From an uncultured Acidobacteriota bacterium (GTDB taxonomy: Bacteria; Acidobacteriota; Thermoanaerobaculia; UBA5066; Gp7-AA6): a DNA stretch of 64,000 nucleotides. Both the position numbers and the translations under genes were made by a program. Shown here piece by piece: positions 1-64,000 of the stretch (positions within the stretch are counted from its first letter, which is position 1; each line of letters opens with the position of its first letter). The notes beneath the pieces are model-generated. The model searched no databases. It was not told the origin of the DNA and was given only the letters and a program-made list of their open reading frames with translations. Location of the stretch: NCBI GenBank assembly GCA_963773905.1, contig CAVZDB010000005.1, forward strand, positions 326,257-390,256, written 5' to 3'.

Positions 1-462
1 CTGCTCCGGCGCGGCGAAGAGGAGCTCGCGGAACGCCAGCACGCCGACGAGCCGCTCCTGCGCGTCGGTGACGAAGACGTACGTGATGAAGCTGCGCTGC
101 ACGAGTTGGCGAAGGCGCTCGACCGCCTCGGCGACCGTGGTCTCCGGGCGAAACACCCCGGCGGGCTTTTCCATCAGCCGGCCGACGCTCGCCTCCGGAT
201 ATTGGATGTCGAGCCGCCACTCCTCGCTCCGGCTTCCCGGCGCCGCGGCGAAGATGCGCTCGCGATGGTCGCTCGGAAGCCTCTCGAGAATGTCCGCCGC
301 CTCGCCGGTGCTGAGCAGGGCGAGCGCCCGTGCCGCGAGCTCGTCGCTCTCGCGCCGCAGACGACGGGCCCCGTCGGCGGACGACATCGTGTGCAGCTCC
401 TCGCTGAGCGCGACCGTTCGGGGGGCATCGACGAGGATCCGGGAGCCGCCGCCTGACTCCAT
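1..462 (-). CDS. mgtE: Magnesium transporter MgtE, N-terminal part (the gene runs off the left edge)
   Basis: Not in the ORF track because it is open to the window edge. Minus-strand translation from ATG 462 (AGGAGG upstream) reads MESGGGSRILVD...AADILERLPSDHRERIF...VGRLMEKPAGVFRPETTVAEAVERLRQ...YVFVTDAQERLVGVLAFRELLFAAPEQ. This is an MgtE N-domain followed by the first CBS motif. Confidence 0.7.
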   Translation of the reverse strand, partial: MESGGGSRILVDAPRTVALSEELHTMSSADGARRLRRESDELAARALALLSTGEAADILERLPSDHRERIFAAAPGSRSEEWRLDIQYPEASVGRLMEKPAGVFRPETTVAEAVERLRQLVQRSFITYVFVTDAQERLVGVLAFRELLFAAPEQ

Positions 463-491
463 ACGCTCCTCCTCTTCTGGTTGGATGGGCG

Positions 492-507
492 GGCGAATCA
501 TAGCCCC
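492..507 (-). promoter_or_regulatory. Weak sigma-54-like promoter candidate upstream of mgtE
   Basis: Minus strand GGGGCTATGATTCGCC. GG and GC are 10 nt apart, but the -24 and -12 flanks are poor. It lies 31 nt before ATG 462. Confidence 0.3.
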
Positions 508-556
508 GACGGCGCGCCGGGAGGAGACTTCGCGGGCGGGGCCGCCGCGGCGGCTG

Positions 557-1396
557 CTAGGGCGCTCCGCCGGCCGGGGCGTCGCTCGGGGATCCGAGGA
601 GCCGGACGCTCGCGCCCCGGATCTCGAGCGTCTTCGGATCCTGGAGAAACGCCGCGACTCCGAGGTGGGACCGGTCCCAGCCCTTCTCGAGCTTGAGCGT
701 CGCCTTGAGCCGCGTCGGCTTCTCCACGTTCCCGGCCGACGTCAGCGTCCGCACGACGTAGTCGTTGCGCAGCGTCTTGCCGCCGTTCTCGCCCTTTCCG
801 ACCGGCGTGACGAGGCCCGTCTCGAAGACCGCCACGCGCAGCTCCCACCGTCGTCCGCGCAGACTCTCCGGGAGATCGACGTCGGCGTCGACCGAGACCT
901 TCGACGCTTCCGGCTCGAGACGGAGCGCGATCCCGGCCGCCGGCCTGGCCCCCGCCGCGGCGATCGCCGCGCGCAGCGCGCCCGCATCCGAGCCGACCAG
1001 CTGCGAGACGCCGTCGACGACGGCCTGCGGGGTGTAGGGAGCCTCGAGATGGAAGGCGCGCATGTAGTCGACCTGCCGCTCGGTCCACGAGTGGCTCGAG
1101 AACGGGTCGGTCCAGCCGACGTGGTTCCAGTAGTCGACGTGGAACGCCAGGGGAACCACGCGTCCGGCGTCCGCCGCGCCGAGCTGGGTGAGCAGCTGGT
1201 CCGCGGGAGGACAGGACGAGCAGCCCTGCGAGGTGAAGAGCTCGATGACGACGGGGTGGGCGACGGCGACGGGCTCGGGCTGTCGAACGGCCTGTGCCCC
1301 CGCGGACGTCTGCGCGAAAGAAGTGGAGACCACGCCTCCCACCATCACCAGGACGAGAAGAAGTGTCGATCGCCTCACGTCAGGCTCCTTCCGCAT
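557..1396 (-). CDS. DUF1223 (thioredoxin-like, SCPPAD motif) secreted protein
   Basis: This is the C-terminal 279 codons of ORF 557..2911(-), starting at ATG 1396. It has a signal peptide (MRKEPDVRRSTLLLVLVMVGG) and the motifs ELFTSQGCSSCPPAD and HVDYWNHVGW, typical of DUF1223. Confidence 0.85.
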   Translation of the reverse strand: MRKEPDVRRSTLLLVLVMVGGVVSTSFAQTSAGAQAVRQPEPVAVAHPVVIELFTSQGCSSCPPADQLLTQLGAADAGRVVPLAFHVDYWNHVGWTDPFSSHSWTERQVDYMRAFHLEAPYTPQAVVDGVSQLVGSDAGALRAAIAAAGARPAAGIALRLEPEASKVSVDADVDLPESLRGRRWELRVAVFETGLVTPVGKGENGGKTLRNDYVVRTLTSAGNVEKPTRLKATLKLEKGWDRSHLGVAAFLQDPKTLEIRGASVRLLGSPSDAPAGGAP

Positions 1397-1404
1397 TCTG
1401 ACCC

Positions 1405-1439
1405 AAAAAAGGAAGGGGGAGGCCACGAAGGCCTCCCCC
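1405..1439 (-). terminator. Rho-independent terminator after the TonB receptor gene
   Basis: Minus strand GGGGGAGGCC-TTCGT-GGCCTCCCCC followed by TTCCTTTTTT. It ends 9 nt before the DUF1223 start codon. Confidence 0.7.
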
Positions 1440-1461
1440 TGGGAAGGGAAAAACGCAGTCG

Positions 1462-4400
1462 CTAAAAGCTGACCCGCGCACCGAACCGCAGCTGGCGGGG
1501 AGCCCGGCGCGAGAGGGCCTTGTCGAAGCTGCCGAAGAACTCGTCCGGGGCTCCCGGGATGTCCTGCGTGTACGTGCTGTCGACCGAGAGCACCGTCTGG
1601 CGGTTGATCAGGTTGAAGCCCTGGAGGAACAGCGTGACGTCGACCGGCGAGAGCTTGAGGGTGTAGCCCAGCGAGGCGTTGATCTCGTAGTCGGTCGGCA
1701 GGCGCCCGAAGGAGCCGCGCGGGACCAGGAACAGCTCCGAGCCGTACTGGGTGTTGAAGTAGCCGATCTGGTCCGTCGGAGCGCCCGTGCGGACGAAGCC
1801 CGTGAGGCCGAACGTCAGCCCGAAGGGAGCCGTGTAGGCCGCATCGAGGCGGAAGGAGTGCGGCCGATCCAGGAAGAGCTTGCCGTCGGCGTTGTGCAGG
1901 AACGCGCCGTAGTCGAAGTCGGCATTGATGCCGGGGTCCGTCTGGCCTCCCGTGGACTGGCGGGCGGCGCCGTCGTAGTTGCCGCGCAGCTGCGACCAGA
2001 TGTAGGAGACCTGGGCGAAGAGGCTCCGGCCGACCTGCTTCTTGGCCACGAACTCCGCCGACCAGTAGTTGCGCTTCGCCGCCGGGACGGCCGAGTTGTA
2101 GACGCCGTTCGAGGGCAGCGGCTGCGAGATCGGCGTCAGCGCCTGGCTGTTGCACGCCGTGCCGGGGCTTCCCGAGTTGTCGAACGTGCCCGGCGTATCC
2201 GGTCCGAGACAGCCATGGACGTCGCCGTTCGCGTACGGGGAATCCGAACCCGGGTTGAAAATCACGCAGGTGTTGCCGTTGGCCTCGGGGTACGCGGAGT
2301 CGAGGTCGCAGCGATCCTCGATCGTGCGGCCGAGGTGCCGGTAGGTTCCCTTGACGCCGACCGCGAACGTGGGGTCGATCGCCTTGTCGAAGCCCAGGGT
2401 GTACTCGTCGTTGTAGATGCCCTTGAGGCCGGGCTGGACGGGCTCCGTGAACGGGCCGCCCTGAACGTTGACGTTCTTCGGCGCGTTCGGGTCCTGAAAG
2501 ATGTCCTCGGGATTCGGGCTGAAGTTGAAGACCGTGGCGATCGTCTGGGCGCCATAGGCGCGGACGTTGAGGTCGGTCGGCAGCGCAAAGTAGAAGCGGC
2601 CGTACGACGCCGAGATCTTGCTCGAGCCGTCGCCGATGACGTCCCACGCCAGGCCGACGCGAGGCTGCCACTCGTTCTTGAGCGTGAAGATCGTGCTGCC
2701 CGTATAGTCCTTGATGTCCTCCTGGTCCCAGCGGATGCCGGCGGACAGCGTCAGGGACGGAATGATCGTCCACTTGTCCTGAGCGAACGCGCTGTAGCGG
2801 ATGCTCTTCGGGTTGGCCTGGTTGCCGCCCGGGAGGATCGCGCTCGTCGGATCCGTCGCGCTGTTCGTGTAGAAATCGTGACCGTAGTACACGTCGGAGT
2901 TCGCGGGGCATCCGTTCGCCGGGCAGCTGTTGATCGACACGCGGGTTCCGCCCGTGAAGTAGGACGTCGTGAACGTCTGGTTGTTCTCGTAGTCGCCGCC
3001 CACCTTGATCTCGTGGTTCGCGGCGTAGAACGTGCCGTTCAGCTGGTAGGAGTCGCGTGTCGAGCTGTTGTTGTTGGTGGGCCCGAAGATCGAGCCGAAG
3101 CCGTTCGAGACCACCAGCGTGCCCGACGTGAGGTCGCGGATCTGGTACGTGTTGGAGAGCGGCGAGAGCTGGAAGCTGTCCTGGTGCCGCGAGTACCGCG
3201 CCGTGACGAGGGCGGAACTGCCGAAGAGCTGCGTCAGCGCTCCGGCGTAGTCCACCGCGCCGATGTCGCGGACGGCCTGGCGGATGATCGGGTTCGTCGA
3301 GGTGAAGTTCGCGATGTTGCCGGTCCGCGTCTCGGGGTCTCCGAACACGGTGCCGACGAGCGTCGTGCCCTGGCCGAAACGGGCGGTCAGCTTGCCGGAG
3401 TAGATGTTGCCGGTCGAGTCGAACGGCAGATCCTCACCCGCGGTTCCGAACAGCGGAGCGCTGCCCGCGCTGATGACCTGGCTGTTGTTGTAGGTCACGC
3501 GGTTGTACGCGCCGAAGAACCAGACGTGGTCCTTCATCAGGTAGCCGCCGAGGTCCGCGCCGTAGTCCTGACGGTCCTGCTGGCTGCGGTCGATGACCGA
3601 TTCCTGGTCGGTGCCGTTGTTGACGAAGTTCTGGCCGTCGTTGGTCGGAACGATGTCCGAGAAGCCCTTGTAGTCCGCGGTCAGGCCCTTCGTGTTGAAG
3701 TAGCCGAACGCGTCGCCGTGGAAGTCGTTGCCGCCGGACTTCGTCACGACGTTGATGACGCCGCCGGTCGAACGGCCGTACTCGGCCTCGTATCCGGAGC
3801 TCTTCACCTGGACTTCCTCGATGAACTCCTGCGAGAGCGCCTTGCCCTGGAACCCCTTGATGACGTTCGTCGTGTTGACGCCGTCCACCAGGTAGGAGTT
3901 CTCGACCGAGGTCGCGCCGTAGATCGTGTACCCGCCGCCCGTCATCGTGTTGCCGTTGCCCGACCGGCCCTGGTTCTCCGACTGGTCGGTGTTGACGCCG
4001 GGCTGGATCTCGACGACGCTCGAGTAGTTCCGCCCCATCGGCAGCTTCTGCGCGATCTCCTGGCGGATGTTGGTGCCGGATTCGGCCGAGGTCGTGTCGA
4101 CCACCGGCGCCTCACCCGTGACGACCAGCTCCTCCTTCGCCGAGACCTGGAGCTGCATTGCGACGTTGATGGCGGAATCCAGCTTCACGGTCGCGAGCTT
4201 CTCGACGCTCGTGAATCCGGAGAGCGTGCCCTTGATCTTGTAGGACCCGGGCGGGAGGGAGATGAATCGGAACGTGCCGTCGTTGCCGGTCACGCTGACG
4301 CGCGTGCCCTGCAGCGAGGCGCTCGAGGCCTCGACGGTCACTCCGGGGAGCGGCCGCCCGTCGGTGCCGGTGACCGTCCCCGTGATCTCGCCGGTCGTCT

Positions 4401-4470
4401 GCGCGAATGCGCCGGACGAGATCAGGAGAAGGGCGGCGAAGATCGCCAGACTGAATCGGAGACCCTTCAT
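1462..4470 (-). CDS. TonB-dependent receptor with an N-terminal carboxypeptidase-regulatory-like domain
   Basis: ORF 1462..4632(-), with the start moved to ATG 4470 (GGAGGA RBS). Signal peptide MKGLRFSLAIFAALLLISSGAFAQ, then GEITGTVTGTDGRPLPGVTVEA...GTFRFISLPPGSYK (CarboxypepD_reg), a plug domain, and a C-terminal ...QLRFGARVSF beta-barrel terminus. Confidence 0.9.
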   Translation of the reverse strand: MKGLRFSLAIFAALLLISSGAFAQTTGEITGTVTGTDGRPLPGVTVEASSASLQGTRVSVTGNDGTFRFISLPPGSYKIKGTLSGFTSVEKLATVKLDSAINVAMQLQVSAKEELVVTGEAPVVDTTSAESGTNIRQEIAQKLPMGRNYSSVVEIQPGVNTDQSENQGRSGNGNTMTGGGYTIYGATSVENSYLVDGVNTTNVIKGFQGKALSQEFIEEVQVKSSGYEAEYGRSTGGVINVVTKSGGNDFHGDAFGYFNTKGLTADYKGFSDIVPTNDGQNFVNNGTDQESVIDRSQQDRQDYGADLGGYLMKDHVWFFGAYNRVTYNNSQVISAGSAPLFGTAGEDLPFDSTGNIYSGKLTARFGQGTTLVGTVFGDPETRTGNIANFTSTNPIIRQAVRDIGAVDYAGALTQLFGSSALVTARYSRHQDSFQLSPLSNTYQIRDLTSGTLVVSNGFGSIFGPTNNNSSTRDSYQLNGTFYAANHEIKVGGDYENNQTFTTSYFTGGTRVSINSCPANGCPANSDVYYGHDFYTNSATDPTSAILPGGNQANPKSIRYSAFAQDKWTIIPSLTLSAGIRWDQEDIKDYTGSTIFTLKNEWQPRVGLAWDVIGDGSSKISASYGRFYFALPTDLNVRAYGAQTIATVFNFSPNPEDIFQDPNAPKNVNVQGGPFTEPVQPGLKGIYNDEYTLGFDKAIDPTFAVGVKGTYRHLGRTIEDRCDLDSAYPEANGNTCVIFNPGSDSPYANGDVHGCLGPDTPGTFDNSGSPGTACNSQALTPISQPLPSNGVYNSAVPAAKRNYWSAEFVAKKQVGRSLFAQVSYIWSQLRGNYDGAARQSTGGQTDPGINADFDYGAFLHNADGKLFLDRPHSFRLDAAYTAPFGLTFGLTGFVRTGAPTDQIGYFNTQYGSELFLVPRGSFGRLPTDYEINASLGYTLKLSPVDVTLFLQGFNLINRQTVLSVDSTYTQDIPGAPDEFFGSFDKALSRRAPRQLRFGARVSF

Positions 4471-4526
4471 GTCATTTCCTCCTTCGAAAAGGCGGTGAGT
4501 CGCTCTCACCACGGGCCTCCACAAAG

Positions 4527-4542
4527 AGCAATGCCGCTGCCA
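4527..4542 (-). promoter_or_regulatory. Putative sigma-54 (-24/-12) promoter for the TonB receptor gene
   Basis: Minus strand TGGCAGCGGCATTGCT. GG-N10-GC spacing is correct. It lies 58 nt upstream of ATG 4470. Confidence 0.6.
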
Positions 4543-4745
4543 CTGCCAACTCACGGCCCATCTCGTCCGAAGTGGCGTGTTTGCAGACGCGTGCGCGGTC
4601 GACAATCTGCATTGAAGAGATCCCCGACGCACGGATCGTTGAAGCGAGCGCCCGCAAACTTGGATTGGTCTGACGAAGTGGTTACATCATTCTTGCCGCG
4701 ATTGGTCATTGCGAGAGAACGGCGCGCGCCGGAGACTCCGCGGCC

Positions 4746-5300
4746 ATGAGGCGCGCGGAATTCGCAACGGCGATGACGGACGAAGTCTCCGCCGCGCCGC
4801 TCTCGCTCCTTCCACCGGACCGCACGCGGCGCGCGATCGTCGGCGGCGGGCTCCTCTGCGGGATCCTCGACATCTCGGCGGCGTTCGTGCTCTCGTGGGC
4901 GATCGCGCGCGTCGGACCGATTCGCGTCCTCCAGGGAATCGCCGAGGCGCTGCTCGGCCCCGTGAGCGCGCGGGGAGGCCTCGCCTCCGCCGCGCTCGGG
5001 CTGCTGATGCACTTTTCCGTCGCGTTCTTCTGGGCCGCCGTGTTCGCGCTCCTCGCACGGCGATTTCCGGCGCTCCTGCGCTGGACCGTGCCGGCGGGGC
5101 TCCTCTACGGCGCCCTCGTCTGGATCGTCATGTACCGGGTCGTGATCCCGCTCGTTCCGGTCGTGAACGCGCTCTACCTGACGACCTTCGACCGCGCGAT
5201 TCCGAGGCTGCGACTCCGGCAGGTGCTGGTCCACTTGCTGTGCGTGGGACTTCCGATCGCGCTCGCCGCGCGGCGCGCCGCGAAGCCGCAAACGGGCTGA
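4746..5300 (+). CDS. Hypothetical polytopic membrane protein
   Basis: ORF of 184 aa with 4-5 hydrophobic helices (GLLCGILDISAAFVLSWAI, LLMHFSVAFFWAAVFALL, LLYGALVWIVMYRVVIPLV, VLVHLLCVGLPIALA). Third codon positions are GC-rich. Confidence 0.6.
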   Translation: MRRAEFATAMTDEVSAAPLSLLPPDRTRRAIVGGGLLCGILDISAAFVLSWAIARVGPIRVLQGIAEALLGPVSARGGLASAALGLLMHFSVAFFWAAVFALLARRFPALLRWTVPAGLLYGALVWIVMYRVVIPLVPVVNALYLTTFDRAIPRLRLRQVLVHLLCVGLPIALAARRAAKPQTG

Positions 5301-5330
5301 GGAGCGGCGAGCCGCGCGATTCGGCCGGCG

Positions 5331-6851
5331 TCAGTCCGACGCGCGCGCGACTCTCGGCGAGTCGAGATGCTCGCGGACGATCGGAGCCAACTGCGCGACG
5401 CCCTCCTCGATCTCCGGCAGGCTGACGCCGCCGTATCCGAGGACCAGGCCGCGGCGCCGCGGGCGCCCGAGGTAGAACTGAGAGAGCGGCATGGCCTTGA
5501 CGCCGATCGCGCCCGCACGAAGGCCGATCGCGAGGTCGTCGACGTGATCGGGAAGCGCCACCGTCAGGTACATGCCCGCCGCGTCGCCGAGCACCCGCAC
5601 GGCGGACCCGAGCTCCCGCTCCAGCCCCTCGACGAGCGTGGTGCGGCGTTCGCGGCACAGCGAACGCGTCCGCCGGATGTGCCGGTCGAAGTGGCCCTCG
5701 CGGATGAAGTCGGCGAGCACCGCCTGATGAAACGTGGGCGAGAACATGTCCATCCCCTTGCGCACCGCGATGAACGGCGCGAGGAGATCGCGAGGCAGGA
5801 CGACGTACCCGAGCCGGATGGCCGGGTACATCATCTTGGTGAACGTGCCGATGTAGATGACCCGCGAGTCGCGGTCGAGGCCCTGCAGCGCCGCGATCGG
5901 AAGGTTCCCGAACCGGTACTCGCTGTCGTAGTCGTCCTCGATGATCCAGGCTCCCTCGTTGCGCGCCCAGTCGAGCAGCATCAGCCGGCGCGGCGCGCTC
6001 ATCGTCATCCCCAGCGGGCACTGGTGCGACGGGGTGACGAACGCGGCCCGGGCCTCGGAGCAACGCGCCATTCCCGCCTCGACGTCGAGCCCCTCCTCAT
6101 CCACCGGAACGGGAACCAGCCGCGCCCGCGCCATCTTCAGCGCCTTCTGCGCGCCGAAGTAGCCCGGCTCCTCGATCCAGACCGGGCTGCCTTCGTCGAG
6201 CAGCACGCGCGCGGTCACGTCGACGGCCTGCTGGGATCCGCTGACGATCATGATCTGTTCGGCGTCGCACCGCACGCCGCGCGAGCTGCGGAGGTATTCC
6301 GCGAGGCTCTCGCGCAGGGACGGAAGGCCCATGGCGTGGCCGTAGTAGAGCAGCTCCGGATCGGTCCGTCGCGAGTGGCGCGCTGCGAGCCGAGCCCAGA
6401 CGCGGAACGGGAAGAGGTCGACCGGAGGCTGCCCGACGCCGAACGCGCCGCGGCCTCGGAACCAGGGCTGGTCGACGGGACGCGCGAGCGCCGCGGGAAT
6501 GCGCGCGATGATCCTCCGCCCCGGCCGGCCCATCGGGTTGCCGTCCGCGGCGCGGAGAGCGGCTCGCGTGAGCTCCTCCGGCAGGGTTCTCGCGACGAAG
6601 GTCCCGGAGCCCACGCGGCTCTCGAAGTAGCCCTCCGCCAGCAGCTGCTCGAACGCATTGAGGACGGGGATGCGCGAGATGCGGAGCTCCGCCGCGATGG
6701 TCCGTGTCGAGGGCAGCCGCTGCCCGGCGCGCAGGCGCCGCTCGACGATCGCGTCGCGATAGCCCTCGTAGAGCTGCCGGTACAGCGGCGTGCGCGAGCT
6801 CGGATCGACCGAGGCGACCGGAAGCACTCCCGGAGGGACGCTCTTCTTCAT
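5331..6851 (-). CDS. MocR/PdxR-type regulator (GntR wHTH fused to a PLP-dependent aminotransferase fold)
   Basis: ORF of 506 aa. The N-terminus PLYRQLYEGYRDAIVERRLRAGQRLPSTRTIAAELRISRIPVLNAFEQLLAEGYFESRVGSGTFV is a GntR HTH. The remainder is aminotransferase class I/II-like (YYGHAMGLPSLRESLAEYL, SGSQQAVD, TFTKMMYPAIRLGYVV). Confidence 0.9.
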   Translation of the reverse strand: MKKSVPPGVLPVASVDPSSRTPLYRQLYEGYRDAIVERRLRAGQRLPSTRTIAAELRISRIPVLNAFEQLLAEGYFESRVGSGTFVARTLPEELTRAALRAADGNPMGRPGRRIIARIPAALARPVDQPWFRGRGAFGVGQPPVDLFPFRVWARLAARHSRRTDPELLYYGHAMGLPSLRESLAEYLRSSRGVRCDAEQIMIVSGSQQAVDVTARVLLDEGSPVWIEEPGYFGAQKALKMARARLVPVPVDEEGLDVEAGMARCSEARAAFVTPSHQCPLGMTMSAPRRLMLLDWARNEGAWIIEDDYDSEYRFGNLPIAALQGLDRDSRVIYIGTFTKMMYPAIRLGYVVLPRDLLAPFIAVRKGMDMFSPTFHQAVLADFIREGHFDRHIRRTRSLCRERRTTLVEGLERELGSAVRVLGDAAGMYLTVALPDHVDDLAIGLRAGAIGVKAMPLSQFYLGRPRRRGLVLGYGGVSLPEIEEGVAQLAPIVREHLDSPRVARASD

Positions 6852-7031
6852 CGCTCAACGATACTGGATCGCGGCGGAATCCAGTGAGGAAAGTGGTCTG
6901 ATCACATTCAACTTTCTGCATCGCGTTGAGAACCGCTTTCACAATGGGATTCGCCAGCAAATACAAAAATGCGTTTGTCCGATCCATCGTGTCGTTCTTA
7001 ATGGTCATAGAAAACAATCCGACATTGGATA

Positions 7032-7868
7032 TTGAGCGAGACCGCAGCCCCGCGCAGACTGACCCTCATGAGTGCGGGAGCTCGCTACGAGGTTCCGTCC
7101 GAGCGATCGCGGCCGGCGGCCGCTTCGCCCCTGCGCGCCGTCGACGCTCCGTTCCCTCACGGTCCGACGCCGGGCCGCGACGCGCGCGCCGATCTCCTGC
7201 TGCGCGCCGACTCGCTCGGCATTCCGTGGGAGCAGATCGTTCTGGAGGAGATTCGCGCTGAGGAGGGGCTTCGGCGGTACCTTGAGGACGTCGACGGGGA
7301 GTGGCCGCTCGCGGCCGCGCTCGGCATTCTCCCCTCCACCTTCCTGCGCTCGTGGCGCGTGCGCAACCGTCTTCAGAACCTCTCGGCGCAGGCGCGTGCC
7401 GCGCAGGCACGCGGCGCGCGAAGCGAGCTCCGGCGCGCCTTCGAACAGCTCGGCGGCAAGAACGAGGCGGACCGCACGACCCTCGCCGAGCATCTCTGGT
7501 TCGCGTACCAGCGGATCCTGCTCCTGCAGCGCGTCAGCCGCGCGGCGGCGGCGAGCCGGGGCGGCACGCCCGCGGAGCGCCTCGCCTTCATCTGCACGCG
7601 CGCGCGCTGCTGTTACGACGACGCCGCGTGGGCCGCGAGCGCGGAGGACTCGCCGCGTCCCGGTCACCGGCTCGATGCGGCCATCCGCAAGGTGCGGGAG
7701 GAGGGCTTCCAGATTCCGCGGGCCGCGACGGAGGCCCGCGCCTTCGCGACGCTGCGCCGCATCATCCGCGTCTCCCCCGCTCTCTCTCGCCGCCGCCGCC
7801 CCCACAACCCGGCGGCGCAGCGCGAGGGGGTTCCGCGCCGCCTCCCGCTCTCCGACGGCGTGGGCTGA
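7032..7868 (+). CDS. Hypothetical protein (start uncertain: TTG 7032 or ATG 7068)
   Basis: ORF of 278 aa with coding-like GC3. I recognise no motif and see no clear RBS. Confidence 0.4.
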   Translation: MSETAAPRRLTLMSAGARYEVPSERSRPAAASPLRAVDAPFPHGPTPGRDARADLLLRADSLGIPWEQIVLEEIRAEEGLRRYLEDVDGEWPLAAALGILPSTFLRSWRVRNRLQNLSAQARAAQARGARSELRRAFEQLGGKNEADRTTLAEHLWFAYQRILLLQRVSRAAAASRGGTPAERLAFICTRARCCYDDAAWAASAEDSPRPGHRLDAAIRKVREEGFQIPRAATEARAFATLRRIIRVSPALSRRRRPHNPAAQREGVPRRLPLSDGVG

Positions 7869-7933
7869 AGCCCGGGCTTTCCGACCCCGGGCGGAACGGG
7901 GGCATCCGCCTCGGCTAACATCCGCGCCAGGCC

Positions 7934-9550
7934 ATGGACGCTCCCCTCGACCCTTCGGGTCGTGATTCTCGGCTCCGGCTCGCGATGGCGGGGGTCCTCC
8001 TGGCGGGCGTGGCCGTGCGCCTCTGGGAGTACTTCGGCAACGCCTCGCTCTGGGTGGATGAGCTGGCCCTCTCCGAGAGCATCCTCCATCGATCGATGTC
8101 CGACCTGCTCGGCAGGCAGCTCGCGATGGGCCAGTCCGCCCCTCCCGGCTTCCTGGTCGCGGTCAAGGTCTCGACGATGCTCTTTGGCACCTCCGAGCTC
8201 GCACTCCGGGTCCCTTCGATCCTCTTCACCCTCGGGGCCCTTCCCCTCTTCGCGGCCGTCGCGAGGCGCTATCTCTCGGGATGGGCGGCGGTCTTCGCGA
8301 CGGCGCTCTTCGCCTTCGGGTCGCCGTTCGTCCACTACGGAGCGGAGCTCAAGCAATACGCGGGCGACGTGGCCGTCACGCTGCTGTTCCTGCTCGTCGC
8401 GTTCGACCTCAGTGTGGAGGCGCCCACGAAGAAGGCCTTCCTGCGCGCCGCGACAGCGGGAGCCCTCGGCGTCTGGTTTTCGATGCCCGCCGCAATGGTT
8501 CTGGCCGGCCTCGGCGTGGCGCTGCTCCTGCAGGCGCTGCTCCTTCCTCCGCGCAGGCCCAGCCGCGCGCTCCTCGCGACCATCGCGGTGTGGACGGTGG
8601 CCGCGGCGGCTTCCAGCCTCTGGAACATCACCCGTGCGGATCCGCAGACCCGATCCTTCCTCTATGGGTACTGGGTCGACGCCTTCCCGCCCTTCCCGCT
8701 GAGGCGGCGCCGGGATCTCCTCTGGCCGTTCAATCAGATCGTCCTGTTCTGGAAGTGGATGATGGGGTATCCGCGGCCCGGGATCTTCGCCGGACTCACG
8801 CTCGCCGGCTTCGTCGGGCTCTGGCGGAGACGGCGGGCCTCCGCACTCCTCCTGGCGGGACCTCTCGTCGTCACCGTCGCCGCCTCCGCGGCTCACTTCT
8901 ATCCTTTGCGAGGGCGCCTGACGCTCTTCCTCGGACCCTGCCTCCTCCTGCTCGCCGCGGAAGGAGTCCGCTGGATCGCTCGCGGCCTGGAGCACGTCCA
9001 CGTCCCGAAGCCGTTGGCCGCGGCCCTTTTCGCCCTGCCGCCCCTTCTCGCGTTCGTGGACAACCACCCGGTCGGCCGGCGGCAGGAGAACCGCCTGCTC
9101 TTCGAGTACGTGCAGCGAAGGCGGCGGCCCGGCGATGCGATCTACATCCCCTACGACACGATCCGGGCGCTTCTCTACTACGGGCCGCGCACCGGGCTGG
9201 ATCCGGCCTCGGTCTCGCCGGGAGCGTGCCATCGCGGCGATCTGTCCGCCTACCTCCGCGAGATCGATCGCTACCGCGGCCGGCCGCGCGTGTGGGTGAT
9301 CTTCGCGCAGACCGTGCCGGCGACGATGGAGCAGCCGACGATGCGAGGCTACCTTGGGACCATCGGACGCCGGCGCGAGGGGCTCACGGTTCCCACCGTA
9401 GAGTCCGCGGCTTTCGACATGCGCGCGGAGCTCTACGACCTGAGCGATCCCGCCCGGCTCGCCGCGAGCACGGCCGACACCTTTCCGCTTCCCCTGGTCG
9501 ACGCGGAAACCGTTCGGCGGCTGTCCTGCTGGCCGGAGCCGCGCTCCTGA
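7934..9550 (+). CDS. GT39/ArnT-like membrane glycosyltransferase family protein
   Basis: ORF of 538 aa. It has about 9 N-terminal TM helices and an early VDELALS motif that resembles the PMT/ArnT DE motif, followed by a soluble C-terminal domain. Confidence 0.65.
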   Translation: MDAPLDPSGRDSRLRLAMAGVLLAGVAVRLWEYFGNASLWVDELALSESILHRSMSDLLGRQLAMGQSAPPGFLVAVKVSTMLFGTSELALRVPSILFTLGALPLFAAVARRYLSGWAAVFATALFAFGSPFVHYGAELKQYAGDVAVTLLFLLVAFDLSVEAPTKKAFLRAATAGALGVWFSMPAAMVLAGLGVALLLQALLLPPRRPSRALLATIAVWTVAAAASSLWNITRADPQTRSFLYGYWVDAFPPFPLRRRRDLLWPFNQIVLFWKWMMGYPRPGIFAGLTLAGFVGLWRRRRASALLLAGPLVVTVAASAAHFYPLRGRLTLFLGPCLLLLAAEGVRWIARGLEHVHVPKPLAAALFALPPLLAFVDNHPVGRRQENRLLFEYVQRRRRPGDAIYIPYDTIRALLYYGPRTGLDPASVSPGACHRGDLSAYLREIDRYRGRPRVWVIFAQTVPATMEQPTMRGYLGTIGRRREGLTVPTVESAAFDMRAELYDLSDPARLAASTADTFPLPLVDAETVRRLSCWPEPRS

Positions 9551-9575
9551 GACGAGTCCGGAGAAGCCTTCGCCT

Positions 9576-9950
9576 TCAGGCCGCGGGCGCCGGCCTCCCG
9601 CAGAAGCGGCCCAGGCAGTCGCGCAGCTTCTCGAAGTTGACGGGCTTGCACAGGAAGTCCGCGACCCCGGGGGCGTCGCGGATGAAGGAGAGCCCGGAGA
9701 GCAGGACGACGGGAGTCGCATACGACCGCCGCGCGCGTTCCGCGAGGAACTGCCAGCCGTCCATCTCGGGCATCATCAGGTCGAGCAGGATCAGCCGCGG
9801 CGCCTCCATCGTCTCGAGGACTTCCAGCGCCCGCCGTCCGTTCTCCACCCCGAGGGCGGCGTAGCCCTCGTCGTGGAGAAACTCGACGAGGCCCTCCCGC
9901 ACGGCGGCGTCGTCGTCGACGACGAGCACGGTCGCCCGCGCGCTATTCAT
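9576..9950 (-). CDS. Single-domain response regulator (CheY-like receiver)
   Basis: ORF of 124 aa: TVLVVDDDAAVREGL...LILLDLMMPEMDG...LCKP. Its start overlaps the kinase stop by 8 nt. Confidence 0.85.
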   Translation of the reverse strand: MNSARATVLVVDDDAAVREGLVEFLHDEGYAALGVENGRRALEVLETMEAPRLILLDLMMPEMDGWQFLAERARRSYATPVVLLSGLSFIRDAPGVADFLCKPVNFEKLRDCLGRFCGRPAPAA

Positions 9951-11439
9951 TGGGACCTCCCTCGGGAAGCCGCCTCGTCGGCGCCGGAGCCGGCTCCGAC
10001 AGACCGGCGACCTCGAGCAGGAGCCGCTCGCCCGACGTTTCCTCGTCCACGCCCCGACGGCGCGCGAGCTCGAGCTGGGCCATGACCTGCCGCGCGAGGA
10101 CCCGCAGGCCGTCCTTCTGCTCCTCCGTGAGCTCGCGCGGCCTCCGGTCCAGGACGCACAGCGTGCCGATCGCGAAGCCGTCGGGGGTCACGAGCGGCGC
10201 TCCAGCATAGAAGCGGACGTGCGGATCGTCGGTGACGAGCGGGTTCTCCGCGAACCGCGCGTCGGCCGCGGCGTCGGGGACCTCCATCACGTCGTTGCCC
10301 AGAATGGCGTGCGCGCAGAAGGCGACGTCCCGCGGCGTCTCCGCGACGCTCGTGCCGACCCGCGCGTGGAACGCCTGCCGCTCCCGCTCGACCGACGAGA
10401 TCAGCGCGAGCGGCGTTCCGCAGAACCGCGAGGCGAGGCGCGCGAGATCGTCGAGCTCCCGCGCCGAGGCCGCTCCCGCGGCGGAGTACCGATGGACCGC
10501 GGCCAGCCGCTGCGTCTCCGAGTCGGGCACCGCCGCCGCCACGGTTCCGACGAGCGGGGGCGTGGCGTCGCCGTGGTGCGCCGCCGCGAGGGCCACGCGC
10601 AGGTCGCGCATCGACGCGAAGCGCTCGGAGGGGTCCTTGTGCATCGCGCGCCCGATCAGCGCGGCCATCGGCTCCGGAATGTCGGGCACCCGCTTCGCGA
10701 TCGGCTCCGGTTCCTCCTTCACGATCATCTCGAGCAGCCGGAAGAGGTTCTCGTTCTCGAACGGCTTGCGGTAGCTGAAGAGCTCGTAGGCCAGCACGCC
10801 GAAAGAGAAGATGTCGGTGCGCACGTCGACGGAGTCGCCGCAGACCTGCTCCGGAGACATGTAGGCCGACGAGCCCACCGCGACGCCGGTGCCCGTGAGG
10901 ACGCTCGGCGCGCCGATGACCTTCGCCACGCCGAAGTCCATGATCTTGACCGTCTTGTTTTCGAGGATGCGGACGTTCGCGGGCTTGATGTCGCGGTGCA
11001 TCACGCCGGAACGATGTGCGTACTCGAGCCCGAGCGCGATCCCGAGCAGGATCTTGATCCGCGCGAGCACGTCGAGGGGCTCGCGACGGGCGATCAGCTG
11101 GGAAAGATCCTCGCCGCTCAGAAACTCCTGGACGATGTAGGGAGTCTCGCCCTCCATGCCGAATTCGTAGACGGTCGTGATGTTGGGGTGCTGCAGCCGG
11201 CCCGCGAGCTCCGCCTCCTGGAAGAAACGCGCCTGGAACTCCTTGCCGAGGAGGCAGCTCTTGATGGCGACGGGCCGCTTGATGTCCGGATCCCAGGCCT
11301 TGAAGACCGTGCCGAATCCGCCCGAGCCGATCCGCTCGAGAATCCGGTACTTGCCGATCGAGCCCGAGCCCTCGGGAGGCGGACCCGGCGGGACCGCGGG
11401 ACTCCCCTTGTCTCCCTCTTTGCGGCGAAGCAGGTCCAT
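9943..11439 (-). CDS. Ser/Thr protein kinase with a C-terminal GAF domain
   Basis: ORF 9943..11451(-). ATG 11439 is preferred because a GAGG lies 7 nt upstream. Hanks motifs are present: GSGGFGTVFKA, VAIK, HRDIKPAN, DFG, SPE. The C-terminus (...DVAFCAHAIL...FYAGAPLVTPDGFAIGTLCVLD) is GAF-like. Confidence 0.9.
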   Translation of the reverse strand: MDLLRRKEGDKGSPAVPPGPPPEGSGSIGKYRILERIGSGGFGTVFKAWDPDIKRPVAIKSCLLGKEFQARFFQEAELAGRLQHPNITTVYEFGMEGETPYIVQEFLSGEDLSQLIARREPLDVLARIKILLGIALGLEYAHRSGVMHRDIKPANVRILENKTVKIMDFGVAKVIGAPSVLTGTGVAVGSSAYMSPEQVCGDSVDVRTDIFSFGVLAYELFSYRKPFENENLFRLLEMIVKEEPEPIAKRVPDIPEPMAALIGRAMHKDPSERFASMRDLRVALAAAHHGDATPPLVGTVAAAVPDSETQRLAAVHRYSAAGAASARELDDLARLASRFCGTPLALISSVERERQAFHARVGTSVAETPRDVAFCAHAILGNDVMEVPDAAADARFAENPLVTDDPHVRFYAGAPLVTPDGFAIGTLCVLDRRPRELTEEQKDGLRVLARQVMAQLELARRRGVDEETSGERLLLEVAGLSEPAPAPTRRLPEGGPNE

Positions 11440-11479
11440 CGCGAGCCTCAAGGGAACATGTCGCCCGGAGTTTCGCCGT

Positions 11480-12058
11480 CTACTGGGCCGAGAGCGTTTC
11501 GATCAAGGTCCGGAGGTCGTCGGCGTGTTCCTCTTCCTTCGCCAGGATCTCCTCCATGAGGCGCCGCGACGTGGGATCGTCGTCGCCCAGGTAACGCACG
11601 ATCTCGGAGTAGGACTCGATGGCCACCCGCTCGGCCACGAGGTCCTCGCGGATCATGTCGAGAAGGGTCGTCCCTTCGACGTATTCGGAGTGGCTGCGGG
11701 TCAGGAGGCCATCCGGATTCAGATCGGGCTCGCCGCCGAGCTGGACGATGCGGTGCGCGATCTGATCCGCGTGGCCCTGCTCCTCGTTCGCGTGCTCGAG
11801 AAACTCTGCGGCGACCGCCTGCGCGTGAATCCCGGCGGCCATGTAGTGGTGACGCTTGTAGCGGAGGACGCACACGATCTCGGTGGCGAGCGCCTCGTTC
11901 AAGATCCTGACCACGGCCGCGCGGTCGGCACGGTAGTTTTCGGTGACCGCCCCCTTCTCGATGTGGCGGCGCGCGCGTGCGCGCAGCTCCTGGATGTCCG
12001 AAAGGAACGGATGGGCGGACGGCTTGGCGACCCGGAGGGTCTTCTTGGGGTTCTTCAT
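11480..12058 (-). CDS. Ferritin-like (bacterioferritin-family) protein
   Basis: This is the last 192 codons of ORF 11480..12133(-), starting at ATG 12058 (AAGGAG RBS). Di-iron ligand-like motifs are LNEALATEIVCVLRY...EFLEHANEEQGHADQIAHRI...LVAERVAIESY...AKEEEHADDL. Confidence 0.8.
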   Translation of the reverse strand: MKNPKKTLRVAKPSAHPFLSDIQELRARARRHIEKGAVTENYRADRAAVVRILNEALATEIVCVLRYKRHHYMAAGIHAQAVAAEFLEHANEEQGHADQIAHRIVQLGGEPDLNPDGLLTRSHSEYVEGTTLLDMIREDLVAERVAIESYSEIVRYLGDDDPTSRRLMEEILAKEEEHADDLRTLIETLSAQ

Positions 12059-12140
12059 GCGGCTCCTTGCCTTCGCGGCTGCAAATTCGCCCGCCTTTGA
12101 CGGGGCGCTCGCCTCCTGTATCACGCGTCGCACCTCGGAC

Positions 12141-12356
12141 TCAATGCGGGACCGGCTCGGCCTGGGGGTCGCGCCGCGGCTCGCGCACCGGCTCCGGCGC
12201 GTCGCGCCGGCGCGGGTCGATCGCCGGCACCTCGCGGTCCGGATCGTCGATCACCGGGGCGCCGTCCGGCAGCGGGTTTGGACTCGGGTCCTCCACCGCC
12301 GGCCGCCGTCCGACCGCGGGATCCTGCGGTATGAAGAACTCGCTAGGCCAGATCAT
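12141..12356 (-). CDS. Possible small Pro/Asp/Arg-rich protein
   Basis: ORF of 71 aa with GC-rich third positions. ATG 12356 overlaps the PNPOx stop by 14 nt. No motif recognised. Confidence 0.3.
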   Translation of the reverse strand: MIWPSEFFIPQDPAVGRRPAVEDPSPNPLPDGAPVIDDPDREVPAIDPRRRDAPEPVREPRRDPQAEPVPH

Positions 12357-12903
12357 CGGCCGTCACCTCCTGCACTTCGCCCAGCTCGACCGGCTCTCCG
12401 GTCACCCTGGACCGGATGGACTCGAAGAGCAGAACGGGCGCGGACTTCTCCACCGTCATGAAGTGGGCCAGCCGCGCATCGACGGCGATCAGGACCATGC
12501 GGGGGTCTTCGGGTCCGCCGTTCTCGTCCCCGCCGCGGTTGCCGAACCAGACCTTCCAGGACGGTTCGTAGAGCTCCCGGATCTTGGCGCGATCGCGCGA
12601 GAGGCGCGCGGTTCCCGAGATCGAGACCCACTCGCGGGTCCGATCCTTGTAGTACGCGAGGTTTACGTTCGGGTCGAGGGCGATCTCCCGAACCTTCGGG
12701 GAATCGCTCGAAGACACGAACCAGAAGTGCGCTCCGTCGGCCCGGCGCTGAGTGGCCATCGGACGCGAGACGAGGCTGCCGTCCCGGCGGCGCGTCGTGA
12801 GCATCGCGACCTCGATGTCCTCGATGAGCTCATAGAGGCGGTTGAGCTTCTCCGGCGACGGCTCGGGAACCGGACGCCGTATCCGGCGGGCCTCGTTCAC
12901 CAT
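12343..12903 (-). CDS. Pyridoxamine 5'-phosphate oxidase family protein (general stress protein 26 type)
   Basis: This is the last 186 codons of ORF 12343..13089(-), starting at ATG 12903. The sequence LYELIEDIEVAMLTTRRRDGSLVSRPMA...WFVSSSDSPKVREIALDPNVNLAY...WVSISGTARL is typical of the PNPOx/GSP26 family. Confidence 0.85.
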   Translation of the reverse strand: MVNEARRIRRPVPEPSPEKLNRLYELIEDIEVAMLTTRRRDGSLVSRPMATQRRADGAHFWFVSSSDSPKVREIALDPNVNLAYYKDRTREWVSISGTARLSRDRAKIRELYEPSWKVWFGNRGGDENGGPEDPRMVLIAVDARLAHFMTVEKSAPVLLFESIRSRVTGEPVELGEVQEVTADDLA

Positions 12904-12938
12904 GTCTTTTTGCCGCCGCGGACTCTCGCCATCGTCAT
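12897..12938 (-). CDS. Possible 11-13 codon upstream ORF coupled to the PNPOx start
   Basis: AAGGAG-c-ATGACGATGGCGAGAGTCCGCGGCGGCAAAAAGACATGGTGA. The uORF stop overlaps the main start as ATGGTGA. The main ATG has no SD of its own. Confidence 0.3.
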   Translation of the reverse strand: MTMARVRGGKKTW

Positions 12939-12988
12939 GCTCCTTCTTTCGCGGAGGAGAGCTGTGAGCTTTCCCTGCCGGGGGCAAA

Positions 12989-13004
12989 TGCACGGGACAT
13001 GCCA
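12989..13004 (-). promoter_or_regulatory. Putative sigma-54 promoter for the PNPOx gene
   Basis: Minus strand TGGCATGTCCCGTGCA with correct GG-N10-GC spacing. Confidence 0.55.
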
Positions 13005-13224
13005 CGGCTTCGCCCCGCGACTGGAGCGCCACGCGCCCGCGATTCGCACCCTCCTCAACCTCGACCGATTCTTCGGCACTCGCGGACACGGGACCGCCGC
13101 CCCCGAAGGGGCGGGTCCGATTTGGCGGGGAGTCTTGGTGGGAATCGGTTCGAGTGTTCCAAAGAACCTTGCCCGTTTTTAAAGCAAAAAGAGTGCCAGC
13201 GGCCGGCGCCGCGAGCAGGTGAGT

Positions 13225-13683
13225 TCAGGAAACCGCGGACGCGGAAGGCGTCGGCTGAGACACCTTGCGCACCACTTCCCCCACCTTCGCCTCGGAAGCG
13301 CGCCGTGCGACGTCCGCCTGCGACACGATCCCGCTGCAACGGCCGGATCCGTCGACGACGACGATCCGTCGGACACGGTTGACCTCCATCAGGCGGCAGC
13401 AATCTTCGAGCGAGGTCTCTTCCAGCGCCGTGAGGCAGGGGCTCGACATGCAGTCTCCGGCCGTGAGACGCGCGGCGTTCTTCCCCTCGGCGACGACCCG
13501 GCAGGCGATGTCGCGGTCCGTGACGATGCCGATCGGTTTGCGGCCCTTCGCTTCCAGGATCGGAATCGCGCCGCAGTCCTTCTCGATCAGCATCTTCGCG
13601 ATCTCCGTCAGAGGCGTCGACGCGAGTCCGCAGGCCGGCCGCGCGGTCATCACCTGGCGCACGGTCGTGGGCTCGGGGCTCAC
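13225..13683 (-). CDS. CBS-pair domain protein (start probably GTG 13683; alternatives ATG 13650 or 13788)
   Basis: ORF 13225..13788(-). The sequence VRQVMTARPACGLASTPLTEIAKMLIEKDCGAIPILE...IGIVTDRDIACRVV...CMSSPCLTALEETSLEDCCRLMEVNRVRRIVVVD...GIVSQADV forms two CBS motifs. ATG 13788 would overlap the divergent promoter core. Confidence 0.8.
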   Translation of the reverse strand: MSPEPTTVRQVMTARPACGLASTPLTEIAKMLIEKDCGAIPILEAKGRKPIGIVTDRDIACRVVAEGKNAARLTAGDCMSSPCLTALEETSLEDCCRLMEVNRVRRIVVVDGSGRCSGIVSQADVARRASEAKVGEVVRKVSQPTPSASAVS

Positions 13684-13735
13684 AGGGGCTTCCTCGCCGT
13701 GTCGCGACGCATGGTCCACCTCCGGCCGGAGAGGC

Positions 13736-13751
13736 TGCAAGATCCGCACCG
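13736..13751 (-). promoter_or_regulatory. Weaker sigma-54-like promoter candidate for the CBS gene
   Basis: Minus strand CGGTGCGGATCTTGCA. The -12 element is perfect, the -24 element is degenerate and the spacing is correct. Confidence 0.4.
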
Positions 13752-13771
13752 GCGCCCCGTCAAGGCCTCCG

Positions 13772-13787
13772 TGGCACCCCCGTTGCA
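13772..13787 (+). promoter_or_regulatory. Putative sigma-54 promoter for the DUF2231 gene (leaderless geometry)
   Basis: TGGCACCCCCGTTGCA is a perfect consensus match. ATG 13800 follows exactly 12 nt after TTGCA. Confidence 0.7.
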
Positions 13788-13799
13788 TTTCGACACGGC

Positions 13800-14297
13800 A
13801 TGCGCAGCCGAGCGGCCGTCGGGAACCATCCGATCCACCCCGCGCTCGTCCCCGTTCCGATCGGTGCGTTCTTCATGGCGTTCGTCGGAGACATCGCCTA
13901 CAGCGGCGGCGCGAAGACCGGCTTCTGGTACGACCTCTCCTACGTCTGCATCGGGGCCGGGATCGCGGCCGCCGTGATCGCGGCCCTGGCCGGTTCCGTC
14001 GACTACTTCTCCGTCAAGATGAGCGGGCAGGCGTTCCGCACGGCCACCTGGCACGGCCTGCTCAACCTCCTCATGGTGGCGCTCTACACTCTCAGCTTCT
14101 TCCTCCGCCGCCACGGCGCGGCGGCGTCCGGTTCGCGCTGGGTGGCTGCGGCCGCGCTGTCCTTCGTGGGCTTCGCCCTGCTCGCGGTCACCGGCTGGCT
14201 GGGGGGGACGCTCGCCTTCGAGCATCGCATCGGCGTCATCGAGCGACTCAACATCGTCAAGCCGGCGCCGCGCAAGAGCGAGCGCGCCGCCTCCTGA
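13800..14297 (+). CDS. DUF2231 domain membrane protein
   Basis: ORF of 165 aa. It has an N-terminal HPIHPALVPVPIGAF motif and four TM helices. Confidence 0.85.
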   Translation: MRSRAAVGNHPIHPALVPVPIGAFFMAFVGDIAYSGGAKTGFWYDLSYVCIGAGIAAAVIAALAGSVDYFSVKMSGQAFRTATWHGLLNLLMVALYTLSFFLRRHGAAASGSRWVAAAALSFVGFALLAVTGWLGGTLAFEHRIGVIERLNIVKPAPRKSERAAS

Positions 14298-14302
14298 GAC
14301 CC

Positions 14303-14794
14303 GTGCCCGGCAAGAAGCGAACGAGGCGAGCCGACGGGCCGGCGAGCGGATCCCCGGTGAGCGCGTGGCTCGCCCGATTCTCTCTGGCGGCGACGCAGTG
14401 GGCGGGCAGCTCGTGGGCGTTCGGTATCGCCGTCGCGGTGATCCTGGTCTGGGCGGTGACGGGACCGATCTTCCATTACTCCGACACGTGGCAGCTCGTC
14501 ATCAACACGGGCACCACCATCGTGACGTTCCTCATGGTCTTCCTCATCCAGCGCGCGCAGAACAAGGAGTCGAAGGCGGTCCAGCTCAAGTTGAACGAGA
14601 TCGTCGCCGCGATCAACGGCGCCAGCAACCGCCTCATCGACGTGGAGAGCCTCACGGAGGACGAGATCGAGGTGCTGCACAAGCACTACGCCGAGATGTC
14701 CCGCCTCGCGGAAGAAAAGGGGAGCCTCCTCGAGTCCCACTCGATCGACGAGGCCCGGGCACGCAGCGAGGCCAAGCGGCGCGCGTCGAAGTGA
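14303..14794 (+). CDS. Low-affinity iron permease family protein (GTG start 14303 or 14357)
   Basis: This is the C-terminal part of ORF 13265..14794(+). The sequence FSLAATQWAGSSWAFGIAVAVILVWAVTGPIFHYSDTWQLVINTGTTIVTFLMVFLIQRAQNKESKAVQLKLNEI is characteristic of the family. Confidence 0.8.
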   Translation: MPGKKRTRRADGPASGSPVSAWLARFSLAATQWAGSSWAFGIAVAVILVWAVTGPIFHYSDTWQLVINTGTTIVTFLMVFLIQRAQNKESKAVQLKLNEIVAAINGASNRLIDVESLTEDEIEVLHKHYAEMSRLAEEKGSLLESHSIDEARARSEAKRRASK

Positions 14795-14803
14795 TCTCCG
14801 GGT

Positions 14804-14819
14804 TGGCACGCCGCATGCT
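14804..14819 (+). promoter_or_regulatory. Putative sigma-54 promoter for the BON lipoprotein gene
   Basis: TGGCACGCCGCATGCT with correct spacing, about 100 nt before the start codon. Confidence 0.6.
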
Positions 14820-14918
14820 GAACCGATCGGCGGGCACGGACGCCGCGGATTCGCCCGGCGGCTCGGGGCTCATCGGGGCGGCGGACCTGTAGGTCCGATT
14901 TGGACAATGGAGGCCACC

Positions 14919-15233
14919 ATGAAGCGTCTTTCCGGAATCCTGGGCGCAGCGGTTCTTCTCACCTTCGTCTTCGCTTTGGGCGCGTGCACGACGACGCAGA
15001 GCCCGGGACGGCAGGTCGACGACGCGGGCATCCACACCGCGGTCAAGGCCAAGCTGACGACCGACCACTTCTCCAACATCGTCAACATCGACATCAACGT
15101 AACCAACGGGGTGGTGACGCTGGCGGGAGAGGTCCCCAACCCGGAGGTGAAGATCGAGGCGGAGAAGGAAGCCCGCTCGGTCGACGGCGTCGTTCGGGTA
15201 ATCAACAACCTCCAGGTCAAACACCCGGCGTAA
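14919..15233 (+). CDS. BON-domain lipoprotein (OsmY-like)
   Basis: ORF 14907..15233. The second ATG (14919) has GGAGG 6 nt upstream. Lipobox [63 protein letters not shown] is a BON domain. Confidence 0.85.
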
Positions 15234-15253
15234 CGCGCAAGTCCGAAAAGGAT

Positions 15254-15286
15254 AAGGAGCCGGGTCGCCCCGGCTCCTTTTTTTTG
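15254..15286 (+). terminator. Rho-independent terminator
   Basis: AAGGAGCCGGG-TCGC-CCCGGCTCCTT followed by a T8 run. It lies between the convergent BON and DUF1328 genes. Confidence 0.75.
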
Positions 15287-15331
15287 CCCGCCGACGTCGG
15301 GGACCCTCTCCCGACGTCCTCGTCGCGGGCT

Positions 15332-15514
15332 CTAAACCGATCGCGCGATCTTGTTCGTCGCGGCCAGCCCCAGGATCAGGAAGATCAGGAAGAGAACCGC
15401 GAAAATGGCCGCGAACACCTTTGCGACCGCGAAGGACGCGCCCGCGATTCCCGTGAAACCCAGAAGCGCCGCGAACAAGCCGATCACGAAGAACATCAAC
15501 GCCAGCTTCAACAT
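15332..15514 (-). CDS. DUF1328 (UPF0391) small membrane protein
   Basis: ORF of 60 aa: [49 protein letters not shown]. Confidence 0.85.
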
Positions 15515-15544
15515 ACCCTTTCACCTCCCTCGGAGCGGGGGAAC

Positions 15545-15560
15545 TGCAAGAGGGGTGCCG
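15545..15560 (-). promoter_or_regulatory. Putative sigma-54 promoter for the DUF1328 gene
   Basis: Minus strand CGGCACCCCTCTTGCA, 32 nt before ATG 15514. Confidence 0.65.
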
Positions 15561-15580
15561 AGCGCTCCCGGCTTGCGAGC

Positions 15581-15596
15581 GGGCACGAATCTCGCT
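15581..15596 (+). promoter_or_regulatory. Putative sigma-54 promoter for the superoxide dismutase gene
   Basis: GGGCACGAATCTCGCT with correct spacing, 25 nt before ATG 15620. Confidence 0.5.
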
Positions 15597-15619
15597 TTCA
15601 TCGGTATCGGAGGAGAGAT

Positions 15620-16252
15620 ATGCCCACCTACACCCTGCCCGATCTCCAGTACGACTACGGCGCGCTCGAGCCGCACATCTCCGGAAAGATCATGGAGCTG
15701 CATCACGACAAGCACCATGCCGGATACGTCAAGGGCGCCAACGACACGCTCGACAAGCTCGACGAGGCCCGCACGAAGGAAGACTTCACGCGCGTCGGCG
15801 CGCTCGAGAAGGCCCTCGCGTTCAACCTGTCGGGCCATGTCCTGCACTCGCTCTTCTGGCAGAACCTCGATCCGAAGGGCGGCGGCCAGCCGCACGGGCC
15901 GCTGGCGGAGGCCATCAAGAACGACTTCGGCAGCTTCGACAAGTTCAAGCGGCAGCTGACCGCGATCGCCGGCTCGATCATGGGATCCGGCTGGGCCGCG
16001 CTCATCTGGGAGCCGCTCGGGGGACGCCTGCTGACGACCCAGATCTACGACCACCAGTCCAACCTGGCGCAGGGCGGGATCCCGATCCTCGTGCTGGACG
16101 CGTGGGAGCACGCCTTCTACCTGCAGTACCAGAACCGCAAGACGGAGTTCTTCGACGCGGTCTGGAACCTGTGGGACTGGGAGGACGTCTCGGATCGCTA
16201 CCTCGCGGTCAGCAAGCTGGACGTGGCGCTGGCGGGCGCGACGAGCGCGTAG
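15620..16252 (+). CDS. Fe/Mn-family superoxide dismutase
   Basis: In the frame of ORF 14900..16252, starting at ATG 15620 (GGAGGAG RBS). Sequence: [33 protein letters not shown]...[13 protein letters not shown]...[16 protein letters not shown]. Confidence 0.95.
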
Positions 16253-16254
16253 AC

Positions 16255-16903
16255 GTGCCCGCGGCGCGTCCGGCTGCCGCCAAGAGGAGTCGCGACGCTT
16301 CGCAATGGGTTCCGCAGTCACGCTCGCTGCGCGCGCTGACCGACGCCGCGGCGCGCTGCCGCGGCTGCCCGCTGTACGCGAAGGCGACGCAGACGGTCTT
16401 CGGCCGCGGACCCGCGCGCGCCGCGATTCTCCTGGTCGGCGAGCAGCCCGGGGACCGAGGACCTCGCCGGGCTCCCGTTCGTCGGACCGGCCGGGCGTGT
16501 CCTGGACGAGGCTCTCGCGAAGGCGGGTCTCACGCGCGGAGACGTCTACCTGACCAATGCGGTCAAGCACTTCAAGTTCGAGGCGCGCGGAAAGAAGCGG
16601 ATTCACCAGAAGCCCAACGCCGCCGAGCTCGAGGCGTGCCGTCCGTGGCTCTTCGCGGAGCTCGAGGCGGTCCGGCCCCGCGTGATCGTGAGCCTGGGCG
16701 CCACCGCCGAGCGCTCCCTCGCCCGCGTGCCGGCGACCGGGGCCGGGTCGGGGGTGAGGATCGCGACGATCCATCCTTCCGCTGCGCTCCGCGCTCCGGA
16801 GCGCCAGGCGCGCCACCGCCTCCGCGCGCGTCTCGCCCGGGACCTCCGGCGCGCCCGCCGGGCGAGCCTGTCGCGGCCCTCGGCGCGGTCGCGCGCCGAC
16901 TAG
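16255..16903 (+). pseudogene. Family-4-type uracil-DNA glycosylase, frameshifted
   Basis: From GTG 16255 the first frame reads ...CRGCPLYAKATQTVFGRGPARAAILLVGEQPGD. After about 16456 the sequence continues in another frame as EDLAGLPFVGPAGRVLDEALAKAGLTRGDVYLTNAVKHFKF...RIHQKP...VIVSLGATAE...IHPSAALR. The junction GACCGAGGAC looks like GACC(AG)GAGGAC with 2 nt missing. Confidence 0.7.
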
Positions 16904-17858
16904 AGCAGGGCCGCCAGCCGAAAGCGCCCGTCGGCGCGGGCGAGGGGCTCCCAGAGGTCTCCGAGCCGGCGCACGCGCGGCGGGACGGTGTCGATGCGGA
17001 AGTCCTCGAGCGCGACGCCGCGCTCGATCTCCTTCCACGTCACCGGCGTCGACACGGCAGGCCCGCGGGTGCGGCCGCACGGAATAGACCGACGCCAGGG
17101 TCCGGCCCCAGGCGTTCTGGTTGTAGTCGACGAGCACGCGGCCCTCGCGGCCGCTTGCGCGACGCGTAGATCGGCGGTGATCAGCGCGGGGATTGCGCGA
17201 CTGCCAGCGTGCGCGCGAGCGCCTTCGCGAAGCCCCAGACCTCCTTCTGCGTCGGGCCGCGCACGATCGGCACGTAGACGTGGATGCCCTTCGAGCCCGT
17301 GGTCTTCGCGAACGACGGCATCTTGAGCGTCTCGAGCGCCTCGCGCGACGAGCAGCGCGGTCTCGCAGCACGCGCGCGAAGGCGGCGCCCGGCGACCGGG
17401 ATCGAGGTCGAAGTGCAGGTAGTCGGGCCGGTCGACGTCGTCGCAGCGCGCGTACCACTGGTTCAGGTCGATGCAGCCGAGGTTGACGACCCAGAGCAGC
17501 GAGGGCAGGTCCTGGATCATCGGGAAGTCGATGACGCTTCCCGGAGCCGTGCTCGATCGCGCAGATCTCGATCCAGTCGGGCCGCGGAGTCGGCGCGCGC
17601 TTCATGAAGAAGAAGTCGCCCGCGGCGCCGTTGGGATAGCGCTTCATGACCATCGCGCGGTCGCGCACGTGCGGCAGGAGCGACGCGGCGCCACGTCGGC
17701 GTAGTACTGCAGCAGGTCGCCCTTGGTCAGGCCGAGCTCCGGCCAGAAGAGCTTGCGCAGGTTGGTGAGGCGGACGACGCGGGAACCGACCGCGGCCTCG
17801 ACGGTGTCGGCGTCGCGCGGCAGCTCGACCGCGGCGGCCGCCTGGACAGCCGATCCGC
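16900..17858 (-). pseudogene. LigD-type NHEJ polymerase/primase domain gene, broken by multiple frameshifts
   Basis: Recognisable PolDom segments are scattered over all three minus-strand frames: RVVRLTNLRKLFWPELGLTKGDLLQYYADVAP, then SLLPHVRDRAMVMKRYPNGAAGDFFFMKRAP...IEHGSGK, then VIDFPMIQDLPSLLWVVNLGCIDLNQWY...DYLHFDLDPG, then REALETLKMPSFAKTTGSKGIHVYVPIV...FAKALARTLA, then RGRVLVDYNQNAWGRTLASVYSVRPHPRA, then PVSTPVTWKEIERG...LGDLWEPL. Confidence 0.75.
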
Positions 17859-17860
17859 GC

Positions 17861-17958
17861 GCGACTCGCGTCACGACTCTTTTCCGCGCGACTCGCGTCA
17901 CGACTCTTTTCCGCGCGACTCGCGTCACGACTCTTTTCCGCGCGACTCGCGTCACGAC
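17861..17958. repeat. 27-bp direct tandem repeat, about 3.6 copies
   Basis: The unit GCGACTCGCGTCACGACTCTTTTCCGC is repeated perfectly at 17861, 17888 and 17915, with a partial copy from 17942. It is less GC-rich than the surrounding DNA. Confidence 0.9.
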
Positions 17959-18588
17959 AGGGCGCCGGGAGCCGGCGGCGGCGCGGCTTCGGGAGCCGGG
18001 GCGGGCGCGGGCCGTGCCGCTCGGTGCCGAGCACGGGCGCGTAATCGAGCTCCCGGCCCGCGCGCGCGTGGCGGAGCAGAAGGCCGCCGCGGCTCATGTC
18101 GCCGCGGCCCACGAACTCGCGCGGGAAGAGGAGTCGCGGGCCGAACACGTCGAGCAGGATATCCACGTACTTGCCCGTCGCGATGCTCCCGAGCAGCACC
18201 ACCTCCGCCTCCGGGCCCAGACGCCGCGCGAGCGCGCGGGAGTCGCGGACGAAGGGCCGGCGGAAACGCATCTCGCGGGCGTCGATGTCGACCTCGGCGA
18301 AGCGGCGGAGGTCCCGGATGCGAACCGCGGCCTCGGGGGCCGAAGGCCGTCGCGCGCCGTGATCACGAGCGCCCCCGCGGCGTCGGGCCCGGCCTCCGCG
18401 AACTTCCGCGCGTACGTCAGCTTCCCGCGGAAATAGAGGCCGGACAGGAACGCGAACACTTCCCCGAGCGGCGCCCCACCGTCCCGGACTCGCAGCGCGA
18501 GGTCGAACCGCGCGGCGTCGCGGAGCAGCATCCGGGCGCGCTCGCCCGAGCAGCTGGCCGGAGAGATCAGGAAGACCCGTGGGGCCAC
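17959..18588 (-). pseudogene. Conserved-looking hypothetical gene, frameshifted
   Basis: From GTG 18588: MAPRVFLISPASCSGERARMLLRDAARFDLALR...GALVITARDGLRPP. The coding-looking sequence then continues in another frame as EAAVRIRDLRRFAEVDIDAREMRFRRPFVRD...VVLLGSIATGKYVDILLDVFG...FVGRGDMSRGGLLLR. The switch is at a C5 run (plus-strand G5, 18335-18339). Confidence 0.55.
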
Positions 18589-18611
18589 GCCGAAAGCCTA
18601 TACGACCTCCG

Positions 18612-18627
18612 AGGAACGGTTATTGCA
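18612..18627 (+). promoter_or_regulatory. Putative sigma-54-like promoter (GGAAC variant) for the hemerythrin gene
   Basis: AGGAACGGTTATTGCA with correct GG-N10-GC spacing, 28 nt before ATG 18654. Confidence 0.45.
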
Positions 18628-18653
18628 ATCGCCCGGTGGCGAAGGAGGACGCA

Positions 18654-19307
18654 ATGGCCAAGGCGAAGAAGCGCGCGAAGGTCGAAGGCGGCGAGTCGGA
18701 GGGCATCCTTTCGAAGCTGGGAACCATGATCCGGGGGGACGAGGGTCCGCGGGCCGAGGAGCCCGAGGACGCGACGGAGCTCCTGACGAAGGATCACGAC
18801 GAGGTGCGGGATCTCTTCAAGAGGTACGAGGCGAGCGAACGAGCCGCCGAGAAGGCGCAGATCGCCCGCACGGTCTGCGAGGAGCTGACGATTCACGCGC
18901 ACATCGAGGAGGAGATCTTCTACCCGGCCCTCGAGAGGGCGGGACAGCGGGACGCGGTCAAGATGGTGCGGGAGTCCGTCGAGGAGCACAAGATCGTCAA
19001 GACGCTGGTCGGCGAGCTCGAGGGGATGACTCCCCGCGATCCCCGGTTCGAGGCCAAGTTCACGGTCCTCCGCGAGGCGGTCGAGCACCACGCCGGCGAG
19101 GAGGAGGACGACCTCTTCCCCGACGCGAAGCGGGATCTCGGCAAGGATCGCCTGCGCGAGCTCGGCGCACGGATGCAGGACCGCAAGGAGGAGCTCAAGA
19201 GCGGCGGGGGGAAGACGACGCGGGCTCGGTCCGCGCCGGCGGCCCGGCGAGGACGCCCGGCAGCCCGCGGAGCCCGCGGCTCCGCCGGTCGCGCGCGGGC
19301 GCAGTAG
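18654..19307 (+). CDS. Hemerythrin-domain protein with a basic C-terminal tail
   Basis: ORF 18579..19307, starting at ATG 18654 (GAAGGAGG RBS). Motifs: LLTKDHDEVRDLFKRYE...HAHIEEEIFYPAL...EEHKIVKTLV...HHAGEEEDDLFP. Confidence 0.85.
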   Translation: MAKAKKRAKVEGGESEGILSKLGTMIRGDEGPRAEEPEDATELLTKDHDEVRDLFKRYEASERAAEKAQIARTVCEELTIHAHIEEEIFYPALERAGQRDAVKMVRESVEEHKIVKTLVGELEGMTPRDPRFEAKFTVLREAVEHHAGEEEDDLFPDAKRDLGKDRLRELGARMQDRKEELKSGGGKTTRARSAPAARRGRPAARGARGSAGRARAQ

Positions 19308-19364
19308 AGGAGCCAAACGCCCGGACCGTCGGCGGCTCGGAGGGGGCGGCTTCGGCCGCCCCTC

Positions 19365-19715
19365 CTACTTCAGGTCCCTGGGAAAATCTTGAAGCCAGGA
19401 GTCGTCGCCGTCGTTCTCGTCGATGTCCGGAGGCTTGCCGAGAGACTCGCCGAAGGCACCCGATCCCGGCGAAACCTCCCGCGCCTCGTCGCGCATCGAC
19501 GAGATCTCGGGCTCTACGCGATCGACGCCGGCGCCGGTCGCCGATCCGGAGACGATTTCTCGGAACGATCCGTCCGCGTCGCCCGTCGAGGCGAGCGTCT
19601 CGGCCCGATCGACCTCGGCCGCTTCCGTGCTCATGCCCTTCGCGACGAAGCGCTCCGGATCGTGGTCCATCCGCATCGCGGGATCGTTTTCGTCGTTCTG
19701 TCTCTTCCTCGCCAT
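19365..19715 (-). CDS. Hypothetical acidic protein
   Basis: ORF of 116 aa, rich in D and E, with a GAGGAG RBS and GC-rich third positions. No motif recognised. Confidence 0.5.
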   Translation of the reverse strand: MARKRQNDENDPAMRMDHDPERFVAKGMSTEAAEVDRAETLASTGDADGSFREIVSGSATGAGVDRVEPEISSMRDEAREVSPGSGAFGESLGKPPDIDENDGDDSWLQDFPRDLK

Positions 19716-19729
19716 GAGGAGCTCCTCGG

Positions 19730-19772
19730 AAAAAGAGCCGGGTCCGCTGCGCCTTCGCGAGGCGGACCCGGC
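19730..19772 (-). terminator. Rho-independent terminator after the Thr-rich lipoprotein gene
   Basis: Minus strand GCCGGGTCCGC-(14 nt)-GCGGACCCGGC followed by TCTTTTT. It ends 14 nt before ATG 19715. Confidence 0.6.
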
Positions 19773-19798
19773 GCCACTCGTTCCGTTTCGACCCGCTC

Positions 19799-19993
19799 CT
19801 AGGGAGCCGGGCTGGGAGTCATGGCGGGCGTCGTCTCGACCGTCGACGTCGTCGTAGTCGTCGTCGCGCCGGCCTCGGCCGGCGCCTGGGACGTGGTCTC
19901 GGTGGTGGTCGTGGTGGTTTCCTTCTTCTGGCAGCCGAGCGATACCGCCGCTGCGACCACCAGGAGTCCGGCCAGGGAAAGAAACTTCTTCAT
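19799..19993 (-). CDS. Small Thr-rich lipoprotein
   Basis: This is the last 64 codons of ORF 19799..20050(-), starting at ATG 19993 (GAGGAGG RBS). Lipobox MKKFLSLAGLLVVAAAVSLGC, followed by poly-Thr tracts. Confidence 0.65.
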   Translation of the reverse strand: MKKFLSLAGLLVVAAAVSLGCQKKETTTTTTETTSQAPAEAGATTTTTTSTVETTPAMTPSPAP

Positions 19994-20045
19994 GTCGTAT
20001 GCCTCCTCAAAAAAACAGCCCTCCCGGGCCGCTGCCAAGCCACAG

Positions 20046-20061
20046 TGCAAGATCCGTTCCC
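20046..20061 (-). promoter_or_regulatory. Putative sigma-54-like promoter (GGAAC variant) for the Thr-rich lipoprotein gene
   Basis: Minus strand GGGAACGGATCTTGCA with correct spacing, 54 nt before ATG 19993. Confidence 0.45.
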
Positions 20062-20179
20062 GGCTGGGCCACCGCGGTGCGGCTCACCGAGCGGGCGCCG
20101 ATGCGAGCCCGGAGGCGATCCGCCACGGGATCATACGGCCCATGCGCCCTCCCTGAATCGCCGCGGAGCGGACCGTTCC

Positions 20180-21946
20180 TCAGAGTATTTCCGCCCAGCG
20201 AGGCGACGCGCTGAAGGCCGCGAGGATGAGGCCTGCGTGCGAGTACGCCTGCGGGAAATTGCCCCACATTCGAAGACTGGAAGTCTCGTAATCCTCGGAG
20301 AGAAGCCCGAGAGGCGAGAGCGCCGAGTGTACGTGGTCCATGATCGCCTTGGCTTCGGCGACGCGCCCAGTCGCGGCGAGAGCCTCCACCAGCCAGAACG
20401 TACAGATGATGAACGCGACTGTCGGCCGACCAAAGCCGTCGTCGAGCTGATAGCGGAACAGCCAACCGTCCTTCAAGAGCCCTTTCGAAATCGCGTCGAT
20501 CGTTCCATGAAGCCGAGGGTCATCGGCCGGAAAGAGATGCAGTGTCGCCATCTGGAGGAGCGACGCATCGAGGTCTTGGCCGCCGTAATTCGCTACGAAT
20601 GCTCCGAGCTCCTGGTTCCACGCCTTGCAGGCGACTTCCTCGCGAATCTGAGCCGCTGCGCTCCGAAACTCGGCTTCCAGCGCGGGAGCGTGCTGGGCGG
20701 CGATGCGGGACATGCGGTCGGCGGCGGCCCAGCACATGAGGCTCGAGAAGGTCTGCGGTTTCCATTCCGTGCGGTATTCCCAAATGCCGGCGTCGGGAGT
20801 CCCGACGACGGAGATGGCTTTCCTGGCCAACCTCTCGAGCAGGTCGAGAGCCGCATGAGAGCGCTCCGCTACGAATCGCTCGTCGAGAAAGATCGGAGTC
20901 AGGGCAAGAACCATTTCGCCGTAGATGTCGTTCTGAATGTGCTGGGCGGCACCGTTGCCGACTCGGACCGGCCCGCTGCCGCCGAAACCCGGCCAGTTTT
21001 CGAGGACTTGCTCTTCGAGATCGCAGGTTCCGTCGACGCGGTATAGCGGAGAGAGCTTCAGTTCCGGCGCTCCGGCAACGATGTTGAGCAGGTAGTGGGA
21101 GAAGTTCTCGCGCTCCTCGAATTGGCCGAGCCGCCGCAGGGCGCCAAGGGCGTAGTAGGCATCTCGGAGCCAGCAATACCGATAGTCCCAGGTCCGCCCG
21201 CTGCCAGCCGCCTCGGGGATGGAAGTCGTCATGGAAGCGACGATGGCTCCCGTATCCTCGAAGCAGTGGAGCTTGAGCGCGAGAGCGGAACGAATGACCT
21301 CCCGTTGATAGAAAGGAGGGATGCTGCAGCGCTTCACCCATCCCTGCCAGTACCGAACCGTTTCGCTCAGGAACCGGTCGCAAAGCGCCGGGAGAGGTTC
21401 TTCGATCGGCGGCCCCCACGTGAGGGCCAGATGCCGACGCTGCGTCAGAGCGAAGGGCGTGCCCTGAAGATACGAGAGCGGCACGTCGGTCGTGAGTCGC
21501 AAAGGGCTCGAGAATCCGTCGAACTGCACGTGGTTGGAGCCCCGAAGCTGCGCGGGGGGGGTCTTGGACCAGCCGATTCTCGGTTCGCAGATCACCTTGA
21601 CGTAAGGAGCTCCGTCCAACGGCTCGACGACCCGAAGGAGCTGCGTCGGGCGGAAGACCCTTCCGTGCTGAAGAAAGAGCGGGGCAAAGTCCAGAACTCG
21701 GAAGGAACCACCCTCCGCCTGGAAGACCGTCTCGAGGACATTCGTGTTCTCGACGTAGCGTTGGACTCCGGCCAATCCATCCACCGCGCTGACGCAAAAA
21801 CGTCCACCCCCTTCGTGGTCGAGGAGGGTCGAGAAGATGGGCTCCGAATCGAAACGTGGCAGGCAGCACCAGACGACCTCGCCCGTGCGCTCGATGAGCG
21901 CGGCGAACTGGCAGTTGCCGATGAGCCCGAGGTCTTCCAAGCGCAC
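20180..21946 (-). CDS. Glycoside hydrolase family 15 (glucoamylase/trehalase-like)
   Basis: ORF of 588 aa with a GTG start. N-terminus LEDLGLIGNCQFAALIERTGEVVWCCLPRFDSEPIFSTLL, then ...WDYRYCWLRDAYYAL...FRYQLDDGFG...LSEDYE...WGNFPQAYSHAGLI. This is a GH15 (alpha/alpha)6 signature. Confidence 0.9.
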   Translation of the reverse strand: MRLEDLGLIGNCQFAALIERTGEVVWCCLPRFDSEPIFSTLLDHEGGGRFCVSAVDGLAGVQRYVENTNVLETVFQAEGGSFRVLDFAPLFLQHGRVFRPTQLLRVVEPLDGAPYVKVICEPRIGWSKTPPAQLRGSNHVQFDGFSSPLRLTTDVPLSYLQGTPFALTQRRHLALTWGPPIEEPLPALCDRFLSETVRYWQGWVKRCSIPPFYQREVIRSALALKLHCFEDTGAIVASMTTSIPEAAGSGRTWDYRYCWLRDAYYALGALRRLGQFEERENFSHYLLNIVAGAPELKLSPLYRVDGTCDLEEQVLENWPGFGGSGPVRVGNGAAQHIQNDIYGEMVLALTPIFLDERFVAERSHAALDLLERLARKAISVVGTPDAGIWEYRTEWKPQTFSSLMCWAAADRMSRIAAQHAPALEAEFRSAAAQIREEVACKAWNQELGAFVANYGGQDLDASLLQMATLHLFPADDPRLHGTIDAISKGLLKDGWLFRYQLDDGFGRPTVAFIICTFWLVEALAATGRVAEAKAIMDHVHSALSPLGLLSEDYETSSLRMWGNFPQAYSHAGLILAAFSASPRWAEIL

Positions 21947-22008
21947 GAAGGGAAACTAACAGATCCGGTTGTTGCCCGTCCAAAACCACTGTGCTTCAAT
22001 GAGATTGC

Positions 22009-24261
22009 ATGAGTCGCGCGATCCAATTCGTTGCCGCGCTCATCCTCGGGCTTGGGCTGCTCACATGGATGGCATCGGTCGTCGTCAACAAGACGACGCG
22101 CGACTGGTGGGAAAGAGACATCGGTCTGCGGGCGCAACTCGCCGTCAGCGGCGCCCGCCAGGCCCTGATCTCGCACTGGAACAAGGAACAGCGAACCGAC
22201 CTGCGGGGACTGCTCGTCGACATCACTCACGACGAGCGCATCATGGCGGCCGCAGCCTGCACGGCAGACTTCACGCTGCTGACGCGAACGCCCGACTATC
22301 CCAGGGAGTTCGGCTGCGAGGAGCTCGGGAAACACGTTCGCCCCGTTGCCGGCGAACCGGCAAGCGGCGTGCGCCCCTGGAAGGCCATCATGCCGTTGCC
22401 CGGCGGCAACGCCCACGTCAGCGTCATGCCCCTGTTCGACGGAAATCGGCTCCTGGGATTCGTCGTTCTCGTGCACGATCTGAGCTTCGCCGAACGGCGG
22501 GACGCCAAGACCCGGAGCTTCCTGCTGCTGGCTTTTGGGTTCCTTGCGGTCGCCGCCTCTGGTGTCACCGCCATCGCGGCGCGGCTGTCCTGGCGCGGTT
22601 GGAGCAAGGAGCTCAGAGGCTTCCTCCGCAGCGGGAAGCCCCACCCTGAGTTCCGACCCATCCTCGGGGATGTCCGCGAGCTCGTCGATCGAATCGTTGC
22701 CGAAAAAGAAGCCGACCGTGAAGGCGGAGACTGGACTCCGCAGCGGCTCAAGCAAACGCTCAACAGATACCTGCACCTCGAGAGAGTCGTCATCATGGCG
22801 AATCGGGAGCCCTACATCCATGAACGGACCGACGACGGTGGTGTCCTCGTCGTGCATCCGGCGAGCGGTCTCGTCACCGCGCTCGAGCCTGTCCTGCGGG
22901 CCTGCTCCGGAGTCTGGATCGCCCACGGGGGCGGCTCTTCGGACCGAGATACAGCCGATCAGTACGGGCGAATCCGGGTGCCCCCCGGCGAGGAGTCCTA
23001 TCTGCTCCGGCGGGTCTGGCTCTCATCCGAGGAAGAGAAGGGTTACTACTACGGTTTCGCCAACGAGGGCCTCTGGCCGCTCTGCCACCTGGCGCATGCC
23101 CGCCCCGTCTTCCGCAACGAGGACTGGAAGCACTATCAGGCCGTCAACCAGAAATTTGCGGACGCCCTCTGTGAAGAGGTGGACTCGGAGGATCCGATCG
23201 TCCTCGTGCAGGATTATCACTTCGCCCTGGTGCCCCGCCTTCTGCGGGAGCGGTTGCCGCGCGCGACCATCATCATGTTCTGGCATATCCCGTGGCCCAA
23301 CTCGGAGCGGTTCAGCATTTGCCCGTGGAGCACCGAGCTGCTCGAAGGAATGCTCGGCGCGAGCATCCTGGGCTTTCACACTCAGTCTCACTGCAACAAC
23401 TTCGTGGATTCGGTGGACCGCCTCCTGGAAGCCCGAATCGATCGAGAGCAGAACGCGGTCGTACAGCACGGCCGAAGCACGCTCGTACGTGCCTACCCGA
23501 TTTCGATCGAGTGGCCCGTGGGGTGGTTGAAGAAGACCCCTCCCGCCGCCGAGTGCCGGGCAAGCCTTTTAGCGGAGCTGGGCCTGGCCCCGGACGCCCT
23601 CCTGGGAGTCGGCGTGGACCGCCTCGACTACACGAAGGGGATCGAAGAGAGGTTCCTCGCCATCGAGCGCCTGTTGGAACGGTTTCCGGAATTCCGCGGC
23701 CGCTTCTGTTTTCTGCAGGTCGCGGCGCCGAGTCGGACCGTCATCCAGCGCTATCTGGAGATCAACGAGACCGTGGAGCGGGTGGCGGCGCGCATCAACG
23801 AGCGCTTCGGCCACGCAGACTACCGTCCCATCGTCCTTCGGCGAGCGCATCACGAGCCCCCGACCGTGTTCCGGTTCTACAGGGCAGCCGACTTGTGCTA
23901 CGTGAGCAGCCTGCACGACGGCATGAATCTGGTCGCCAAAGAGTTCGTCGCGGCCCGCGAGGACGAGCGCGGAGTGCTGATTTTGAGCCAGTTCACCGGC
24001 GCGGCTCGCGAACTGACCGAAGCGCTCATTGTCAACCCCTACGATCTCGACCAGGCGAGCTCTGCTCTCGCAATCGCGCTCAAGATGTCTCCCGAGGAAC
24101 AGCGGGAACGCATGCGGTCGATGCGCGCCTTCCTCTCCGAGTTCAATGTGTATCGATGGGCGGGGAGGATGCTCGCCGATGCGGCTCGCCTGCGCAGCCG
24201 TGACCGACTGACCGGCCGACTGACGGACCGTCGCGTGGAGGTGGGCGAGTCCTCTAAATGA
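22009..24261 (+). CDS. otsA: Trehalose-6-phosphate synthase (GT20) with a roughly 260-aa N-terminal TM/extracytoplasmic extension
   Basis: ORF of 750 aa. The C-terminal ~480 aa ([10 protein letters not shown]...[12 protein letters not shown]...[14 protein letters not shown]...FWHIPWP...[12 protein letters not shown]...[13 protein letters not shown]...LSQFTGAA...NPYD) is canonical OtsA. The N-terminus has two TM helices flanking a ~160-aa Cys-containing domain. Confidence 0.9.
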
Positions 24262-25112
24262 AGCAAATCCTATTGCCAACCAATCGGCGAATCCTCGAGA
24301 GGTTCGCCCGGTCGAACGTGCTGCTCGCGTTCGACTTCGACGGAACCCTGGCGCCGATCGTGACTCTTCCGGAGCGGGCGCAACTGCGACGAGCGACCTC
24401 GAGACTGTTGCAAGATCTCACCACCCTCTATCCGTGCGTCGTGATCTCCGGCCGCGCGCGAACCGATGTCCTGAAAAGGCTGCGCGGTATCCCCGTGCGT
24501 GGGGTCATCGGCAACCATGGAATCGAACCCTCGGGAGCCTCGCAGCAACCGATGAGGCATCAGGTCGACCGCTGGAGGCGACTTCTGGAGAGGCAGCTCT
24601 CATCCGTTCAAGGAGTGCGGGTCGAAAACAAGGTCTTTTCGATTTCAGTCCACTACCGCCGGTCGCGTCAAAGGAAGAAGGCGCAAGCTGCGGTCGTGTC
24701 GGCGGCGGCAACCCTGAACGATGCTCGGGTCGTGGGCGGCAGGCTGGTCGTGAACATTCTTCCGAAGGGAGCGCCGCACAAGGGCGTGGCCCTCGAGAGG
24801 GAACGCGCGCGTCTCGGCTGCGACACGGCCATCTACATGGGAGACGATGAAACCGATGAAGACGCCTTCGGCCTTCTCGAGCCGGCTCGTCTTCTGACCA
24901 TTCGGGTCGGAGCCGAGTCCGCCTCCCTCGCGACCTACTACATTCCGGGCCAGGCGGATGTCGATGAGCTGCTGCGGATACTCGTCGTCGCCCGACAGCG
25001 GTCCGTGCGGCGCCGCAGCCCGACATCCGGGGCAATAGTCGGCCGGCCCGAGAATCGTCCGGCGCAGGTGGGCCCCGCGAAGCGTCATGGGCTCACCGCC
25101 GCGGGCAAGTAG
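24258..25112 (+). CDS. otsB: Trehalose-6-phosphate phosphatase (HAD)
   Basis: ORF of 284 aa with an ATGA overlap onto otsA. Motifs: LLAFDFDGTLAPIV, VISGR, ILPKGAPHKG, YMGDDETDEDAF. Confidence 0.85.
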   Translation: MKQILLPTNRRILERFARSNVLLAFDFDGTLAPIVTLPERAQLRRATSRLLQDLTTLYPCVVISGRARTDVLKRLRGIPVRGVIGNHGIEPSGASQQPMRHQVDRWRRLLERQLSSVQGVRVENKVFSISVHYRRSRQRKKAQAAVVSAAATLNDARVVGGRLVVNILPKGAPHKGVALERERARLGCDTAIYMGDDETDEDAFGLLEPARLLTIRVGAESASLATYYIPGQADVDELLRILVVARQRSVRRRSPTSGAIVGRPENRPAQVGPAKRHGLTAAGK

Positions 25113-26554
25113 TCCTCGACCAGCGGGAAATCGGCGAGCTCGCGGGAGATCGCCGCGTCCAGAAAAGTGTCGAGCCATCGGTAGATGTCGTGTTCGCGGA
25201 GAGTCCGGCGCAGCTTGCGCATTCGCGCGCGGCGCTCGGCCGGCGCGAGGTGGAGCGCGGTGTGGAGCGTCTTGGCCACGCCCGCGACGTCGAACGGATT
25301 GACGAGGAACGCGCCGGCCTGGAGCTGAGCCGCCGCACCCGCGAACTCCGAGAGAATGAGGACGCCGTCGCCGTCCACCCGAGTCGCGCAGTACTCCTTG
25401 CAGACCAGGTTCATCCCGTCCTTCAGGGGCGTGACCAGGGCGACGTCGGCCGCGCGGTAGTGGCCGGGGAGGCTCTCGCCCTCCAGGCTGCGGTGAATGT
25501 AGTGAATGGGGGCCCAGCCGCCGCACGAGAACTCCCCGTTGATCTGGCCGATCAGGCGCTCGATCACGACTTTGTGGTCGCGGTAGCCGGCGATGTCCTC
25601 GCGGCTCGGTACGACCACCTGGATGAGCGTGACGCGGCCGCGCTCCTCCGGATACCGGCGCAGGAGGTTGCGAAACGCCTCGAGCTTCTGCGGAATGCCC
25701 TTGGTGTAGTCGAGGCGGTCGATCCCCAGGATGATCCGGCGCTCCGGCTCGGCCGCGCGGATCTTCTCGGCCTTCTCGACGACCGCGGCCTCGCCTCCGC
25801 GCCGCTCGAACTCGCCCACGTCGATCGAGATCGGGAACGAGCCGATCCGCACCTCGCGCTCCCCCACTCGCAGCGTCCACACGGCGCCGCGCCCCGAGAC
25901 CTCGACCTGCGGCAGGAGCAGGCGGATGCACTGCACGAAATTCCGGCGGTCCCGAACCGTCTGGAATCCGACGAGGTCGTAGGCGAGCAGCGAGTGCAGC
26001 ACCTCGAACCGCCACGGAAGCCTCAGGAAGATGTCGAGCGGAGGAAACGGGATGTGGAGGAAGAACGCGACGCGCGAGCTCACGCCGAGCGCGCGGAGCT
26101 CGGTCGCGACCCGCATGAGGTGGTAGTCGTGGACCCACACGAAGTCGTCCGGCCGGGCCGTGCCGGCGACGCTCTCCGCGAACTTGCGGTTGACCGACTC
26201 GTAGGCCGACCAGTACGACGGGTCGAAGTTGCACATCGAGAGGAGGTCGTGGAAGAGCGGCCAGATGATCTCGTTCGAGAAGCCGGTGTAGAAGCCGTCC
26301 CGCTCCTTCGCCGACAGCGAGACCGGAACCAGGTCGTACCCGAACCGCCGGCGCGCGCCCGCGAGGAGCTCCCCCGCGTCGGGCAGCTCCTCCTGCGTGG
26401 CCCCGGACCAGCCGATCCAGCGGCCGCCGCGGTTCCGGAGGACCGGCCGCAGCGCCGTGACGAGGCCGCCGCTGCCGGGCTCGACCTTCCACTCCCCGAC
26501 CCCGTCGCGCGCGATCGCGAAGGGCAGGCGGTTCGAGACGACGAGGAGATTCAT
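25085..26554 (-). CDS. otsA: Trehalose-6-phosphate synthase, second copy (soluble form)
   Basis: This is the last 489 codons of ORF 25085..26824(-), starting at ATG 26554. Motifs: [12 protein letters not shown]...GSGGLVTAL...[13 protein letters not shown]...[14 protein letters not shown]...LHIPFP...[12 protein letters not shown]...[13 protein letters not shown]...SEFAGAA...NPFD. Confidence 0.9.
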
Positions 26555-27096
26555 GCCGCCTGTCCCTCGCTCGCCGCGGTCCAGGCGGCGAGGAATTGAA
26601 AGACCTCCTCCGGCGGACGGATCCACGCGTGCGCCCGGGTGGGATGCGGCGTGGCGCGCACCAGCACGGAGAGGCCGCGGTCGCCCAGCGCCGCAAAGGC
26701 GTCCTCGTCGGTCAGGTCGAAGGCCGCGGCGATCTCCTCGAGGAGGCGCCCGACCCGCGCCGGCGGAGGTTCGGAGAGCTCGCGGCCGTCCGCCCTCAGG
26801 CGCTCGAGACCGTGCGAACCCCAAAGCTCGAGGGGCGCCTCGATCGCCGCGCGCGCGCGGAGGTCGCCGAGGGCTCGCCCGCTCACGATCGCCACCCGCG
26901 TCGGCCGCGGCGCGAGCACCAGCGCACGCAGTCGGGAGCGCACGCCCGGATACGGCGCCGCGAGACTACGGTCCACCACGATTGGCGCGATCGTTCCATC
27001 GAAGTCGAGGAGCAACCCTCGCGACATGGCGGAGCCCACGCGCCGAAAAAACGGCGCGAGGGCGTCCAGGCCCGGCTGCGGCTGTTGATCTCGCAT
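26551..27096 (-). CDS. OtsB-like HAD phosphatase paralog with an apparent internal deletion (possibly non-functional)
   Basis: ORF 26551..27138(-), starting at ATG 27096. LLLDFDGTIAPIV and VSGR are present, but the segment carrying the cap region and conserved Lys is missing. The sequence jumps to FDLTDEDAFAAL. It is 181 aa, versus 284 aa for the neighbouring OtsB. Confidence 0.65.
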   Translation of the reverse strand: MRDQQPQPGLDALAPFFRRVGSAMSRGLLLDFDGTIAPIVVDRSLAAPYPGVRSRLRALVLAPRPTRVAIVSGRALGDLRARAAIEAPLELWGSHGLERLRADGRELSEPPPARVGRLLEEIAAAFDLTDEDAFAALGDRGLSVLVRATPHPTRAHAWIRPPEEVFQFLAAWTAASEGQAA

Positions 27097-27101
27097 GCTG
27101 T

Positions 27102-27124
27102 CGGTCTCCGCGCGCTGGAGACCG
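27102..27124 (-). promoter_or_regulatory. Hairpin that would sequester the SD-like GGAG of the otsB paralog
   Basis: Minus strand CGGTCTCC-AGCGCGC-GGAGACCG, followed 5 nt later by ATG 27096. Confidence 0.3.
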
Positions 27125-27130
27125 GAAGAC

Positions 27131-27172
27131 AAAAACAAGGGCCCCCGGCGGGACGAGAACGTCCCGCCGGGG
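27131..27172 (-). terminator. Rho-independent terminator after the hydrophilin gene
   Basis: Minus strand CCCCGGCGGGACG-TTCT-CGTCCCGCCGGGG followed by GCCCTTGTTTTT. Confidence 0.7.
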
Positions 27173-27185
27173 CACCCGAACGAAA

Positions 27186-27410
27186 CTAAGCAGACTCCTC
27201 GTCGTTCTCGGACTTGGGCTTGCTGCCGCTCGGCGACGTGCTCCCGGGCCGCTGCGAGCCGGAGCCCTGACCCTCGCGCGGCTCGTTCGACTCACGGCCC
27301 GGCTCGTTCTTCGAACCCGGCGTGTTGCCCTGCTGACCCTGCTGACCCTGCTGGCCACTCATCGGCTTGTTGCTCTTGTTGTCGCGATCCTTGTCTTCAA
27401 AATTGCCCAT
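27186..27410 (-). CDS. 74-aa hydrophilin-like disordered protein (Gly/Ser/Gln/Asn/Glu-rich)
   Basis: This is the last 74 codons of ORF 27186..28496(-), starting at ATG 27410 (AAGGAG RBS). Sequence: MGNFEDKDRDNKSNKPMSGQQGQQGQQGNTPGSKNEPGRESNEPREGQGSGSQRPGS... The upstream part of that ORF is antisense to ku. Confidence 0.7.
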   Translation of the reverse strand: MGNFEDKDRDNKSNKPMSGQQGQQGQQGNTPGSKNEPGRESNEPREGQGSGSQRPGSTSPSGSKPKSENDEESA

Positions 27411-27461
27411 GACAGACTCCTTGTACCTGGGACGGGCTGAATTGCCCGGCACGACTCGCAA

Positions 27462-27477
27462 TGCAGAAAGCGTGCCG
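27462..27477 (-). promoter_or_regulatory. Putative sigma-54 promoter for the hydrophilin gene
   Basis: Minus strand CGGCACGCTTTCTGCA with correct spacing, 52 nt before ATG 27410. Confidence 0.6.
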
Positions 27478-27498
27478 CCGAGAGAGACCCGCGGGCGC

Positions 27499-27514
27499 TG
27501 GCAGGCCGATTGCT
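27499..27514 (+). promoter_or_regulatory. Putative sigma-54 promoter for the metallothionein-ku operon
   Basis: TGGCAGGCCGATTGCT with correct spacing, 26 nt before ATG 27539. Confidence 0.6.
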
Positions 27515-27538
27515 TCGTTCTCTCTTGGGAGGTGCGAA

Positions 27539-27697
27539 ATGCACTGCGAACACACGGGATGTCACTGCTCCGAGGCGACCGTCGAGCTCGAGGGCAAGAA
27601 GTATTGCAGCGAAAAGTGCGCCGAGTCGCGGAACGAGAGCGCGAGCGCATCGTCTGCCCGGTGCGGCTGCGGCCACCCGGACTGCGCGGCGCTCTAG
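27539..27697 (+). CDS. Bacterial metallothionein-like Cys/His-rich protein (SmtA/BmtA type)
   Basis: 52 aa within ORF 27461..27697, starting at ATG 27539 (GGGAGG RBS). Sequence: MHCEHTGCHCSEATVELEGKKYCSEKCAESRNES...ARCGCGHPDCAAL, with 8 Cys and 4 His. GKKYCSEKCA resembles GLYYCSEACA of SmtA. Confidence 0.65.
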   Translation: MHCEHTGCHCSEATVELEGKKYCSEKCAESRNESASASSARCGCGHPDCAAL

Positions 27698-27719
27698 GGC
27701 GCAGATCGGACGAATCCTC

Positions 27720-28553
27720 ATGCGCCCCATCTGGAGCGGACACATCACGTTTGGTCTGATCTCGATCCCCGTCTCGATCTACTCCGCCGTCGAGGCGTCC
27801 GAGCACGTCGCGTTCCGGCTGCTGCACCGCAAGGACCACGCGCCGATCCAGTACAAGAAGTTCTGCAGCAAGGAGAACAAGGAGGTCCCGAACGACGAGA
27901 TCGTGCGTGGCTTCGAGGTGTCCAAGGGCGAGTTCTCCCTGGTCGAGAAGGAGGAGCTCAAGAAAGTCGAGGAGGAGGCCGCGGGCACCGACGGGGACAT
28001 CGAGGTCCTGCAGTTCGTCGAGTTCGGCGCGCTGAACCCGCTTTCGTTCGACACGCCGTACTACGCGGCGCCCCGCAAGGGCGGCGAGAAGGCCTACGGC
28101 GTCCTGCGCGACGCGCTCCTGGACGCCGAACGGGTCGGGATCATCCGCTTCGCGCTCCGGACCAAGCCGACGCTCGGCGCCCTCATCCCCGGCCCGCAGG
28201 CGATCTCGCTCGAGACGCTGCGGCCCTTCGAGGAGATCCGGAGCCCGAAGGACCTGCCGATCCCGGCATCCATGAAGAAGTCGGCCGAGGTCAAGATGGC
28301 GAAGCTGCTGATCGACCAGATGTCCTCGGAGGCCTGGGATCCGACCGCGCATCCGAACGTCTACAAGAAGGCTCTCGAGAAGCTGCTCGCCTCGAAGCGG
28401 CGGTTTGCCGTCGGCGCGCCGCCATCGGGGAAAACCGGCAAGGCCGCGGGCAACGTCGTCGACCTCATGGATGCGCTCAAGAAGAGCCTCGGGCAATCGA
28501 AGGCCCGCTCGGGCGCCCGCCGATCTCCCGCGCGCAAGGCCGGCGCCGCGTAG
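27720..28553 (+). CDS. ku: Ku protein (NHEJ DNA-end binding)
   Basis: In the frame of ORF 27510..28553, starting at ATG 27720. Sequence: MRPIWSGHITFGLISIPVSIYSAVE...VAFRLLHRKDHAPIQYKKFC...VPNDEIVRGFEV...FDTPYYAAP, with a basic C-terminal tail. Confidence 0.9.
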   Translation: MRPIWSGHITFGLISIPVSIYSAVEASEHVAFRLLHRKDHAPIQYKKFCSKENKEVPNDEIVRGFEVSKGEFSLVEKEELKKVEEEAAGTDGDIEVLQFVEFGALNPLSFDTPYYAAPRKGGEKAYGVLRDALLDAERVGIIRFALRTKPTLGALIPGPQAISLETLRPFEEIRSPKDLPIPASMKKSAEVKMAKLLIDQMSSEAWDPTAHPNVYKKALEKLLASKRRFAVGAPPSGKTGKAAGNVVDLMDALKKSLGQSKARSGARRSPARKAGAA

Positions 28554-28559
28554 CGGACC

Positions 28560-28722
28560 GGCGCCTCTCCGTCGGGTCGTCGCCGGTCGCGAAGAGCGTC
28601 ACGGCGTGTCCGCCGCGCGTGAGCTCCTCCGTGAGGTACGACACGACGCGCTCGGTTCCCCCGTAGAGCTTCGGGTAGAGCGGCGCGACCTGGGCGATCC
28701 GAAGCCGGGGCTCAGTCGTCAC
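28560..28722 (-). pseudogene. N-terminal stub (about 50 codons) of a GT4-family glycosyltransferase
   Basis: ORF 28477..28722(-). (GTG)TTEPRLRIAQVAPLYPKLYGGTERVVSYLTEELTRGGHAVTLFATGDDPTE is a typical GT4 N-terminus. After that the frame runs antisense into the ku 3' end and loses all similarity. Confidence 0.6.
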
Positions 28723-28795
28723 CGCCTAACCCGACGGATGGCGGCGGACCGGGACGCAACTCGACTCAATCCCTTCGAAAAAGCAGGATCCATGC

Positions 28796-28811
28796 CGGCA
28801 CTCTCTTTGCA
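28796..28811 (+). promoter_or_regulatory. Putative sigma-54 promoter for the LPKTAS-tailed surface protein gene
   Basis: CGGCACTCTCTTTGCA with correct spacing, 53 nt before ATG 28863. Confidence 0.65.
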
Positions 28812-28862
28812 CCCGAAGAAGAGCGGTCCGGCAAGGGGTCGGCCGAAACTGGAGGAGTGTCT

Positions 28863-29732
28863 ATGTCCAAGAAGGTGTCCCAAATCGCACTGGCGGCTCT
28901 CGCGCTGGCCGCCGCCGCCGTCCTGGCCTACGGCCAGACCACGGCCAACAGCGCGACCACTACGACAACGGGGAAATACAAGATCGCGCTCGTCGCGCCC
29001 GTGGAGGGATCGTCGATCGCCGCCGATCAGGTTCGAGTCATTCTGACTCCGAACACGAACGCCATGGGCAACGAGAACACCCAGGTGGACGTGTTCCTGG
29101 ACGATCAGCAGAAAGGCACGCTCAAGACGAGCGAGACCGAGTTTCGCGTCGACGGGGTGGGGCCCGGTCCGCACAAGCTCGTCCTGATCGCACGCAATCC
29201 GGTCACGGATCAGCAGTTCGACCGGCGCGAGATCAACTTCGTCGCGACGGGCACCGGATCGACGACGAGCGGTGTCTCGTCGGTTTCCGAGAATGCGCTC
29301 GGGGCGCACGTGCCGCCGGCCGTGAGCTCGGCCGAGAGGAAGCACACCTACACGGCGAAGGACGGCACGACCTCGACGCAGCCTCAGGTCGCCGAGAACG
29401 AAATGCCGGCGGCCTCCAGCTCCAGTAGCTCCAACAGCTCGAGCGGGTACGCGAACAATCCGCCGGCCTCGAGCAGCTCGAGCACGTACTCCGCCGAGAC
29501 GGCGCCCGCGCCGGCGCCGGCGCCCAACAGCGCGAGCGCCTACTCCAACCGGACTTACAGCAGCCCGAGCGCTCCGAGCGGTGCGATGAGCTCCTCCTCG
29601 TCGAACACGACGGGCTCCGCGGGCGGAACCGACAACGAGCAACTTCCGAAGACGGCGAGCTCGGAAGGCCTGCTCATTCTGGCCGGAGCGGCACTTCTCG
29701 TGACGGGAGCGGTCCTGCGCCGCAACGCCTGA
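28863..29732 (+). CDS. Secreted Ser/Thr-rich protein with a C-terminal LPKTAS-hydrophobic-basic sorting-signal-like tail
   Basis: ORF 28857..29732, with ATG 28863 preferred (GGAGGA RBS). Signal peptide KKVSQIALAALALAAAAVLAYGQ, a structured ~110-aa domain, a long S/T/A/P-rich region, and the ending LPKTASSEGLLILAGAALLVTGAVLRRNA. Confidence 0.75.
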   Translation: MSKKVSQIALAALALAAAAVLAYGQTTANSATTTTTGKYKIALVAPVEGSSIAADQVRVILTPNTNAMGNENTQVDVFLDDQQKGTLKTSETEFRVDGVGPGPHKLVLIARNPVTDQQFDRREINFVATGTGSTTSGVSSVSENALGAHVPPAVSSAERKHTYTAKDGTTSTQPQVAENEMPAASSSSSSNSSSGYANNPPASSSSSTYSAETAPAPAPAPNSASAYSNRTYSSPSAPSGAMSSSSSNTTGSAGGTDNEQLPKTASSEGLLILAGAALLVTGAVLRRNA

Positions 29733-29756
29733 CGCCGCGCTCTCATGACGATCTTC

Positions 29757-29784
29757 GCGCGCCGCGCAAGCGGCGCGCTTTTCG
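29757..29784 (+). terminator. Rho-independent terminator
   Basis: GCGCGCCGC-GCAA-GCGGCGCGC followed by TTTTCG, 25 nt after the stop at 29732. Confidence 0.6.
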
Positions 29785-29945
29785 TCTCAGCGGCGCGCGA
29801 AGAGACGACGGACCCTCGTGTCCCCCCTGTCCTGCCCCCTAGATCCCTTCGGGCAGCTGAGCCAGCGCCAGGTCGCATCGCCTCGAAGGAAGAGCCGACC
29901 GAGAGATTTTCGGCACGCCGGTCCGGCCGCTCGGACACGACATAG

Positions 29946-29977
29946 AAAACGGGCCCCGGCAAGCCGGGGCCCGTTTT
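29946..29977 (-). terminator. Rho-independent terminator (usable on both strands)
   Basis: AAAACGGGCCCCGG-CAAG-CCGGGGCCCGTTTT, 18 nt downstream of the lmo0937-like stop. Confidence 0.7.
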
Positions 29978-29994
29978 CGCCGAGATTTACCGTG

Positions 29995-30144
29995 TCAAAC
30001 GGCGCGTCGGCCTGAGACCAGATTGATGATCAGAACGACGACCGCGATGACGAGAAGGATGTGAATGAACCCGCCGATGGTGTAACCCGAGACCAGCCCG
30101 AGCACCCAGAGGATGAGCAGTATGACGAAGATGGTCCAAAGCAT
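29995..30144 (-). CDS. lmo0937-family small membrane protein
   Basis: This is the last 49 codons of ORF 29995..30198(-), starting at ATG 30144. Sequence: MLWTIFVILLILWVLGLVSGYTIGGFIHILLVIAVVVLIINLVSGRR. Confidence 0.8.
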   Translation of the reverse strand: MLWTIFVILLILWVLGLVSGYTIGGFIHILLVIAVVVLIINLVSGRRAV

Positions 30145-30199
30145 CGTTTTGCCCTGTGTCCTTTCCGGGGTGCCCTCAGCGGCCCCCAGGGGATGCATG

Positions 30200-30215
30200 A
30201 GCGAAACTTGTGCCA
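30200..30215 (-). promoter_or_regulatory. Putative sigma-54 promoter for the lmo0937-like gene
   Basis: Minus strand TGGCACAAGTTTCGCT with correct spacing, 57 nt before ATG 30144. Confidence 0.6.
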
Positions 30216-30246
30216 GACCGGCAGGGTCGGCGGGATTCCCCTGGAC

Positions 30247-31578
30247 TCAGCGCTTGCGCGCCGCGGGAGACTTCTTGTCGCCCTTCGAGGCGGAGGCCTT
30301 TGCGCTCCCGCGCGCGGGCCTCTCGCGGCGCTGGGGCAGGAGGCTCTCGAGCACCTCGGGCTGGATGGTCTCGCCCTCCGTCATCACGTAGGCGCGATGC
30401 ACCACGTTGCGGAGCTCGCGGACATTCCCGGGCCAGTCGTAGGAATCGAGCATCTGGAGCGCGTCGGGCGACCAGGCCCCGACGCCGGCCTTCTCCTGGT
30501 CCTCGATCTGGCGGCGGAAATGCTCCGCGAGGAGCGGGATGTCCTCGCGCCGCTCGGCCAGCGTCGGCAGGACGATCGGGAAGACGTTCAGCCGGTAGTA
30601 GAGGTCCTCGCGGAGCTTTCCCTCCTTGATGGCCTCCCGCGGATCCCGATTGGTCGCCGAGACGAGCCGGACGTCCACGCGCAGGTCCTGCGTCCCGCCG
30701 ACGCGACGCAGCGTCCTCGCCTCGAGCACACGAAGCAGCTTGACCTGGAGCTCGGGACCCATCTCGGTGATCTCGTCGAGAAACATCGTCCCGCCGTTGG
30801 CCTCCTCGAAGTAGCCCACGCGCCGCTTCTCCGCGCCCGTGAAGGACCCGCGCTCGTGACCGAAGAGCTCGCTCTCGATCAGCGTGGGCGAGATCGCGCC
30901 GCAGTTGAACGCGACGAACGGGGCGCCGGAGCGCCGCGAGAGGCGGTGCAGGGTGCGCGCGACGACCTCCTTGCCGGTGCCGCTCGCGCCGGTGATCAGG
31001 ATGGGAGCGTTCGAGCGCGCGACCCGGCGGATCACGTCGAAGATCTTCATCATGGGCTCGGAGCGGCCGATGAGCTCTCCGAGCTTTCCGGTCTCCTGCA
31101 GCTCCGCCCGGAGGGTCTGCACCTCCGACTCCAGCCGCCGCTTCGCGTTCAGCCGCTGGAAGACCACCTCGAGCTGCGCCGGGCGCAGCGGCTTCAGAAG
31201 GTAGTCCGAGATCCCGGCGCGCAGCGCCTCGACGGCGGAGTCGAGGGAGGCCTGGCCGGTGATGACGATGCCGTCGCGGTCGGGGTTCGACTCGCTCGCC
31301 GCGCGGAAGACCTCGATGCCGTCGCCGTCGGGCAGGTGGACGTCAACCACCAGCACCTCCGGCTGAAACTCCTCGATCGCCCGCATGGCCTCTCCCGCGG
31401 TCCCGACGCACTTGGTCTGGCCGCCGAACTCGCGGATCGCGATGTCGAGCCCCTTGCGGACAGCGACGTCGTCCTCGACGATGAGCACCTTCACGCCGGG
31501 CGCCGGCAGCGCGCCGGAGGGCTCGGACGGCTCCTTCCGCGTGCGGGTCTCCCCGTTCTTCGCGGGGGCCGCCGTCAT
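30247..31578 (-). CDS. Sigma-54-dependent activator: REC + AAA+ domains with no C-terminal HTH DNA-binding domain
   Basis: ORF of 443 aa. REC: VLIVEDDVAVRKGL...VLVVDVHLPDGDG...LLKP. AAA+: ITGASGTGKEV (Walker A), ELFGHERGSFTGA (GAFTGA-type loop), GGTMFLDEI (Walker B), VRLVSATN, REDLYYRLNV, WPGNVRELRNVV. After the AAA+ module only about 40 basic low-complexity residues remain. Confidence 0.9.
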   Translation of the reverse strand: MTAAPAKNGETRTRKEPSEPSGALPAPGVKVLIVEDDVAVRKGLDIAIREFGGQTKCVGTAGEAMRAIEEFQPEVLVVDVHLPDGDGIEVFRAASESNPDRDGIVITGQASLDSAVEALRAGISDYLLKPLRPAQLEVVFQRLNAKRRLESEVQTLRAELQETGKLGELIGRSEPMMKIFDVIRRVARSNAPILITGASGTGKEVVARTLHRLSRRSGAPFVAFNCGAISPTLIESELFGHERGSFTGAEKRRVGYFEEANGGTMFLDEITEMGPELQVKLLRVLEARTLRRVGGTQDLRVDVRLVSATNRDPREAIKEGKLREDLYYRLNVFPIVLPTLAERREDIPLLAEHFRRQIEDQEKAGVGAWSPDALQMLDSYDWPGNVRELRNVVHRAYVMTEGETIQPEVLESLLPQRRERPARGSAKASASKGDKKSPAARKR

Positions 31579-31820
31579 CGGGACTCCTCCGAGGTGGACA
31601 GCAGCGCGTCCCGGCCCCGCTCGAAGAGCTCGAAGGCGCGCTCGAGCTCCCGGCGCGCCGTGGCGAGGGCCTCGGTCGGGTCGCCGCCGCGGGCGCTCAG
31701 GCGGGCGGCCCGCTCCATGTGAAGCGAAACCGCCGACAGGGGCGTCGCGACGTCGTGGAAGAACTTACGCAGGGCGACCTGGTTTTGTCGCTCGGCGCCC
31801 GGGAGAATCTTCTCGGTCAC
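31575..31820 (-). CDS. 81-aa stand-alone DHp (HisKA-like) helical-hairpin protein without an ATPase domain
   Basis: ORF of 81 aa with a GTG start (GGGAG RBS). LRKFFHDVATPLSAVSLHMERA resembles a histidine-kinase H-box (F-x-H-D/E-x-x-T-P-L). Its stop overlaps the activator start (ATGA). Confidence 0.6.
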   Translation of the reverse strand: MTEKILPGAERQNQVALRKFFHDVATPLSAVSLHMERAARLSARGGDPTEALATARRELERAFELFERGRDALLSTSEESR

Positions 31821-32039
31821 CTAGGCTCCCATCCTGTTCAGATCCATGAATTAGTTCGACACGTCCCGTCGATCCTATGACAGATCCCGACGGGTCTCTA
31901 CCCGCTCGAGAGTCTCGGGCGGGGACCCCGCGCGCCGCGCGCCGCGAGACGGCCGCGCGAGGCTTCCGGGTTGTATTCGGAGAGTCCCGGAGCGAGCAGC
32001 CAGTCCCACGCGGCGCACGCTCCGAAGAGGCGCTCGCGA

Positions 32040-32201
32040 TCAGGTCGCGAGGTTGTCCACGGTGGCCAGGCCCAGCAGAAGGAACACCACGAAGAGAAAC
32101 GCGAAGACGAAACCGACGATCTTGGCCGCGGCGACCGGGACGAGCAGGAGCGCGATTGCCGAGAGCACCAGGAACGTGACGGCCATCTTGAGCAGGGTCA
32201 T
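32040..32201 (-). CDS. DUF1328-like small membrane protein (53 aa; below the ORF-track size cutoff)
   Basis: My own translation from ATG 32201 (GAGGAGGG RBS): MTLLKMAVTFLVLSAIALLLVPVAAAKIVGFVFAFLFVVFLLLGLATVDNLAT, with stop TGA at 32040-32042. Confidence 0.65.
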   Translation of the reverse strand: MTLLKMAVTFLVLSAIALLLVPVAAAKIVGFVFAFLFVVFLLLGLATVDNLAT

Positions 32202-32219
32202 GGTTCCCTCCTCATCTGT

Positions 32220-32248
32220 AAAAAGGGTGGGGGCCTTGAGCCCCCACC
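32220..32248 (-). terminator. Rho-independent terminator after the repeat-protein gene
   Basis: Minus strand GGTGGGGGC-TCAAG-GCCCCCACC followed by CTTTTT. It ends 18 nt before ATG 32201. Confidence 0.65.
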
Positions 32249-32292
32249 AGGTACGAAATCAAAAGCGTTCGACTCCTCGTCGAAGGATGAGG

Positions 32293-32961
32293 CTACGCGC
32301 CGCCCTTGCTGTAAGGCATCACGGACGTGATCTTGTCTCCCCCGTCCGTCTTGGTGTACGTCACCTTGACCCGCTGGCCGACGGCGACGTCGCCCTTGAA
32401 GGCCACGTTCTCGTCGAGGTCGAAGCTGTAGTCCTTGTCCTTGGGTCCCGTCACGGTGATCTTCTTGCCCGCCTCGTACTTCTTGACGGTCCCGATCACG
32501 GTCTCGGTCTTCACCTTCGTGTCGGGGCCGGGGCCGGTGTGCTTGGTGGTCGACTCGGAGTGGATCCGGGGAGCCGCCGCCGATGCGGCGGCCTTCGTGC
32601 CGGCCGGCGCCTCGGAGATCACGTTCACGATCTCGGAGCCGTCGTCGGCCTTGTGGTACTCGACCTTGGCCATCTGACCGACCGCGATCGAACCATCGAC
32701 GCGAGCCGCCTGGTCCTTCTTGTCGAGGTCGAACGAGTAGGTCTTGTCGCCCGGGCCGGAGATCTTGATCTTCTTGCCCGCGTCGTACTCCTTGACCGTT
32801 CCGACGACCGTCTCGGTCTTCATCTTGGTGTCGGGGCCGGGGCCGGTATGCTTGGTGACCGATTCGGTGTGCTGCTTCTCCTGGGGCTGGGTGCTCTGGG
32901 CTCCCGCGGTGCCTCCGATCAGGAAGCCGATCGCGATCGCCGCGCCTGCGATGCGTTTCAT
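32293..32961 (-). CDS. Secreted protein made of two ~85-aa tandem repeats
   Basis: This is the last 222 codons of ORF 32293..33102(-), starting at ATG 32961 (GGGAGG RBS), with a signal peptide. The two repeats are TKHTGPGPDTKMKTETVVGTVKEYDAGKKIKISGPGDKTYSFDLDKK... and TKHTGPGPDTKVKTETVIGTVKKYEAGKKITVTGPKDKDYSFDLDEN... Confidence 0.75.
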   Translation of the reverse strand: MKRIAGAAIAIGFLIGGTAGAQSTQPQEKQHTESVTKHTGPGPDTKMKTETVVGTVKEYDAGKKIKISGPGDKTYSFDLDKKDQAARVDGSIAVGQMAKVEYHKADDGSEIVNVISEAPAGTKAAASAAAPRIHSESTTKHTGPGPDTKVKTETVIGTVKKYEAGKKITVTGPKDKDYSFDLDENVAFKGDVAVGQRVKVTYTKTDGGDKITSVMPYSKGGA

Positions 32962-33006
32962 GGTTAGTCCTCCCACTCTGGCCCAGAATCGGGCCGCCCT
33001 TGGTAT

Positions 33007-33022
33007 TTCAAGAAGCGTGCCG
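33007..33022 (-). promoter_or_regulatory. Weak sigma-54-like promoter candidate for the repeat-protein gene
   Basis: Minus strand CGGCACGCTTCTTGAA. The -24 element and spacing are good, but the -12 element reads GA instead of GC. It resembles the hydrophilin promoter. Confidence 0.35.
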
Positions 33023-33898
33023 TCGAATCGCGAGAATCGGGGTCTGCGCCGGGTCTCCTGCCAACCGGCCCGGATTCCGCGAGCTCTCGGAAGTCCCGGC
33101 AAACCGGAACAAATAGCGAACCGCGCGCCGGATGACTTCGGGGCTCCTCAGGATGCGGTGATGGCCGAGACCGCTCGTGACGAGGAGCCGCGCCTTCGGC
33201 CAGCTTCTGCAGATCGCGATGCCGTCGCGCAGAGGAACCCTCTTGTCGCGGCGGTCGTGAACGACGAGCGCGGGCACGCCCGGCGGTCCCGCCGGAAGCC
33301 GCAGCGACGGAAACGTGACCCCGTAGCGCCGCTCGAGGCGTTCTTTCATCGAGTCGCTGGCGCAGGTCGAGAGCCGGAGGTAACGCGTGAAACGCGACGT
33401 GTAGGCCTCCGGATCCGCGGGTGGCGCGATCAGCACGACCGCGCGGACCGAGACGCCCGCGCGCACGGCCAGCGCGCACGCGGCCGCGCCCATCGAATGC
33501 CCGACGAGAGCGACGGGCGCCACGATCCCCGCCACGAGCTCCACGCTGCGGGTGAAGTCGGGAAGGGTCGCGAATCGTCCCTCCGAGACCCCGTGCGCCG
33601 GCGCGTCGAAGGCGACGACCCCGAACCCCGCTTCCAGGAGCGCCGGCACGAACGCGCTCAGGCGGCCCGCGTGGCCGCCCCACCCATGGACGAGGAGGAC
33701 CCGGGGGCCCGAGCCCCAGGACCAGACCGCGAGATCGCCGTCCGGTCCGCGCAGCCACGAGAGCCGGCCGCCCTTCAGGATCCGCTGCTCGGCGCGAGAG
33801 GGACGGGAGCGCGTGGGGCGCCGGAACGCGAGCTCCGCGCAGGAGGCGCTCGCGCCGTTCGAGACCAGGCTCAGACCGGCCAGGAGCGCGCGGAGCAT
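33008..33898 (-). CDS. Alpha/beta hydrolase
   Basis: ORF 33008..34051(-), starting at ATG 33898. Motifs: VLLVHGWGGHAGR, nucleophile elbow GHSMGA, ...VHDRRD..., GLGHHRIL. Confidence 0.8.
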   Translation of the reverse strand: MLRALLAGLSLVSNGASASCAELAFRRPTRSRPSRAEQRILKGGRLSWLRGPDGDLAVWSWGSGPRVLLVHGWGGHAGRLSAFVPALLEAGFGVVAFDAPAHGVSEGRFATLPDFTRSVELVAGIVAPVALVGHSMGAAACALAVRAGVSVRAVVLIAPPADPEAYTSRFTRYLRLSTCASDSMKERLERRYGVTFPSLRLPAGPPGVPALVVHDRRDKRVPLRDGIAICRSWPKARLLVTSGLGHHRILRSPEVIRRAVRYLFRFAGTSESSRNPGRLAGDPAQTPILAIRRHAS

Positions 33899-34034
33899 CG
33901 GCAGGGGGCGAAGCGAGCGGCCGACGCGGCTCCGAAGGCTCGTCGCGGGCAGTGTCGCGGGTCGCGGTCGCGGGACGCCGACATCTCGACGCACGACTCT
34001 CCCATCTGCGATTTTCACGCCAACCGCTGCCGCC

Positions 34035-34050
34035 TGGAACGCGCATTGCA
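34035..34050 (+). promoter_or_regulatory. Putative sigma-54-like promoter (GGAAC variant) for the oxidoreductase gene
   Basis: TGGAACGCGCATTGCA with correct spacing, 47 nt before ATG 34096. Confidence 0.5.
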
Positions 34051-34095
34051 AGGGGCTCCGGCGGGGCGTAGCCCCACTTTTCTGCGGAGGTGGTC

Positions 34096-35253
34096 ATGCC
34101 CAGGTCCCGCATCACGAAGGCGAACCGGACATCTTCGAACACTGCGGGGCGGCGCCGGATCCGCTACGCCGTGGTGGGGCTCGGCTACATCTCGCAGGCG
34201 GCGGTCCTGCCGGCGTTTCGCCACGCCCGGAAGAACTCCGAGCTCGCGGCCCTGGTTTCCGACGATCCCACCAAGCTTCGGACGCTCGCGAGGCGCCACG
34301 GCGTCTCCCGCCTCTACGGCTACGACGGCTTCGACGAGTGCCTCGCGGACGAGACCATCGACGCGATCTACGTCGCGCTGCCCAACGCGATGCACCGCGA
34401 GTACACGATTCGCTCCGCGCGCGCGGGAAAGCACGTCCTCTGCGAGAAGCCGCTCGCCGTCACCGCGGAGGACTGCGAGGCGATGCTCGCCGCGGCCGCG
34501 GAGAACGGCGTGCGGCTGATGACCGCGTATCGCCTCCATTTCGAGAAGGCGAATCTCCAGGCGATCGAGATCGTCCGGTCGGGCCGGATCGGCGAGCCGC
34601 GGATCTTCCAGTCCGTCTTCACGATGCAGGTCGAGCCGGGCAACATCCGCCTCAGCCCGACCGAGGAGGGCGGCGGACCCATCTACGACATCGGGATCTA
34701 CTGCATCAACGCCGCGCGCTATCTCTTCCGCGCGGAGCCGGAAGAGGTCTTTGCGTGGACCGCGAACATCGGGGACCCTCGCTTCAAGGACTGTCCCGAG
34801 ATGATGACGTGCGTTCTCCGGTTCCCGGTCCAGCGGCTCGCGACCTTTACGTGCAGCTTCGGCGCGGCCGAGACCGGCTGGTACCAGATCGTCGGGACGA
34901 AGGGCGATCTGCGGATGGACCCGGCGTACGAGCTGGCGGAGCCGCTGATCCAGCGCGTCACGGTCGGGGGCCGGACGTCGCAGAAGACCTACTCCAAGCG
35001 CGACCAGTTCGCGCCGGAGCTGATCGACTTCTCCGACTGCATCCTGAGGAACCGGGAACCGGAGCCTTCGGGGCGCGAGGGTCTGGCCGACGTGCGGATC
35101 ATCCGCGCGCTGCTCGAGTCCGCGCGCATCGGGAGCCCGGTGCAGCTCGACGAGTTCGAGCGCCGGCGGCGTCCCACGATGGGCATGGAGAAGAACCGGC
35201 CGCCCGTCCCGCGGGCCCGCCTCGTTCATGCCGCGCCCCCGTCCGGTCACTGA
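34096..35253 (+). CDS. Gfo/Idh/MocA-family NAD(P)-dependent oxidoreductase
   Basis: ORF 34090..35253, with ATG 34096 preferred (GGAGG RBS). Motifs: IRYAVVGLGYISQAAVLPAF..., DAIYVALPNAMHREY, GKHVLCEKPLA. Confidence 0.9.
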   Translation: MPRSRITKANRTSSNTAGRRRIRYAVVGLGYISQAAVLPAFRHARKNSELAALVSDDPTKLRTLARRHGVSRLYGYDGFDECLADETIDAIYVALPNAMHREYTIRSARAGKHVLCEKPLAVTAEDCEAMLAAAAENGVRLMTAYRLHFEKANLQAIEIVRSGRIGEPRIFQSVFTMQVEPGNIRLSPTEEGGGPIYDIGIYCINAARYLFRAEPEEVFAWTANIGDPRFKDCPEMMTCVLRFPVQRLATFTCSFGAAETGWYQIVGTKGDLRMDPAYELAEPLIQRVTVGGRTSQKTYSKRDQFAPELIDFSDCILRNREPEPSGREGLADVRIIRALLESARIGSPVQLDEFERRRRPTMGMEKNRPPVPRARLVHAAPPSGH

Positions 35254-35314
35254 GCGGCCCATTCCGAGCCGTCTCGGGTAGACTTGCCTTCGGCCGCTCG
35301 GCCAAAGCGCACGC

Positions 35315-37853
35315 ATGGCGTCTCAGCATGGACTCGGTCTCAAGATCGCCGCCGGCGCGACCCTCGTGGCGCTCGCGCTGGTCGGCCTCGGCTGGATCCA
35401 CGACCTGAACGCCCGCCGCCTGCTCGAGGCCAACCGGTGGGTCGAGCACTCCTACCGCGTCCTCGGAGCGACCGACGAATTGCTCGGGACGCTCCGCGAC
35501 GCCGAGAGCGGGCAGCGCGGCTACCTCCTGACCGGGGAGGAATCCTACCTGGGGCCCTACACCGCCGCGGTGGGGACCGTCGGGCAGAACCTGGACTCCC
35601 TGGCGTCGCTCACGGCCGACAATCCCGTCCAGCAGCGGCGCGTGGGGGCCCTGCGAGGCCTCATGGACGCGAAGCTGCGGGAGCTCGCCGAGACGATCCG
35701 GCTCCGCCGGGCGGGCGACGCGGACGGTGCCGTGGCGCTGGTGGACTCCGACGTCGGAAAGCGCCTGATGGAGACGACCCACCGGACCGCGGACACCATC
35801 CGCGCCGAGGAGCGGGCCTTGCTGACGGCTCGCATCCGCGAGGCCGAGCGCTCGTCCCGGGTCCTTCGCGCGGCCACGCTGGGAGGCGCGGCGCTCGTGC
35901 TCGGACTGCTCGTGGCGCTCATCCTGGTCATCCGTCGCGATCTGGCCGGCCGTGCCCGAGCCGAGGCGCGCCTCCGGACGACGCTGCACAGCATCGGAGA
36001 CGCCGTCCTCGCGACGGACACCGACAGGCCGGATCACTTTCGTGAACCCGGTCTGCGAACAGCTGACGGGCTGGACGTCCGAACAGGCGCACGGCCGGGA
36101 CGTCGAGGAAGTCTTCCGGATCGTCAACGAGAGCACGCGCGAGCGCGTCGAGAACCCGATCCGACGCGTGCTCCGCGAGGGCACGGTCGTCGGCCTCGCC
36201 AACCACACGATCCTGCTTTCGCGCGCCGGCCTCGAGGTCCCGATCGCCGACAGCGGAGCGCCCATCCGCGACGACCGCGGGCGGCTGTCGGGCGTCGTGC
36301 TCGTCTTCCGCGACATCACGGCCCAGCGCGCCGGCGAGGTCGCGATCCGGCGCCTCGCCGACATCGTCGTCTCCACTCAGGTCGCGATCGTGGGAGAGGG
36401 CATGGACGGAGCGATCACCGACTGGAACCCGGGGGCCGAGGCGCTCTACGGGTACAGCGCTAAGGAAATGATCGGGCACCGCATGCACGAGCTCGCGCCG
36501 CCCGGCTTCGTCGAGCCGCCCCTGTCGGGGGAGGAGCTCACGGCCGGCGCGACCTCCGAGGTCGACGTGCGGAGGGTGACGAAGGACGGGCGCACGATCG
36601 AAGTCGCCGTGCACTGCTCGGCCATCCGCGACTCGAGCGGGAGGATGATCGGCGTCTCGCGGATCCAGCGAGACGTGACCGAGCGCCGGCGCCAACAGGA
36701 GGAAATCGCCAAGGCGCGCCGCCGGGCCGAGGAGGCGAACGCGACGAAGGACCGCTTCCTCGCGAACCTTTCCCACGAGCTGCGAACCCCTCTGACCCCG
36801 ATCGTCGCGTCGGTGCATCGGCTCCAGCAGCGCGACGACCTGCCACCCGGGGTTTCGGATTCGCTCGCCATGATCGGCCGCAACGCGGAGCTCGAGGCCC
36901 GGCTCATCGACGACCTCCTCGACCTCACCCGCATCGCGCGCGGGAAGCTCGACCTGCACCGCGAGCCGCTCGACTATCACGAGATCCTCGCGACCGTCGT
37001 CCAGAGCTCGCGGAGTGAGCTGCTGCAGAAGGGCCTCGAGATGGAGACGCACTTCGACGCGCCGGAACACTTCGGCTCGGCCGACGGGGGCCGGCTGCAG
37101 CAGGTCTTCTGGAACCTGATCCGCAACGCCATCAAGTTCACCCCCGCGGGAGGACGCGTGACCGTCTCCTCCGACAACCCGGAACCGGGCCGGTTTCGGG
37201 TCAGCATCCGGGACACCGGCAAGGGCATCTCGGCGGAGCTCCTGAGACGGATCTTCGAGCCGTTCGTGCAGGGGGACTCGACGGCCGTGCGCGCCGGCGC
37301 GGGCCTCGGCCTGGGACTCTCGATCGCGAAGACCCTCGTCGACCAGCACGGCGGCCGGATCGCGGCGACGAGCGACGGCGAGGGGCGGGGAGCGTGTTTC
37401 GAGGTGCGCCTCGCGACGACGGCGGAGCGCCCCGCGGCGCGTCCCTCGCGGGGCGCCGCGGCCGGCGCGTCGAGCGGCGTCCGCGGCCCGGTGTCCGTGC
37501 TTCTCGTCGAGGACGACGCCGACACCGCGGAGGCGATGAGGTCCCTGCTTTCGGAGGCCGGTTTCGAGATTCACGTCGCCGGCGGCGTCTCGGAGGCGGA
37601 TGCGAGCTTCCGCCGGCATCCCGCCGACGTGCTCGTCTCGGACGTCGGACTCCCGGACGGCAGCGGCCTCGAGGTCCTCTCCCGGCTGCGCGCGCTGCGC
37701 CCGGACCTTCCCGGCATCGTGCTCAGCGGCTACGGGATGGAGCAGGACGTCGCGGCGAGCCGCGCGAACGGCTTCGCCGAGCACTTCATCAAGCCCGTCA
37801 ACCTCGACCGCCTCATCGCGGCGATCGACCGGCTCGCGGCCCGCGAGGGCTGA
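35315..37853 (+). pseudogene. Hybrid sensor kinase (CHASE3-TM-PAS-PAS-HisKA-HATPase-REC) split by a 1-nt frameshift near 36026. This could be a true pseudogene or a sequence error.
   Basis: ORF 35315..36463 carries the CHASE3 domain, a TM helix and ...LHSIGDAVLATDTD. ORF 35952..37853 continues as GRITFVNPVCEQLTGW..., then a second PAS, then SHELRTPL, NLIRNAIKFTP, DTGKGI, GLGLGLSI, then the REC domain VLLVEDDADT...VLVSDVGLPDGSG...IKP. The junction reads GACACCGAC-A-GGCCGGATC. Confidence 0.8.
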
Positions 37854-37880
37854 CGTCCGCGCCGGAAGGCGCGGAGACGG

Positions 37881-37910
37881 AAAAGGCCGGCGCGGAACAC
37901 GCGCCGGCCT
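37881..37910 (-). terminator. Rho-independent terminator after the BON/low-complexity gene
   Basis: Minus strand AGGCCGGCGCG-TGTTC-CGCGCCGGCCT followed by TTTTCC. Confidence 0.65.
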
Positions 37911-37931
37911 CAGGGAATGACGAGAGGCGTT

Positions 37932-38987
37932 CTAGGTCGTCGAGGACGAGGACGAAGTCGACCGCGAGGAATACGAGGACTTGCCCGACTTCGTCGAGCC
38001 CGGTTCCTCCTTCGACCCGAAGCCGTGCTCGACGCGCAGCCGGTTGTGGACCTGCTTGACGCCCGGAAGATCCTCGACGAGATCTTCGGCCAGCCGCTTC
38101 GCGCGGCGCTCGGTCACCATTCCCTCCAGCGTCACCTCGCCGCTCTGGACCTTCACCTCGATCTCCGAGGCGTCCAGCTCGCCGTTGCGCTCGAGCGCGT
38201 CGCTGACGTCCTCACGGATCCGCTCATCGGAGCGCTGATAGCCCTTCGGGCCCTTTCCGGAGAAGCGGCCGCGCGACGGCGACGACGAGGAGCCGTAGGC
38301 GCCTTCCCTCTCCCAGGACGACGGGCTCGTTCCGTAGGTCGAACCCTGCGAGCCCTCGAGCGAGCCCATGCCGCGGGAGCCATGGCCTTCGGCGTAGGCG
38401 CCCTGATCCTGACCGTACGAGCGCTGTCCGCCGCCGGAGTACTCCTGCCCGAACGAACCCTGTCCCTGTCCGCGAGAGCCTGAGCCTCCGCCATATCCGC
38501 GCGACCAGCCCTGGCCTTCGAAGCCGGAGTCGTAGCCGTCGAAGGAACGGGAACCGGAGCCATACCGGCCGCCCTGCTCCTCCTGACCGAATCCCCGCCC
38601 GCGATACCCCTGCGATCCGAATCCGTATCCGGACCCGCCGCGGAACTCCTGACCGTAGCCGCCCTGGCGGCCGTAGTTGCCCTGGCTTCCGTAGCTCTGC
38701 CCCTGCTCGCCGCCATACTCACCGCGGCGGGAGTAGCCCTGCTCTTCCTGGTTGTAACCGTACGAACGTCCTTCGCCGGCCGAGCCAGACCCGGAGCTCA
38801 TGCGACCCTGACCGCCGCGGCTCTGGTTCCACTCACGCTCCTCGTAAGGGTCGCCGTCGCCCTGCGACTCGGCTCGACCCCGACTCGAGCCCATTGACCG
38901 TCGCCTCTGCGACTCCGACTCCGGCTCCTCGAATCGCTCGCGACGCCAGTCCTCTCTCCCCTCGTTACGAAAACGCCCGGAATCCAT
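37932..38987 (-). CDS. BON-domain protein with a roughly 250-aa Gly/Ser/Tyr/Arg/Gln low-complexity N-terminal region
   Basis: ORF of 351 aa (AAGGAG RBS). It has repeated GYG, RGG and SYG motifs. IREDVSDALERNGELDASEIEVKVQSGEVTLEGMVTERRAKRLAEDLVEDLPGVKQVHNRLRV is a BON domain. The tail is Ser-rich. Confidence 0.85.
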   Translation of the reverse strand: MDSGRFRNEGREDWRRERFEEPESESQRRRSMGSSRGRAESQGDGDPYEEREWNQSRGGQGRMSSGSGSAGEGRSYGYNQEEQGYSRRGEYGGEQGQSYGSQGNYGRQGGYGQEFRGGSGYGFGSQGYRGRGFGQEEQGGRYGSGSRSFDGYDSGFEGQGWSRGYGGGSGSRGQGQGSFGQEYSGGGQRSYGQDQGAYAEGHGSRGMGSLEGSQGSTYGTSPSSWEREGAYGSSSSPSRGRFSGKGPKGYQRSDERIREDVSDALERNGELDASEIEVKVQSGEVTLEGMVTERRAKRLAEDLVEDLPGVKQVHNRLRVEHGFGSKEEPGSTKSGKSSYSSRSTSSSSSTT

Positions 38988-39043
38988 GAACGAATCTCCT
39001 TGACTGAAGAGTTCGAGACACCATGTCCCGATGCTTTTTGCGG

Positions 39044-39059
39044 TGCAAGCATCGTGCCG
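39044..39059 (-). promoter_or_regulatory. Putative sigma-54 promoter for the BON/low-complexity gene
   Basis: Minus strand CGGCACGATGCTTGCA with correct spacing, 57 nt before ATG 38987. Confidence 0.65.
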
Positions 39060-39086
39060 CGGCCTCTCGAAATCTCCCGCGAGACT

Positions 39087-39473
39087 CTAGCGACCCTCGA
39101 AGAAGCGGGTGAACAGTTTCCCGAGCAGATGCTGACCGCGCGTGGACTGCTCCGCGCCCGTCGTCGTCTCCGCGCTTCGGTTCCCCGGCACGCTCGCCGA
39201 CGCCTTCGCCGACTCCGCGCGCGCGGACTGCGGCTCCGCGCCGGTTGGCCGGCTCACGACGCGTGTGCTGCGGCCGGTCGTCGGAGCGTTCGCATCGGGC
39301 CAGCACGGGATGCCGCGGGTTCCCGGGGTCAGATCCGAGGGATATGCGTTCGGGCAGAACAGCGCCGAGATCTTGCACAACTCCGACATCTGATCCATGC
39401 AGGGATTCGGCGCGGCGGTGGCGCTGTTCGCGGCCGTCGTCGCCTGAATCGAAAAAACCAAAGCCAGCAACAT
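39087..39473 (-). CDS. Hypothetical secreted protein with four Cys
   Basis: ORF of 128 aa (AGGAGGAGGG RBS). Signal-like N-terminus MLLALVFSIQATTAA; GC-rich third positions. Confidence 0.55.
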   Translation of the reverse strand: MLLALVFSIQATTAANSATAAPNPCMDQMSELCKISALFCPNAYPSDLTPGTRGIPCWPDANAPTTGRSTRVVSRPTGAEPQSARAESAKASASVPGNRSAETTTGAEQSTRGQHLLGKLFTRFFEGR

Positions 39474-39542
39474 CGCACCCTCCTCCTCGTCTCTCTTGCG
39501 GCCAACGAACCATTCGTGGCCGCCGCTGCATGGAACTCAGAG

Positions 39543-39558
39543 AGCAAGAGGCAGGCCA
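39543..39558 (-). promoter_or_regulatory. Putative sigma-54 promoter for the secreted Cys-protein gene
   Basis: Minus strand TGGCCTGCCTCTTGCT with correct spacing, 71 nt before ATG 39473. Confidence 0.5.
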
Positions 39559-39591
39559 GTTCTCGCGGTCCTGAGCCAGTGGTGACGTACG

Positions 39592-41133
39592 TCACGGGGC
39601 CGCGGGCGGGCCTTTCTCGCGAGCTCCGCTGTCCTCTCGAGAGGTCTGCGCGATGGCCGCGCTCTCCTGCGCGTACCAGTTGCGCGGAGCGAGCAGGTGC
39701 ACGGTCGCGCTCCCGTCGTGCGTGTGGACACCAACCCTCAGAAGCCCCGTCTCGACGAGGAACACGCCGCGCTCTCGTCCGGAACGGCGCTCGTACTCGC
39801 CAAGGATGTGGAACTTCCCGCCCGCCGCCTCGAGGTCGTGAACGCGCGTGCGCGCCGGCGCGATCTGGACGTCGGCGGAGGCCGTCAGTCCCTCGAGCGT
39901 GAGAAGAGCGTGCGTCCACTTCGGCAGCCCGACTCCCAGCGCGGCGAGCAGAGGCCGTGCGTCCCGGCACTCGATCGCGACTCTCGCGTCGAGCCCGTCG
40001 CGGATGTGCGCCGGCGTGAGGTTGAACTTGCCCCACCACCCGCGTGTGTCCTCGGCGCCCGCGGCCGCCACGTCGGAGAGGTGCAGGGAGCTGCCGGTGA
40101 GATCGATCGCGGAGGACTCCAGGTCCCAACGCGGCACGCCCAGCTCCGCGTGAAGATCGCCGGACAGCTCGACTCCCGGCCGCCGCACCCTCGCGCCGTT
40201 CGACGCGAGGCGCACGCGGCCCGAGGCGACGCCGTGCTCGACCGAGCCCGCGATCGACAGGACGCCCTTTCCTCCAGAGAAGCGCGGCTCGGGTTCGCGG
40301 CGAAGGAAGTAGTTCGCGAAATCGAGGCTCGGAACGGGACCATGGAGATCGAGCTGCGCGTCGAGGTTGCGCCAGACCGCGTCGCCCTGGAGGCGGCGCG
40401 GATCCCACTCCGCGATCGCCGCGCGGATCCGGCCCTCGAGCCCCGCCACGAGCGGCCGGCCTCCGAGGCCCAGGGCGCCTTCGAGGAAGTCGATCGCCGC
40501 GGGGCCGACCCGGGCGACCTGGCCCGGCTTGAGCAGGAACCGGCCGTGAAGCCGCGCCGAACCCTCGAAGCGATACGCGTCGAACCAGATCTCGTGGAAG
40601 CGGTCGATGGCGATGCCGCTCACGTCGATCGTCCACGGCCGTCCCTCCGCGGACGGCGGCGGCGCGGGCTCGGGTTTGCGCAGCGGAGGATCCGTGAATC
40701 CCTCGATCGCCGGAAGGGCGCCGGCGGGAGGACGGCTCGGGTCCTTCGGATCGAGTTTTTGACGCAGGCGGAACGTCAGGCCGCTCCCCGCGACGCGCTC
40801 GACCCGAAAGGTGCGCGCGAGCAGCGCCGGCAGCGAGAAGTCGGCGCGGGCCTCTGCGAGCCGGATCTCCCATTCCACGTTCGCGTCGCTGCCTCGGATG
40901 CGCAGGTTCTTGAGCCGAACGACGCCGGGCCACCGGGAGACAGCCTCATCCCACTCGAGGAGCGTCGATTCGGGGTGGGTGTTGATCCAGGAGCGCAGCC
41001 GGGGACCCGAGAGGAGCCAGCGCGTGGCGGCGGCGTAGCCGCCGAAGGCCGCCGCAACGAGCACAATCGACACGATCAGGACCGTCAGGGTGCGACGTCG
41101 GACTCGGTGACGGGTTCGCGCGGAGCGCTTCAC
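39592..41133 (-). CDS. Membrane-anchored hypothetical protein (possibly AsmA-like)
   Basis: ORF of 513 aa with a GTG start. It has a basic N-terminus, one TM helix (LTVLIVSIVLVAAAFGGYAA) and a long beta-rich extracytoplasmic region. Confidence 0.7.
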   Translation of the reverse strand: MKRSARTRHRVRRRTLTVLIVSIVLVAAAFGGYAAATRWLLSGPRLRSWINTHPESTLLEWDEAVSRWPGVVRLKNLRIRGSDANVEWEIRLAEARADFSLPALLARTFRVERVAGSGLTFRLRQKLDPKDPSRPPAGALPAIEGFTDPPLRKPEPAPPPSAEGRPWTIDVSGIAIDRFHEIWFDAYRFEGSARLHGRFLLKPGQVARVGPAAIDFLEGALGLGGRPLVAGLEGRIRAAIAEWDPRRLQGDAVWRNLDAQLDLHGPVPSLDFANYFLRREPEPRFSGGKGVLSIAGSVEHGVASGRVRLASNGARVRRPGVELSGDLHAELGVPRWDLESSAIDLTGSSLHLSDVAAAGAEDTRGWWGKFNLTPAHIRDGLDARVAIECRDARPLLAALGVGLPKWTHALLTLEGLTASADVQIAPARTRVHDLEAAGGKFHILGEYERRSGRERGVFLVETGLLRVGVHTHDGSATVHLLAPRNWYAQESAAIAQTSREDSGAREKGPPAAP

Positions 41134-41164
41134 CCCCCACGGGCACGCAAGGAGCGCGCCAACG

Positions 41165-42316
41165 CTAGCGGCGCCGTGACAGCATCCGCTGGGCGAACTT
41201 CTGGGCCATCGTGATCACCGACTTCGCCGCCGAGGAGCCCGCGGTCTCCCGCGTCAGTCCACGCGCTCGACGCGCGAGCCGGCGCGACGAACTCCGAGGC
41301 CGCGGGTCGCGTTGAAAACGCGCCCCCCCGATCTCGGCGATGGGGTCCTCGACGCCCTCGTCGAGCAGGCGAAGCTGCAGGCACTCGCGATAGACGGTCT
41401 GCCAGTCCTCGAAGGGGCAGTGCAGCCGGGACAGCGCGCGGGCGATCTCGCCGTGGAGGCGGTCGGAATCCGAGCGCTGGCGGCCGTGCTCCGCCCGCGA
41501 CCAGGCCTCCTTGATCCTCCGCTCCAGTTTCTGCGCCTCCGGGTCCGTGGTCTGCAACGCCGGCGTGCGTGTCGCGGTCCTCGCGAGCACGGCGTGGGCC
41601 CGGGCGGTCGCGCGTGGGAGGCCCCGGATCGTGGCGCCGTGGGGAAACAGAGTCAGCTCGAGATCGGGGCCGCGGTAGTACCGCGGACTGCCGGCCGTCC
41701 TCCCCACGATCCGGGCGGTGGCCCTCAGCACGGCGGAGATCGCCCGTGCGAGCCACGGTGCGCGCCGCGGCTCGACCGTGAGACCGTTCTCGTCGAGAGC
41801 CTCGAGCAGGGTCGACGCCAGGGCCTGGAGAGACGCCTCCTCGACGATGAGCGTGACGTGCTCCTCGCTCTCGCCGCGCAGGGCGGTCCCGAGCTTCTGG
41901 AACGGCAACGCCACGAAGGCGAGCAGAAAGGCCGCCGAGAGCCCGGCGCTCAGCGGGAAGCCGGCGAGGATCTCGCGCATGCCCCAGCGCCGGTTTCCCT
42001 CCCGGCGCTGGAGGATGAGCCCTACGGCGATCGGGACGAGCAGCGCCAAAATCGCCCAGGCGATCCGCAGCAGCAGAGCAGGCGTGTGCTTGGGCAGCGG
42101 GACGAGCGCGATGACGAATGCGGCGACCTTCGGGAACGCGATCCCGCCGAGCAGGATCGGCCACACGGCGACGCCCGCGACCGCGACGGAGAGCGCCGTC
42201 TTCTCGCTCTTCGGGACCTCGCCGAAGAGTGCGGCGACGGCCCACCCGAAGAGAGACTCGATGACCTTGCCCGCCGAGCGCCGCAGCAGCGCGATCAGGG
42301 TCTGGAAGAGGAGCAT
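41165..42316 (-). CDS. Polytopic membrane protein with a soluble C-terminal domain (hypothetical)
   Basis: ORF 41165..42424(-), starting at ATG 42316, 15 nt after the upstream stop. It has about five TM helices followed by a ~230-aa soluble region. Confidence 0.65.
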   Translation of the reverse strand: MLLFQTLIALLRRSAGKVIESLFGWAVAALFGEVPKSEKTALSVAVAGVAVWPILLGGIAFPKVAAFVIALVPLPKHTPALLLRIAWAILALLVPIAVGLILQRREGNRRWGMREILAGFPLSAGLSAAFLLAFVALPFQKLGTALRGESEEHVTLIVEEASLQALASTLLEALDENGLTVEPRRAPWLARAISAVLRATARIVGRTAGSPRYYRGPDLELTLFPHGATIRGLPRATARAHAVLARTATRTPALQTTDPEAQKLERRIKEAWSRAEHGRQRSDSDRLHGEIARALSRLHCPFEDWQTVYRECLQLRLLDEGVEDPIAEIGGARFQRDPRPRSSSRRLARRARGLTRETAGSSAAKSVITMAQKFAQRMLSRRR

Positions 42317-42330
42317 CGCGGTCCTCCTCT

Positions 42331-43983
42331 TTACCGCCGCTGCAGGCGGGTGATCTCTTCGTCGAAGCCGGGCAGAATCGCGCGGAAGAACGCGTTCTCG
42401 ATCAGGCGTCCGATGACTTGCCACGTGCTCGAGCTGGGGTTCTCCACCGGCCCGGAGATGTCGGCCTCCGTCGCGACCTCTTTGCGCCCGTTCTCGAGCA
42501 GACTGGCCACTCCGCCGACGAGCTTTTCGTACAGCTTCCGAAAGAGACTCTTCTCGGCGTCCTGTCTCTGGTCGTAAACCTTCATGTCCTGGAAGAGGGG
42601 CTTGACGTAGCCGTCGATCCGGCCCCGCGCCACCTTCAGCTCGGTGTAAAACGAAAATTTCCCCGCGACGACGTCGAACTTCCCGTAGGAGCGGAAGAGG
42701 TCGTTCATCTTCTCCATCGGCGTGTTCTCGATCTGTCCCTTGAGGTCGAAGTCCGGCCCGTTCGCGTCGGCTCGGAAGGTCGCGGCGGCGGACGCTTCGC
42801 CGGCGCCCATGAACTTCCCCTTCAGCGAAACCTTCGCCGGGCCGGCCGCGAAGCCGTTGGAGTAGTTCTCGACGCGAAGGGTCACGGGCGCGAGGAAGAC
42901 GCGGTAGCCGGGCGTCTTCGCCTTGTTGACGAAGCCGACGTCGCAGTTCTCGAGCGCGAGGTGATCGACGCGCAGGACGGTGTCCGGATCGCGCGTTACC
43001 TCGCGCGCCGCCTGGCCGACCTGCTGCCGCCGGACCCGCTCCACCGCGGCGGTCGGCGCGGTGTGGACGTAATCGAGCCGCATGTCGCGGACCGTCAGAT
43101 CCTGCAAGTGGGCGAACCGCACCCGGGGGCCGTACTCGACCTCCCCCGCGAGCTGGAGGACGCCGTGGCGAATGTCGAGGTTCGACCGCGCGATGATCGG
43201 ATGGAAGGAGTCGAGCGGAATGCCGCTGAGATTCAGGAGGACGTGGATCCCCGTGAACGGCTCCGCCAGGAAGTCCGCGTGTCCATCGACCGTCGCGTGA
43301 CCGGTCTCGAACACGACCGCCTCGGCGTGGATCGGCGAGGGGTAGGACCGGTCCTTCGAGTGAATGTTGCGGATGTTGTTGGCGGTCAGCTGGAGGTGCG
43401 TGAGGTGAAGCGGCCGCTTCGGGTCCTCGTCGACGTAGGTCACCTCCCCATCCCGCACCCGAAACAGGTTGATCTTGAGCGGATAGATCTGTTCGACCGC
43501 CCGCTGCCAGCCTTTCTGTTTCACGGGAGTCTCATCCGAGGCCTCCTGGCGGAGCTGGGCGAGGTTGACGTACGCCACCGGCCGATCCAGGAGGAAGTCC
43601 GCGACCAGCCGCAGCGCGAGAAGCTCCCGCCACTGCACGGTGGCCTGAAGCCGTGGGAAGACCGCGATCGGCGGCTCGGGGTTGGCGTTCTGGCGCAGCG
43701 TGAGATTCACGAGCGTCAGCCCGAAGTCGAACGGCCGCAGGCGCAGCTTGCCGATCCGGACGCTGTAGCCCTCGAGGCTGGCGTTCATGCGCCTCTCCAT
43801 CGAACGGCGCATCGGCTCCGCGGCGATCGGAGGGAGAACAACCAGCAGCAGGAGAATGCCCGCGAGAATTCCCGCGGTCCAGACGGCGGCGCGGCGCCAT
43901 CCGCGAGGCCGCTGCCAATGCCGGGGTCGCGGCTTCGGGTGGCGGGCCGGCGAGGCGGCGCGAGGTCTCGGATTCGCAGACAC
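42331..43983 (-). CDS. DUF748-domain (AsmA-like clan) protein
   Basis: ORF of 550 aa. GTG 43983 is the only possible start before the TM helix (AAVWTAGILAGILLLLVVLPP). The repeated beta-rich architecture and C-terminal ...GRIDGYVKPLFQDMKVYD... are typical of DUF748. Confidence 0.75.
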   Translation of the reverse strand: MSANPRPRAASPARHPKPRPRHWQRPRGWRRAAVWTAGILAGILLLLVVLPPIAAEPMRRSMERRMNASLEGYSVRIGKLRLRPFDFGLTLVNLTLRQNANPEPPIAVFPRLQATVQWRELLALRLVADFLLDRPVAYVNLAQLRQEASDETPVKQKGWQRAVEQIYPLKINLFRVRDGEVTYVDEDPKRPLHLTHLQLTANNIRNIHSKDRSYPSPIHAEAVVFETGHATVDGHADFLAEPFTGIHVLLNLSGIPLDSFHPIIARSNLDIRHGVLQLAGEVEYGPRVRFAHLQDLTVRDMRLDYVHTAPTAAVERVRRQQVGQAAREVTRDPDTVLRVDHLALENCDVGFVNKAKTPGYRVFLAPVTLRVENYSNGFAAGPAKVSLKGKFMGAGEASAAATFRADANGPDFDLKGQIENTPMEKMNDLFRSYGKFDVVAGKFSFYTELKVARGRIDGYVKPLFQDMKVYDQRQDAEKSLFRKLYEKLVGGVASLLENGRKEVATEADISGPVENPSSSTWQVIGRLIENAFFRAILPGFDEEITRLQRR

Positions 43984-43995
43984 GCGGCTACGTCT

Positions 43996-44011
43996 CGCAA
44001 TCGACGTGCCA
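43996..44011 (-). promoter_or_regulatory. Putative sigma-54 promoter for the DUF748 operon (leaderless geometry)
   Basis: Minus strand TGGCACGTCGATTGCG. GTG 43983 follows exactly 12 nt after TTGCG. Confidence 0.7.
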
Positions 44012-44037
44012 GAGGCGACGCCTGGTCGAGCCCGCGG

Positions 44038-44433
44038 CTAGTGTCTCGCGGAGGAGACGCTCCGGGGCCGTGTGGCAGCCGATTCGCGGGGGAGGAGGCG
44101 TTCGATCGAACGCTCGAGCTCGCGAAACTCGAACGGTTTCACCAGGAAATCGTCGGCGCCGAGCAGCCGCGTGCGTGCGAGCCGGTCCGCGTGGGCCGAC
44201 ATGACGATGACCCCGCCGGCGAATCCGCCCTCGCGCAGGCGGACCAGGGCGCTCTCGCCGTCGACGAGCGGCATCAGGAGGTCGAGAATCACGAGGTCGA
44301 CGGGGCCCTCGCCCAACCGCTCGAGCGCCTCCTCGCCATTGCGCGCGGTCACGACATCGTAGCGGCGCGACAGCAGGGTCTCCATCCCCTCGAGGATTCC
44401 GAGATCGTCGTCGGCGATCAGGATGCGTCTCAT
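44038..44433 (-). CDS. Single-domain response regulator
   Basis: This is the last 131 codons of ORF 44038..45642(-), starting at ATG 44433. Motifs: MRRILIADDDLGILEGM...LVILDLLMPLVDG...LVKP. There is an ATGA-type overlap with the kinase stop. Confidence 0.85.
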   Translation of the reverse strand: MRRILIADDDLGILEGMETLLSRRYDVVTARNGEEALERLGEGPVDLVILDLLMPLVDGESALVRLREGGFAGGVIVMSAHADRLARTRLLGADDFLVKPFEFRELERSIERLLPRESAATRPRSVSSARH

Positions 44434-45506
44434 GCGGGCTCCAGTACGCTCCGCGGCAGCGTGATCGTGATCTGCGTCCCGCGATCCGGCTCGCTCGCGA
44501 CGGCGAGGTCGCCGCCGTGCCGCTCGAAGACGTCTCGCGCCGCCGCGAGCCCGAGGCCGAGGCCCGGGAAGTGGCGCCGGGGAACGTTGCTCGCCCGAAA
44601 GAACCGACGGCCGACCGACTCCAGATCCTCCCTCGGAATCCCGACGCCCTGATCTCGGATCGTGACGCGGTGCGGCCCTTCGTCGGCTCGAAGCTCGACC
44701 TCGACGTCCCCCCCGCGGGGCGAGAACTTGAGCGCGTTGTCGAGCAGCCCGTGGAAGGCCTGTTCGAGACTGCGGCTCTCTCCGTCGACGTCGGCCTGCT
44801 GGGGGCCGCGAAACGTCAGACGATGACGGACACGGCCCGGAGACTCGCGCAGCTCGTCGCAACGCAGGGCGACCAGGCGGCGCAGCAGTCCCGCGAGGTT
44901 CAGCCGCACCTTGTGGAGCGAGAGGCCGTGCCGATCTTCCGTCCGCAGCAGGTCGCTGATCAATCGACCCAGACGGTCGACCTGGACGCCGAGGCGGTCG
45001 AACATCTCGGGAGTGCAGACCTCTCCGGCGGCCGCCGCGCGGCGCATCACTTCCGCGTGCATCTTCACGGCCTGGAGCGGAGTGCGCAGCTCGTGCGCCA
45101 TCATCCGCAGCGCGGCCTCGCGGGACTCCTCCCCCCGTCGGCGGTCGTGAATGTCCAGACACGCGCCGACGAAGCCGTGGACCGCATCCGCCTCGTGGAT
45201 GGGAACGCCGCGCTCCAGAACCCAGCGATAGAGGCCGTCGTGGCGCCGCAGCCGGTACTCCACCTCGAAGGGCGCGAGGCCGCGCAGCGGATCGAGGAAC
45301 AGTTCCGCCCGGCGCCGCAGATCGTCGGGATGGACTCCCTGCATCCAGCCCTCGCCGAGCTCCTCCTCGCGGCTCCGCCCGGTGAATCGGAGCCACGTGT
45401 CGTTGAAGTAGTCGCGGTGGGCCTTCGCGCCGGAGCGCCAGATCAGCAGCGGAGCGTGGTCGAGAAGCGCGGCGGAGTCGGTGGTCGGGAGCCATTCCGG
45501 CAGCAT
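44430..45506 (-). CDS. PAS-domain sensor histidine kinase
   Basis: ORF 44430..45722(-), starting at ATG 45506. PAS: LLIWRSGAKAHRDYFNDTWLRFTGRS...GWMQGVHPDD...YRLRRHDGLYRWV. H-box MAHELRTPL, N-box LLDNALKFSP, then DQGVGI and GLGLGLAA. Confidence 0.85.
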   Translation of the reverse strand: MLPEWLPTTDSAALLDHAPLLIWRSGAKAHRDYFNDTWLRFTGRSREEELGEGWMQGVHPDDLRRRAELFLDPLRGLAPFEVEYRLRRHDGLYRWVLERGVPIHEADAVHGFVGACLDIHDRRRGEESREAALRMMAHELRTPLQAVKMHAEVMRRAAAAGEVCTPEMFDRLGVQVDRLGRLISDLLRTEDRHGLSLHKVRLNLAGLLRRLVALRCDELRESPGRVRHRLTFRGPQQADVDGESRSLEQAFHGLLDNALKFSPRGGDVEVELRADEGPHRVTIRDQGVGIPREDLESVGRRFFRASNVPRRHFPGLGLGLAAARDVFERHGGDLAVASEPDRGTQITITLPRSVLEPA

Positions 45507-45508
45507 CG

Positions 45509-46057
45509 TCAGGCTCCCCCGGCGCGCTCTCTCGGCGGGCCCGCCCCGCCAGAGACTCCCGACGCGCTGGCCGTACCGGCGAAGCGCCTCCGCCGCAGAA
45601 CCCGCAGGCTCGCCCGCAGGCGCTCGCGGGCCCAGGAGGCAAACAGACGCTCGAACAGCCGCAGGCCCACCCAGACCGTCGGATCGACGTACGCCCCGAG
45701 GGCTCTGCGCTCGCGGAGCCAACCGGCCGCGCCGGCGGCCGGAATCTCGTGCACGGCGAGTCCCGGAACCGATGAGGGCCGAGTCGCGCGGCGCGCGAGG
45801 AGCGGCGCCATCAGGATGCTCGAATGTCCGCCGGCCTCGTTCGGGATTCCGTAACGCGACATCGTGACGAGCTCACGCGCCTCGTACCCGAGCAGCGCGA
45901 GGAGCCGATTGACGGCAACGAAGTCGCGCCCGTCGCCGACGCCGGTGACGGTCACCGCGGGAAGCACGATCGTCTGGTCGGCGGTCAGGGTGCGCAGGAG
46001 GGCAATCTCTCCATCGCACGTCAGCCCCACGACGTGCAGCGTGTCTCGGAAATCCAA
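45509..46057 (-). CDS. Hypothetical protein (faint Nudix-fold resemblance, no Nudix box)
   Basis: This is the C-terminal 182 codons of ORF 45509..48598(-). The TTG 46057 start has GGAGGTGG upstream and a sigma-54 promoter 28 nt before it. The stop abuts the kinase start. Confidence 0.45.
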   Translation of the reverse strand: MDFRDTLHVVGLTCDGEIALLRTLTADQTIVLPAVTVTGVGDGRDFVAVNRLLALLGYEARELVTMSRYGIPNEAGGHSSILMAPLLARRATRPSSVPGLAVHEIPAAGAAGWLRERRALGAYVDPTVWVGLRLFERLFASWARERLRASLRVLRRRRFAGTASASGVSGGAGPPRERAGGA

Positions 46058-46083
46058 GAGACACCACCTCCAAGCCTTCGAGG

Positions 46084-46099
46084 AGCAAACGGCTTGCCA
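46084..46099 (-). promoter_or_regulatory. Putative sigma-54 promoter for the hypothetical-kinase-regulator operon
   Basis: Minus strand TGGCAAGCCGTTTGCT with correct spacing. Confidence 0.6.
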
Positions 46100-46128
46100 G
46101 CCGCCTCCCCGGTCGGGGCCGCGGAGGG

Positions 46129-47325
46129 TCAGCGGTTCTCGTGGAACGCGACGCGTTCCGAGGGGTGCTCCTCGCCCTGGAGGACCGCGTCGATCGCCCG
46201 GTCCTCGCCCGACGCGGCCGCCTCGGCGAGCTCCGCATGGTCGGCGACGACCTCGTTGCTCAGGTAATCGGAGAGCCAGATCTTCTCGATGATCGGATAG
46301 GCCGCGAAGAGCGGCAGGATGAGCACCGCTCCCACGACGCCGTAGAGGCTGCCTCCCACGATGAGCGCGAGGAGCACGACGAGCGGTGACAGACGGAGCC
46401 TGCGTCCGTACACCCGCGGAACGATGACGTAGTTCTCGAGCCCGTGGTACAGCAGGTAGAGGACCACGACGGCCGCCGCCGCGACCGGCGAAACCGTCAG
46501 CGCGAATAATGCCGCCGGGATCGTCGAGATGAAGACGCCCAGGATCGGCAGCACGTCGCAGATCGCCGCGAGCACGGCGAGCGGCAACGCGGAAGGCACG
46601 TGCAGGACCGTGAGCACCACGAACGCGAAACCTCCGTAGAGCAGCGACGTGAGCAGCTGGCCCTGCACGTACGCCATGACGACTTCGGAGACGGCCGGAA
46701 CGGTCTCGGCCATCTTCTGCCGGTGGCGGCGCGGCACGTACGCGAGGAGCCACGCGTAGGTGCGTTTCCCGTCGAGCAGCAGGTACAGCGAGAGGACCAG
46801 GACGAGGACCGCCGCGAGCGAGGCCTCGAGGACGAGCTGGCCCCACGCCAGCGGACGCTTGAGGGAGTGCGCGACCTCGGGCGAGGACGGCAGGTCGAAG
46901 ATTTGGGCCATCAGCTTCGCGATCAGCGGGTGATCGGGATTGAGGCGGGCCTGCGCGCTCCGCCGATACGCGCCGAGGTTCGCGGCGAGCTCCATCGTCT
47001 GGGTGGCGAGCGGCGGCAGGACCAGGAACACGAATAGCGCGAGGACGGCGAGCATCCCGCACGCGACGAGGCCGACCGACAGCGAACGCGAGACGCCCCG
47101 CCGCTCCAGGCGATCGACGATCGGCCATAGCGTCACCGCCAGCACGAGGGCGACGAACAGCACGAGGAGACTCGGGACGAGCCGCAGCAGCGCCCAGACG
47201 CAAGCCGCCGCGATCAGCACCTTGAGGATCGTCGAGACCGGCAGCTGCAGGCGGACCTCCGCCGGGTCCGGCCCGACAGCGGGCTCGCGGCCGTCGCGAG
47301 GCGCGGAAAGCTTGACGAACTCCAC
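46129..47325 (-). CDS. AI-2E family transporter (PerM-like); start uncertain (GTG 47325 proposed)
   Basis: ORF 46129..47445(-). It has about 8 TM helices and the motifs ...YVQGQLLTSLLYGGFAFVVL...ICDVLPILGVFIS...LENYVIVPRVYG.... ATG 47445 would lie inside the divergent gene. Confidence 0.8.
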   Translation of the reverse strand: MEFVKLSAPRDGREPAVGPDPAEVRLQLPVSTILKVLIAAACVWALLRLVPSLLVLFVALVLAVTLWPIVDRLERRGVSRSLSVGLVACGMLAVLALFVFLVLPPLATQTMELAANLGAYRRSAQARLNPDHPLIAKLMAQIFDLPSSPEVAHSLKRPLAWGQLVLEASLAAVLVLVLSLYLLLDGKRTYAWLLAYVPRRHRQKMAETVPAVSEVVMAYVQGQLLTSLLYGGFAFVVLTVLHVPSALPLAVLAAICDVLPILGVFISTIPAALFALTVSPVAAAAVVVLYLLYHGLENYVIVPRVYGRRLRLSPLVVLLALIVGGSLYGVVGAVLILPLFAAYPIIEKIWLSDYLSNEVVADHAELAEAAASGEDRAIDAVLQGEEHPSERVAFHENR

Positions 47326-47337
47326 GACGGTGCGATG

Positions 47338-47353
47338 CGCAAGAAGTGTGCCG
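47338..47353 (-). promoter_or_regulatory. Putative sigma-54 promoter for the AI-2E transporter gene (leaderless geometry)
   Basis: Minus strand CGGCACACTTCTTGCG. GTG 47325 follows exactly 12 nt after TTGCG. Confidence 0.6.
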
Positions 47354-47376
47354 CGCGCACGCGCGCGGGTCCAATG

Positions 47377-47392
47377 TGGCACGCGGGTTGCG
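47377..47392 (+). promoter_or_regulatory. Putative sigma-54 promoter for the DUF6600-like gene
   Basis: TGGCACGCGGGTTGCG with correct spacing, 26 nt before ATG 47417. Confidence 0.65.
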
Positions 47393-47416
47393 TTCCCTGC
47401 ACTGTGGGAGTTGAAA

Positions 47417-48685
47417 ATGAGAAAGCACACGGGAATTTTGTTCACCGTTCTCGCCGCCGCACTGGTGTGGACCGCGAGCGCGGCCGCCGCCCCGGTGGAG
47501 GTCAGCGTGTCCGTCTTCCATGATCAGCTCGCGCCTCACGGACGGTGGGTCGCGGCGGGCTCCTACGGCAACTGCTGGGTGCCCTCCGGAGTCGCCCGGG
47601 GGTGGGAGCCGTACGTCGACGGCCAGTGGGTCTACTCCGATTACGGATGGACCTGGGTCTCCGACGATCCCTGGGGCGACATCCCCTACCACTACGGCAC
47701 CTGGGCGTACGCCGATCCCTACGGCTGGGTCTGGGTCCCCGGAACCGTCTGGGCGCCCGCGTGGGTGACGTGGGCGTACACCGACGACTACGTCGGCTGG
47801 GCGCCCGTGCCGCCGAGCTTCGCCCTCTCCGCCACCGGCTACTTCGGCTCGCCGGTCGTCGTGACGTCGACGCACTACGTCTTCGTCCCGACGCGGCAAT
47901 TCGTCGGCGTGCGCGTCGCGACCGTGAGGGTCCCGGCGCAGCAGAGCGTCACGATCCTGCCGCACGCCGTGAAGACCACGCGCTTCGACGTCTCCCAGGG
48001 CGTCGTCCGCATCGCGGGTCCGCCGGAGAGCCGGGTCGCGCGCGTCGTCGGCCATCCCATCCAGCACGTCGCCGCGAATAGCCTCCGGGCCCGGCCCACC
48101 ACCCTGGCGGCAGGCGGGGTGACCGCGACGAAGAGCGTTCGTGTCGTCGCGCCGGAAACGGAGCGCGCCAAGATCGCCGCGGCGCCGGCGAGGAACGAGC
48201 CGGCCAGGAACGCGAAACACCAGGCCGAGACGAGGACCGCGCAGAAGGCCGAGAAGAATCCGAAGAAGCCGGCGCGTCCGGCGGCCGAGTCGAGTGCGCG
48301 CAACGAGAGCGCGACGGCGCACGCGCACGGGACCGAGCGGGCCGAGCCGAAGCCCAAGGCGCGTCCCGAGACCGAGACTCGCCAGGCGAACGTCGCGCAC
48401 ACGCAACAGGCTCCGAAGCCGAAGGCCAAGCCGAAGCCGGAACATCGGGCCGAGCCCGAAAAGCCACAGGCGACGGCACAGTCCGCGCACGAGGCCCAGC
48501 CGCGCGAGTCGGCCCAGGCGGAGCAGCGGGCGAAGGCCGAGAAGCCGCAGCCCGAGGCGCATCCGCAGAGTGAGACCCGCCAGGCGAACGCCGAGCATTC
48601 GCAGCCGGCTCCCAAGCCGAAGGCCCGGCCGCAGCAGAAGCCGCAGCCGCCGAAGGAGAAGGAGAAGCCCCCGAGTCAGGACTGA
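47417..48685 (+). CDS. Secreted Trp/Tyr/Gly-repeat (DUF6600-like) protein with a Lys/Pro/Ala/Glu-rich repetitive tail
   Basis: In the frame of ORF 46940..48685, starting at ATG 47417, with a signal peptide. WVAAGSYGNCWVPSGVARGWEPYVDGQWVYSDYGWTWVSDDPWGDIPYHYGTWAYADPYGWVWVPGTVWAPAWVTW. The tail carries two ETRQAN..H.Q.APKPKA.P copies. Confidence 0.8.
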   Translation: MRKHTGILFTVLAAALVWTASAAAAPVEVSVSVFHDQLAPHGRWVAAGSYGNCWVPSGVARGWEPYVDGQWVYSDYGWTWVSDDPWGDIPYHYGTWAYADPYGWVWVPGTVWAPAWVTWAYTDDYVGWAPVPPSFALSATGYFGSPVVVTSTHYVFVPTRQFVGVRVATVRVPAQQSVTILPHAVKTTRFDVSQGVVRIAGPPESRVARVVGHPIQHVAANSLRARPTTLAAGGVTATKSVRVVAPETERAKIAAAPARNEPARNAKHQAETRTAQKAEKNPKKPARPAAESSARNESATAHAHGTERAEPKPKARPETETRQANVAHTQQAPKPKAKPKPEHRAEPEKPQATAQSAHEAQPRESAQAEQRAKAEKPQPEAHPQSETRQANAEHSQPAPKPKARPQQKPQPPKEKEKPPSQD

Positions 48686-48699
48686 CGTCCTTCGCGATT

Positions 48700-48715
48700 C
48701 GGGAAGGCGTTCGCA
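48700..48715 (+). promoter_or_regulatory. Weak sigma-54-like promoter candidate for pyk
   Basis: CGGGAAGGCGTTCGCA. The spacing is correct but both elements are degenerate. Confidence 0.3.
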
Positions 48716-48761
48716 CCGTCATCGAACGGCGGTGCGAGCGTCCCCCTGCTAGTCTCTCCCG

Positions 48762-50174
48762 GTGGCGCGCACCAAGATCGTCTGCACCATCGGGCCGGCC
48801 TCGCGCTCCCGCGAAGGGCTCGCTCGGCTGGCCGAGGCCGGAATGGACGTCGCCCGGCTGAACTTCTCCCACGGCACCCACGCCGAGCACGCGGAGGTGG
48901 TCAGCCTCCTGCGTTCGGTCTCGGCCGCGGCCGGCCGCCCGATCGCGATCCTCCAGGACCTCTCCGGCGTCAAGATCCGCATCGGTGAATTCGCGGGGGG
49001 CGGCGTCCGTCTCGAGCCGGGCGCCGCATTCACCCTCACGGGCCGGCCCGTGGCCGGCGATGCGGCCGAGGTGTCCGTCAGCGTCCCCGATCTCCCGCAC
49101 AGCGTCGCGCCCGGGGACGCGGTGCTGCTCTCCGACGGCGAGCTGCAGCTGCGCGTGGAGGAGACGACGGCGACCGACGTGCGCTGCCGCGTCGTCGTCG
49201 GCGGCCGGCTGTCGTCGCACAAGGGCATCAGCCTGCCCCGCTCCCGCTCGGCACCGGGGATGACCCCCAAGGACCGCGACGACCTCCGCTTCGGCGCGGC
49301 GCACGGCGTCGACTACGTCGCGCTGTCCTTCGTCCGGAGCGCCGAGGACATCCGGCAGGCCCGGCAGGCGTTGCGCGAGCTCTCGGCGGCGACACCGCTG
49401 ATCGCCAAGATCGAGAACCCGGACGCGATCGCCCACATCGACGAGATCCTGGAGGCGTCCGACGGGATCATGGTGGCCCGCGGCGACCTCGGCGTCGAGA
49501 CGCCGCTCGAGCACGTCCCGCTGCTCCAGAAGATGCTGATCGAGAAGTCCAACCGCGCCGGGAAGCCCGTCATCACGGCGACCCAGATGCTGCTGTCGAT
49601 GGTCGACAATCCGCGGCCGACGCGCGCGGAGGTCGGCGACGTCGCCAACGCGATCCTCGACGGGACCGACGCGGTCATGCTCTCGGAGGAGACGGCCGCC
49701 GGACGCTACCCCGCGGAGGCGGCGGCGACGATGCAGCGCATCGCGCGCGACACCGAGACGGCGTTCCCCTTCGAGCATTGGATGCGCCGCTTCGAGGGCC
49801 GCGGCCTGCAGTCGCTTCCCGAGGCGGTCGCGGGCGCGGCCTGCGAGCTGGCGGAGCACGTGGGTGCCTCGGTGATCGTGGCCTGGACCGAGACGGGCGC
49901 GACGGCGCGGCTGGTCGCCAAGCACCGGCCGCGCCGGCCGATCCTGGCCCTCTGCACGTCCGAGGCGACGGCGCGGCGCCTCGCGCTGGTCTGGGGCGTC
50001 ATCCCTCTCGTCGTGGAGACGGCGGACGACACCGACACGATGCTGGAAAAGGCGCCCTCCATCGCGGTGGCGCATGGCCTGATGCGCTCCGGCGAGAAGG
50101 CGGTCATCACAGCCGGCGTCCCGCGCGGCGTCTCGGGCAGCACGAACCTGATCAAGGCTGCAGTGGCGCCATGA
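48762..50174 (+). CDS. pyk: Pyruvate kinase
   Basis: ORF of 470 aa with a GTG start. Motifs: TKIVCTIGPAS...GMDVARLNFSHG...ILQDLSGVKIR...MVARGDLGVE...ATQMLLSM...PTRAEVGDVANAI. Confidence 0.95.
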   Translation: MARTKIVCTIGPASRSREGLARLAEAGMDVARLNFSHGTHAEHAEVVSLLRSVSAAAGRPIAILQDLSGVKIRIGEFAGGGVRLEPGAAFTLTGRPVAGDAAEVSVSVPDLPHSVAPGDAVLLSDGELQLRVEETTATDVRCRVVVGGRLSSHKGISLPRSRSAPGMTPKDRDDLRFGAAHGVDYVALSFVRSAEDIRQARQALRELSAATPLIAKIENPDAIAHIDEILEASDGIMVARGDLGVETPLEHVPLLQKMLIEKSNRAGKPVITATQMLLSMVDNPRPTRAEVGDVANAILDGTDAVMLSEETAAGRYPAEAAATMQRIARDTETAFPFEHWMRRFEGRGLQSLPEAVAGAACELAEHVGASVIVAWTETGATARLVAKHRPRRPILALCTSEATARRLALVWGVIPLVVETADDTDTMLEKAPSIAVAHGLMRSGEKAVITAGVPRGVSGSTNLIKAAVAP

Positions 50175-50199
50175 GGGCGCCCGGCATCAGAGTAGCCCC

Positions 50200-50553
50200 A
50201 TGACGGCGCCGAAGACTCCGGGCAGCGCCGTGAGCGCGCTGAAGCGGAAGACGAGGGCCCTCGCGGCCCACCGGAAGAAGATCTGGAACATCGCGCTCGG
50301 GATCTTCTTCTTCATCCTGGGAGTCATCGGGATCCTGATCCCGGTCATGCCTCAGCTCATCTTCTTCTTCCTGTCGGCGATCTTCTTCTCGCGTGCCTCG
50401 AAACGCTTCCGGCGCGCGCTGCGCCGCTACCGGCAACGCCACCCGAAGGTGGAGAAGGCCTACGTCGCCTGGCGCCGGAAGGCGCGCGAGAAGCGGAGGA
50501 AGTGGATTCGGAAGCTTCGGGACGAGAGGGACGGTCTGATCATCGGAGACTGA
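50200..50553 (+). CDS. YbaN/DUF454-like small inner-membrane protein
   Basis: ORF of 117 aa. IALGIFFFILGVIGILIPVMPQLIFFFLSAIFFSRASKRF resembles the DUF454 core. The C-terminus is basic. Confidence 0.65.
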   Translation: MTAPKTPGSAVSALKRKTRALAAHRKKIWNIALGIFFFILGVIGILIPVMPQLIFFFLSAIFFSRASKRFRRALRRYRQRHPKVEKAYVAWRRKAREKRRKWIRKLRDERDGLIIGD

Positions 50554-50584
50554 CGATCGCCAATCGGCAATCGCCAATTCCCTC

Positions 50585-51751
50585 TCAGTCCATCTGGCGG
50601 CGCAGCACCGTCGGGATGTCGAAGTCGTCCCGCGAGGACGCGTTGGGTCCGAAGCCTCCGGAGTCATCACCCCGCAGGAACGGCGGACGCAAGGGCTTGG
50701 AGCCCACGGTCAGCGGCTTGGCCTCCTCGACCTCGGCGTCGTCCACGCCGCGCTCGAGCCGGTCGAAGCCCGTCGCGATGACGGTGACCTTGACGCTGCC
50801 CGACATCTTCTCGTCGTGGACGCAGCCGAACAGGATCTCGGCCTCCGGATCCGCGGCCTGCTGGATGATCTGGGCCGCCTCCGTCACCTCGACGAGCGTC
50901 AGGTCCGCGCCGCCCGTGATGTTCATCAGGACGCCCCGCGCGCCCTCGATCGACGCGTCCTCGAGCAGCGGCGAGGAGATCGCGGCCTGGGCGGCGTGGA
51001 TCGCGCGGTTCTCCCCCTCGGCCGTCGCGGTTCCCATGAGCGCGCGGCCCATGTCGGACATGATCTTGCGGACGTCCGCGAAGTCGAGGTTGATCTCGCC
51101 CGGGCAGTTGATGAGGTCCGAAATCCCCTGGATCGCCTGCCGCAGCACGTCGTCCGCGATCTGAAAGGATTCCTGCAGCGGCGTGTTCCGCTCGACGAAG
51201 GCCAGCAGCCGCTGGTTCGGAATGGTGATGAGCGTGTCGACGTGGTCCCGCAGCTCGCGCGAGGCCCGCTCGGCCTGGCGCATGCGCTTCTTCCCCTCGA
51301 ACTCGAACGGCTTGGTCACGACGGCCACGGCGAGCGCGCCGGCCTCGGCCGCGAGCTTGGCGAGGATCGGCCCCGCGCCGGAGCCGGTGCCGCCCCCCAA
51401 ACCCATGGCCAGGAACACCATGTCCGCGCCGGCCACCGCGTGGGCGAGCCGGTCCTGATCCTCGAGCGCCGCGTTCCTCCCGACGTCGGGGTCGGCGCCC
51501 GCTCCCAGGCCCTTGGTCAACCGCGCCCCGATCTGCAGCTTGTTCGGCGCCGAGCATTTGCGCAGGGCCTGGAGGTCCGTGTTGCAGGCGAAGTACTCGA
51601 CGCCCTTGACGCCCGCCGTGATCATCCGGTTGATGGCGTTCGAGCCGCCTCCCCCCACCCCGATCACGCGAATCGTGGCCGGCGACGCGTCGCCCCCGTC
51701 CAGCTCGATCGAGAGCTTCCGGCTGTCGTCGTCGTCCATGAACTCGATCAT
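50585..51751 (-). CDS. ftsZ: Cell division protein FtsZ
   Basis: This is the last 388 codons of ORF 50585..52495(-), starting at ATG 51751. Motifs: [17 protein letters not shown]...NTDLQAL...GLGAGADP...[12 protein letters not shown]...[10 protein letters not shown]. Confidence 0.95.
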
Positions 51752-51789
51752 GGGTCCACCCCTCCGTCTCCGTTTCGTGTTTCCCCGCA

Positions 51790-53013
51790 TCAGAAGAAGT
51801 CCCGGATGAATCGCGAGACCGAGTTCGCCGCGTGGAAGAAGGCCTGGGCCCTTCGTCGGGACGGCTTGTAGCGGTGACCATATAGGAGAAGCCCGGTCGC
51901 CGTCGCCCACTCCGGCCGCGAGACCACGTCCACGAGTCCGCCCACCCCGGCGGGAATGCCGCGCCGGACGGGACCGTCGAAGATGCCCTCGGCGATCTCG
52001 ACGACGCCCTCGAGCTCCGAGCCGCCGCCCGTGAGGACGACGCCCGAGCGGATCTCCTTGTCGAGACCCAGCCGCTGGATGTCCTCGTGGATGAGCCCGA
52101 GAAGCTCCTCGGCCCTCGGCTGCAGGATGTCGGCGAGCGTCGTGCGCGGGCACAGCTTGGGGGCCCGGCCGCCGACCATCGGGACCTCGACCATCTCGTC
52201 CTCGGAGACCGCCGTGCGCAGGGCGCAGCCGAACTTCTTCTTGAGGCGCTCCGCGTCGGTGATCGGCGCGCGGAGCACGACCGCGAGATCGTTGGTGAAG
52301 TGATCGCCGCCGATCGGCACCACCGCCGTGTGCGCGATCGTGCCCTTCTGGTAGACGGCGACCTCGGTGGTCCCGCCGCCGATGTCGACCAGACAGATGC
52401 CGAGCTCCTTCTCGTCGGGGGTCAGCACCGCCTCCGCCGCGGCGAACTGCTCGAGGACCATCTGGACGACCTCGATCCCGGCCTTGTTCATGCACGTCAC
52501 GATGTTCTGCGTGACTGCGACCGGCGCCGTCACCACGTGGACCTCGACCTCGAGGCGGCTGCCGACCATGCCCTGGGGATCGGCGACACCGTCCTGGCCG
52601 TCGACCGCGAAGTCCCGGGGCAGGACGTGCACAACCTCATGATCCTGAGGGATTTGCACGCCGCGGGCGGCATCGATGACCCGGGCGACGTCTTCCTTGG
52701 TGATCTCCCGGTCCTTCCCCGCGACCGCGACCACCCCCCGGCTGTTGAAGGACCGGACATGCGAGCCCGACACCCCGACCCAGGCGCGGGAGATCTGAAC
52801 ACCCGCCATGATCTCCGCCTCCTCCGCGGCCCGCTTGATGGCCTCGATGGTGGCGTCGACGTTGATGATGTTGCCCTTGCGAGTGCCGCGGTTGGCGCAG
52901 GCGCCCTTCCCGATGACGTCGAGGGTGCCCGCGGCGTTCTGCTCGCCGATGAGGACGCAGATCTTGGAGGTACCGATGTCGCAGGCGACCAGAAATCCTT
53001 CGGGCTTCGACAT
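51790..53013 (-). CDS. ftsA: Cell division protein FtsA
   Basis: ORF 51790..53169(-), starting at ATG 53013 (GAGGAGG RBS). Motifs: [17 protein letters not shown]...[13 protein letters not shown]...[10 protein letters not shown]...[10 protein letters not shown]. Confidence 0.95.
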
Positions 53014-53029
53014 CGCTACGGCAACCTCC

Positions 53030-53806
53030 TCAGAGACGATTCCCTGCGCCGTAGGCGCCGACGAGAATGATGCGATCCGCAAAGCGGAGATCGATGGCCC
53101 GTGCCTCCCACCCACGATTCTCAACGAAACCGCGCGCCTCGAGCAAGGCGCGAATCTTTCTCGAAGCATCCACTCGAAGAACGCGCACCGGTCTTCGGAA
53201 GATCGCGTCCATCATACCGAAACCCCCGTCCGGGAGCGAGGCGATTTCCGAGAGCTTCGCGAAATACTCGGGCGCGCCCGCGCGCAGATCCTCGAGCAAT
53301 CCCACGGCCTCGGGCAGGCCTCGCCGATCGCCGGTCAGGATGACGTACTCGGTGCGGTCGCGGCGGGAGTCGTAGGGGGCGATGAGGTTTCCCTCGGCGC
53401 CGACCCACCAGAAGGCGTCGCCCTCCCGGTAGAGCGCGACCGCGCGGCGCTCGATCACGCGCACCGACAGCTCGTCCGGGAACCGCTTGGTCAGCGTCAC
53501 GCGGTCGATCCACGGGTGCGTCGCGAGCCGGCTGGCCAGCGGAGCGAGAGGAAGCGACACCAGGTTTCGCCCGTTCCACTCCGAGAGCGCGGCGAGGATC
53601 TCTTCGGTTCGCGAGCGCGCATTGCCGGAGATCGCGAAGCGCCGCAGCGCGAAGTGCGGGCTCGAGAGGAAACGGACCAGGCCCAACGCGGCCGCGAGCA
53701 CGAGGACTCCCGGCAGCACGAAACGCACGGCGGCCGGCCGGCGGCGCTTGCGCACCGCGACCGCGCCGCGCCGCAGAAACGGCGCTTCTCTATCCGCTGC
53801 GGCCAC
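53030..53806 (-). CDS. ftsQ: Cell division protein FtsQ (POTRA)
   Basis: ORF of 258 aa, with a TM helix followed by FALRRFAISGNARSRTEEILAAL...HPWIDRVTLTKRFPDELSVRVIER. It sits between murC and ftsA. Confidence 0.85.
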   Translation of the reverse strand: MAAADREAPFLRRGAVAVRKRRRPAAVRFVLPGVLVLAAALGLVRFLSSPHFALRRFAISGNARSRTEEILAALSEWNGRNLVSLPLAPLASRLATHPWIDRVTLTKRFPDELSVRVIERRAVALYREGDAFWWVGAEGNLIAPYDSRRDRTEYVILTGDRRGLPEAVGLLEDLRAGAPEYFAKLSEIASLPDGGFGMMDAIFRRPVRVLRVDASRKIRALLEARGFVENRGWEARAIDLRFADRIILVGAYGAGNRL

Positions 53807-55196
53807 GCCTCAGGTACTCCTCTCCGAAACGCACGACATCGCCCGCGCCCAGAGTCAGGAGAACGTCCCCCGGACACAGGGTGCTCTCGAGCGCATCGAC
53901 AACTGCTTTCTTTTCAGAAACATACGATACGGACCGCGCCCCCGCCCCCCGGGCCGCGCGAGCGACCAGCTCGCCCGTGACCCCCGGAAGGGGGGCCTCC
54001 CGCGAGGGATAGACGTCCATCACGATCGCGAGGTCCGCTTCCGCGAGCGAGCGCCCGAACTCCTGCGCGAAGTCCCGCGTCCGAGAGAAGAGGTGCGGCT
54101 GAAACAGGGCCACGAGGCGCCGTTCCGGGTAGACCTGGCGCGCCGCCGCGAGCGTGGCCGCGATCTCGGTGGGATGGTGCGCGTAGTCGTCGACGACGAG
54201 CACGCCGCCGCGCTCGCCCTTGTTCTCGAAGCGCCGGACGACCCCGGTGAAGGATTCGAGCGCGCGGGCGATCGTGTCGAACGGGATGAGCAGCTCGCGC
54301 CCGACGGCGATCGCCGCGAGCGCGTTCGCGACGTTGTGCCTCCCCGGGAGGCGCAACCGGACCTCGCCGAGCACGCCCTGCTCCGCGTCGCGCACGACGA
54401 AACTCGTCGCGCTCGTCGCGGCCGCGCTCGGGTGCAGGTCGATGCGCTCCGCCGTCAGCCGGGCGTCCGAGTCGGGAGACGCGCCGTAGGTGACCACGCG
54501 CTTCTGGATCCGCGGCAGGAGGCTCCGCGCGCCGGCGTCGTCCGCGCACAGGACGATCGAACCGAAGAAGGGAACCCGGTTCGCGAACGTCGCGAAGGCG
54601 TCGAGGATGTCGTCGAGGTCGCGGTAGGTGTCGAGGTGGTCCGCCTCGACGTTGGTGATGACGGCCACGACCGGCGTGAGCGCCAGGAAGGAGCGGTCGT
54701 ACTCGTCCGCCTCGGCCACGAGGTAGTCGCCCTTCCCGAGGCGCGCGTTGGTCCCGAGGATGTGCACGCGGCCGCCCACCACGATCGTGGGATCGAAACC
54801 GGCCTCGGTCAGGACCATGCCGGTCAGCGAGGTCGTCGTCGTCTTCCCATGGGTGCCGGCGACCGCGATCCCCTGCTTCAGGCGCATGATCTCGCCCAGC
54901 ATCTCGGCGCGCCGGATGACCGGGATGCCGCGCGCCCGGGCCGCGGCGACCTCCGCGTTGGACTCGCCGACGGCCGAGGAGATGACGAGCAGGTCCGCGT
55001 CCTCGACGTGGGCCGGATCGTGGCCGATCCGGATCTTCGCGCCGAGCTTCTCGAGGTGGTCCGTGATCTCGGAGCGGGCCTGGTCGCAGCCCGAGATCTG
55101 GAGCGGCGTCGCCAGGAGGAGGATCTCGGCGAGGCCGCTCATGCCGACGCCGCCCGCGCCGACGAAATGCAGCCTCCGGAGCCTCAGGAACCTCAT
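53790..55196 (-). CDS. murC: UDP-N-acetylmuramate--L-alanine ligase
   Basis: ORF 53790..55562(-), starting at ATG 55196. Motifs: HFVGAGGVGMSGLAE...AVAGTHGKTTTTS...AEADEYDRSF...NVEADHLD...DDYAHHP. Confidence 0.95.
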   Translation of the reverse strand: MRFLRLRRLHFVGAGGVGMSGLAEILLLATPLQISGCDQARSEITDHLEKLGAKIRIGHDPAHVEDADLLVISSAVGESNAEVAAARARGIPVIRRAEMLGEIMRLKQGIAVAGTHGKTTTTSLTGMVLTEAGFDPTIVVGGRVHILGTNARLGKGDYLVAEADEYDRSFLALTPVVAVITNVEADHLDTYRDLDDILDAFATFANRVPFFGSIVLCADDAGARSLLPRIQKRVVTYGASPDSDARLTAERIDLHPSAAATSATSFVVRDAEQGVLGEVRLRLPGRHNVANALAAIAVGRELLIPFDTIARALESFTGVVRRFENKGERGGVLVVDDYAHHPTEIAATLAAARQVYPERRLVALFQPHLFSRTRDFAQEFGRSLAEADLAIVMDVYPSREAPLPGVTGELVARAARGAGARSVSYVSEKKAVVDALESTLCPGDVLLTLGAGDVVRFGEEYLRRGRSG

Positions 55197-56278
55197 CGGT
55201 TCCTCTCGACCTCGAGCACGAGCTTCGCCAGCTCCTTGGCCGCCCCGGGCTTGGCGAGCGCCCGCGCCTTCGCGCCCATGTCGACCAGGCGCGCGCGGTT
55301 CTCGAGGAGCTCGGTCAGGGTTCCGGCGATGTTCTCGCCGGAAAGGTCCTTCTCCTCCATGACGACCGCCGTCCCCGCCCGCGCGAGCGCCCGGGCATTG
55401 GCGAGCTGGTGCCCCGACGCGGCCGCGGCGAACGGGATGAGGATCGCGGGGCGGCCGGCGGCGATGAGCTCGGAGACCGTCATCGCGCCCGCGCGGCAGA
55501 TCACGACGTCGGCCCACGCCATCTCGCGGTGGAGGTGCGGGAGAAACGGCTCGAGCCTCCACTTCTGCGGCATGCGCGCGTAGCGCTGGCGGGTCCCGGT
55601 CAGGTCCTTCTCCCCCGTCTGGTGAACGACCTCGAAGTCCTTCTTCTCGAGCATGACGGCGGCGCGCGCGATCGCCCGGTTGATGACGCGGGAGCCCTGG
55701 CTTCCGCCGAACACCAGCACGCGCTTGGTCTTCGCCTCCGGGTCGATGGGCGGGATCTCGAAGAACTCCGGGCGCACCGGCGTGCCCGTGACGAGGCCCG
55801 GCTTCTTGAGGTGCTTGTTGGCGGTCGCGATGCCCAGGGCCGTCTTCGTGGCGAAGCGGTTGAGGAACCTGTTGGCGACGCCGGGGAGCGCGTTGGACTC
55901 GTGGATTACGGTCGGGATGCCGAGCGATCGCGCCGCCAGGATCACGGGAATGCTGACGTAGCCTCCGACGCCCACGACGACGCGCGCGCGGTGCCGGCGC
56001 AGGAGGGTGCGCGCGGCGGCGAATCCTCCCGGCAGCTGGGCGAGCGCGCGGATGCGCTTTCCGATCGTCTTCCCGACGAAGCCGGAGGCCTCGATCAGCT
56101 CCAGCGGGAACCCGGCCTCCGGCACCAGGCGGGACTCGAGGCCGTGGGCGGTCCCGACGAAGAGGATGGCCGCGGTCGGGCGCTTGGCGCGGATCTCGTT
56201 GGCGAGCGCGATCCCGGGCACGATGTGTCCGCCGGTACCCCCGGCCGCGATCACGTAGGTCCCCAATTCGCCCGTCAT
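55193..56278 (-). CDS. murG: UDP-GlcNAc--lipid I N-acetylglucosaminyltransferase MurG
   Basis: ORF of 361 aa. Motifs: AAGGTGGHIVPGIALA...GGSQGS...CRAGAMTVSEL...IPFAAA..GHQ..NA. Confidence 0.95.
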   Translation of the reverse strand: MTGELGTYVIAAGGTGGHIVPGIALANEIRAKRPTAAILFVGTAHGLESRLVPEAGFPLELIEASGFVGKTIGKRIRALAQLPGGFAAARTLLRRHRARVVVGVGGYVSIPVILAARSLGIPTVIHESNALPGVANRFLNRFATKTALGIATANKHLKKPGLVTGTPVRPEFFEIPPIDPEAKTKRVLVFGGSQGSRVINRAIARAAVMLEKKDFEVVHQTGEKDLTGTRQRYARMPQKWRLEPFLPHLHREMAWADVVICRAGAMTVSELIAAGRPAILIPFAAAASGHQLANARALARAGTAVVMEEKDLSGENIAGTLTELLENRARLVDMGAKARALAKPGAAKELAKLVLEVERNR

Positions 56279-56312
56279 GCGCTCCGCCCTTTGAGCTGTC
56301 AGCGGTCCGCTG

Positions 56313-57416
56313 TCAGCTCGCCTCCCCGACCTCGTGCTGCGACACGTTCAGGATCAGGCCGCCGGCGATCCAGGACGCGATCAGCGACGACCCGCCGTAC
56401 GAGACGAACGGCAGCGGGATCCCCTTGGTGGGCACGAGCGCCAGGACGACCGACAGGTTGATCGCGGCCTGGACCACGATCATCGCCGTCGCGCCGGCCG
56501 CGAGGAAAGCGGAGAAGGCATCCGGCGCACGGCGCGCCGCGCGGACGCCCCTCCACGCGACGACCCCGAAGCACGCGACCATCGCCGCCGCGCCGACGAA
56601 GCCGAGCTCCTCGCCGACGATCGCGAAGATGAAGTCGGTGTGGGGATACGGCAGGAAGAAGAGCTTCTGCCGGCTGCCTCCCAGCCCGTTGCCGAACCAC
56701 CCGCCCGCGCCGACCGCGATCAGCGACTGGATCGCCTGGAAGCCGGCGCCCAGCGGGTCGGCCTGGGGATTCAGGAACGAGAGGAGCCGCGCCCGCCGGT
56801 AGTCGGCGGAGAGCAGGATCGCGGCCAGGACCGGGACCATCGCGAGCGCGCCGAAGAGGAACCAACGGGCTCGCGCCCCCGAGAGCCAGAGCAGCACCGC
56901 GCACAGCATCACGTAACACACCGCGGTGCCGAAGTCGGGTTGGAGCACGACCACGCCCGCCGCCAGCCCCGTGAACACGACCGACGGCAGCAGGGCGCGC
57001 TCGGAGTCGCCCGCCTTCTCGGACTTTCGCGCGAGCTGGTGCGCGAGCAGCAGGACGAGCGCGACCTTGAGCAGCTCGGAGGGCTGCAGCATCGTCACGC
57101 CGAGGGGGATCCAGCGCCGCGCGCCGTTGATCGGCGGCCGGAACAGCGCGAAGACGGCCAGCAGGAGCGTGAAGGCGTAGGCGCCGTACACGACCCACGG
57201 CTTGCCGAGCTTGCGATAGTCCGTCCGATAGATCGCGAACGCGGCCAGGCCGCCGAGGATGAGCGCGGCGATCTGCTTGGTCAGGTAGCGGTAGGGGTTG
57301 CCGGACGTCTCGCCCGCCGAGACGGCCGACGCGCTGTAGATCATGACGCAGCCGAAGAGCGACAGCGCCACCAGCGCGACGAAGAGGATCTTGTCCGATG
57401 TGAGCTTACGCGCCAT
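56313..57416 (-). CDS. ftsW: SEDS-family cell division protein FtsW
   Basis: ORF 56313..57488(-), starting at ATG 57416. It has about 10 TM helices and the motifs LQPSELLKVALVLLLA, QPDFGTA, HTDFIFAIVGEELGF, PLPFVSYGGSS. Confidence 0.9.
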   Translation of the reverse strand: MARKLTSDKILFVALVALSLFGCVMIYSASAVSAGETSGNPYRYLTKQIAALILGGLAAFAIYRTDYRKLGKPWVVYGAYAFTLLLAVFALFRPPINGARRWIPLGVTMLQPSELLKVALVLLLAHQLARKSEKAGDSERALLPSVVFTGLAAGVVVLQPDFGTAVCYVMLCAVLLWLSGARARWFLFGALAMVPVLAAILLSADYRRARLLSFLNPQADPLGAGFQAIQSLIAVGAGGWFGNGLGGSRQKLFFLPYPHTDFIFAIVGEELGFVGAAAMVACFGVVAWRGVRAARRAPDAFSAFLAAGATAMIVVQAAINLSVVLALVPTKGIPLPFVSYGGSSLIASWIAGGLILNVSQHEVGEAS

Positions 57417-58896
57417 CGCGATCTCCTGCGGTGCCCGCGGCATCTGCGGTGCCCTCCGCGGTGCCCGCCGCGGCTCCGGCGGCCTCACGCGCGAGCGAAG
57501 CGAAGTGGTCCCCGCGCTCCTCGAAGTTGCGGTACTGGTCGAACGACGCGCAGGCCGGCGACAGGAGCACCGTGTCGCCCCGGCGCGCGAGCTCCGCGGC
57601 GGCGGCCACGGCGCGCTCCATCGTCTCGCAGCGCACGATCGCTGCGGATCCGGCGAGCGCGCGTTCGATCAGCGGCGCGGCCTCGCCGACCGTCAGCACG
57701 GCCCGGACGTTGTGCGCCACGAGCGGCGCGAGCGCCGCGAAGTCGCCCTGCTTGTCCCGTCCGCCGAGGATCAGGAGCACGCTGCCGGGCGCGAACCCCT
57801 CGAGGGACTTGAGCGTCGCGTCGACGTTGGTCCCCTTCGAATCGTCGACCCAGCGCACGCCGCGCGACTCGGCCACGAGCCGGCTCCGGTGCGGGAGACC
57901 CGCGAACTCCGTCAGGGCGGCGACGATCGGAGCCTCGCCGACGCCCAGGCACTCGGCCGCGGCCAGCGCCGCCAGCGCGTTCTCGAGGTTGTGAACGCCG
58001 GGCAGCGAGAGCCGCGCGGCCGGAAGGACGCGGCGGATCCGGCCGGAGAGGTCGGAGCACAGCTCGCCGTCCTGGAGCCAGGCCCCTCCCGCCTCGGGCC
58101 TCCTGCGCCGGGAGAAGAGCACGCGCCGCGCGGCGCCTTCGAGAGGCAGGGCGAGCGACTCGGGATCGTCGGCGTTGAGAACCGCGGAATCCGCCGCGCG
58201 CTGCTTCGCGAACACGCGCGCCTTGGCCGCCGCGTACTCTCGCATGCCGGCATGGCGGTCCAGGTGGTCGGGCGTGATGTTGGTCAGGACCGCGACGTCG
58301 GGACGGAAGCGGTCGAGGGTCTCGGCCTGGAAGGAGGAGACCTCGCACACGAAGTCGCGCGGCGTGGTCTCGGAGAGAAATCCCGACAGCGGCGAGCCGA
58401 TGTTGCCGGCGAGCGCCACCGGCCGGCCCGCGCGCCTCAGGATGTCCGCGATCCAGCTCGTCGTGGTCGACTTGCCGTTGGTCCCGGTGACGGCGACCCA
58501 CCGGTTCTTCCCGGCGGCCCCGGACGCGACTTCGCCCTCGGCTTCGATGAGGCGCCACGCGACCTCGAGCTCCGCCAGGACGGGGATCCCCGCCGCACGC
58601 GCCGCCTGCACCGGGGGTGCGGTGAGCGGAACGCCCGGAGAGATCGCGAGCCAGTCGGCGCCGTCGAGGAACCCGGCCGGAGGACCTCCGAAGAAGAGGC
58701 GCGCGCCGCGGGCGCGGAACGAGGCGGCGTCGGCGAAGGCCTCCTCCGCCCTGCTGTCGCCCACCGAAACGGAGACCCCGCGCGCGAGCAGCGCGTCGGC
58801 CAGCGCCCGCCCGCTGCGGGCGAACCCGAGGACCGCGACGCGGCGCGGGAGGACCCCGGCAAGGGGCGGCGTTGCGGGAGAGGCCGCGGCGCTCAT
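57406..58896 (-). CDS. murD: UDP-N-acetylmuramoylalanine--D-glutamate ligase
   Basis: This is the last 496 codons of ORF 57406..59712(-), starting at ATG 58896. Motifs: VAVLGFARSG...VTGTNGKSTTTS...SSFQ...NITPDHLDRH...DSKGTN. It has an Ala/Gly-rich C-terminal extension. Confidence 0.9.
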   Translation of the reverse strand: MSAAASPATPPLAGVLPRRVAVLGFARSGRALADALLARGVSVSVGDSRAEEAFADAASFRARGARLFFGGPPAGFLDGADWLAISPGVPLTAPPVQAARAAGIPVLAELEVAWRLIEAEGEVASGAAGKNRWVAVTGTNGKSTTTSWIADILRRAGRPVALAGNIGSPLSGFLSETTPRDFVCEVSSFQAETLDRFRPDVAVLTNITPDHLDRHAGMREYAAAKARVFAKQRAADSAVLNADDPESLALPLEGAARRVLFSRRRRPEAGGAWLQDGELCSDLSGRIRRVLPAARLSLPGVHNLENALAALAAAECLGVGEAPIVAALTEFAGLPHRSRLVAESRGVRWVDDSKGTNVDATLKSLEGFAPGSVLLILGGRDKQGDFAALAPLVAHNVRAVLTVGEAAPLIERALAGSAAIVRCETMERAVAAAAELARRGDTVLLSPACASFDQYRNFEERGDHFASLAREAAGAAAGTAEGTADAAGTAGDRDGA

Positions 58897-59978
58897 CGCA
58901 GCTTCAGGGTCGACAGCGCGATCACCGCGAACAGGATCGCGAGGATCCAGAAGCGGATGATCACACGCGACTCCGCCCATCCCGCGAGCTCGAAGTGGTG
59001 GTGGATCGGGGCCATCCGGAAGACGCGCTTTCCGGTGAGCTTGAAGGAGACGACCTGGATGATCACCGATAGCGCCTCCATCACGAAGAGGCCGCCGACG
59101 ATCACGAGGAGGATCTCCTGCTTGGTCATGACCGCAACCGCGGCGATCGCGGCGCCCAGCGGCAGCGAGCCGACGTCGCCCATGAAGATCTCCGCCGGAT
59201 GGCAGTTGAACCAGAGGAACCCGAGCGAGGCGCCGACGAGGGCTCCGCAGAAGACGGTGAGCTCGCCGGACTGCGGGATGAAGGGAATCTGGAGGTAGCG
59301 GGCCGTGACGAAGTTGCCCGTGACGTAGGCGAGCACCGCGTAGGTGCCCGCGGCGATGCCGACGGCGCCGATCGCGAGCCCGTCGAGACCGTCCGTGAGG
59401 TTCACCGCGTTGGACGATCCGACCACGACGAGCGCCACGAACGGAATATAGAGGATGCCGAGAGGAATCAGGAGCCTCTTCAAGAACGGGAACGTGATGA
59501 CGGTGGAGAACGCGCCGTGGCTCGCCCACTGCGTGATGGCCCACGCCACCGCGAGCGCCACCAGGAACTGCGGGATGAGCTTGCCGCGGCCCGAGAGACC
59601 CCGGTTGCGGCGCCGGGTCACCTTGACGAAGTCGTCGGCGAAGCCCACGGCGCCGAGCGCGAGGAGCGTGCCGAGCGCGATCCAGACGAAGCGGTTCGAG
59701 AGGTCCATCCACAGGAGCGTCGCCGTCGCGACGGCCAGGAGGATGAGCAGGCCGCCCATCGTCGGCGTGCCCGCCTTGGCGAGGTGCGACTTGGGCCCCT
59801 CCTGGCGGATCGACTGCCGGATCTGCGCGGCACGCAGCCAGCGGATCATCGCGGGGCCGAGCGTCAGGGTGAGGAGCAGCGCCGTGACCGCCGACATCGC
59901 CGTCCGGAACGTGATGTAGCGGAACACGTTGAACACCGGGTAGCGCGAGGCGAACGGGAAGAGGAGCCAGTACAGCAT
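58893..59978 (-). CDS. mraY: Phospho-N-acetylmuramoyl-pentapeptide transferase
   Basis: ORF of 361 aa. Motifs: FRYITFR...K.GTPTMGG...NAVNLTDGLDGLA...GDVGSLPLG...RMAPIHHHFE. Confidence 0.95.
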   Translation of the reverse strand: MLYWLLFPFASRYPVFNVFRYITFRTAMSAVTALLLTLTLGPAMIRWLRAAQIRQSIRQEGPKSHLAKAGTPTMGGLLILLAVATATLLWMDLSNRFVWIALGTLLALGAVGFADDFVKVTRRRNRGLSGRGKLIPQFLVALAVAWAITQWASHGAFSTVITFPFLKRLLIPLGILYIPFVALVVVGSSNAVNLTDGLDGLAIGAVGIAAGTYAVLAYVTGNFVTARYLQIPFIPQSGELTVFCGALVGASLGFLWFNCHPAEIFMGDVGSLPLGAAIAAVAVMTKQEILLVIVGGLFVMEALSVIIQVVSFKLTGKRVFRMAPIHHHFELAGWAESRVIIRFWILAILFAVIALSTLKLR

Positions 59979-59979
59979 C

Positions 59980-61350
59980 TCAGGCGGCTCCCATCAGGAG
60001 CGCCACGGCCCGGTCGAGCCCGATCCCGTGGGACGCCTTGAAGAGGACGACGTCCCCCTCGGAGAGCGTGGGTCGCAGCGCCTCGGCCGCCTCCTCGGCG
60101 GTGTCGACACGGCGCACCCGATCCTCCGGCATGCCGGCGGCGACGGCCCCGGCCGCGAGCTCGCGGGCCCGCGGGCCCACGGCGATCAGGAGGTCGGCCC
60201 GACCGACCGCCGCGGCGCCGGTCTCCCGGTGCCAGCGCTCCTCGTCGGCGCCGAGCTCCAGCATGTCGCCGAGCACCGCGATGCGCCGCACGCCGGGCAG
60301 CGTCGCCAGCGTCTCGAGCGCCGCGCGCATGGAGGACGGGTTCGCGTTGTACGCGTCGTCGAAGATCCGCGCGCCGGACGCATGGGTCTTGAGCTCTCCG
60401 CGATGCTCCGCAGCGCGCAGGCCCGGCGCCGCCTCGGCGCACTCGGAGGGCGTCATGCCGACCGCGGTCCCGATCGCGGCGGCGGCCAGGAAGTTCGCGA
60501 CCTGGTGCGGGCCGGGCACGGGCAGGTCCACCCGCGCCTCTCCCTCCGGCGTGACCAGCAGGAAGCGGCTGCCCCCCGCGTGCGACTCGACTCCCCGCGC
60601 CGCGACGTCCGCGGGCGCGGTCCGCCCGAAGCGCAGGACCCGGCCGTGGTGTCTCGCCGCGATCGCCGCCACCCGCGGGTCGTCGGCGTTGGCCACGAAC
60701 GTGCCCCCGGGCCGCAGCCCCTCGAGGATCTCCGCCTTGGCGTTCGCGAGCTCTTCCATGGAGGGGAAGAACTGCAGGTGCGCTGGGGCGATCAGCAGGA
60801 GCGCGGCCACGTCCGGCTGGAAGGCCCGCGAGAGCGTGGAGAGATCGCCCGGCTCCGAGAGTCCCATCTCGCCCACCAGCCACTCCGGCGCGGGATCGTC
60901 CGGCAGGTTCACGATCGACATCGGGAAGCCAATCTGGCTGTTCTGGTTGCCCGGCGTCTTCGCGACGGCGAATCGCCGCGCCAGGATCGCAGCGGCGAAC
61001 TCCTTCGTCGTCGTCTTGCCGGCGGAGCCCGTGATGGCCGCGAGGCGGAATCCCATTCGCCGCTTGAGCGTCGACGCGAAGCGGCGGAGCGCGGCCACGA
61101 CGTCGCGCACGATCACGACCGGAAAGCCGGCGTGGAGGTCCTCCGGACGCCGCTCGGCGAGGAGTGCCCGCGCTCCCGCGGCGGCGGCCCCGGCGGCGAA
61201 GTCGTGCCCGTCGACCCGGGCGCCCCGGATCGCGACGAAGAGATCGCCCGGCCTGACCTTGCGCGAGTCCACGGCGACGCCCGTCAGCGCGGCGTCGCCG
61301 CTGGCGGGAGCGCCGAGGGAGGAGGCGAGCTCGGCCACGGTGAAGTTCAC
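59980..61350 (-). CDS. murF: UDP-MurNAc-tripeptide--D-alanyl-D-alanine ligase
   Basis: This is the last 456 codons of ORF 59980..62604(-). The GTG 61350 start overlaps the murE stop (GTGA). Motifs: VDSRKVRPGDLFVAIRG...ITGSAGKTTTKE...GEMG...DAYNANP. Confidence 0.9.
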   Translation of the reverse strand: MNFTVAELASSLGAPASGDAALTGVAVDSRKVRPGDLFVAIRGARVDGHDFAAGAAAAGARALLAERRPEDLHAGFPVVIVRDVVAALRRFASTLKRRMGFRLAAITGSAGKTTTKEFAAAILARRFAVAKTPGNQNSQIGFPMSIVNLPDDPAPEWLVGEMGLSEPGDLSTLSRAFQPDVAALLLIAPAHLQFFPSMEELANAKAEILEGLRPGGTFVANADDPRVAAIAARHHGRVLRFGRTAPADVAARGVESHAGGSRFLLVTPEGEARVDLPVPGPHQVANFLAAAAIGTAVGMTPSECAEAAPGLRAAEHRGELKTHASGARIFDDAYNANPSSMRAALETLATLPGVRRIAVLGDMLELGADEERWHRETGAAAVGRADLLIAVGPRARELAAGAVAAGMPEDRVRRVDTAEEAAEALRPTLSEGDVVLFKASHGIGLDRAVALLMGAA

Positions 61351-62846
61351 GCTTGCGCTCGGCCCGCAAACTCCGCTGCGATCCTGCGGTCGTCGAAGGG
61401 AATCTCCTCGGCGCCGATCACCTGCACGGTCTCGTGGCCCTTGCCGGCGATGACGACGACGGATCCGGGAAAGGCGCCCGCGTCGGCTTCGGCCAGCGCG
61501 ATCGCCCGGCGAATCGCCTCGCGCCGATCCGGGATCAGGAGGCTCTCCGCCGCCCCGGCCCTCCGCAGGCCCACCGCGACGTCCTCGAGGATCGCCTCCG
61601 GGCGCTCGGAGCGCGGGTTGTCGGAGGTCGCGATGGCGATGTCCGCCATCCTTCCCGCGATCTCTCCCATCGGGGCGCGCTTGCCGCGGTCCCGGTCGCC
61701 GCCGCAGCCGAAGACCAGGACGATCCGGCGATCCGAGAGCTCGCGCACGGCGGCGAGAAGCCGCTCGAGCGCGTCCGGCGTGTGGGCGTAGTCCACCACG
61801 ATGGGATACGGCTGTCCCGCCTCCACGCGCTCGAACCGGCCCGGCACGTTGGCGACGGACGCCGCCCCCGCGGCGATGTCGGCCGGAGCGATGCCGAGCG
61901 CGAGGCCAGCCGCCGCGGCCGCGAGCAGGTTGGCCACGTTGAAGCGGCCGGCGAGCGGCGAGGAGAGGGCGAAGCGCCCGCCGGCGTGGACTACGTCGAG
62001 CCGCGTTCCCGTGAGGTCGCAGGCGGCGTTCTCGGCGCGGACGTCCGCATCCATGGCGCCGGACGGCGAGAAGCCGAGCAGCGGCGCCGCTTCCTCCGCG
62101 AGGAGCCGCCTCCCGTAGGGGTCGTCCGCGTTCACGACCCCCGCGGCCCCGGGCTTGCGCAGCGCGAAGAGGAGGCGCTTCGCGGCGTAGTAGCCCTCCA
62201 TGTCCCCGTGGAAGTCGAGATGGTCGCGCGTCAGGTTGGTGAAGACGGCGACGTCGAACCGGCAGCCGGCAACGCGCTCGAGCACGAGCGCGTGCGAGGA
62301 GACCTCCATCGCCGCGGCCTTCGCGCCGTCGCGCACCATCTCGGCGAGGAGCGCCTGGATCACGGTCGACTCCGGCGTCGTGCGGTCGGCCGGGACCTCC
62401 CGCCGGGGCGTGCGGTAGCCGACCGTGCCCAGGAATCCGGCCCGTCCGTAGCGCCGCTTCAGGATCGCCTCGAGCAGCGTCGTCGTCGTGGTCTTCCCGT
62501 TGGTGCCCGTCACGCCCGCCAGCACGAGCCGCTCGGCCGGATCGCCGGCGAGCCGCGCGGCGAGGAGTCCCATCGCGCGGCGCGGCTCGGGCACCCGGAT
62601 CCACGGCGCCGCGACGCCGGCCGGCGCCGGCCGGTCGCTGACGACGCCGACCGCGCCGCGCGCGATCGCCTCGGCGGCGTGCGCGAGGCCGTCGGACTTC
62701 TCTCCCCGGATCGCGACGAACAGATCGCCCGCGCGGACGCGCCTTGAGTCGCTCTCGACGCGCAGAACCCCGGCGCCGGGGTTCGTGTTCGAGGAATCCG
62801 CCAACTCGGCGCCCGGCAAGGCGGCGGCGAGCTCCACCAGATTCAC
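61347..62846 (-). CDS. murE: UDP-MurNAc-L-Ala-D-Glu--2,6-diaminopimelate ligase
   Basis: ORF of 499 aa. Motifs: SDSRRVRAGDLFVAIRG...VTGTNGKTTT...MEVSSHAL...NLTRDHLDFHG...DYAHTPDAL...FGCGGDRDRGKR. Confidence 0.95.
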   Translation of the reverse strand: MNLVELAAALPGAELADSSNTNPGAGVLRVESDSRRVRAGDLFVAIRGEKSDGLAHAAEAIARGAVGVVSDRPAPAGVAAPWIRVPEPRRAMGLLAARLAGDPAERLVLAGVTGTNGKTTTTTLLEAILKRRYGRAGFLGTVGYRTPRREVPADRTTPESTVIQALLAEMVRDGAKAAAMEVSSHALVLERVAGCRFDVAVFTNLTRDHLDFHGDMEGYYAAKRLLFALRKPGAAGVVNADDPYGRRLLAEEAAPLLGFSPSGAMDADVRAENAACDLTGTRLDVVHAGGRFALSSPLAGRFNVANLLAAAAAGLALGIAPADIAAGAASVANVPGRFERVEAGQPYPIVVDYAHTPDALERLLAAVRELSDRRIVLVFGCGGDRDRGKRAPMGEIAGRMADIAIATSDNPRSERPEAILEDVAVGLRRAGAAESLLIPDRREAIRRAIALAEADAGAFPGSVVVIAGKGHETVQVIGAEEIPFDDRRIAAEFAGRAQA

Positions 62847-64000
62847 GGAGCCGAAGGAGGCGGAGCCGTCTCCTCCATGCGCCTTCCGAGACCGACGGGA
62901 GCCGACCCGGTGTCGGCGAGGAACAGGGTGTGGATCGCGCCGGGATGGATCGGCGTTCCGGCCGGCGGGTCCTGGGCGACCACGAAGCCGGCTCCCTGGA
63001 TGCGGGCGAGGACTCCGAGTCGGGCGAAGAGCGCGAGCGCCTGGGTGGCCGAGAGCCCGAGGACGCTCGGGGTCTGCTCGGGAGCGTCCACGCGCGGCGG
63101 ACCGCGGCGGGAGGCGACCGGGACGACGCCGGCGGACTCGCGTCGCGACACCGGCACGACGCCGACAGGGTAGTCCAAGGGCTCGCGAGGGGCCGCCTCC
63201 GCCAGGACCGTCGCGGGGACGCGCTGATCCTGCGGCGCCACGCGGAGGATTCCGAGGGCCTGCGAGACGACGCGCTGGAAGAGCGGTGCCGCGACGTCCG
63301 CCGCGTAGTACTTGCCCTGCGGCTCCTCGATGACGACGACGGCCACGACGCGGGGCTTGTCGGCGGGAGCGAATCCCGCGAAGTTGGGCACGTGACGCCC
63401 GGCCTGGTAGCCGCCGACGCCGGCCTTCTGCGCGGTGCCGGTCTTGCCGGCGACCGAGAAGCCCGGGATCGCGGCCTTGGTGCCGGTTCCGTGCTCGACG
63501 ACGCCCACCAGGATCCGGGCGATCGCGTCCGCGGTGGCCGCGGAGATCGCGCGCACCGGCTCCGCCGGCGTGACCGCGTGCGCGTCGCCGCCGGGATCGA
63601 CGATCTTCGTCACCAGGTGCGGCTGGACGAGCAACCCGCCGTTCGCCACCGCCGCCGTGATGCGCGCGAGCTGCAGCGCGTTGAGCGAGACCTCCTGCCC
63701 CATCGAGATCTCCGCGTTCGAAAGCGCGGACCAGCGGGACAGCGGCCGGAAGATGCCGGTGTTCTCGCCGGGCAGGTCCACCCCGGTGGACCGGCCGACC
63801 CCGAAGGCGCTCGCGCCGGCGTAGAGGCGGCTCGGACCGAGGCGCAGGCCGACGCGGATGATGCCGATGTTGGAGGAGTGCTCGAAGATTCCGCCGAGCG
63901 TCAGCGCGCCGTAGCGGTGATGGTCGGCCTCGGTGATGGTCGTGTTCGCGACGCGGATCGAGCCATCGCCGGTGTCGATCGTCTCGTCGAGCGACACGAG
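62843..64000 (-). CDS. ftsI: Class B penicillin-binding protein FtsI: transpeptidase domain plus C-terminal PASTA domain (5' end lies beyond the right edge)
   Basis: The ORF is open to the window edge. Motifs: ...SSNIGII..., AGKTGTA (KTG motif), and C-terminal LGLSATQALALFARLGVLARIQGAGFVVAQDPPAGTPIHPGAIHTLFL, which is PASTA-like. Confidence 0.9.
   Translation of the reverse strand, partial: LVSLDETIDTGDGSIRVANTTITEADHHRYGALTLGGIFEHSSNIGIIRVGLRLGPSRLYAGASAFGVGRSTGVDLPGENTGIFRPLSRWSALSNAEISMGQEVSLNALQLARITAAVANGGLLVQPHLVTKIVDPGGDAHAVTPAEPVRAISAATADAIARILVGVVEHGTGTKAAIPGFSVAGKTGTAQKAGVGGYQAGRHVPNFAGFAPADKPRVVAVVVIEEPQGKYYAADVAAPLFQRVVSQALGILRVAPQDQRVPATVLAEAAPREPLDYPVGVVPVSRRESAGVVPVASRRGPPRVDAPEQTPSVLGLSATQALALFARLGVLARIQGAGFVVAQDPPAGTPIHPGAIHTLFLADTGSAPVGLGRRMEETAPPPSAP

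Follow-up and report, generated by a model that had tools for sequence, protein, structure and literature searches.

The window analysed here is a 64-kb stretch of DNA with a G+C content of 69.3%, originating from a member of the Acidobacteriota, class Thermoanaerobaculia. Our gene map places 64 genes on it and leaves 6,782 bp (10.6% of the window) as intergenic DNA. Sequences resembling the -24/-12 elements of sigma-54 promoters occur at high density only between about 12.9 and 47.4 kb, a region referred to below as the island, where about 22 of about 30 transcription units carry such a site. All nineteen 16-mers listed in an initial annotation of this DNA were found again at their exact coordinates and strands; the sites at 13183(-), 28782(-) and 41146(-) were absent from that list. 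The sites and the candidate small RNA are as follows, in window coordinates.

4527-4542 (-): site TGGCAGCGGCATTGCT, 56 nt 5' of the ATG of a TonB-dependent receptor gene (1462-4470); the sole site outside the island
12989-13004 (-): site TGGCATGTCCCGTGCA, 5' of a PNPOx-like gene of the general-stress-protein-26 type (12343-12903)
13090-13172 (-): candidate small RNA of 83 nt
13183-13198 (-): perfect site TGGCACTCTTTTTGCT, putative promoter of the small RNA
13772-13787 (+): perfect site, 12 nt 5' of the ATG of a DUF2231 gene (13800-14297), which is followed by a low-affinity iron permease gene (14357-14794)
14804-14819 (+): site 5' of a BON-domain lipoprotein gene (14907-15233)
15545-15560 (-): site 5' of a DUF1328 gene (15332-15514)
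15581-15596 (+): site GGGCACGAATCTCGCT, 23 nt 5' of the ATG of an Fe/Mn superoxide dismutase (SOD) gene (15620-16252)
18612-18627 (+): GGAAC-variant site 5' of a hemerythrin-domain gene (ATG at 18654)
20046-20061 (-): GGAAC-variant site 5' of a Thr-rich lipoprotein gene
27462-27477 (-): site 5' of a hydrophilin-like gene (27186-27410), followed on the same strand by trehalose-phosphate phosphatase and synthase genes
27499-27514 (+): site TGGCAGGCCGATTGCT, 5' of a Cys-rich metallothionein-like ORF (27539-27694) and a Ku gene (27720-28553)
28782-28797 (-): orphan site CGGCATGGATCCTGCT, 5' of what is left of a GT4 glycosyltransferase gene (N-terminal remnant, about 50 aa), which relatives have in intact form
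28796-28811 (+): site 5' of a secreted low-complexity protein gene (28863-29732)
30200-30215 (-): site TGGCACAAGTTTCGCT, 5' of a DUF5670 membrane peptide gene (ATG at 30144) and directly past the stop codon of the activator gene described below
33007-33022 (-): variant site CGGCACGCTTCTTGAA with GA for GC at -12, 5' of a secreted repeat protein gene (32293-32964)
34035-34050 (+): GGAAC-variant site 5' of a GFO/IDH/MocA oxidoreductase gene (34096-35253)
39044-39059 (-): site 5' of a low-complexity BON-domain protein gene (37932-38987)
39543-39558 (-): site TGGCCTGCCTCTTGCT, 5' of a secreted Cys-containing protein gene (39087-39473)
41146-41161 (-): site TGGCGCGCTCCTTGCG, 12 nt 5' of the GTG of a gene for a 513-aa membrane-anchored protein (39592-41133)
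43996-44011 (-): site 12 nt 5' of the GTG of a DUF748 gene (42331-43983), the first of a three-gene operon
46084-46099 (-): site 5' of an operon encoding a hypothetical protein, a PAS histidine kinase and a receiver (44038-46057)
47338-47353 (-): site 12 nt 5' of the GTG of an AI-2E family transporter gene (46129-47325)
47377-47392 (+): site 5' of a DUF6600 protein gene (ATG at 47417)

The weaker candidates proposed earlier fared unevenly: 33007(-) is credible, since its TTGAA variant at -12 is kept in three relatives (L010, L082 and L083), 13736(-) and 48700(+) are weak (4-5 bits), and 492 found no support. The scan of the window confirmed that the dcw cluster has no intergenic match. The claim that such sites precede most non-housekeeping transcription units holds inside the island and fails in the other 29 kb; because that remainder has one site, calling the regulon global is an extrapolation.

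Frequency, orientation and conservation of the sites

Dinucleotide-preserving shuffles yielded a mean of 0.49 matches to TGGCAC-N5-TTGCW with at most one mismatch (maximum 3), against 13 observed. When GG and GC were held fixed, matches at at least 10 of the 11 consensus positions numbered 13 in intergenic DNA and none in 57 kb of coding DNA, and at least 9 of 11 positions were matched by 21 intergenic and 2 coding sequences. Shuffling the intergenic DNA only (68.5% G+C) gave expectations of 0.06 and 0.72 at these thresholds versus 13 and 20 observed, and bears out the earlier rough judgement that far fewer than one hit would arise by chance. The same annotation described the sites as always pointing into the adjacent gene: where orientation is testable, between two genes on the same strand, 10 of 10 sites are correctly directed, and the intergenic ones among the best matches (21 of 23 overall) all face a gene. 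Matches within coding sequence, two or three in number (21449, 8517 and 59656), are probably accidental.

The sites were compared across eight syntenic genomes and 21 metagenome contigs, with actinobacterial loci as controls. Upstream of orthologous genes the GG/GC core stays at a constant distance and the 5-nt spacer drifts. The site is present before all 13 DUF2231, all seven BON lipoprotein, all five DUF5670 and 10 of 12 DUF1328 orthologs, and it is kept in about 12 of the 14 closest SOD orthologs and before the metallothionein-like ORF with Ku; by comparison, none of ten orthologs of control genes, site-less in the window, has one. In the independent genomes L081-L083, 25-26 of 27 strong matches are intergenic and correctly oriented. 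Syntenic relatives carry 32.7 strong matches per 100 kb versus 1.24, the background level, in 55 actinobacterial loci of similar G+C, and RpoN is almost entirely absent from the Actinobacteria phylum (PMC3372290). These results show genuine, conserved sites that occupy the proper positions and are not due to chance.

Promoter geometry and a candidate small RNA

All 21 sites contain GG and GC without exception. A matrix derived from them agrees with the sigma-54 consensus of the literature, down to the additional G in TGGCACG and the T-richness past GC, and the TGGCACG and TTGCW preferences are identical to those published. The sub-types TGGCAC, CGGCAC, TGGCAG, GGAAC and TTGAA are each kept gene by gene across relatives. 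No site ends less than 12 nt from its start codon, and four lie at exactly this distance and lack a Shine-Dalgarno sequence. A leaderless or nearly leaderless mRNA is probable for DUF2231, because its site is placed 12 nt before the ATG and no Shine-Dalgarno is present; the gap of the DUF748 site is also 12-13 nt in another genome. GTG is a poor leaderless start codon, yet three of these four genes, whose mRNAs are putatively leaderless, use it, which counts against the explanation that we prefer. Three pairs of sites stand back to back, at 15545(-)/15581(+), 27462(-)/27499(+) and 47338(-)/47377(+), separated by 20, 21 and 23 bp, respectively.

The perfect site at 13183(-) would drive what appears from its sequence to be a conserved, unclassified small RNA, as the 83-nt candidate matches no family in Rfam. 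A C-rich linker, which reads CCCACCAAG..CCCCGCC in the window and CCCUCCAAC in most homologs, connects the 5' hairpin GGUUC/GAACC with a GC hairpin at the 3' end. The promoter could be recovered together with 27 homologs, representing 25 distinct sequences; in every one the site ends 14-15 nt ahead of the conserved 5' hairpin, and none of about 95 chance matches to the search pattern was accompanied by a site.

The island activator and alternative explanations

The island contains one sigma-54 activator gene, accompanied by two further candidate signalling genes. The initial annotation mentioned neither the activator nor the 81-aa protein encoded next to it.

30247-31578 (-): NtrC-family sigma-54 activator with a receiver, an AAA+ sigma-54-interaction domain (GSFTGA loop) and an AAA lid
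31575-31820 (-): 81-aa helical-hairpin protein with the histidine-kinase H-box FFHDVATPLS, its frame overlapping the start of the activator gene
35315-37853 (+): CHASE3-PAS-HisKA-HATPase-receiver hybrid kinase gene, a conserved island member split over two reading frames in the window

Domain searches of the activator returned Sigma54_activat (E=5.5e-70), Response_reg and AAA_lid, and detected neither HTH_8 nor any other DNA-binding domain. Its closest solved structure is Aquifex NtrC1, and the protein contains both the GSFTGA loop and the Walker motifs. The 120 best homologs measure 386-551 aa, all but one falling within 386-451 aa; none has an HTH domain, and those bearing a taxonomic name all come from Thermoanaerobaculia. 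The activator gene lies inside the same island in L006, L081, L082 and L083, so that in the five genomes with a visible position, the window included, the sole island-linked activator is without a DNA-binding domain; this linkage is seen in every relative examined. The hairpin protein scores E=0.005 against HisKA, short of the Pfam cut-off, and is possibly a stand-alone phosphotransfer or phosphatase module; the hybrid kinase is a candidate input kinase. A search for rpoN covered the window and 2.2 Mb of loci and found no such gene.

Short degenerate motifs do arise by chance, and nothing further speaks for regarding the matches as accidents or by-products of base composition. This reading, to which we give practically no weight, is refuted by the shuffles and by conservation: enrichment ranges from 25-fold to more than 200-fold, intergenic G+C almost equals coding G+C, actinobacterial controls stay at background and sites persist at orthologous positions. 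The motif might instead be bound by a regulator, for example a response regulator on a direct repeat TGGCA/TTGCA beside sigma-70-type promoters. Its halves are spaced by 11 bp, one helical turn, and do look like a direct repeat, OmpR/PhoB-type regulators bind such repeats, and the three GGAAC sites look like an ECF -35 element. We consider this highly improbable, however, as the sequences match the sigma-54 consensus position by position, the GGAAC sites have TTGCA at sigma-54 spacing and share no ECF -10 element, and no common -10 element was found downstream of the sites, four of which leave only 12 nt before the start codon. The fixed gap to the small RNA hairpin and the co-located activator also oppose it. 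Consensus, intergenic placement, orientation, the minimum distance of 12 nt, the conserved core and the activator together support the sigma-54 reading of the initial annotation, and we hold it very probable that the sites are sigma-54 promoters.

Who opens these promoters is a separate matter. According to the textbook arrangement, several DNA-binding activators encoded elsewhere in the genome would each use their own enhancer, and the island activator would serve only a few neighbours such as the DUF5670 gene. About 96% of sigma-54 activators carry both a DNA-binding and a signal-recognition domain (PMC3162934), others of this kind may be encoded outside the window, and the gene-wise conserved sub-types could mean different regulation. 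Against this stand the domain composition of the sole island-linked activator in five genomes and the outcome of the enhancer search: 5-way alignments of orthologous promoters revealed no conserved block upstream of -24, and the 21 upstream regions share no k-mer or dyad beyond shuffle levels, which falls short of proof that enhancers are absent. Moreover, the back-to-back pairs leave no intergenic room for enhancers because their promoters are only 20-23 bp apart. We judge the arrangement with several activators rather unlikely, and put the island activator as common switch of these promoters at slightly better than even chances.

A proposed stress regulon and its relation to known systems

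We propose that sigma-54 RNA polymerase would wait on these promoters as a closed complex until opened by the island activator. Lacking a DNA-binding domain, the latter would not bind gene-specific enhancers but would reach all sigma-54 promoters from solution. It is probably controlled by phosphorylation, and the phosphate would likely travel from one or more island hybrid histidine kinases through the 81-aa kinase-like hairpin protein to the activator, with stress as the presumed signal. Within the putative regulon, SOD and hemerythrin would serve oxidative defence, BON proteins, a hydrophilin and the trehalose genes would protect against osmotic stress or desiccation, and Ku would act in the repair of DNA breaks, stress roles being assigned from family names. 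It would also include the small membrane peptides DUF1328 and DUF5670, the envelope proteins DUF748, AI-2E and DUF6600, and one candidate small RNA. Taken as a whole, a sigma-54 stress regulon conserved across Thermoanaerobaculia and opened by the island activator appears likely to us.

About two dozen sites in a 35-kb island, together with an activator devoid of a DNA-binding domain, suggest an unusual mode of general stress response. Such activators have precedents in Chlamydia CtcC and Helicobacter FlgR, which have no DNA-binding domain either (PMC3162934; PMC7482065). The island activator resembles FlgR in this absence, and CtcC, which drives a sigma-54 regulon (PMC7482065), offers a parallel for the action from solution proposed here.

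Sites of the -24/-12 type in the window

Because long open reading frames turn up on all strands at 69.3% G+C, a gene map was built by codon usage, giving 64 genes and an intergenic remainder of 6,782 bp (10.6%). Both strands of the window were scanned for TGGCAC-N5-TTGCW, with GG and GC obligatory and matches scored over 11 positions. All 13 sites that match at 10 or more positions are intergenic and none is coding; at 9 or more positions, 21 of 23 sites are intergenic. The initial annotation had guessed that far fewer than one match would arise by chance, and shuffling just the intergenic DNA, with dinucleotides preserved, agrees, giving expectations of 0.06 and 0.72 sites at the two thresholds. 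In a separate motif test, 13 sequences with at most one mismatch to the consensus were seen against 0.49 expected, the maximum in 100 shuffles being 3. Base composition is ruled out as an explanation because the intergenic DNA itself is 68.5% G+C, and chance as the source of the sites is effectively excluded.

The 19 sites listed in the initial annotation were all recovered at identical coordinates and on the same strands. They had been claimed to point into the adjacent gene, and among the scan sites the ten lying between two genes of the same strand all do so; the reported lack of sites in the dcw cluster also held, the scan finding no intergenic site there. Three sites were added by the scan, and the four weaker candidates of the initial annotation fared unequally:

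13183(-), perfect site, added by the scan
41146(-), site added by the scan
28782-28797(-), orphan site, added by the scan
33007-33022(-), variant site ahead of a gene for a secreted repeat protein, credible
13736(-), marginal candidate
48700(+), marginal candidate
492, candidate dropped, an acceptable match being absent on both strands

In the matrix built from 21 sites GG and GC, 10 nt apart, are invariant (21/21). Position 1 is strongly T, positions 4-5 read CA, the GC is preceded by TT and followed by A/T, position 7 shows G, and T is plentiful behind the -12 element. This is the published sigma-54 consensus (YTGGCACG-N4-TTGCW) and not a mere resemblance to it. The single conserved departure from the invariant GC is found in site 33007 (CGGCACGCTTCTTGAA), which has GA at -12 (TTGAA form). 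This GA-type site is kept ahead of the secreted repeat protein gene in four genomes, namely the window and three loci of relatives (L010 at about 4290(-), L082, and L083 at 8607(+)).

Two other readings of the motif were considered. A PhoB-like direct-repeat operator was rejected on the geometry of the sites, and a non-sigma-54 operator is effectively excluded. Three sites of the GGAAC sub-type invite an ECF-sigma reading, which was rejected: they share no common -10 element at 16-17 nt and carry TTGCA at the sigma-54 spacing. The sites of the window are very probably sigma-54 promoters.

Their distribution is uneven. Within 12.9-47.4 kb, hereafter the island, fall all but one of the 21 consensus-scan sites as well as the orphan site and the 33007 variant; the one exception, ahead of a TonB-dependent receptor gene, is alone in the other 29 kb of the window. 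Downstream of most sites, at 23-99 nt, come a ribosome-binding site of the GGAGG type and an ATG. The smallest gap between site and start codon is 12 nt, and exactly this gap, leading to ATG or GTG without a ribosome-binding site, is seen at four sites; three pairs of sites stand back to back, 20-23 bp apart:

13772(+), 41146(-), 43996(-) and 47338(-), sites with a 12-nt gap to the start codon
15545/15581, 27462/27499 and 47338/47377, divergent pairs

Starts at sigma-54 promoters are expected about 11-12 nt downstream of the GC, with which the 12-nt minimum agrees indirectly. With a start about 11 nt behind the motif, the four mRNAs with 12-nt gaps would be leaderless or nearly so, although three of these four putative leaderless genes begin with GTG. 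Together they would be a case from nature in which predicted sigma-54 promoters have minimal or missing leaders.

Genes behind the sites, their relatives and a predicted small RNA

Most of the gene labels of the initial annotation are borne out by Pfam, which supports a PNPOx-like protein, two BON proteins, DUF1328, hemerythrin, DUF5670, DUF2231 followed by a low-affinity iron permease, a GFO/IDH/MocA oxidoreductase, DUF748, DUF6600, and Ku preceded by a Cys-rich 51-aa ORF. The superoxide dismutase (SOD) is named through the Sod_Fe_N/Sod_Fe_C domains of orthologs of 73-81% identity, and the AI-2E label of 46129-47325 is that of the initial annotation, assigned from sequence. Between the site-bearing genes lie two genes for trehalose-phosphate synthase, two for trehalose-phosphate phosphatase and one GH15 gene. 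Such gene sets are controlled by sigma-B, sigma-S or EcfG in other phyla.

Several loci in or near this set deserve a description of their own:

27539-27694(+), 51-aa Cys/His-rich ORF between a sigma-54 site and the Ku gene
16900-17901(-), LigD primase-polymerase gene adjoining the SOD gene, in at least five frame-shifted pieces
28554-28797(-), orphan sigma-54 site, then an N-terminal remnant (about 50 aa) of a GT4 glycosyltransferase
9576-11451(-), Ser/Thr protein kinase-GAF fusion, then a single-domain receiver, outside the island and without a sigma-54 site

The 51-aa ORF (MHCEHTGCHCSEATVELEGKKYCSEKCAES...CGCGHPDCAAL) has no Pfam match, is kept in five loci of relatives (L004, L006, L081, L082 and L083) and is either metallothionein-like or a zinc-binding partner of Ku. 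The Ku gene is intact; just upstream of the broken LigD gene VARKRVVTR occurs three times in tandem, and in relatives the LigD homolog is intact at 300 aa (L082); the window carries either a decaying pseudogene or a local assembly error. The orphan site with its GT4 remnant looks like a deletion scar: the GT4 gene is intact in L004, and in L083 the equivalent promoter drives a GT4 gene and then a debranching-enzyme-like gene.

The best SOD relatives, at 70-80% identity, come from metagenome-assembled genomes of the acidobacterial class Thermoanaerobaculia. The comparison set comprised the syntenic loci L004-L007 and L010, three loci (L081-L083) reached through homologs of the island's activator, and 21 metagenome contigs reached through the core of a small RNA, both described below. 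Ahead of orthologous genes a strong -24/-12 site persists, at a distance typical of each gene, while the 5-nt spacer and the flanks drift.

Sites ahead of orthologous genes in relatives (orthologs with a site; distance to the start codon)
DUF2231: 13/13; 14-25 nt
BON: 7/7; 60-69 nt
DUF1328: 10/12; 24-34 nt in nine of those ten
DUF5670: 5/5; 48-55 nt
SOD: about 12/14 of the closest orthologs; 23-34 nt

Four further genes, those for the hydrophilin, the low-complexity protein, the Cys protein and the second BON protein, have one available ortholog each, and all four orthologs keep a site. For window genes that have no site (the activator, its small partner, an alpha/beta hydrolase and otsA), none of ten orthologs in relatives has one. 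In the three independent genomes L081-L083, 25-26 of the 27 strong matches are intergenic and correctly oriented when set against automated gene calls. Per 100 kb, the eight syntenic loci have 32.7 strong matches; other Acidobacteriota have 4.2, and a set of 55 SOD loci from Actinobacteria with comparable G+C has 1.24. RpoN is almost wholly absent from Actinobacteria and is present in all three acidobacterial genomes surveyed (PMC3372290). A tblastn search with Escherichia coli RpoN found no rpoN in the window and 2.2 Mb of loci, a sample uninformative on the genome itself; rpoN is to be expected in this genome because an intact activator implies it.

Behind the perfect site 13183(-) there is no ORF. 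Its place is taken by an 83-nt element (13172-13090), conserved in every syntenic genome, in which a single-stranded, C-rich stretch joins a 5' hairpin (GGUUC/GAACC) to a 3' GC hairpin that has no clear U tail. The C-rich stretch reads CCCUCCAAC...CCCGCC in most homologs and looks complementary to GGAGG ribosome-binding sites. No family reached the gathering thresholds in an Rfam 15 scan of the whole window.

Loci of the putative small RNA in relatives
L004, about 8100-8190(-)
L005, about 2920-3005(+)
L006, about 7885-7975(-)
L081, about 17515-17600(+)
L082, about 14395-14480(+)
21 metagenome loci (e.g. L188, L099 and L171)

For 27 homologs, with 25 distinct sequences among them, the promoter was recovered as well, and in every one the site ends 14-15 nt before the GGUUC hairpin. 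The metagenomes gave about 120 matches to the 5' hairpin pattern, 21 of them with the full downstream signature; in each of these 21 a sigma-54 site scoring 14-22.6 bits stops 14-15 nt short of GGUUC, and none of the some 95 chance matches, many of which lie inside flagellar genes, has a site above 10 bits. The element is a predicted small RNA of about 83 nt. It belongs to an unclassified family with at least 25 distinct members, each behind a site of this promoter type, and its fixed register of 14-15 nt is the best indirect evidence here for where transcription would start. Separately, L004 at 9538(+) and L006 at 9119(+) have an extra strong site (TGGCAGG...GTTGCT) between the iron permease and BON genes, absent from the window and followed by about 100 nt without an obvious ORF; it may drive a second small transcript.

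The activator, its small partner and the proposed control of the island

The island encodes an NtrC-family activator and, directly upstream, a small protein whose ORF overlaps the start of the activator gene:

30247-31578(-), sigma-54 activator
31575-31820(-), 81-aa protein
31860-31880(-) (approximate), conserved element GGATCTGTCATAGGATC, about 45 nt before the two-gene operon
35315-37853(+), CHASE3-PAS-HisKA-receiver hybrid kinase gene split over two frames (overlap 35952-36463)

The activator matches Pfam Response_reg, Sigma54_activat (E=5.5e-70) and AAA_lid_14. Its residues 30-411 align with Aquifex NtrC1 (1ny5), Walker motifs and the GSFTGA loop are present, and LuxO (5ep0) is among its best structural matches. 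[quoted passage not shown] An HTH domain is likewise found in none of its 120 closest homologs (76-100% identity), which measure 386-551 aa, all but one 386-451, and of which the named ones come from Thermoanaerobaculia. In all four relatives where its position is visible (L006, L081-L083) the activator gene lies inside the same island, among genes for SOD, DUF1328, BON, DUF2231, Ku, LigD, DUF5670, the oxidoreductase, trehalose synthesis and a CHASE3-PAS hybrid kinase. Orthologs of the kinase gene that is split in the window are single ORFs in L082 and L083 (935 and 845 aa).

The 81-aa protein has an H-box, FFHDVATPLS (pattern H-E/D-x-x-T/N-P-L), conserved in five genomes, and its predicted structure is a two-helix hairpin (pLDDT 89.5). 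It scores 17.2 bits against Pfam HisKA, below the cut-off of 26.9, and lacks an ATPase domain; a Foldseek search with the hairpin model returned generic helical hairpins only, none significant (E>0.6). We tentatively view it as a phosphotransfer or phosphatase module, the caution being due to the sub-threshold HisKA match and the uninformative fold search. No sigma-54 site precedes the operon of these two genes. The element GGATCTGTCATAGGATC, kept in L083, L081 and L006, is presumably a promoter or operator that serves the regulator genes independently of sigma-54.

How such promoters are activated was approached through the DNA upstream of them. Alignments of orthologous promoters are conserved only from -24 onward, with no conserved block further upstream, and a search of limited power for 6-8-mers and 4+4 dyads 5-200 nt upstream of the 21 sites found no shared motif above shuffle level. 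The divergent pairs leave only their 20-23 bp between promoters. Because no enhancer was found and the activator, always in the island, has no DNA-binding domain, the most economical model is the CtcC/FlgR mode, in which a single AAA+ activator, itself controlled by phosphorylation, acts from solution to open the closed complexes of sigma-54 (PMC3162934, PMC7482065). The island activator would act in this way under phosphorylation control, its input likely passing through the island hybrid kinase or kinases and the 81-aa hairpin protein, a path read from gene neighbourhood only. If the activator works from solution, promoter sequence alone would define the regulon.

The main rival is the ordinary arrangement, in which several DNA-binding activators encoded elsewhere in the genome would each serve some of the promoters. 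It has the canonical sigma-54 regulons (NtrC, PspF and ZraR; those of Myxococcus, Geobacter and Desulfovibrio) as its model, with the same promoter architecture and AAA+ core; in these, enhancers lie 80-150 bp upstream and each operon or small regulon has its own activator. Here no such enhancer was found, and we consider this arrangement rather unlikely. That the island activator is the common switch of these promoters seems to us slightly the better bet than not.

Literature searches turned up neither a sigma-54 stress regulon nor any general-stress regulator for Acidobacteria or Thermoanaerobaculia, and Acidobacteria go unmentioned in the main text of two cross-phylum surveys of sigma-54 regulons (PMC3162934, PMC12316311). 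Neither the promoter type nor an activator that does without a DNA-binding domain is new in itself; what appears new is the combination of a general-stress-type gene set, class-wide conservation, a small partner protein and a putative sigma-54-dependent small RNA. It is possible, though we hold it somewhat less likely than not, that the general stress response of Thermoanaerobaculia uses sigma-54 and one phosphorelay-controlled activator lacking a DNA-binding domain in place of an alternative sigma-70-family factor, promoter sequence alone setting membership and the sigma-54-dependent small RNA, with its anti-Shine-Dalgarno-like C-rich stretch, adding a post-transcriptional arm. If true, this would be a new, independently evolved general stress response beside sigma-S, sigma-B and EcfG; sigma-54, usually seen serving scattered, activator-specific operons, would act as a stress sigma factor for an entire group of protective genes in Acidobacteriota.

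Acidobacteriota are very abundant in soils and hard to culture, and their stress regulation has hardly been described. The promoters are sharp enough for regulon prediction straight from metagenomes, and metatranscriptomes could then serve as a readout of the stress state of these bacteria. The widely conserved activator with its small partner protein, and the unclassified small-RNA family with its at least 25 distinct members, are testable items, as are the four genes whose leaders would be minimal or missing.

Comparison with known systems

One close likeness is to CtcB/CtcC of Chlamydia trachomatis and FlgS/FlgR of Helicobacter pylori, whose activators likewise join a receiver to an AAA+ sigma-54-interaction domain and have no DNA-binding domain. 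There a single activator of this type serves an entire set of -24/-12 promoters, and enhancers specific to single genes are absent (PMC7482065, PMC3162934); here too no enhancer was found. Unlike in Chlamydia and Helicobacter, the putative targets are stress-protection genes and not developmental, type III secretion or flagellar ones, the host, an acidobacterium, is free-living and probably encodes further activators, and the activator's neighbour is an 81-aa kinase-like hairpin and not a full sensor kinase.

The likely input path also resembles a circuit of Vibrio, where hybrid kinases feed the small phosphotransfer protein LuxU, which feeds the sigma-54 activator LuxO, which in turn drives the Qrr small RNAs from -24/-12 promoters; the island's version is drawn solely from which genes are neighbours. 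LuxO binds upstream of the qrr genes and possesses a DNA-binding domain, which the island activator lacks; the 81-aa protein would be DHp-like and not Hpt-like, and the small RNA is not a Qrr RNA, since an Rfam match is absent.

In gene content the overlap is strong with the sigma-B (Bacillus), sigma-S (E. coli) and EcfG (Alphaproteobacteria) regulons: BON/OsmY-type proteins, trehalose synthesis, SOD, the PNPOx-like 'general stress protein 26', hydrophilins, DUF1328 and Ku. Those responses use a sigma-70-family factor governed by partner switching or proteolysis, whereas the genes of the island lie behind predicted sigma-54 promoters, which need an ATP-driven activator.

What the first reader, a model, noticed from the sequence alone, without database searches (positions are those of the whole stretch)
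43981..44011. Three sigma-54 promoters have the start codon exactly 12 nt after TTGC(A/G), implying leaderless mRNAs
In three unrelated genes the start codon follows the -12 element at an identical distance:
- DUF2231: TGGCACCCCCGTTGCA-tttcgacacggc-ATG (13772-13802, +)
- DUF748 operon: TGGCACGTCGATTGCG-agacgtagccgc-GTG (44011-43981, -)
- AI-2E: CGGCACACTTCTTGCG-catcgcaccgtc-GTG (47353-47323, -)

With the conserved C at -12, the start codon begins at about +3, so there is no room for a Shine-Dalgarno sequence.

For DUF2231 and DUF748, no other in-frame ATG, GTG or TTG exists before the conserved N-terminal motif or TM helix. The geometry is therefore not an annotation choice.

A second class of sites has the C-to-start distance at 25-32 nt, with a clear SD (SOD, metallothionein, DUF6600-like, hemerythrin, DUF1328).

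I am not aware of leaderless translation from sigma-54 promoters being described as a recurring design.
Basis: partly seen in the sequence, partly recalled or inferred. Interest (0 to 1): 0.7.

Follow-up and report, generated by a model that had tools for sequence, protein, structure and literature searches.

The report
Sigma-54 promoters abutting start codons

Summary
The three quoted strings are at the stated coordinates, each with 13 nt between the -12 C and an ATG/GTG. The composite pattern occurs 5 times in the window against 0.03 expected. The window is from a Thermoanaerobaculia-like acidobacterium.

Comparative data support the interpretation.
- DUF748: 16 de-duplicated orthologous loci have the start at C+13 to C+16 (mode 14) with ATG or GTG only and no usable Shine-Dalgarno (SD) sequence. 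None lies at 17-23. 32 lie at 24 or more, mostly with an SD.
- DUF2231: offsets are 14, 14, 14, 14, 15, 17 without an SD and 22, 24, 27, 61 with one, all ahead of the same conserved N-terminus.
- AI-2E: geometry is kept in two relatives, one with GTG replaced by ATG at the same position.
- In the SD class the SD core starts no earlier than C+14, with one G-run exception, which is where the other class has its start codon.
- Two distant DUF748 loci have a strong terminator just upstream of the promoter.

No 5' end has been mapped, so "leaderless" (a 0-3 nt leader) remains an inference, at about 0.75 confidence. Seven literature searches found no report of sigma-54-driven leaderless mRNAs. I rate it a new variant of known kinds.

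The parts
13772..13786 (+). Sigma-54 -24/-12 promoter of DUF2231 (TGGCACCCCCGTTGC, 10/10); -12 C at 13786
   Evidence: Conserved 10/10 in L012, L095, L096, L097, L013 and L009.
13800..14297 (+). DUF2231 membrane protein CDS; ATG at C+14, no SD
   Evidence: Pfam PF09990, 3.5e-30, profile starts at residue 10. N-terminus MRSRAAVGNHPIHP conserved across homologs.
43997..44011 (-). Sigma-54 promoter of the DUF748 gene (TGGCACGTCGATTGC, 10/10); -12 C at 43997
   Evidence: Identical element in L001 and L002; conserved in 49 of 76 de-duplicated orthologous loci.
42331..43983 (-). DUF748 protein CDS (550 aa, basic N-tail plus TM anchor); GTG at C+14, no SD
   Evidence: Pfam PF05359, 2.1e-33, profile from residue 22. 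No other in-frame start before the TM helix. Ortholog alignment A5.
47339..47353 (-). Sigma-54 promoter of the AI-2E transporter gene (CGGCACACTTCTTGC, 9/10); -12 C at 47339
   Evidence: Conserved as CGGCATGCTTCTTGC with the same 13-nt spacer length in L001 and L002.
46129..47325 (-). AI-2E family transporter CDS; GTG at C+14, no SD (alternative in-frame GTG at codon 36 not fully excluded)
   Evidence: Pfam PF01594, 2.3e-53, profile from residue 34. L002 has ATG at the same position. By my count on the sequence, 33 of the first 36 codons end in G or C.
41147..41161 (-). Fourth sigma-54-like site (TGGCGCGCTCCTTGC, 9/10) at the gene 41/gene 40 junction; possible internal promoter
   Evidence: Conserved with offset 14 in L001 despite a ~45-nt insertion upstream; absent in L002.
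39592..41133 (-). Gene 40 CDS (513 aa, no Pfam hit, N-terminal TM anchor); GTG at C+14
   Evidence: The L070 homolog has a sigma-54 site at offset 19 without an SD.
47377..47391 (+). Comparator, SD class: sigma-54 promoter of DUF6600 (10/10), back-to-back with the AI-2E promoter 23 nt away; GGGAG, ATG at C+26 (47417)
15581..15595 (+). Comparator, SD class: sigma-54-like promoter of Fe/Mn SOD; GGAGG starts at C+14, ATG at C+25 (15620)
15546..15560 (-). Comparator, SD class: sigma-54 promoter of DUF1328; GGGAGG, ATG at C+32 (15514)
46085..46099 (-). Comparator, SD class: sigma-54 promoter of gene 45; GGAGG starts at C+14, TTG at C+28 (46057)
27499..27513 (+). Comparator, SD class: sigma-54 promoter of a 51-aa Cys/His-rich (metallothionein-like) ORF (27539...) upstream of Ku; GGGAGG, ATG at C+26
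30247..31578 (-). Candidate activator of the regulon: NtrC-type bEBP (REC plus AAA+ sigma-54 interaction domain, GSFTGA loop) with no C-terminal HTH
   Evidence: Pfam PF00158, 5.5e-70; domains end at residue 421 of 443. Sequence. An 84%-identical ortholog in L009 is 414 aa and also lacks an HTH.

Best explanation
These are genuine sigma-54 (-24/-12) promoters of a stress/dormancy-type regulon. They sit directly against the coding sequence, with the C of the -12 GC 13-16 nt (mode 14) before the first base of an ATG or GTG.

Sigma-54 RNA polymerase starts about 11-14 nt after that C, so the mRNA would begin at the start codon or 1-3 nt before it. It would carry no Shine-Dalgarno (SD) sequence and would have to be translated by SD-independent, 5'-end-dependent (leaderless) initiation.

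The same regulon and the same gene families also use a second layout: a minimal leader of about 11-20 nt in which GGAGG begins right at the 5' end (C+14 onward). Lineages have switched between the two layouts by indels of roughly 10-13 nt.

Shown here: the motif, its enrichment, its conservation, the fixed spacer length with divergent spacer sequence, the correct start codons, the bimodal offsets, and the absence of an SD.

Inferred: the position of the 5' end, sigma-54 and activator dependence in vivo, and the mode of translation initiation.
For: Motif and geometry are present and non-random.

DUF748 orthologs. 16 de-duplicated loci plus the window fall at offsets 13-16. There are ten at 14, four at 15, and one each at 13 and 16. 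None falls at 17-23, and 32 fall at 24-82. By N-terminal sequence (my grouping) the short class spans about seven sub-clades, whose spacers differ in sequence but keep their length. Close relatives with the same promoter differ in layout: L049 is 15 with no SD, while L046, L029 and L066 are 24-28 with an SD.

DUF2231, all checked on DNA. Offset 14 in the window, L012, L095 and L097. Offset 15 in L096 and 17 in L011. Offsets 22, 24, 27 and 61 come with GGAGG-type SDs in L008, L009, L013 and L014. All precede the same conserved Met.

AI-2E. Spacer length is conserved in L001 and L002, with GTG replaced by ATG in L002.

Global histogram. There is a peak at 14 and the decoys are flat. Other families appear at short offsets: LigD-like 13, pyrophosphatase-like 16, a second AI-2E 19, and gene 40 at 14.

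SD onset in the SD class is 14 or later in 21 of 22 cases. That is the same earliest position as the start codon in the no-SD class. The conserved block of a neighbouring sigma-54-driven non-coding element starts at C+10 to C+12. Both place the 5' end near C+11 to C+14.

C. jejuni dRNA-seq puts sigma-54 TSSs 8-13 nt after the motif end (PMC3847290).

Start codons in the short class are ATG or GTG only, 0 TTG of 16. This matches the RTG rule for leaderless initiation in mycobacteria (PMC4633059; count).

Terminators lie immediately upstream of the promoter in L005 and L007. There is no sigma-70-type match near the sites.

A bEBP with a sigma-54 interaction domain is encoded in the window.
Against: No transcript 5' end, proteomic N-terminus or sigma-54 dependence has been measured for any of these genes.

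The rpoN gene itself is not in the window.

In the window the DUF748 gene follows a co-directional histidine kinase and response regulator pair by only 54 nt, with no terminator detected. Read-through transcripts may also exist there.

For AI-2E, the in-frame GTG at codon 36 would still give a plausible transporter.

By eye, about 7 of roughly 25 short-class spacers contain a G-rich run within 0-2 nt of the start codon (for example aagggga-ATG, ggaggc-ATG). If transcripts began further upstream these could be very close-spaced SD remnants.

The TTG depletion is not significant alone (one-sided p = 0.074). The 17-23 gap test is post hoc, and three other loci sit at 17 or 19 (L011, L061, L070).

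The orthologs are not phylogenetically independent.

Leaderless GUG initiation is inefficient in E. coli (PMC4633059) and untested in Acidobacteriota.
Confidence: 0.75

Rival explanations
1. The genes are mainly expressed on longer transcripts that start further upstream, by read-through from the preceding operon or from an unrecognised promoter. The start codons would then be used by SD-independent internal initiation. On this view the sigma-54 element is a secondary or unrelated feature and its spacing to the start codon is incidental.
For: The window's DUF748 gene is co-directional with, and 54 nt after, a histidine kinase and response regulator pair, with no terminator detected. Gene 40's site lies inside an operon junction. 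27 of 76 DUF748 orthologs have no detectable sigma-54 site, so other promoters can serve this family.
Against: A length-conserved but sequence-divergent 13-14 nt spacer only makes sense relative to a start site fixed by the promoter. L005 and L007 have strong terminators about 23 nt before the promoter. DUF2231 and AI-2E lie in divergent intergenic regions of 137 and 91 nt with no sigma-70-type match. The offsets are bimodal, with an SD appearing only at 22-24 nt or more.
Confidence: 0.1
2. Transcription does start at the sigma-54 promoter but a few nucleotides earlier than assumed, about C+8 to C+10. The mRNAs would then carry 4-8 nt leaders and be 'very short-leadered' rather than leaderless. 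Initiation might be helped by the G-rich bases next to the start codon.
For: Mapped sigma-54 TSS distances vary by several nt in C. jejuni (PMC3847290). Loci with offsets 17 and 19 and no SD exist (L011, L061, L070). G-rich runs abut the start codon in about 7 short-class spacers.
Against: The SD core in the SD class starts no earlier than C+14 in 21 of 22 cases. It should be able to start earlier if transcripts began at C+8. An SD at 0-2 nt spacing is not functional in characterised systems (my knowledge). In practice this rival differs from the main explanation only in degree, since leaders of 5 nt or less are conventionally called leaderless (definition quoted in PMC12754779).
Confidence: 0.1
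3. The start codons are mis-assigned. Translation really begins at a downstream or non-canonical codon, so the 14-nt coincidence concerns a triplet that is not used.
For: AI-2E has an in-frame GTG at codon 36, close to where the Pfam profile begins at residue 34. The N-terminal 30-50 residues of DUF748 and AI-2E are poorly conserved, low-complexity sequence.
Against: The DUF2231 N-terminus is conserved from the Met in about 40 of 45 homologs, in both SD-led and SD-less loci. DUF748 has no alternative start before the TM helix in at least 9 independent loci. GTG/ATG interchange occurs at the fixed position in AI-2E and within DUF748 sub-clades such as L055 GTG against L070 ATG. By my count on the sequence, 33 of the first 36 AI-2E codons end in G or C.
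Confidence: 0.03
4. The shared spacing is chance plus shared ancestry, with no functional constraint.
For: Many loci are related, and the 834 kb sample was fetched around DUF748 and DUF2231 genes, so it is not an unbiased genome sample.
Against: The composite pattern occurs 5 times against 0.03 expected in the window alone. Decoy motifs show no peak. Three to six unrelated gene families share the offset. Spacer sequences diverge while their length is held, and indels are common elsewhere in the same intergenic regions.
Confidence: 0.02

Closest known systems
Leaderless genes with a sigma-70-type -10 box adjacent to the ORF (Actinobacteria, Deinococcus-Thermus; Zheng et al. 2011 PMC3160421; Zhong et al. 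2025 PMC12340547; Shell et al. 2015 PMC4633059)
   Same: The promoter's downstream element sits a fixed, short distance from the start codon. There is no SD. The start codon is ATG or GTG. The layout is conserved between orthologs, and gene callers tend to mis-place such starts.
   Different: Here the promoter is the -24/-12 sigma-54 type, which needs an ATP-dependent activator, not a TANNNT -10 box. No -10-like element or sigma-70 match is present. The phylum is Acidobacteriota. Zheng et al. state that their survey could only detect Pribnow-type promoters, so this class would have been invisible to it.
Canonical sigma-54 promoters with leadered, SD-containing mRNAs (for example glnAp2, nifH; -24/-12 consensus as used in PMC11704786 and PMC2831329)
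   Same: The TGGCAC-N5-TTGC consensus with GG and GC 10 nt apart. A bEBP with a sigma-54 interaction domain is encoded nearby. The regulon is stress- or environment-responsive.
   Different: Textbook examples have 5' UTRs of tens of nucleotides and upstream activator sites (my knowledge). Here the start codon is at C+14. Two promoters can sit back-to-back 23 nt apart. The candidate activator lacks a DNA-binding domain.
Leaderless transcripts from alternative sigma-70-family promoters (for example S. coelicolor whiH/sigma-WhiG and sigJ, cited in PMC3160421; M. xanthus pexR from a sigma-A promoter, PMC12754779)
   Same: These show that leaderless architecture is not restricted to housekeeping promoters. 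In the Myxococcus case it can occur in loci that also use sigma-54.
   Different: Those are single-gene cases from sigma-70-family factors. In the Myxococcus locus the sigma-54 promoter drives the leadered ahpC, not the leaderless gene.

Membership tests
Sigma-54 (RpoN) dependent -24/-12 promoter | GG and GC doublets exactly 10 nt apart within a TGGCAC-N5-TTGC-like consensus, oriented toward a gene | tested here: met
   10/10, 10/10 and 9/10 matches at the three sites. 15 window hits against 1.94 expected.
Sigma-54 (RpoN) dependent -24/-12 promoter | The element is conserved in orthologous loci while flanking intergenic sequence diverges | tested here: met
   DUF748: 49 of 76 de-duplicated loci. 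DUF2231: 10 loci. AI-2E: L001 and L002.
Sigma-54 (RpoN) dependent -24/-12 promoter | The genome encodes the machinery: a bEBP with an AAA+ sigma-54 interaction domain and GAFTGA-type loop, and rpoN | tested here: inconclusive
   A bEBP is present in the window (PF00158, 5.5e-70, GSFTGA loop).
Sigma-54 (RpoN) dependent -24/-12 promoter | Transcription in vivo or in vitro depends on sigma-54 and an activator, starting about 12 nt after the GC | not testable with these tools
   No transcript data are available for these organisms.
Leaderless mRNA | The primary 5' end coincides with, or lies 5 nt or less upstream of, the start codon | not testable with these tools
   Inferred only, from -24/-12 geometry, from C. 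jejuni sigma-54 TSS distances (PMC3847290), from the SD-onset boundary at C+14, and from the onset of conservation of the neighbouring non-coding element at C+10 to C+12.
Leaderless mRNA | No Shine-Dalgarno sequence at functional spacing upstream of the start codon | tested here: met
   No GGAG/GAGG/AGGA at 4-15 nt spacing within the predicted transcript at the three window sites or in the 16 short-class DUF748 loci. SD-led paralogous layouts in the same regulon show that the organism does use GGAGG.
Leaderless mRNA | The 5'-proximal start codon is AUG or GUG, not UUG or CUG (rule established in mycobacteria, PMC4633059) | tested here: met
   Short class: 8 ATG, 8 GTG, 0 TTG of 16. Long class: 6 TTG of 32. 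One-sided Fisher p = 0.074. The direction is as predicted, but the test is weak on its own.
Leaderless mRNA | The assigned start codon is the true one | tested here: met
   DUF2231: conserved N-terminus. DUF748: unique start before the TM helix. AI-2E: supported but not exclusive.
Sigma-70-type '-10 box adjacent to ORF' leaderless genes | [quoted passage not shown] | tested here: not met
   No sigma-70-type match in 43700-47700 or 13000-14400. By inspection, the 13-nt spacers contain no TANNNT.

The most novel reading that the evidence does not exclude
Leaderless output from sigma-54 promoters is a deliberate tier of a dormancy/stress programme in Acidobacteriota. A single activator without a DNA-binding domain fires many roughly 30-bp promoter cassettes that need no upstream activator site. 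Within that regulon the leader type sets the translational mode. Abundant soluble protectants (SOD, hemerythrin, metallothionein-like) get a 5'-terminal SD. Membrane proteins (DUF2231, DUF748, AI-2E, gene 40) are leaderless and are translated by undissociated 70S or hibernation-state ribosomes. Transcriptional and translational selectivity would then be coupled under stress.
Probability: 0.15. Interest if true: 0.8.

Novelty: new variant of a known kind. Interest (0 to 1): 0.65.

Why it matters
Leaderless mRNAs have so far been tied to sigma-70-family promoters, where a -10 box sits next to the ORF, and genome-wide surveys were built to detect only that signal (PMC3160421). A conserved sigma-54 version would matter in four ways.

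1. It would show that the activator-dependent, tightly off-by-default promoter class can also drive UTR-less genes.
2. It would imply robust leaderless initiation, including at GUG, in Acidobacteriota. This is a major soil phylum for which I found no TSS-mapping or leaderless-translation study in the searches run here.
3. It offers a natural series of orthologs that toggle between an SD at the 5' end and no leader at all. That is useful for studying how the two initiation modes interconvert.
4. It has a practical consequence. Public gene calls for these genes are visibly wrong: DUF2231 is called at 197-224 aa by reading through the promoter and overlapping the divergent CBS gene. A promoter-aware start rule would fix them.

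It also provides a sequence-only way to calibrate sigma-54 start sites in uncultured lineages.

Tried and rejected
**Gene calling and start rules**
- A naive GC3-based gene caller picked antisense shadow frames. I replaced it with a self-trained codon-usage caller. That caller still fragmented the LigD Prim-Pol gene. tblastn shows the gene is intact in one frame at 16903-17868 (-), so no pseudogene is claimed.
- The automatic rule "first in-frame start at least 8 nt after C" mis-assigned some sites. It took a TTG inside the DUF6600 SD (the true ATG is at 26). L038, L057 and L091 first scored 9-12 but have a second ATG at 24-27. Two of these show a GGAGGA-type SD by inspection. I moved all three to the SD class. 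L022 (12) and L061 (645) were left out as ambiguous.

**Weak or null tests**
- TTG depletion in the short class is not significant on its own (p = 0.074).
- The Rfam scan of the whole window at gathering threshold found nothing.
- The candidate sRNA shows conserved hairpins but only one covarying pair.
- The scan for sigma-70-type promoters and terminators near the three window sites found none. The only two terminator-like hits overlap the sRNA promoter and are at chance level.

**Literature**
- Barrios et al. 1999, looked up under the PMC id I recalled, was not found, and three searches failed on syntax.
- Papers that mention both leaderless mRNAs and sigma-54 do not link them: S. meliloti, B. 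japonicum, C. jejuni, Leptospira, C. pneumoniae and M. xanthus PexR.

**Not done**
- I ran no further search on AI-2E, because the verdict would not change.
- Window genes 50-60 (about 50.6-64 kb) were not Pfam-scanned.
Full report
**1. What is in the window**

- TGGCACCCCCGTTGC-atttcgacacggc-ATG at 13772-13802 (+)
- TGGCACGTCGATTGC-gagacgtagccgc-GTG at 44011-43981 (-)
- CGGCACACTTCTTGC-gcatcgcaccgtc-GTG at 47353-47323 (-)

In each, 13 nt separate the C of the -12 GC from the start codon. I call this offset 14: the first base of the codon is at C+14.

The window is 69% G+C. A self-trained codon-usage gene map and Pfam identify the three downstream genes.
- DUF2231: 165 aa, profile from residue 10.
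- DUF748: 550 aa, profile from residue 22.
- AI-2E transporter: 398 aa, profile from residue 34.

The sigma-54 consensus TGGCAC-N5-TTGC with up to 1 mismatch occurs 15 times against 1.94 expected. The composite promoter + 13 nt + RTG occurs 5 times against 0.03 expected. One of the five is a fourth offset-14 site ahead of gene 40, at 41161-41131 (-).

**2. Start codons**

DUF2231 has no in-frame ATG/GTG/TTG upstream of 13800, and the next one lies beyond the conserved HPxHP motif. Among 45 homologs, about 40 begin with or contain M-[RK]-S-[RK]-A-A-I-G-N-HPxHP. Most are 163-165 aa.

DUF748 has no in-frame start between GTG 43983 and the TM helix. All aligned orthologs have the same architecture, a basic Pro-rich tail of 35-55 aa followed by a TM helix.

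AI-2E has a possible alternative GTG at codon 36. Against that alternative, 33 of the first 36 codons end in G or C, by my count on the sequence. In addition, the relative L002 has ATG where the window and L001 have GTG, at the identical position and in frame.

**3. Organism and synteny**

The single genome-collection scan returned seven DUF748 loci from Thermoanaerobaculia and other Acidobacteriota MAGs. L001 and L002 are syntenic with window positions 30-53 kb.

The window encodes a stress/dormancy-type gene set:
- PNPOx-like, CBS, DUF2231, low-affinity iron permease, BON
- DUF1328, Fe/Mn SOD, LigD Prim-Pol, hemerythrin
- trehalase, OtsA and OtsB
- a 51-aa Cys/His-rich peptide, Ku, DUF5670, ferritin

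Many of these genes sit behind sigma-54-type sites. The same neighbourhood recurs in distant loci.

An NtrC-type activator is encoded at 30247-31578 (-). It has REC and AAA+ sigma-54 interaction domains and a GSFTGA loop. Its Pfam domains end at residue 421 of 443, and the remaining tail is a Lys/Ala/Ser-rich stretch with no HTH.

**4. Comparative test, DUF748**

In the genome loci the promoter is conserved.
- The GTG is at offset 14 in L001, L002 and L007 and at 15 in L005, although L005 and L007 are only about 50% identical in protein.
- L003 has TTG at 25 after GAGGGGGGG.
- L006 has ATG at 47 after GAGG.

A metagenome scan with the ortholog alignment added 80 loci. After de-duplication, 49 of 76 loci have a sigma-54 site of at least 8/10 upstream.

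After curating three mis-assignments, the offsets are as follows.

| Class | n | Offsets | Start codons |
|---|---|---|---|
| Short | 16 | 13, 14 x10, 15 x4, 16 | 8 ATG, 8 GTG, 0 TTG |
| Gap | 0 | nothing at 17-23 | none |
| Long | 32 | 24-82 | 20 ATG, 6 GTG, 6 TTG |

The long class mostly carries GGAGG, GAGG or GGAAAGG.

By N-terminal sequence (my grouping), the short class spans about seven sub-clades. Their spacers differ in sequence but not in length. Start codons interchange within sub-clades, for example L055 GTG against L070 ATG. In at least nine loci no other in-frame start precedes the TM helix.

Close relatives with essentially the same promoter differ only by an indel of roughly 10-13 nt that carries the SD. 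L049 has offset 15 and no SD, whereas L046, L029 and L066 have 24-28 with an SD.

**5. Comparative test, DUF2231**

All offsets were read on DNA.

| Offset | Loci | SD |
|---|---|---|
| 14 | window, L012, L095, L097 | none |
| 15 | L096 | none |
| 17 | L011 | none within the predicted transcript |
| 22 | L008 | GGTGGAGG (weak 8/10 site) |
| 24 | L009/L010 | GGGAGG |
| 27 | L013 | GGAGG |
| 61 | L014 | AAGGAGG |

The conserved Met is the same in both layouts. Public gene calls for L095, L096 and L097 are over-extended to 197-224 aa. They read through the promoter (which translates as "GTPVAF...") and overlap the divergent CBS gene.

**6. Generality and controls**

Across the 834 kb held (window plus loci), 153 sites match at least 9/10. 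Eighty-seven have a coding ORF start within 120 nt. The offset histogram peaks at 14 (13 sites), with 4 at 15 and 3 at 16, and a broad second mode at 24-34. Four decoy motifs give 12-93 sites and no peak.

Besides DUF748, DUF2231 and AI-2E, short offsets without an SD occur before several other genes.
- a LigD-like ORF (L077, 13)
- a pyrophosphatase-like ORF (L070, 16)
- a second AI-2E (L061, 19)
- gene 40 (window and L001, 14)
- the gene 40 homolog in L070 (19)

The sample is biased toward DUF748 and DUF2231 neighbourhoods, so this is not an unbiased genome-wide test.

**7. Where does the transcript start?**

No 5' ends are available. Three lines of inference agree.
- The motif is by definition centred at -24/-12 (PMC11704786, PMC2831329). 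In C. jejuni dRNA-seq the sigma-54 motif ...tTGCTt ends 8-13 nt before the mapped TSS, which is roughly C+10 to C+15 (PMC3847290).
- In the SD class the SD core begins at 14 or later in 21 of 22 cases (11; 14 x6; 15 x4; 16 x3; 17; 18 x4; 19 x2; 21). This is the same earliest position as the start codon in the no-SD class, as expected if both must lie inside a transcript that begins at about C+11 to C+14.
- The conserved block of a neighbouring sigma-54-driven non-coding element starts with an invariant GG at C+11/C+12.

In L001, L005 and L007 the bases just before the GTG are pyrimidines (cttc). The G of the GTG is therefore the nearest purine for initiation. The predicted 5' UTR is 0-3 nt.

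**8. Alternative sources of transcript**

L005 and L007 have a 14-bp-stem, T-tailed terminator ending about 23 nt before the -24 element. DUF2231 and AI-2E sit in divergent intergenic regions of 137 and 91 nt. The AI-2E and DUF6600 promoters lie back-to-back 23 nt apart.

No sigma-70-type match occurs near any of the sites. That scan uses an E. coli-type consensus and may miss acidobacterial promoters.

In the window the DUF748 gene follows a histidine kinase and response regulator pair by 54 nt without a detectable terminator. Read-through there cannot be excluded.

**9. Comparison with what is known**

Leaderless genes are known from sigma-70-family promoters, with a TANNNT box about 10 nt before the start.
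- Zheng et al. say their survey detects only such promoters (PMC3160421).
- The B. japonicum dRNA-seq study found an extended -10 motif upstream of leaderless mRNAs (PMC4842269).
- A 2025 study describes "the -10 region adjacent to ORFs" in Deinococcus-Thermus (PMC12340547).
- In mycobacteria a 5'-terminal ATG or GTG, but not TTG or CTG, is necessary and sufficient for leaderless initiation (PMC4633059). The ATG/GTG-only usage in the short class fits this rule, although it is not significant alone (p = 0.074).

Seven searches combining leaderless with sigma-54, sigma54, RpoN, NtrC, enhancer-binding protein or Acidobacteria found no report of sigma-54-driven leaderless mRNAs. The nearest case, M. 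xanthus pexR, is leaderless from a sigma-A promoter. The library lacks most subscription journals, so single-gene precedents may exist.

**10. Verdict**

The 5' end and the mode of initiation remain inferred, at 0.75 confidence.

This is a new variant of two known kinds: sigma-54 promoters and leaderless mRNAs. It recurs across several gene families and many uncultured Acidobacteriota. All four window examples are membrane proteins with basic N-termini, while the SD-led members are mostly small soluble or secreted proteins. Whether that reflects tuning of translation yield is speculation.

Noticed in passing
window 13085-13198 (-); also L011 ~9545-9659 (-), L012 ~3130-3243 (-), L009 ~9825-9940 (-), L013 ~3990-4103 (-): A strongly conserved non-coding element of about 85-90 nt (GGGCAAGGTTCTTTGGAACACTCGAACCGA...GGACCCGCCCCTTCGGGGGCGG.GGTCC). 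It is driven by its own 10/10 sigma-54 promoter (TGGCACTCTTTTTGC), lies divergent from DUF2231 and sits upstream of the PNPOx-like gene. It has two conserved hairpins but only one covarying pair, and no Rfam family matches. It is a candidate sigma-54-dependent sRNA or 5' leader.
   Followed up: partly
window 30247-31578 (-); ortholog in L009 15327-16571 (-): The NtrC-type sigma-54 activator (REC + AAA+, GSFTGA loop) has no C-terminal HTH DNA-binding domain. Its Pfam domains end at residue 421 of 443 and the tail is Lys/Ala/Ser-rich. An activator acting from solution would fit the many compact promoters here, which have no obvious room for upstream activator sites.
   Followed up: partly
window 47339-47391: Two sigma-54 promoters lie back-to-back on opposite strands only 23 nt apart, for AI-2E (-) and DUF6600 (+), within a 91-nt divergent intergenic region. 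Both are conserved in L001 and L002.
   Followed up: partly
window 15581 (+), 15560 (-), 18612 (+), 27499 (+), 46099 (-), 47377 (+) and many loci: The SD-led members of the regulon also have unusually short leaders. The start is at C+25 to C+32, with GGAGG beginning at C+14 to C+19, which is essentially at the predicted 5' end of the mRNA.
   Followed up: yes
L095 3001-3675, L096 2941-3534, L097 3001-3657 (public JGI gene calls); proteins P0002, P0003, P0007, P0009, P0011, P0031: Public gene calls for DUF2231 orthologs are over-extended by 6-59 codons. In the three DNA-checked cases (L095, L096, L097) they read through the sigma-54 promoter ('GTPVAF...M'), and in L095 and L096 they overlap the divergent CBS gene. 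This is a systematic annotation error caused by the missing SD.
   Followed up: yes
window 41131-41161 (-): A fourth offset-14 site (TGGCGCGCTCCTTGC + 13 nt + GTG) lies between gene 41 and gene 40, downstream of DUF748. It is conserved in L001 despite a ~45-nt insertion upstream but absent in L002. It may be an internal promoter.
   Followed up: partly
window ~11480-30150 and loci L009, L011-L013, L095-L097: A recurrent neighbourhood of stress or desiccation-type genes, many behind sigma-54 sites. It includes ferritin/rubrerythrin, PNPOx-like, CBS, DUF2231, iron permease, BON, DUF1328, SOD, Ku, LigD, trehalose synthesis and DUF5670. Sigma-54 seems to serve here as a general stress or dormancy sigma factor.
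   Followed up: partly
L023, L034-L036, L045, L047, L048, L051-L054, L058 and others (24 loci, plus 3 at contig edges): About a third of the DUF748 orthologs have no detectable sigma-54 site upstream. The family is therefore not universally under this control. I did not examine what replaces the promoter.
   Followed up: no
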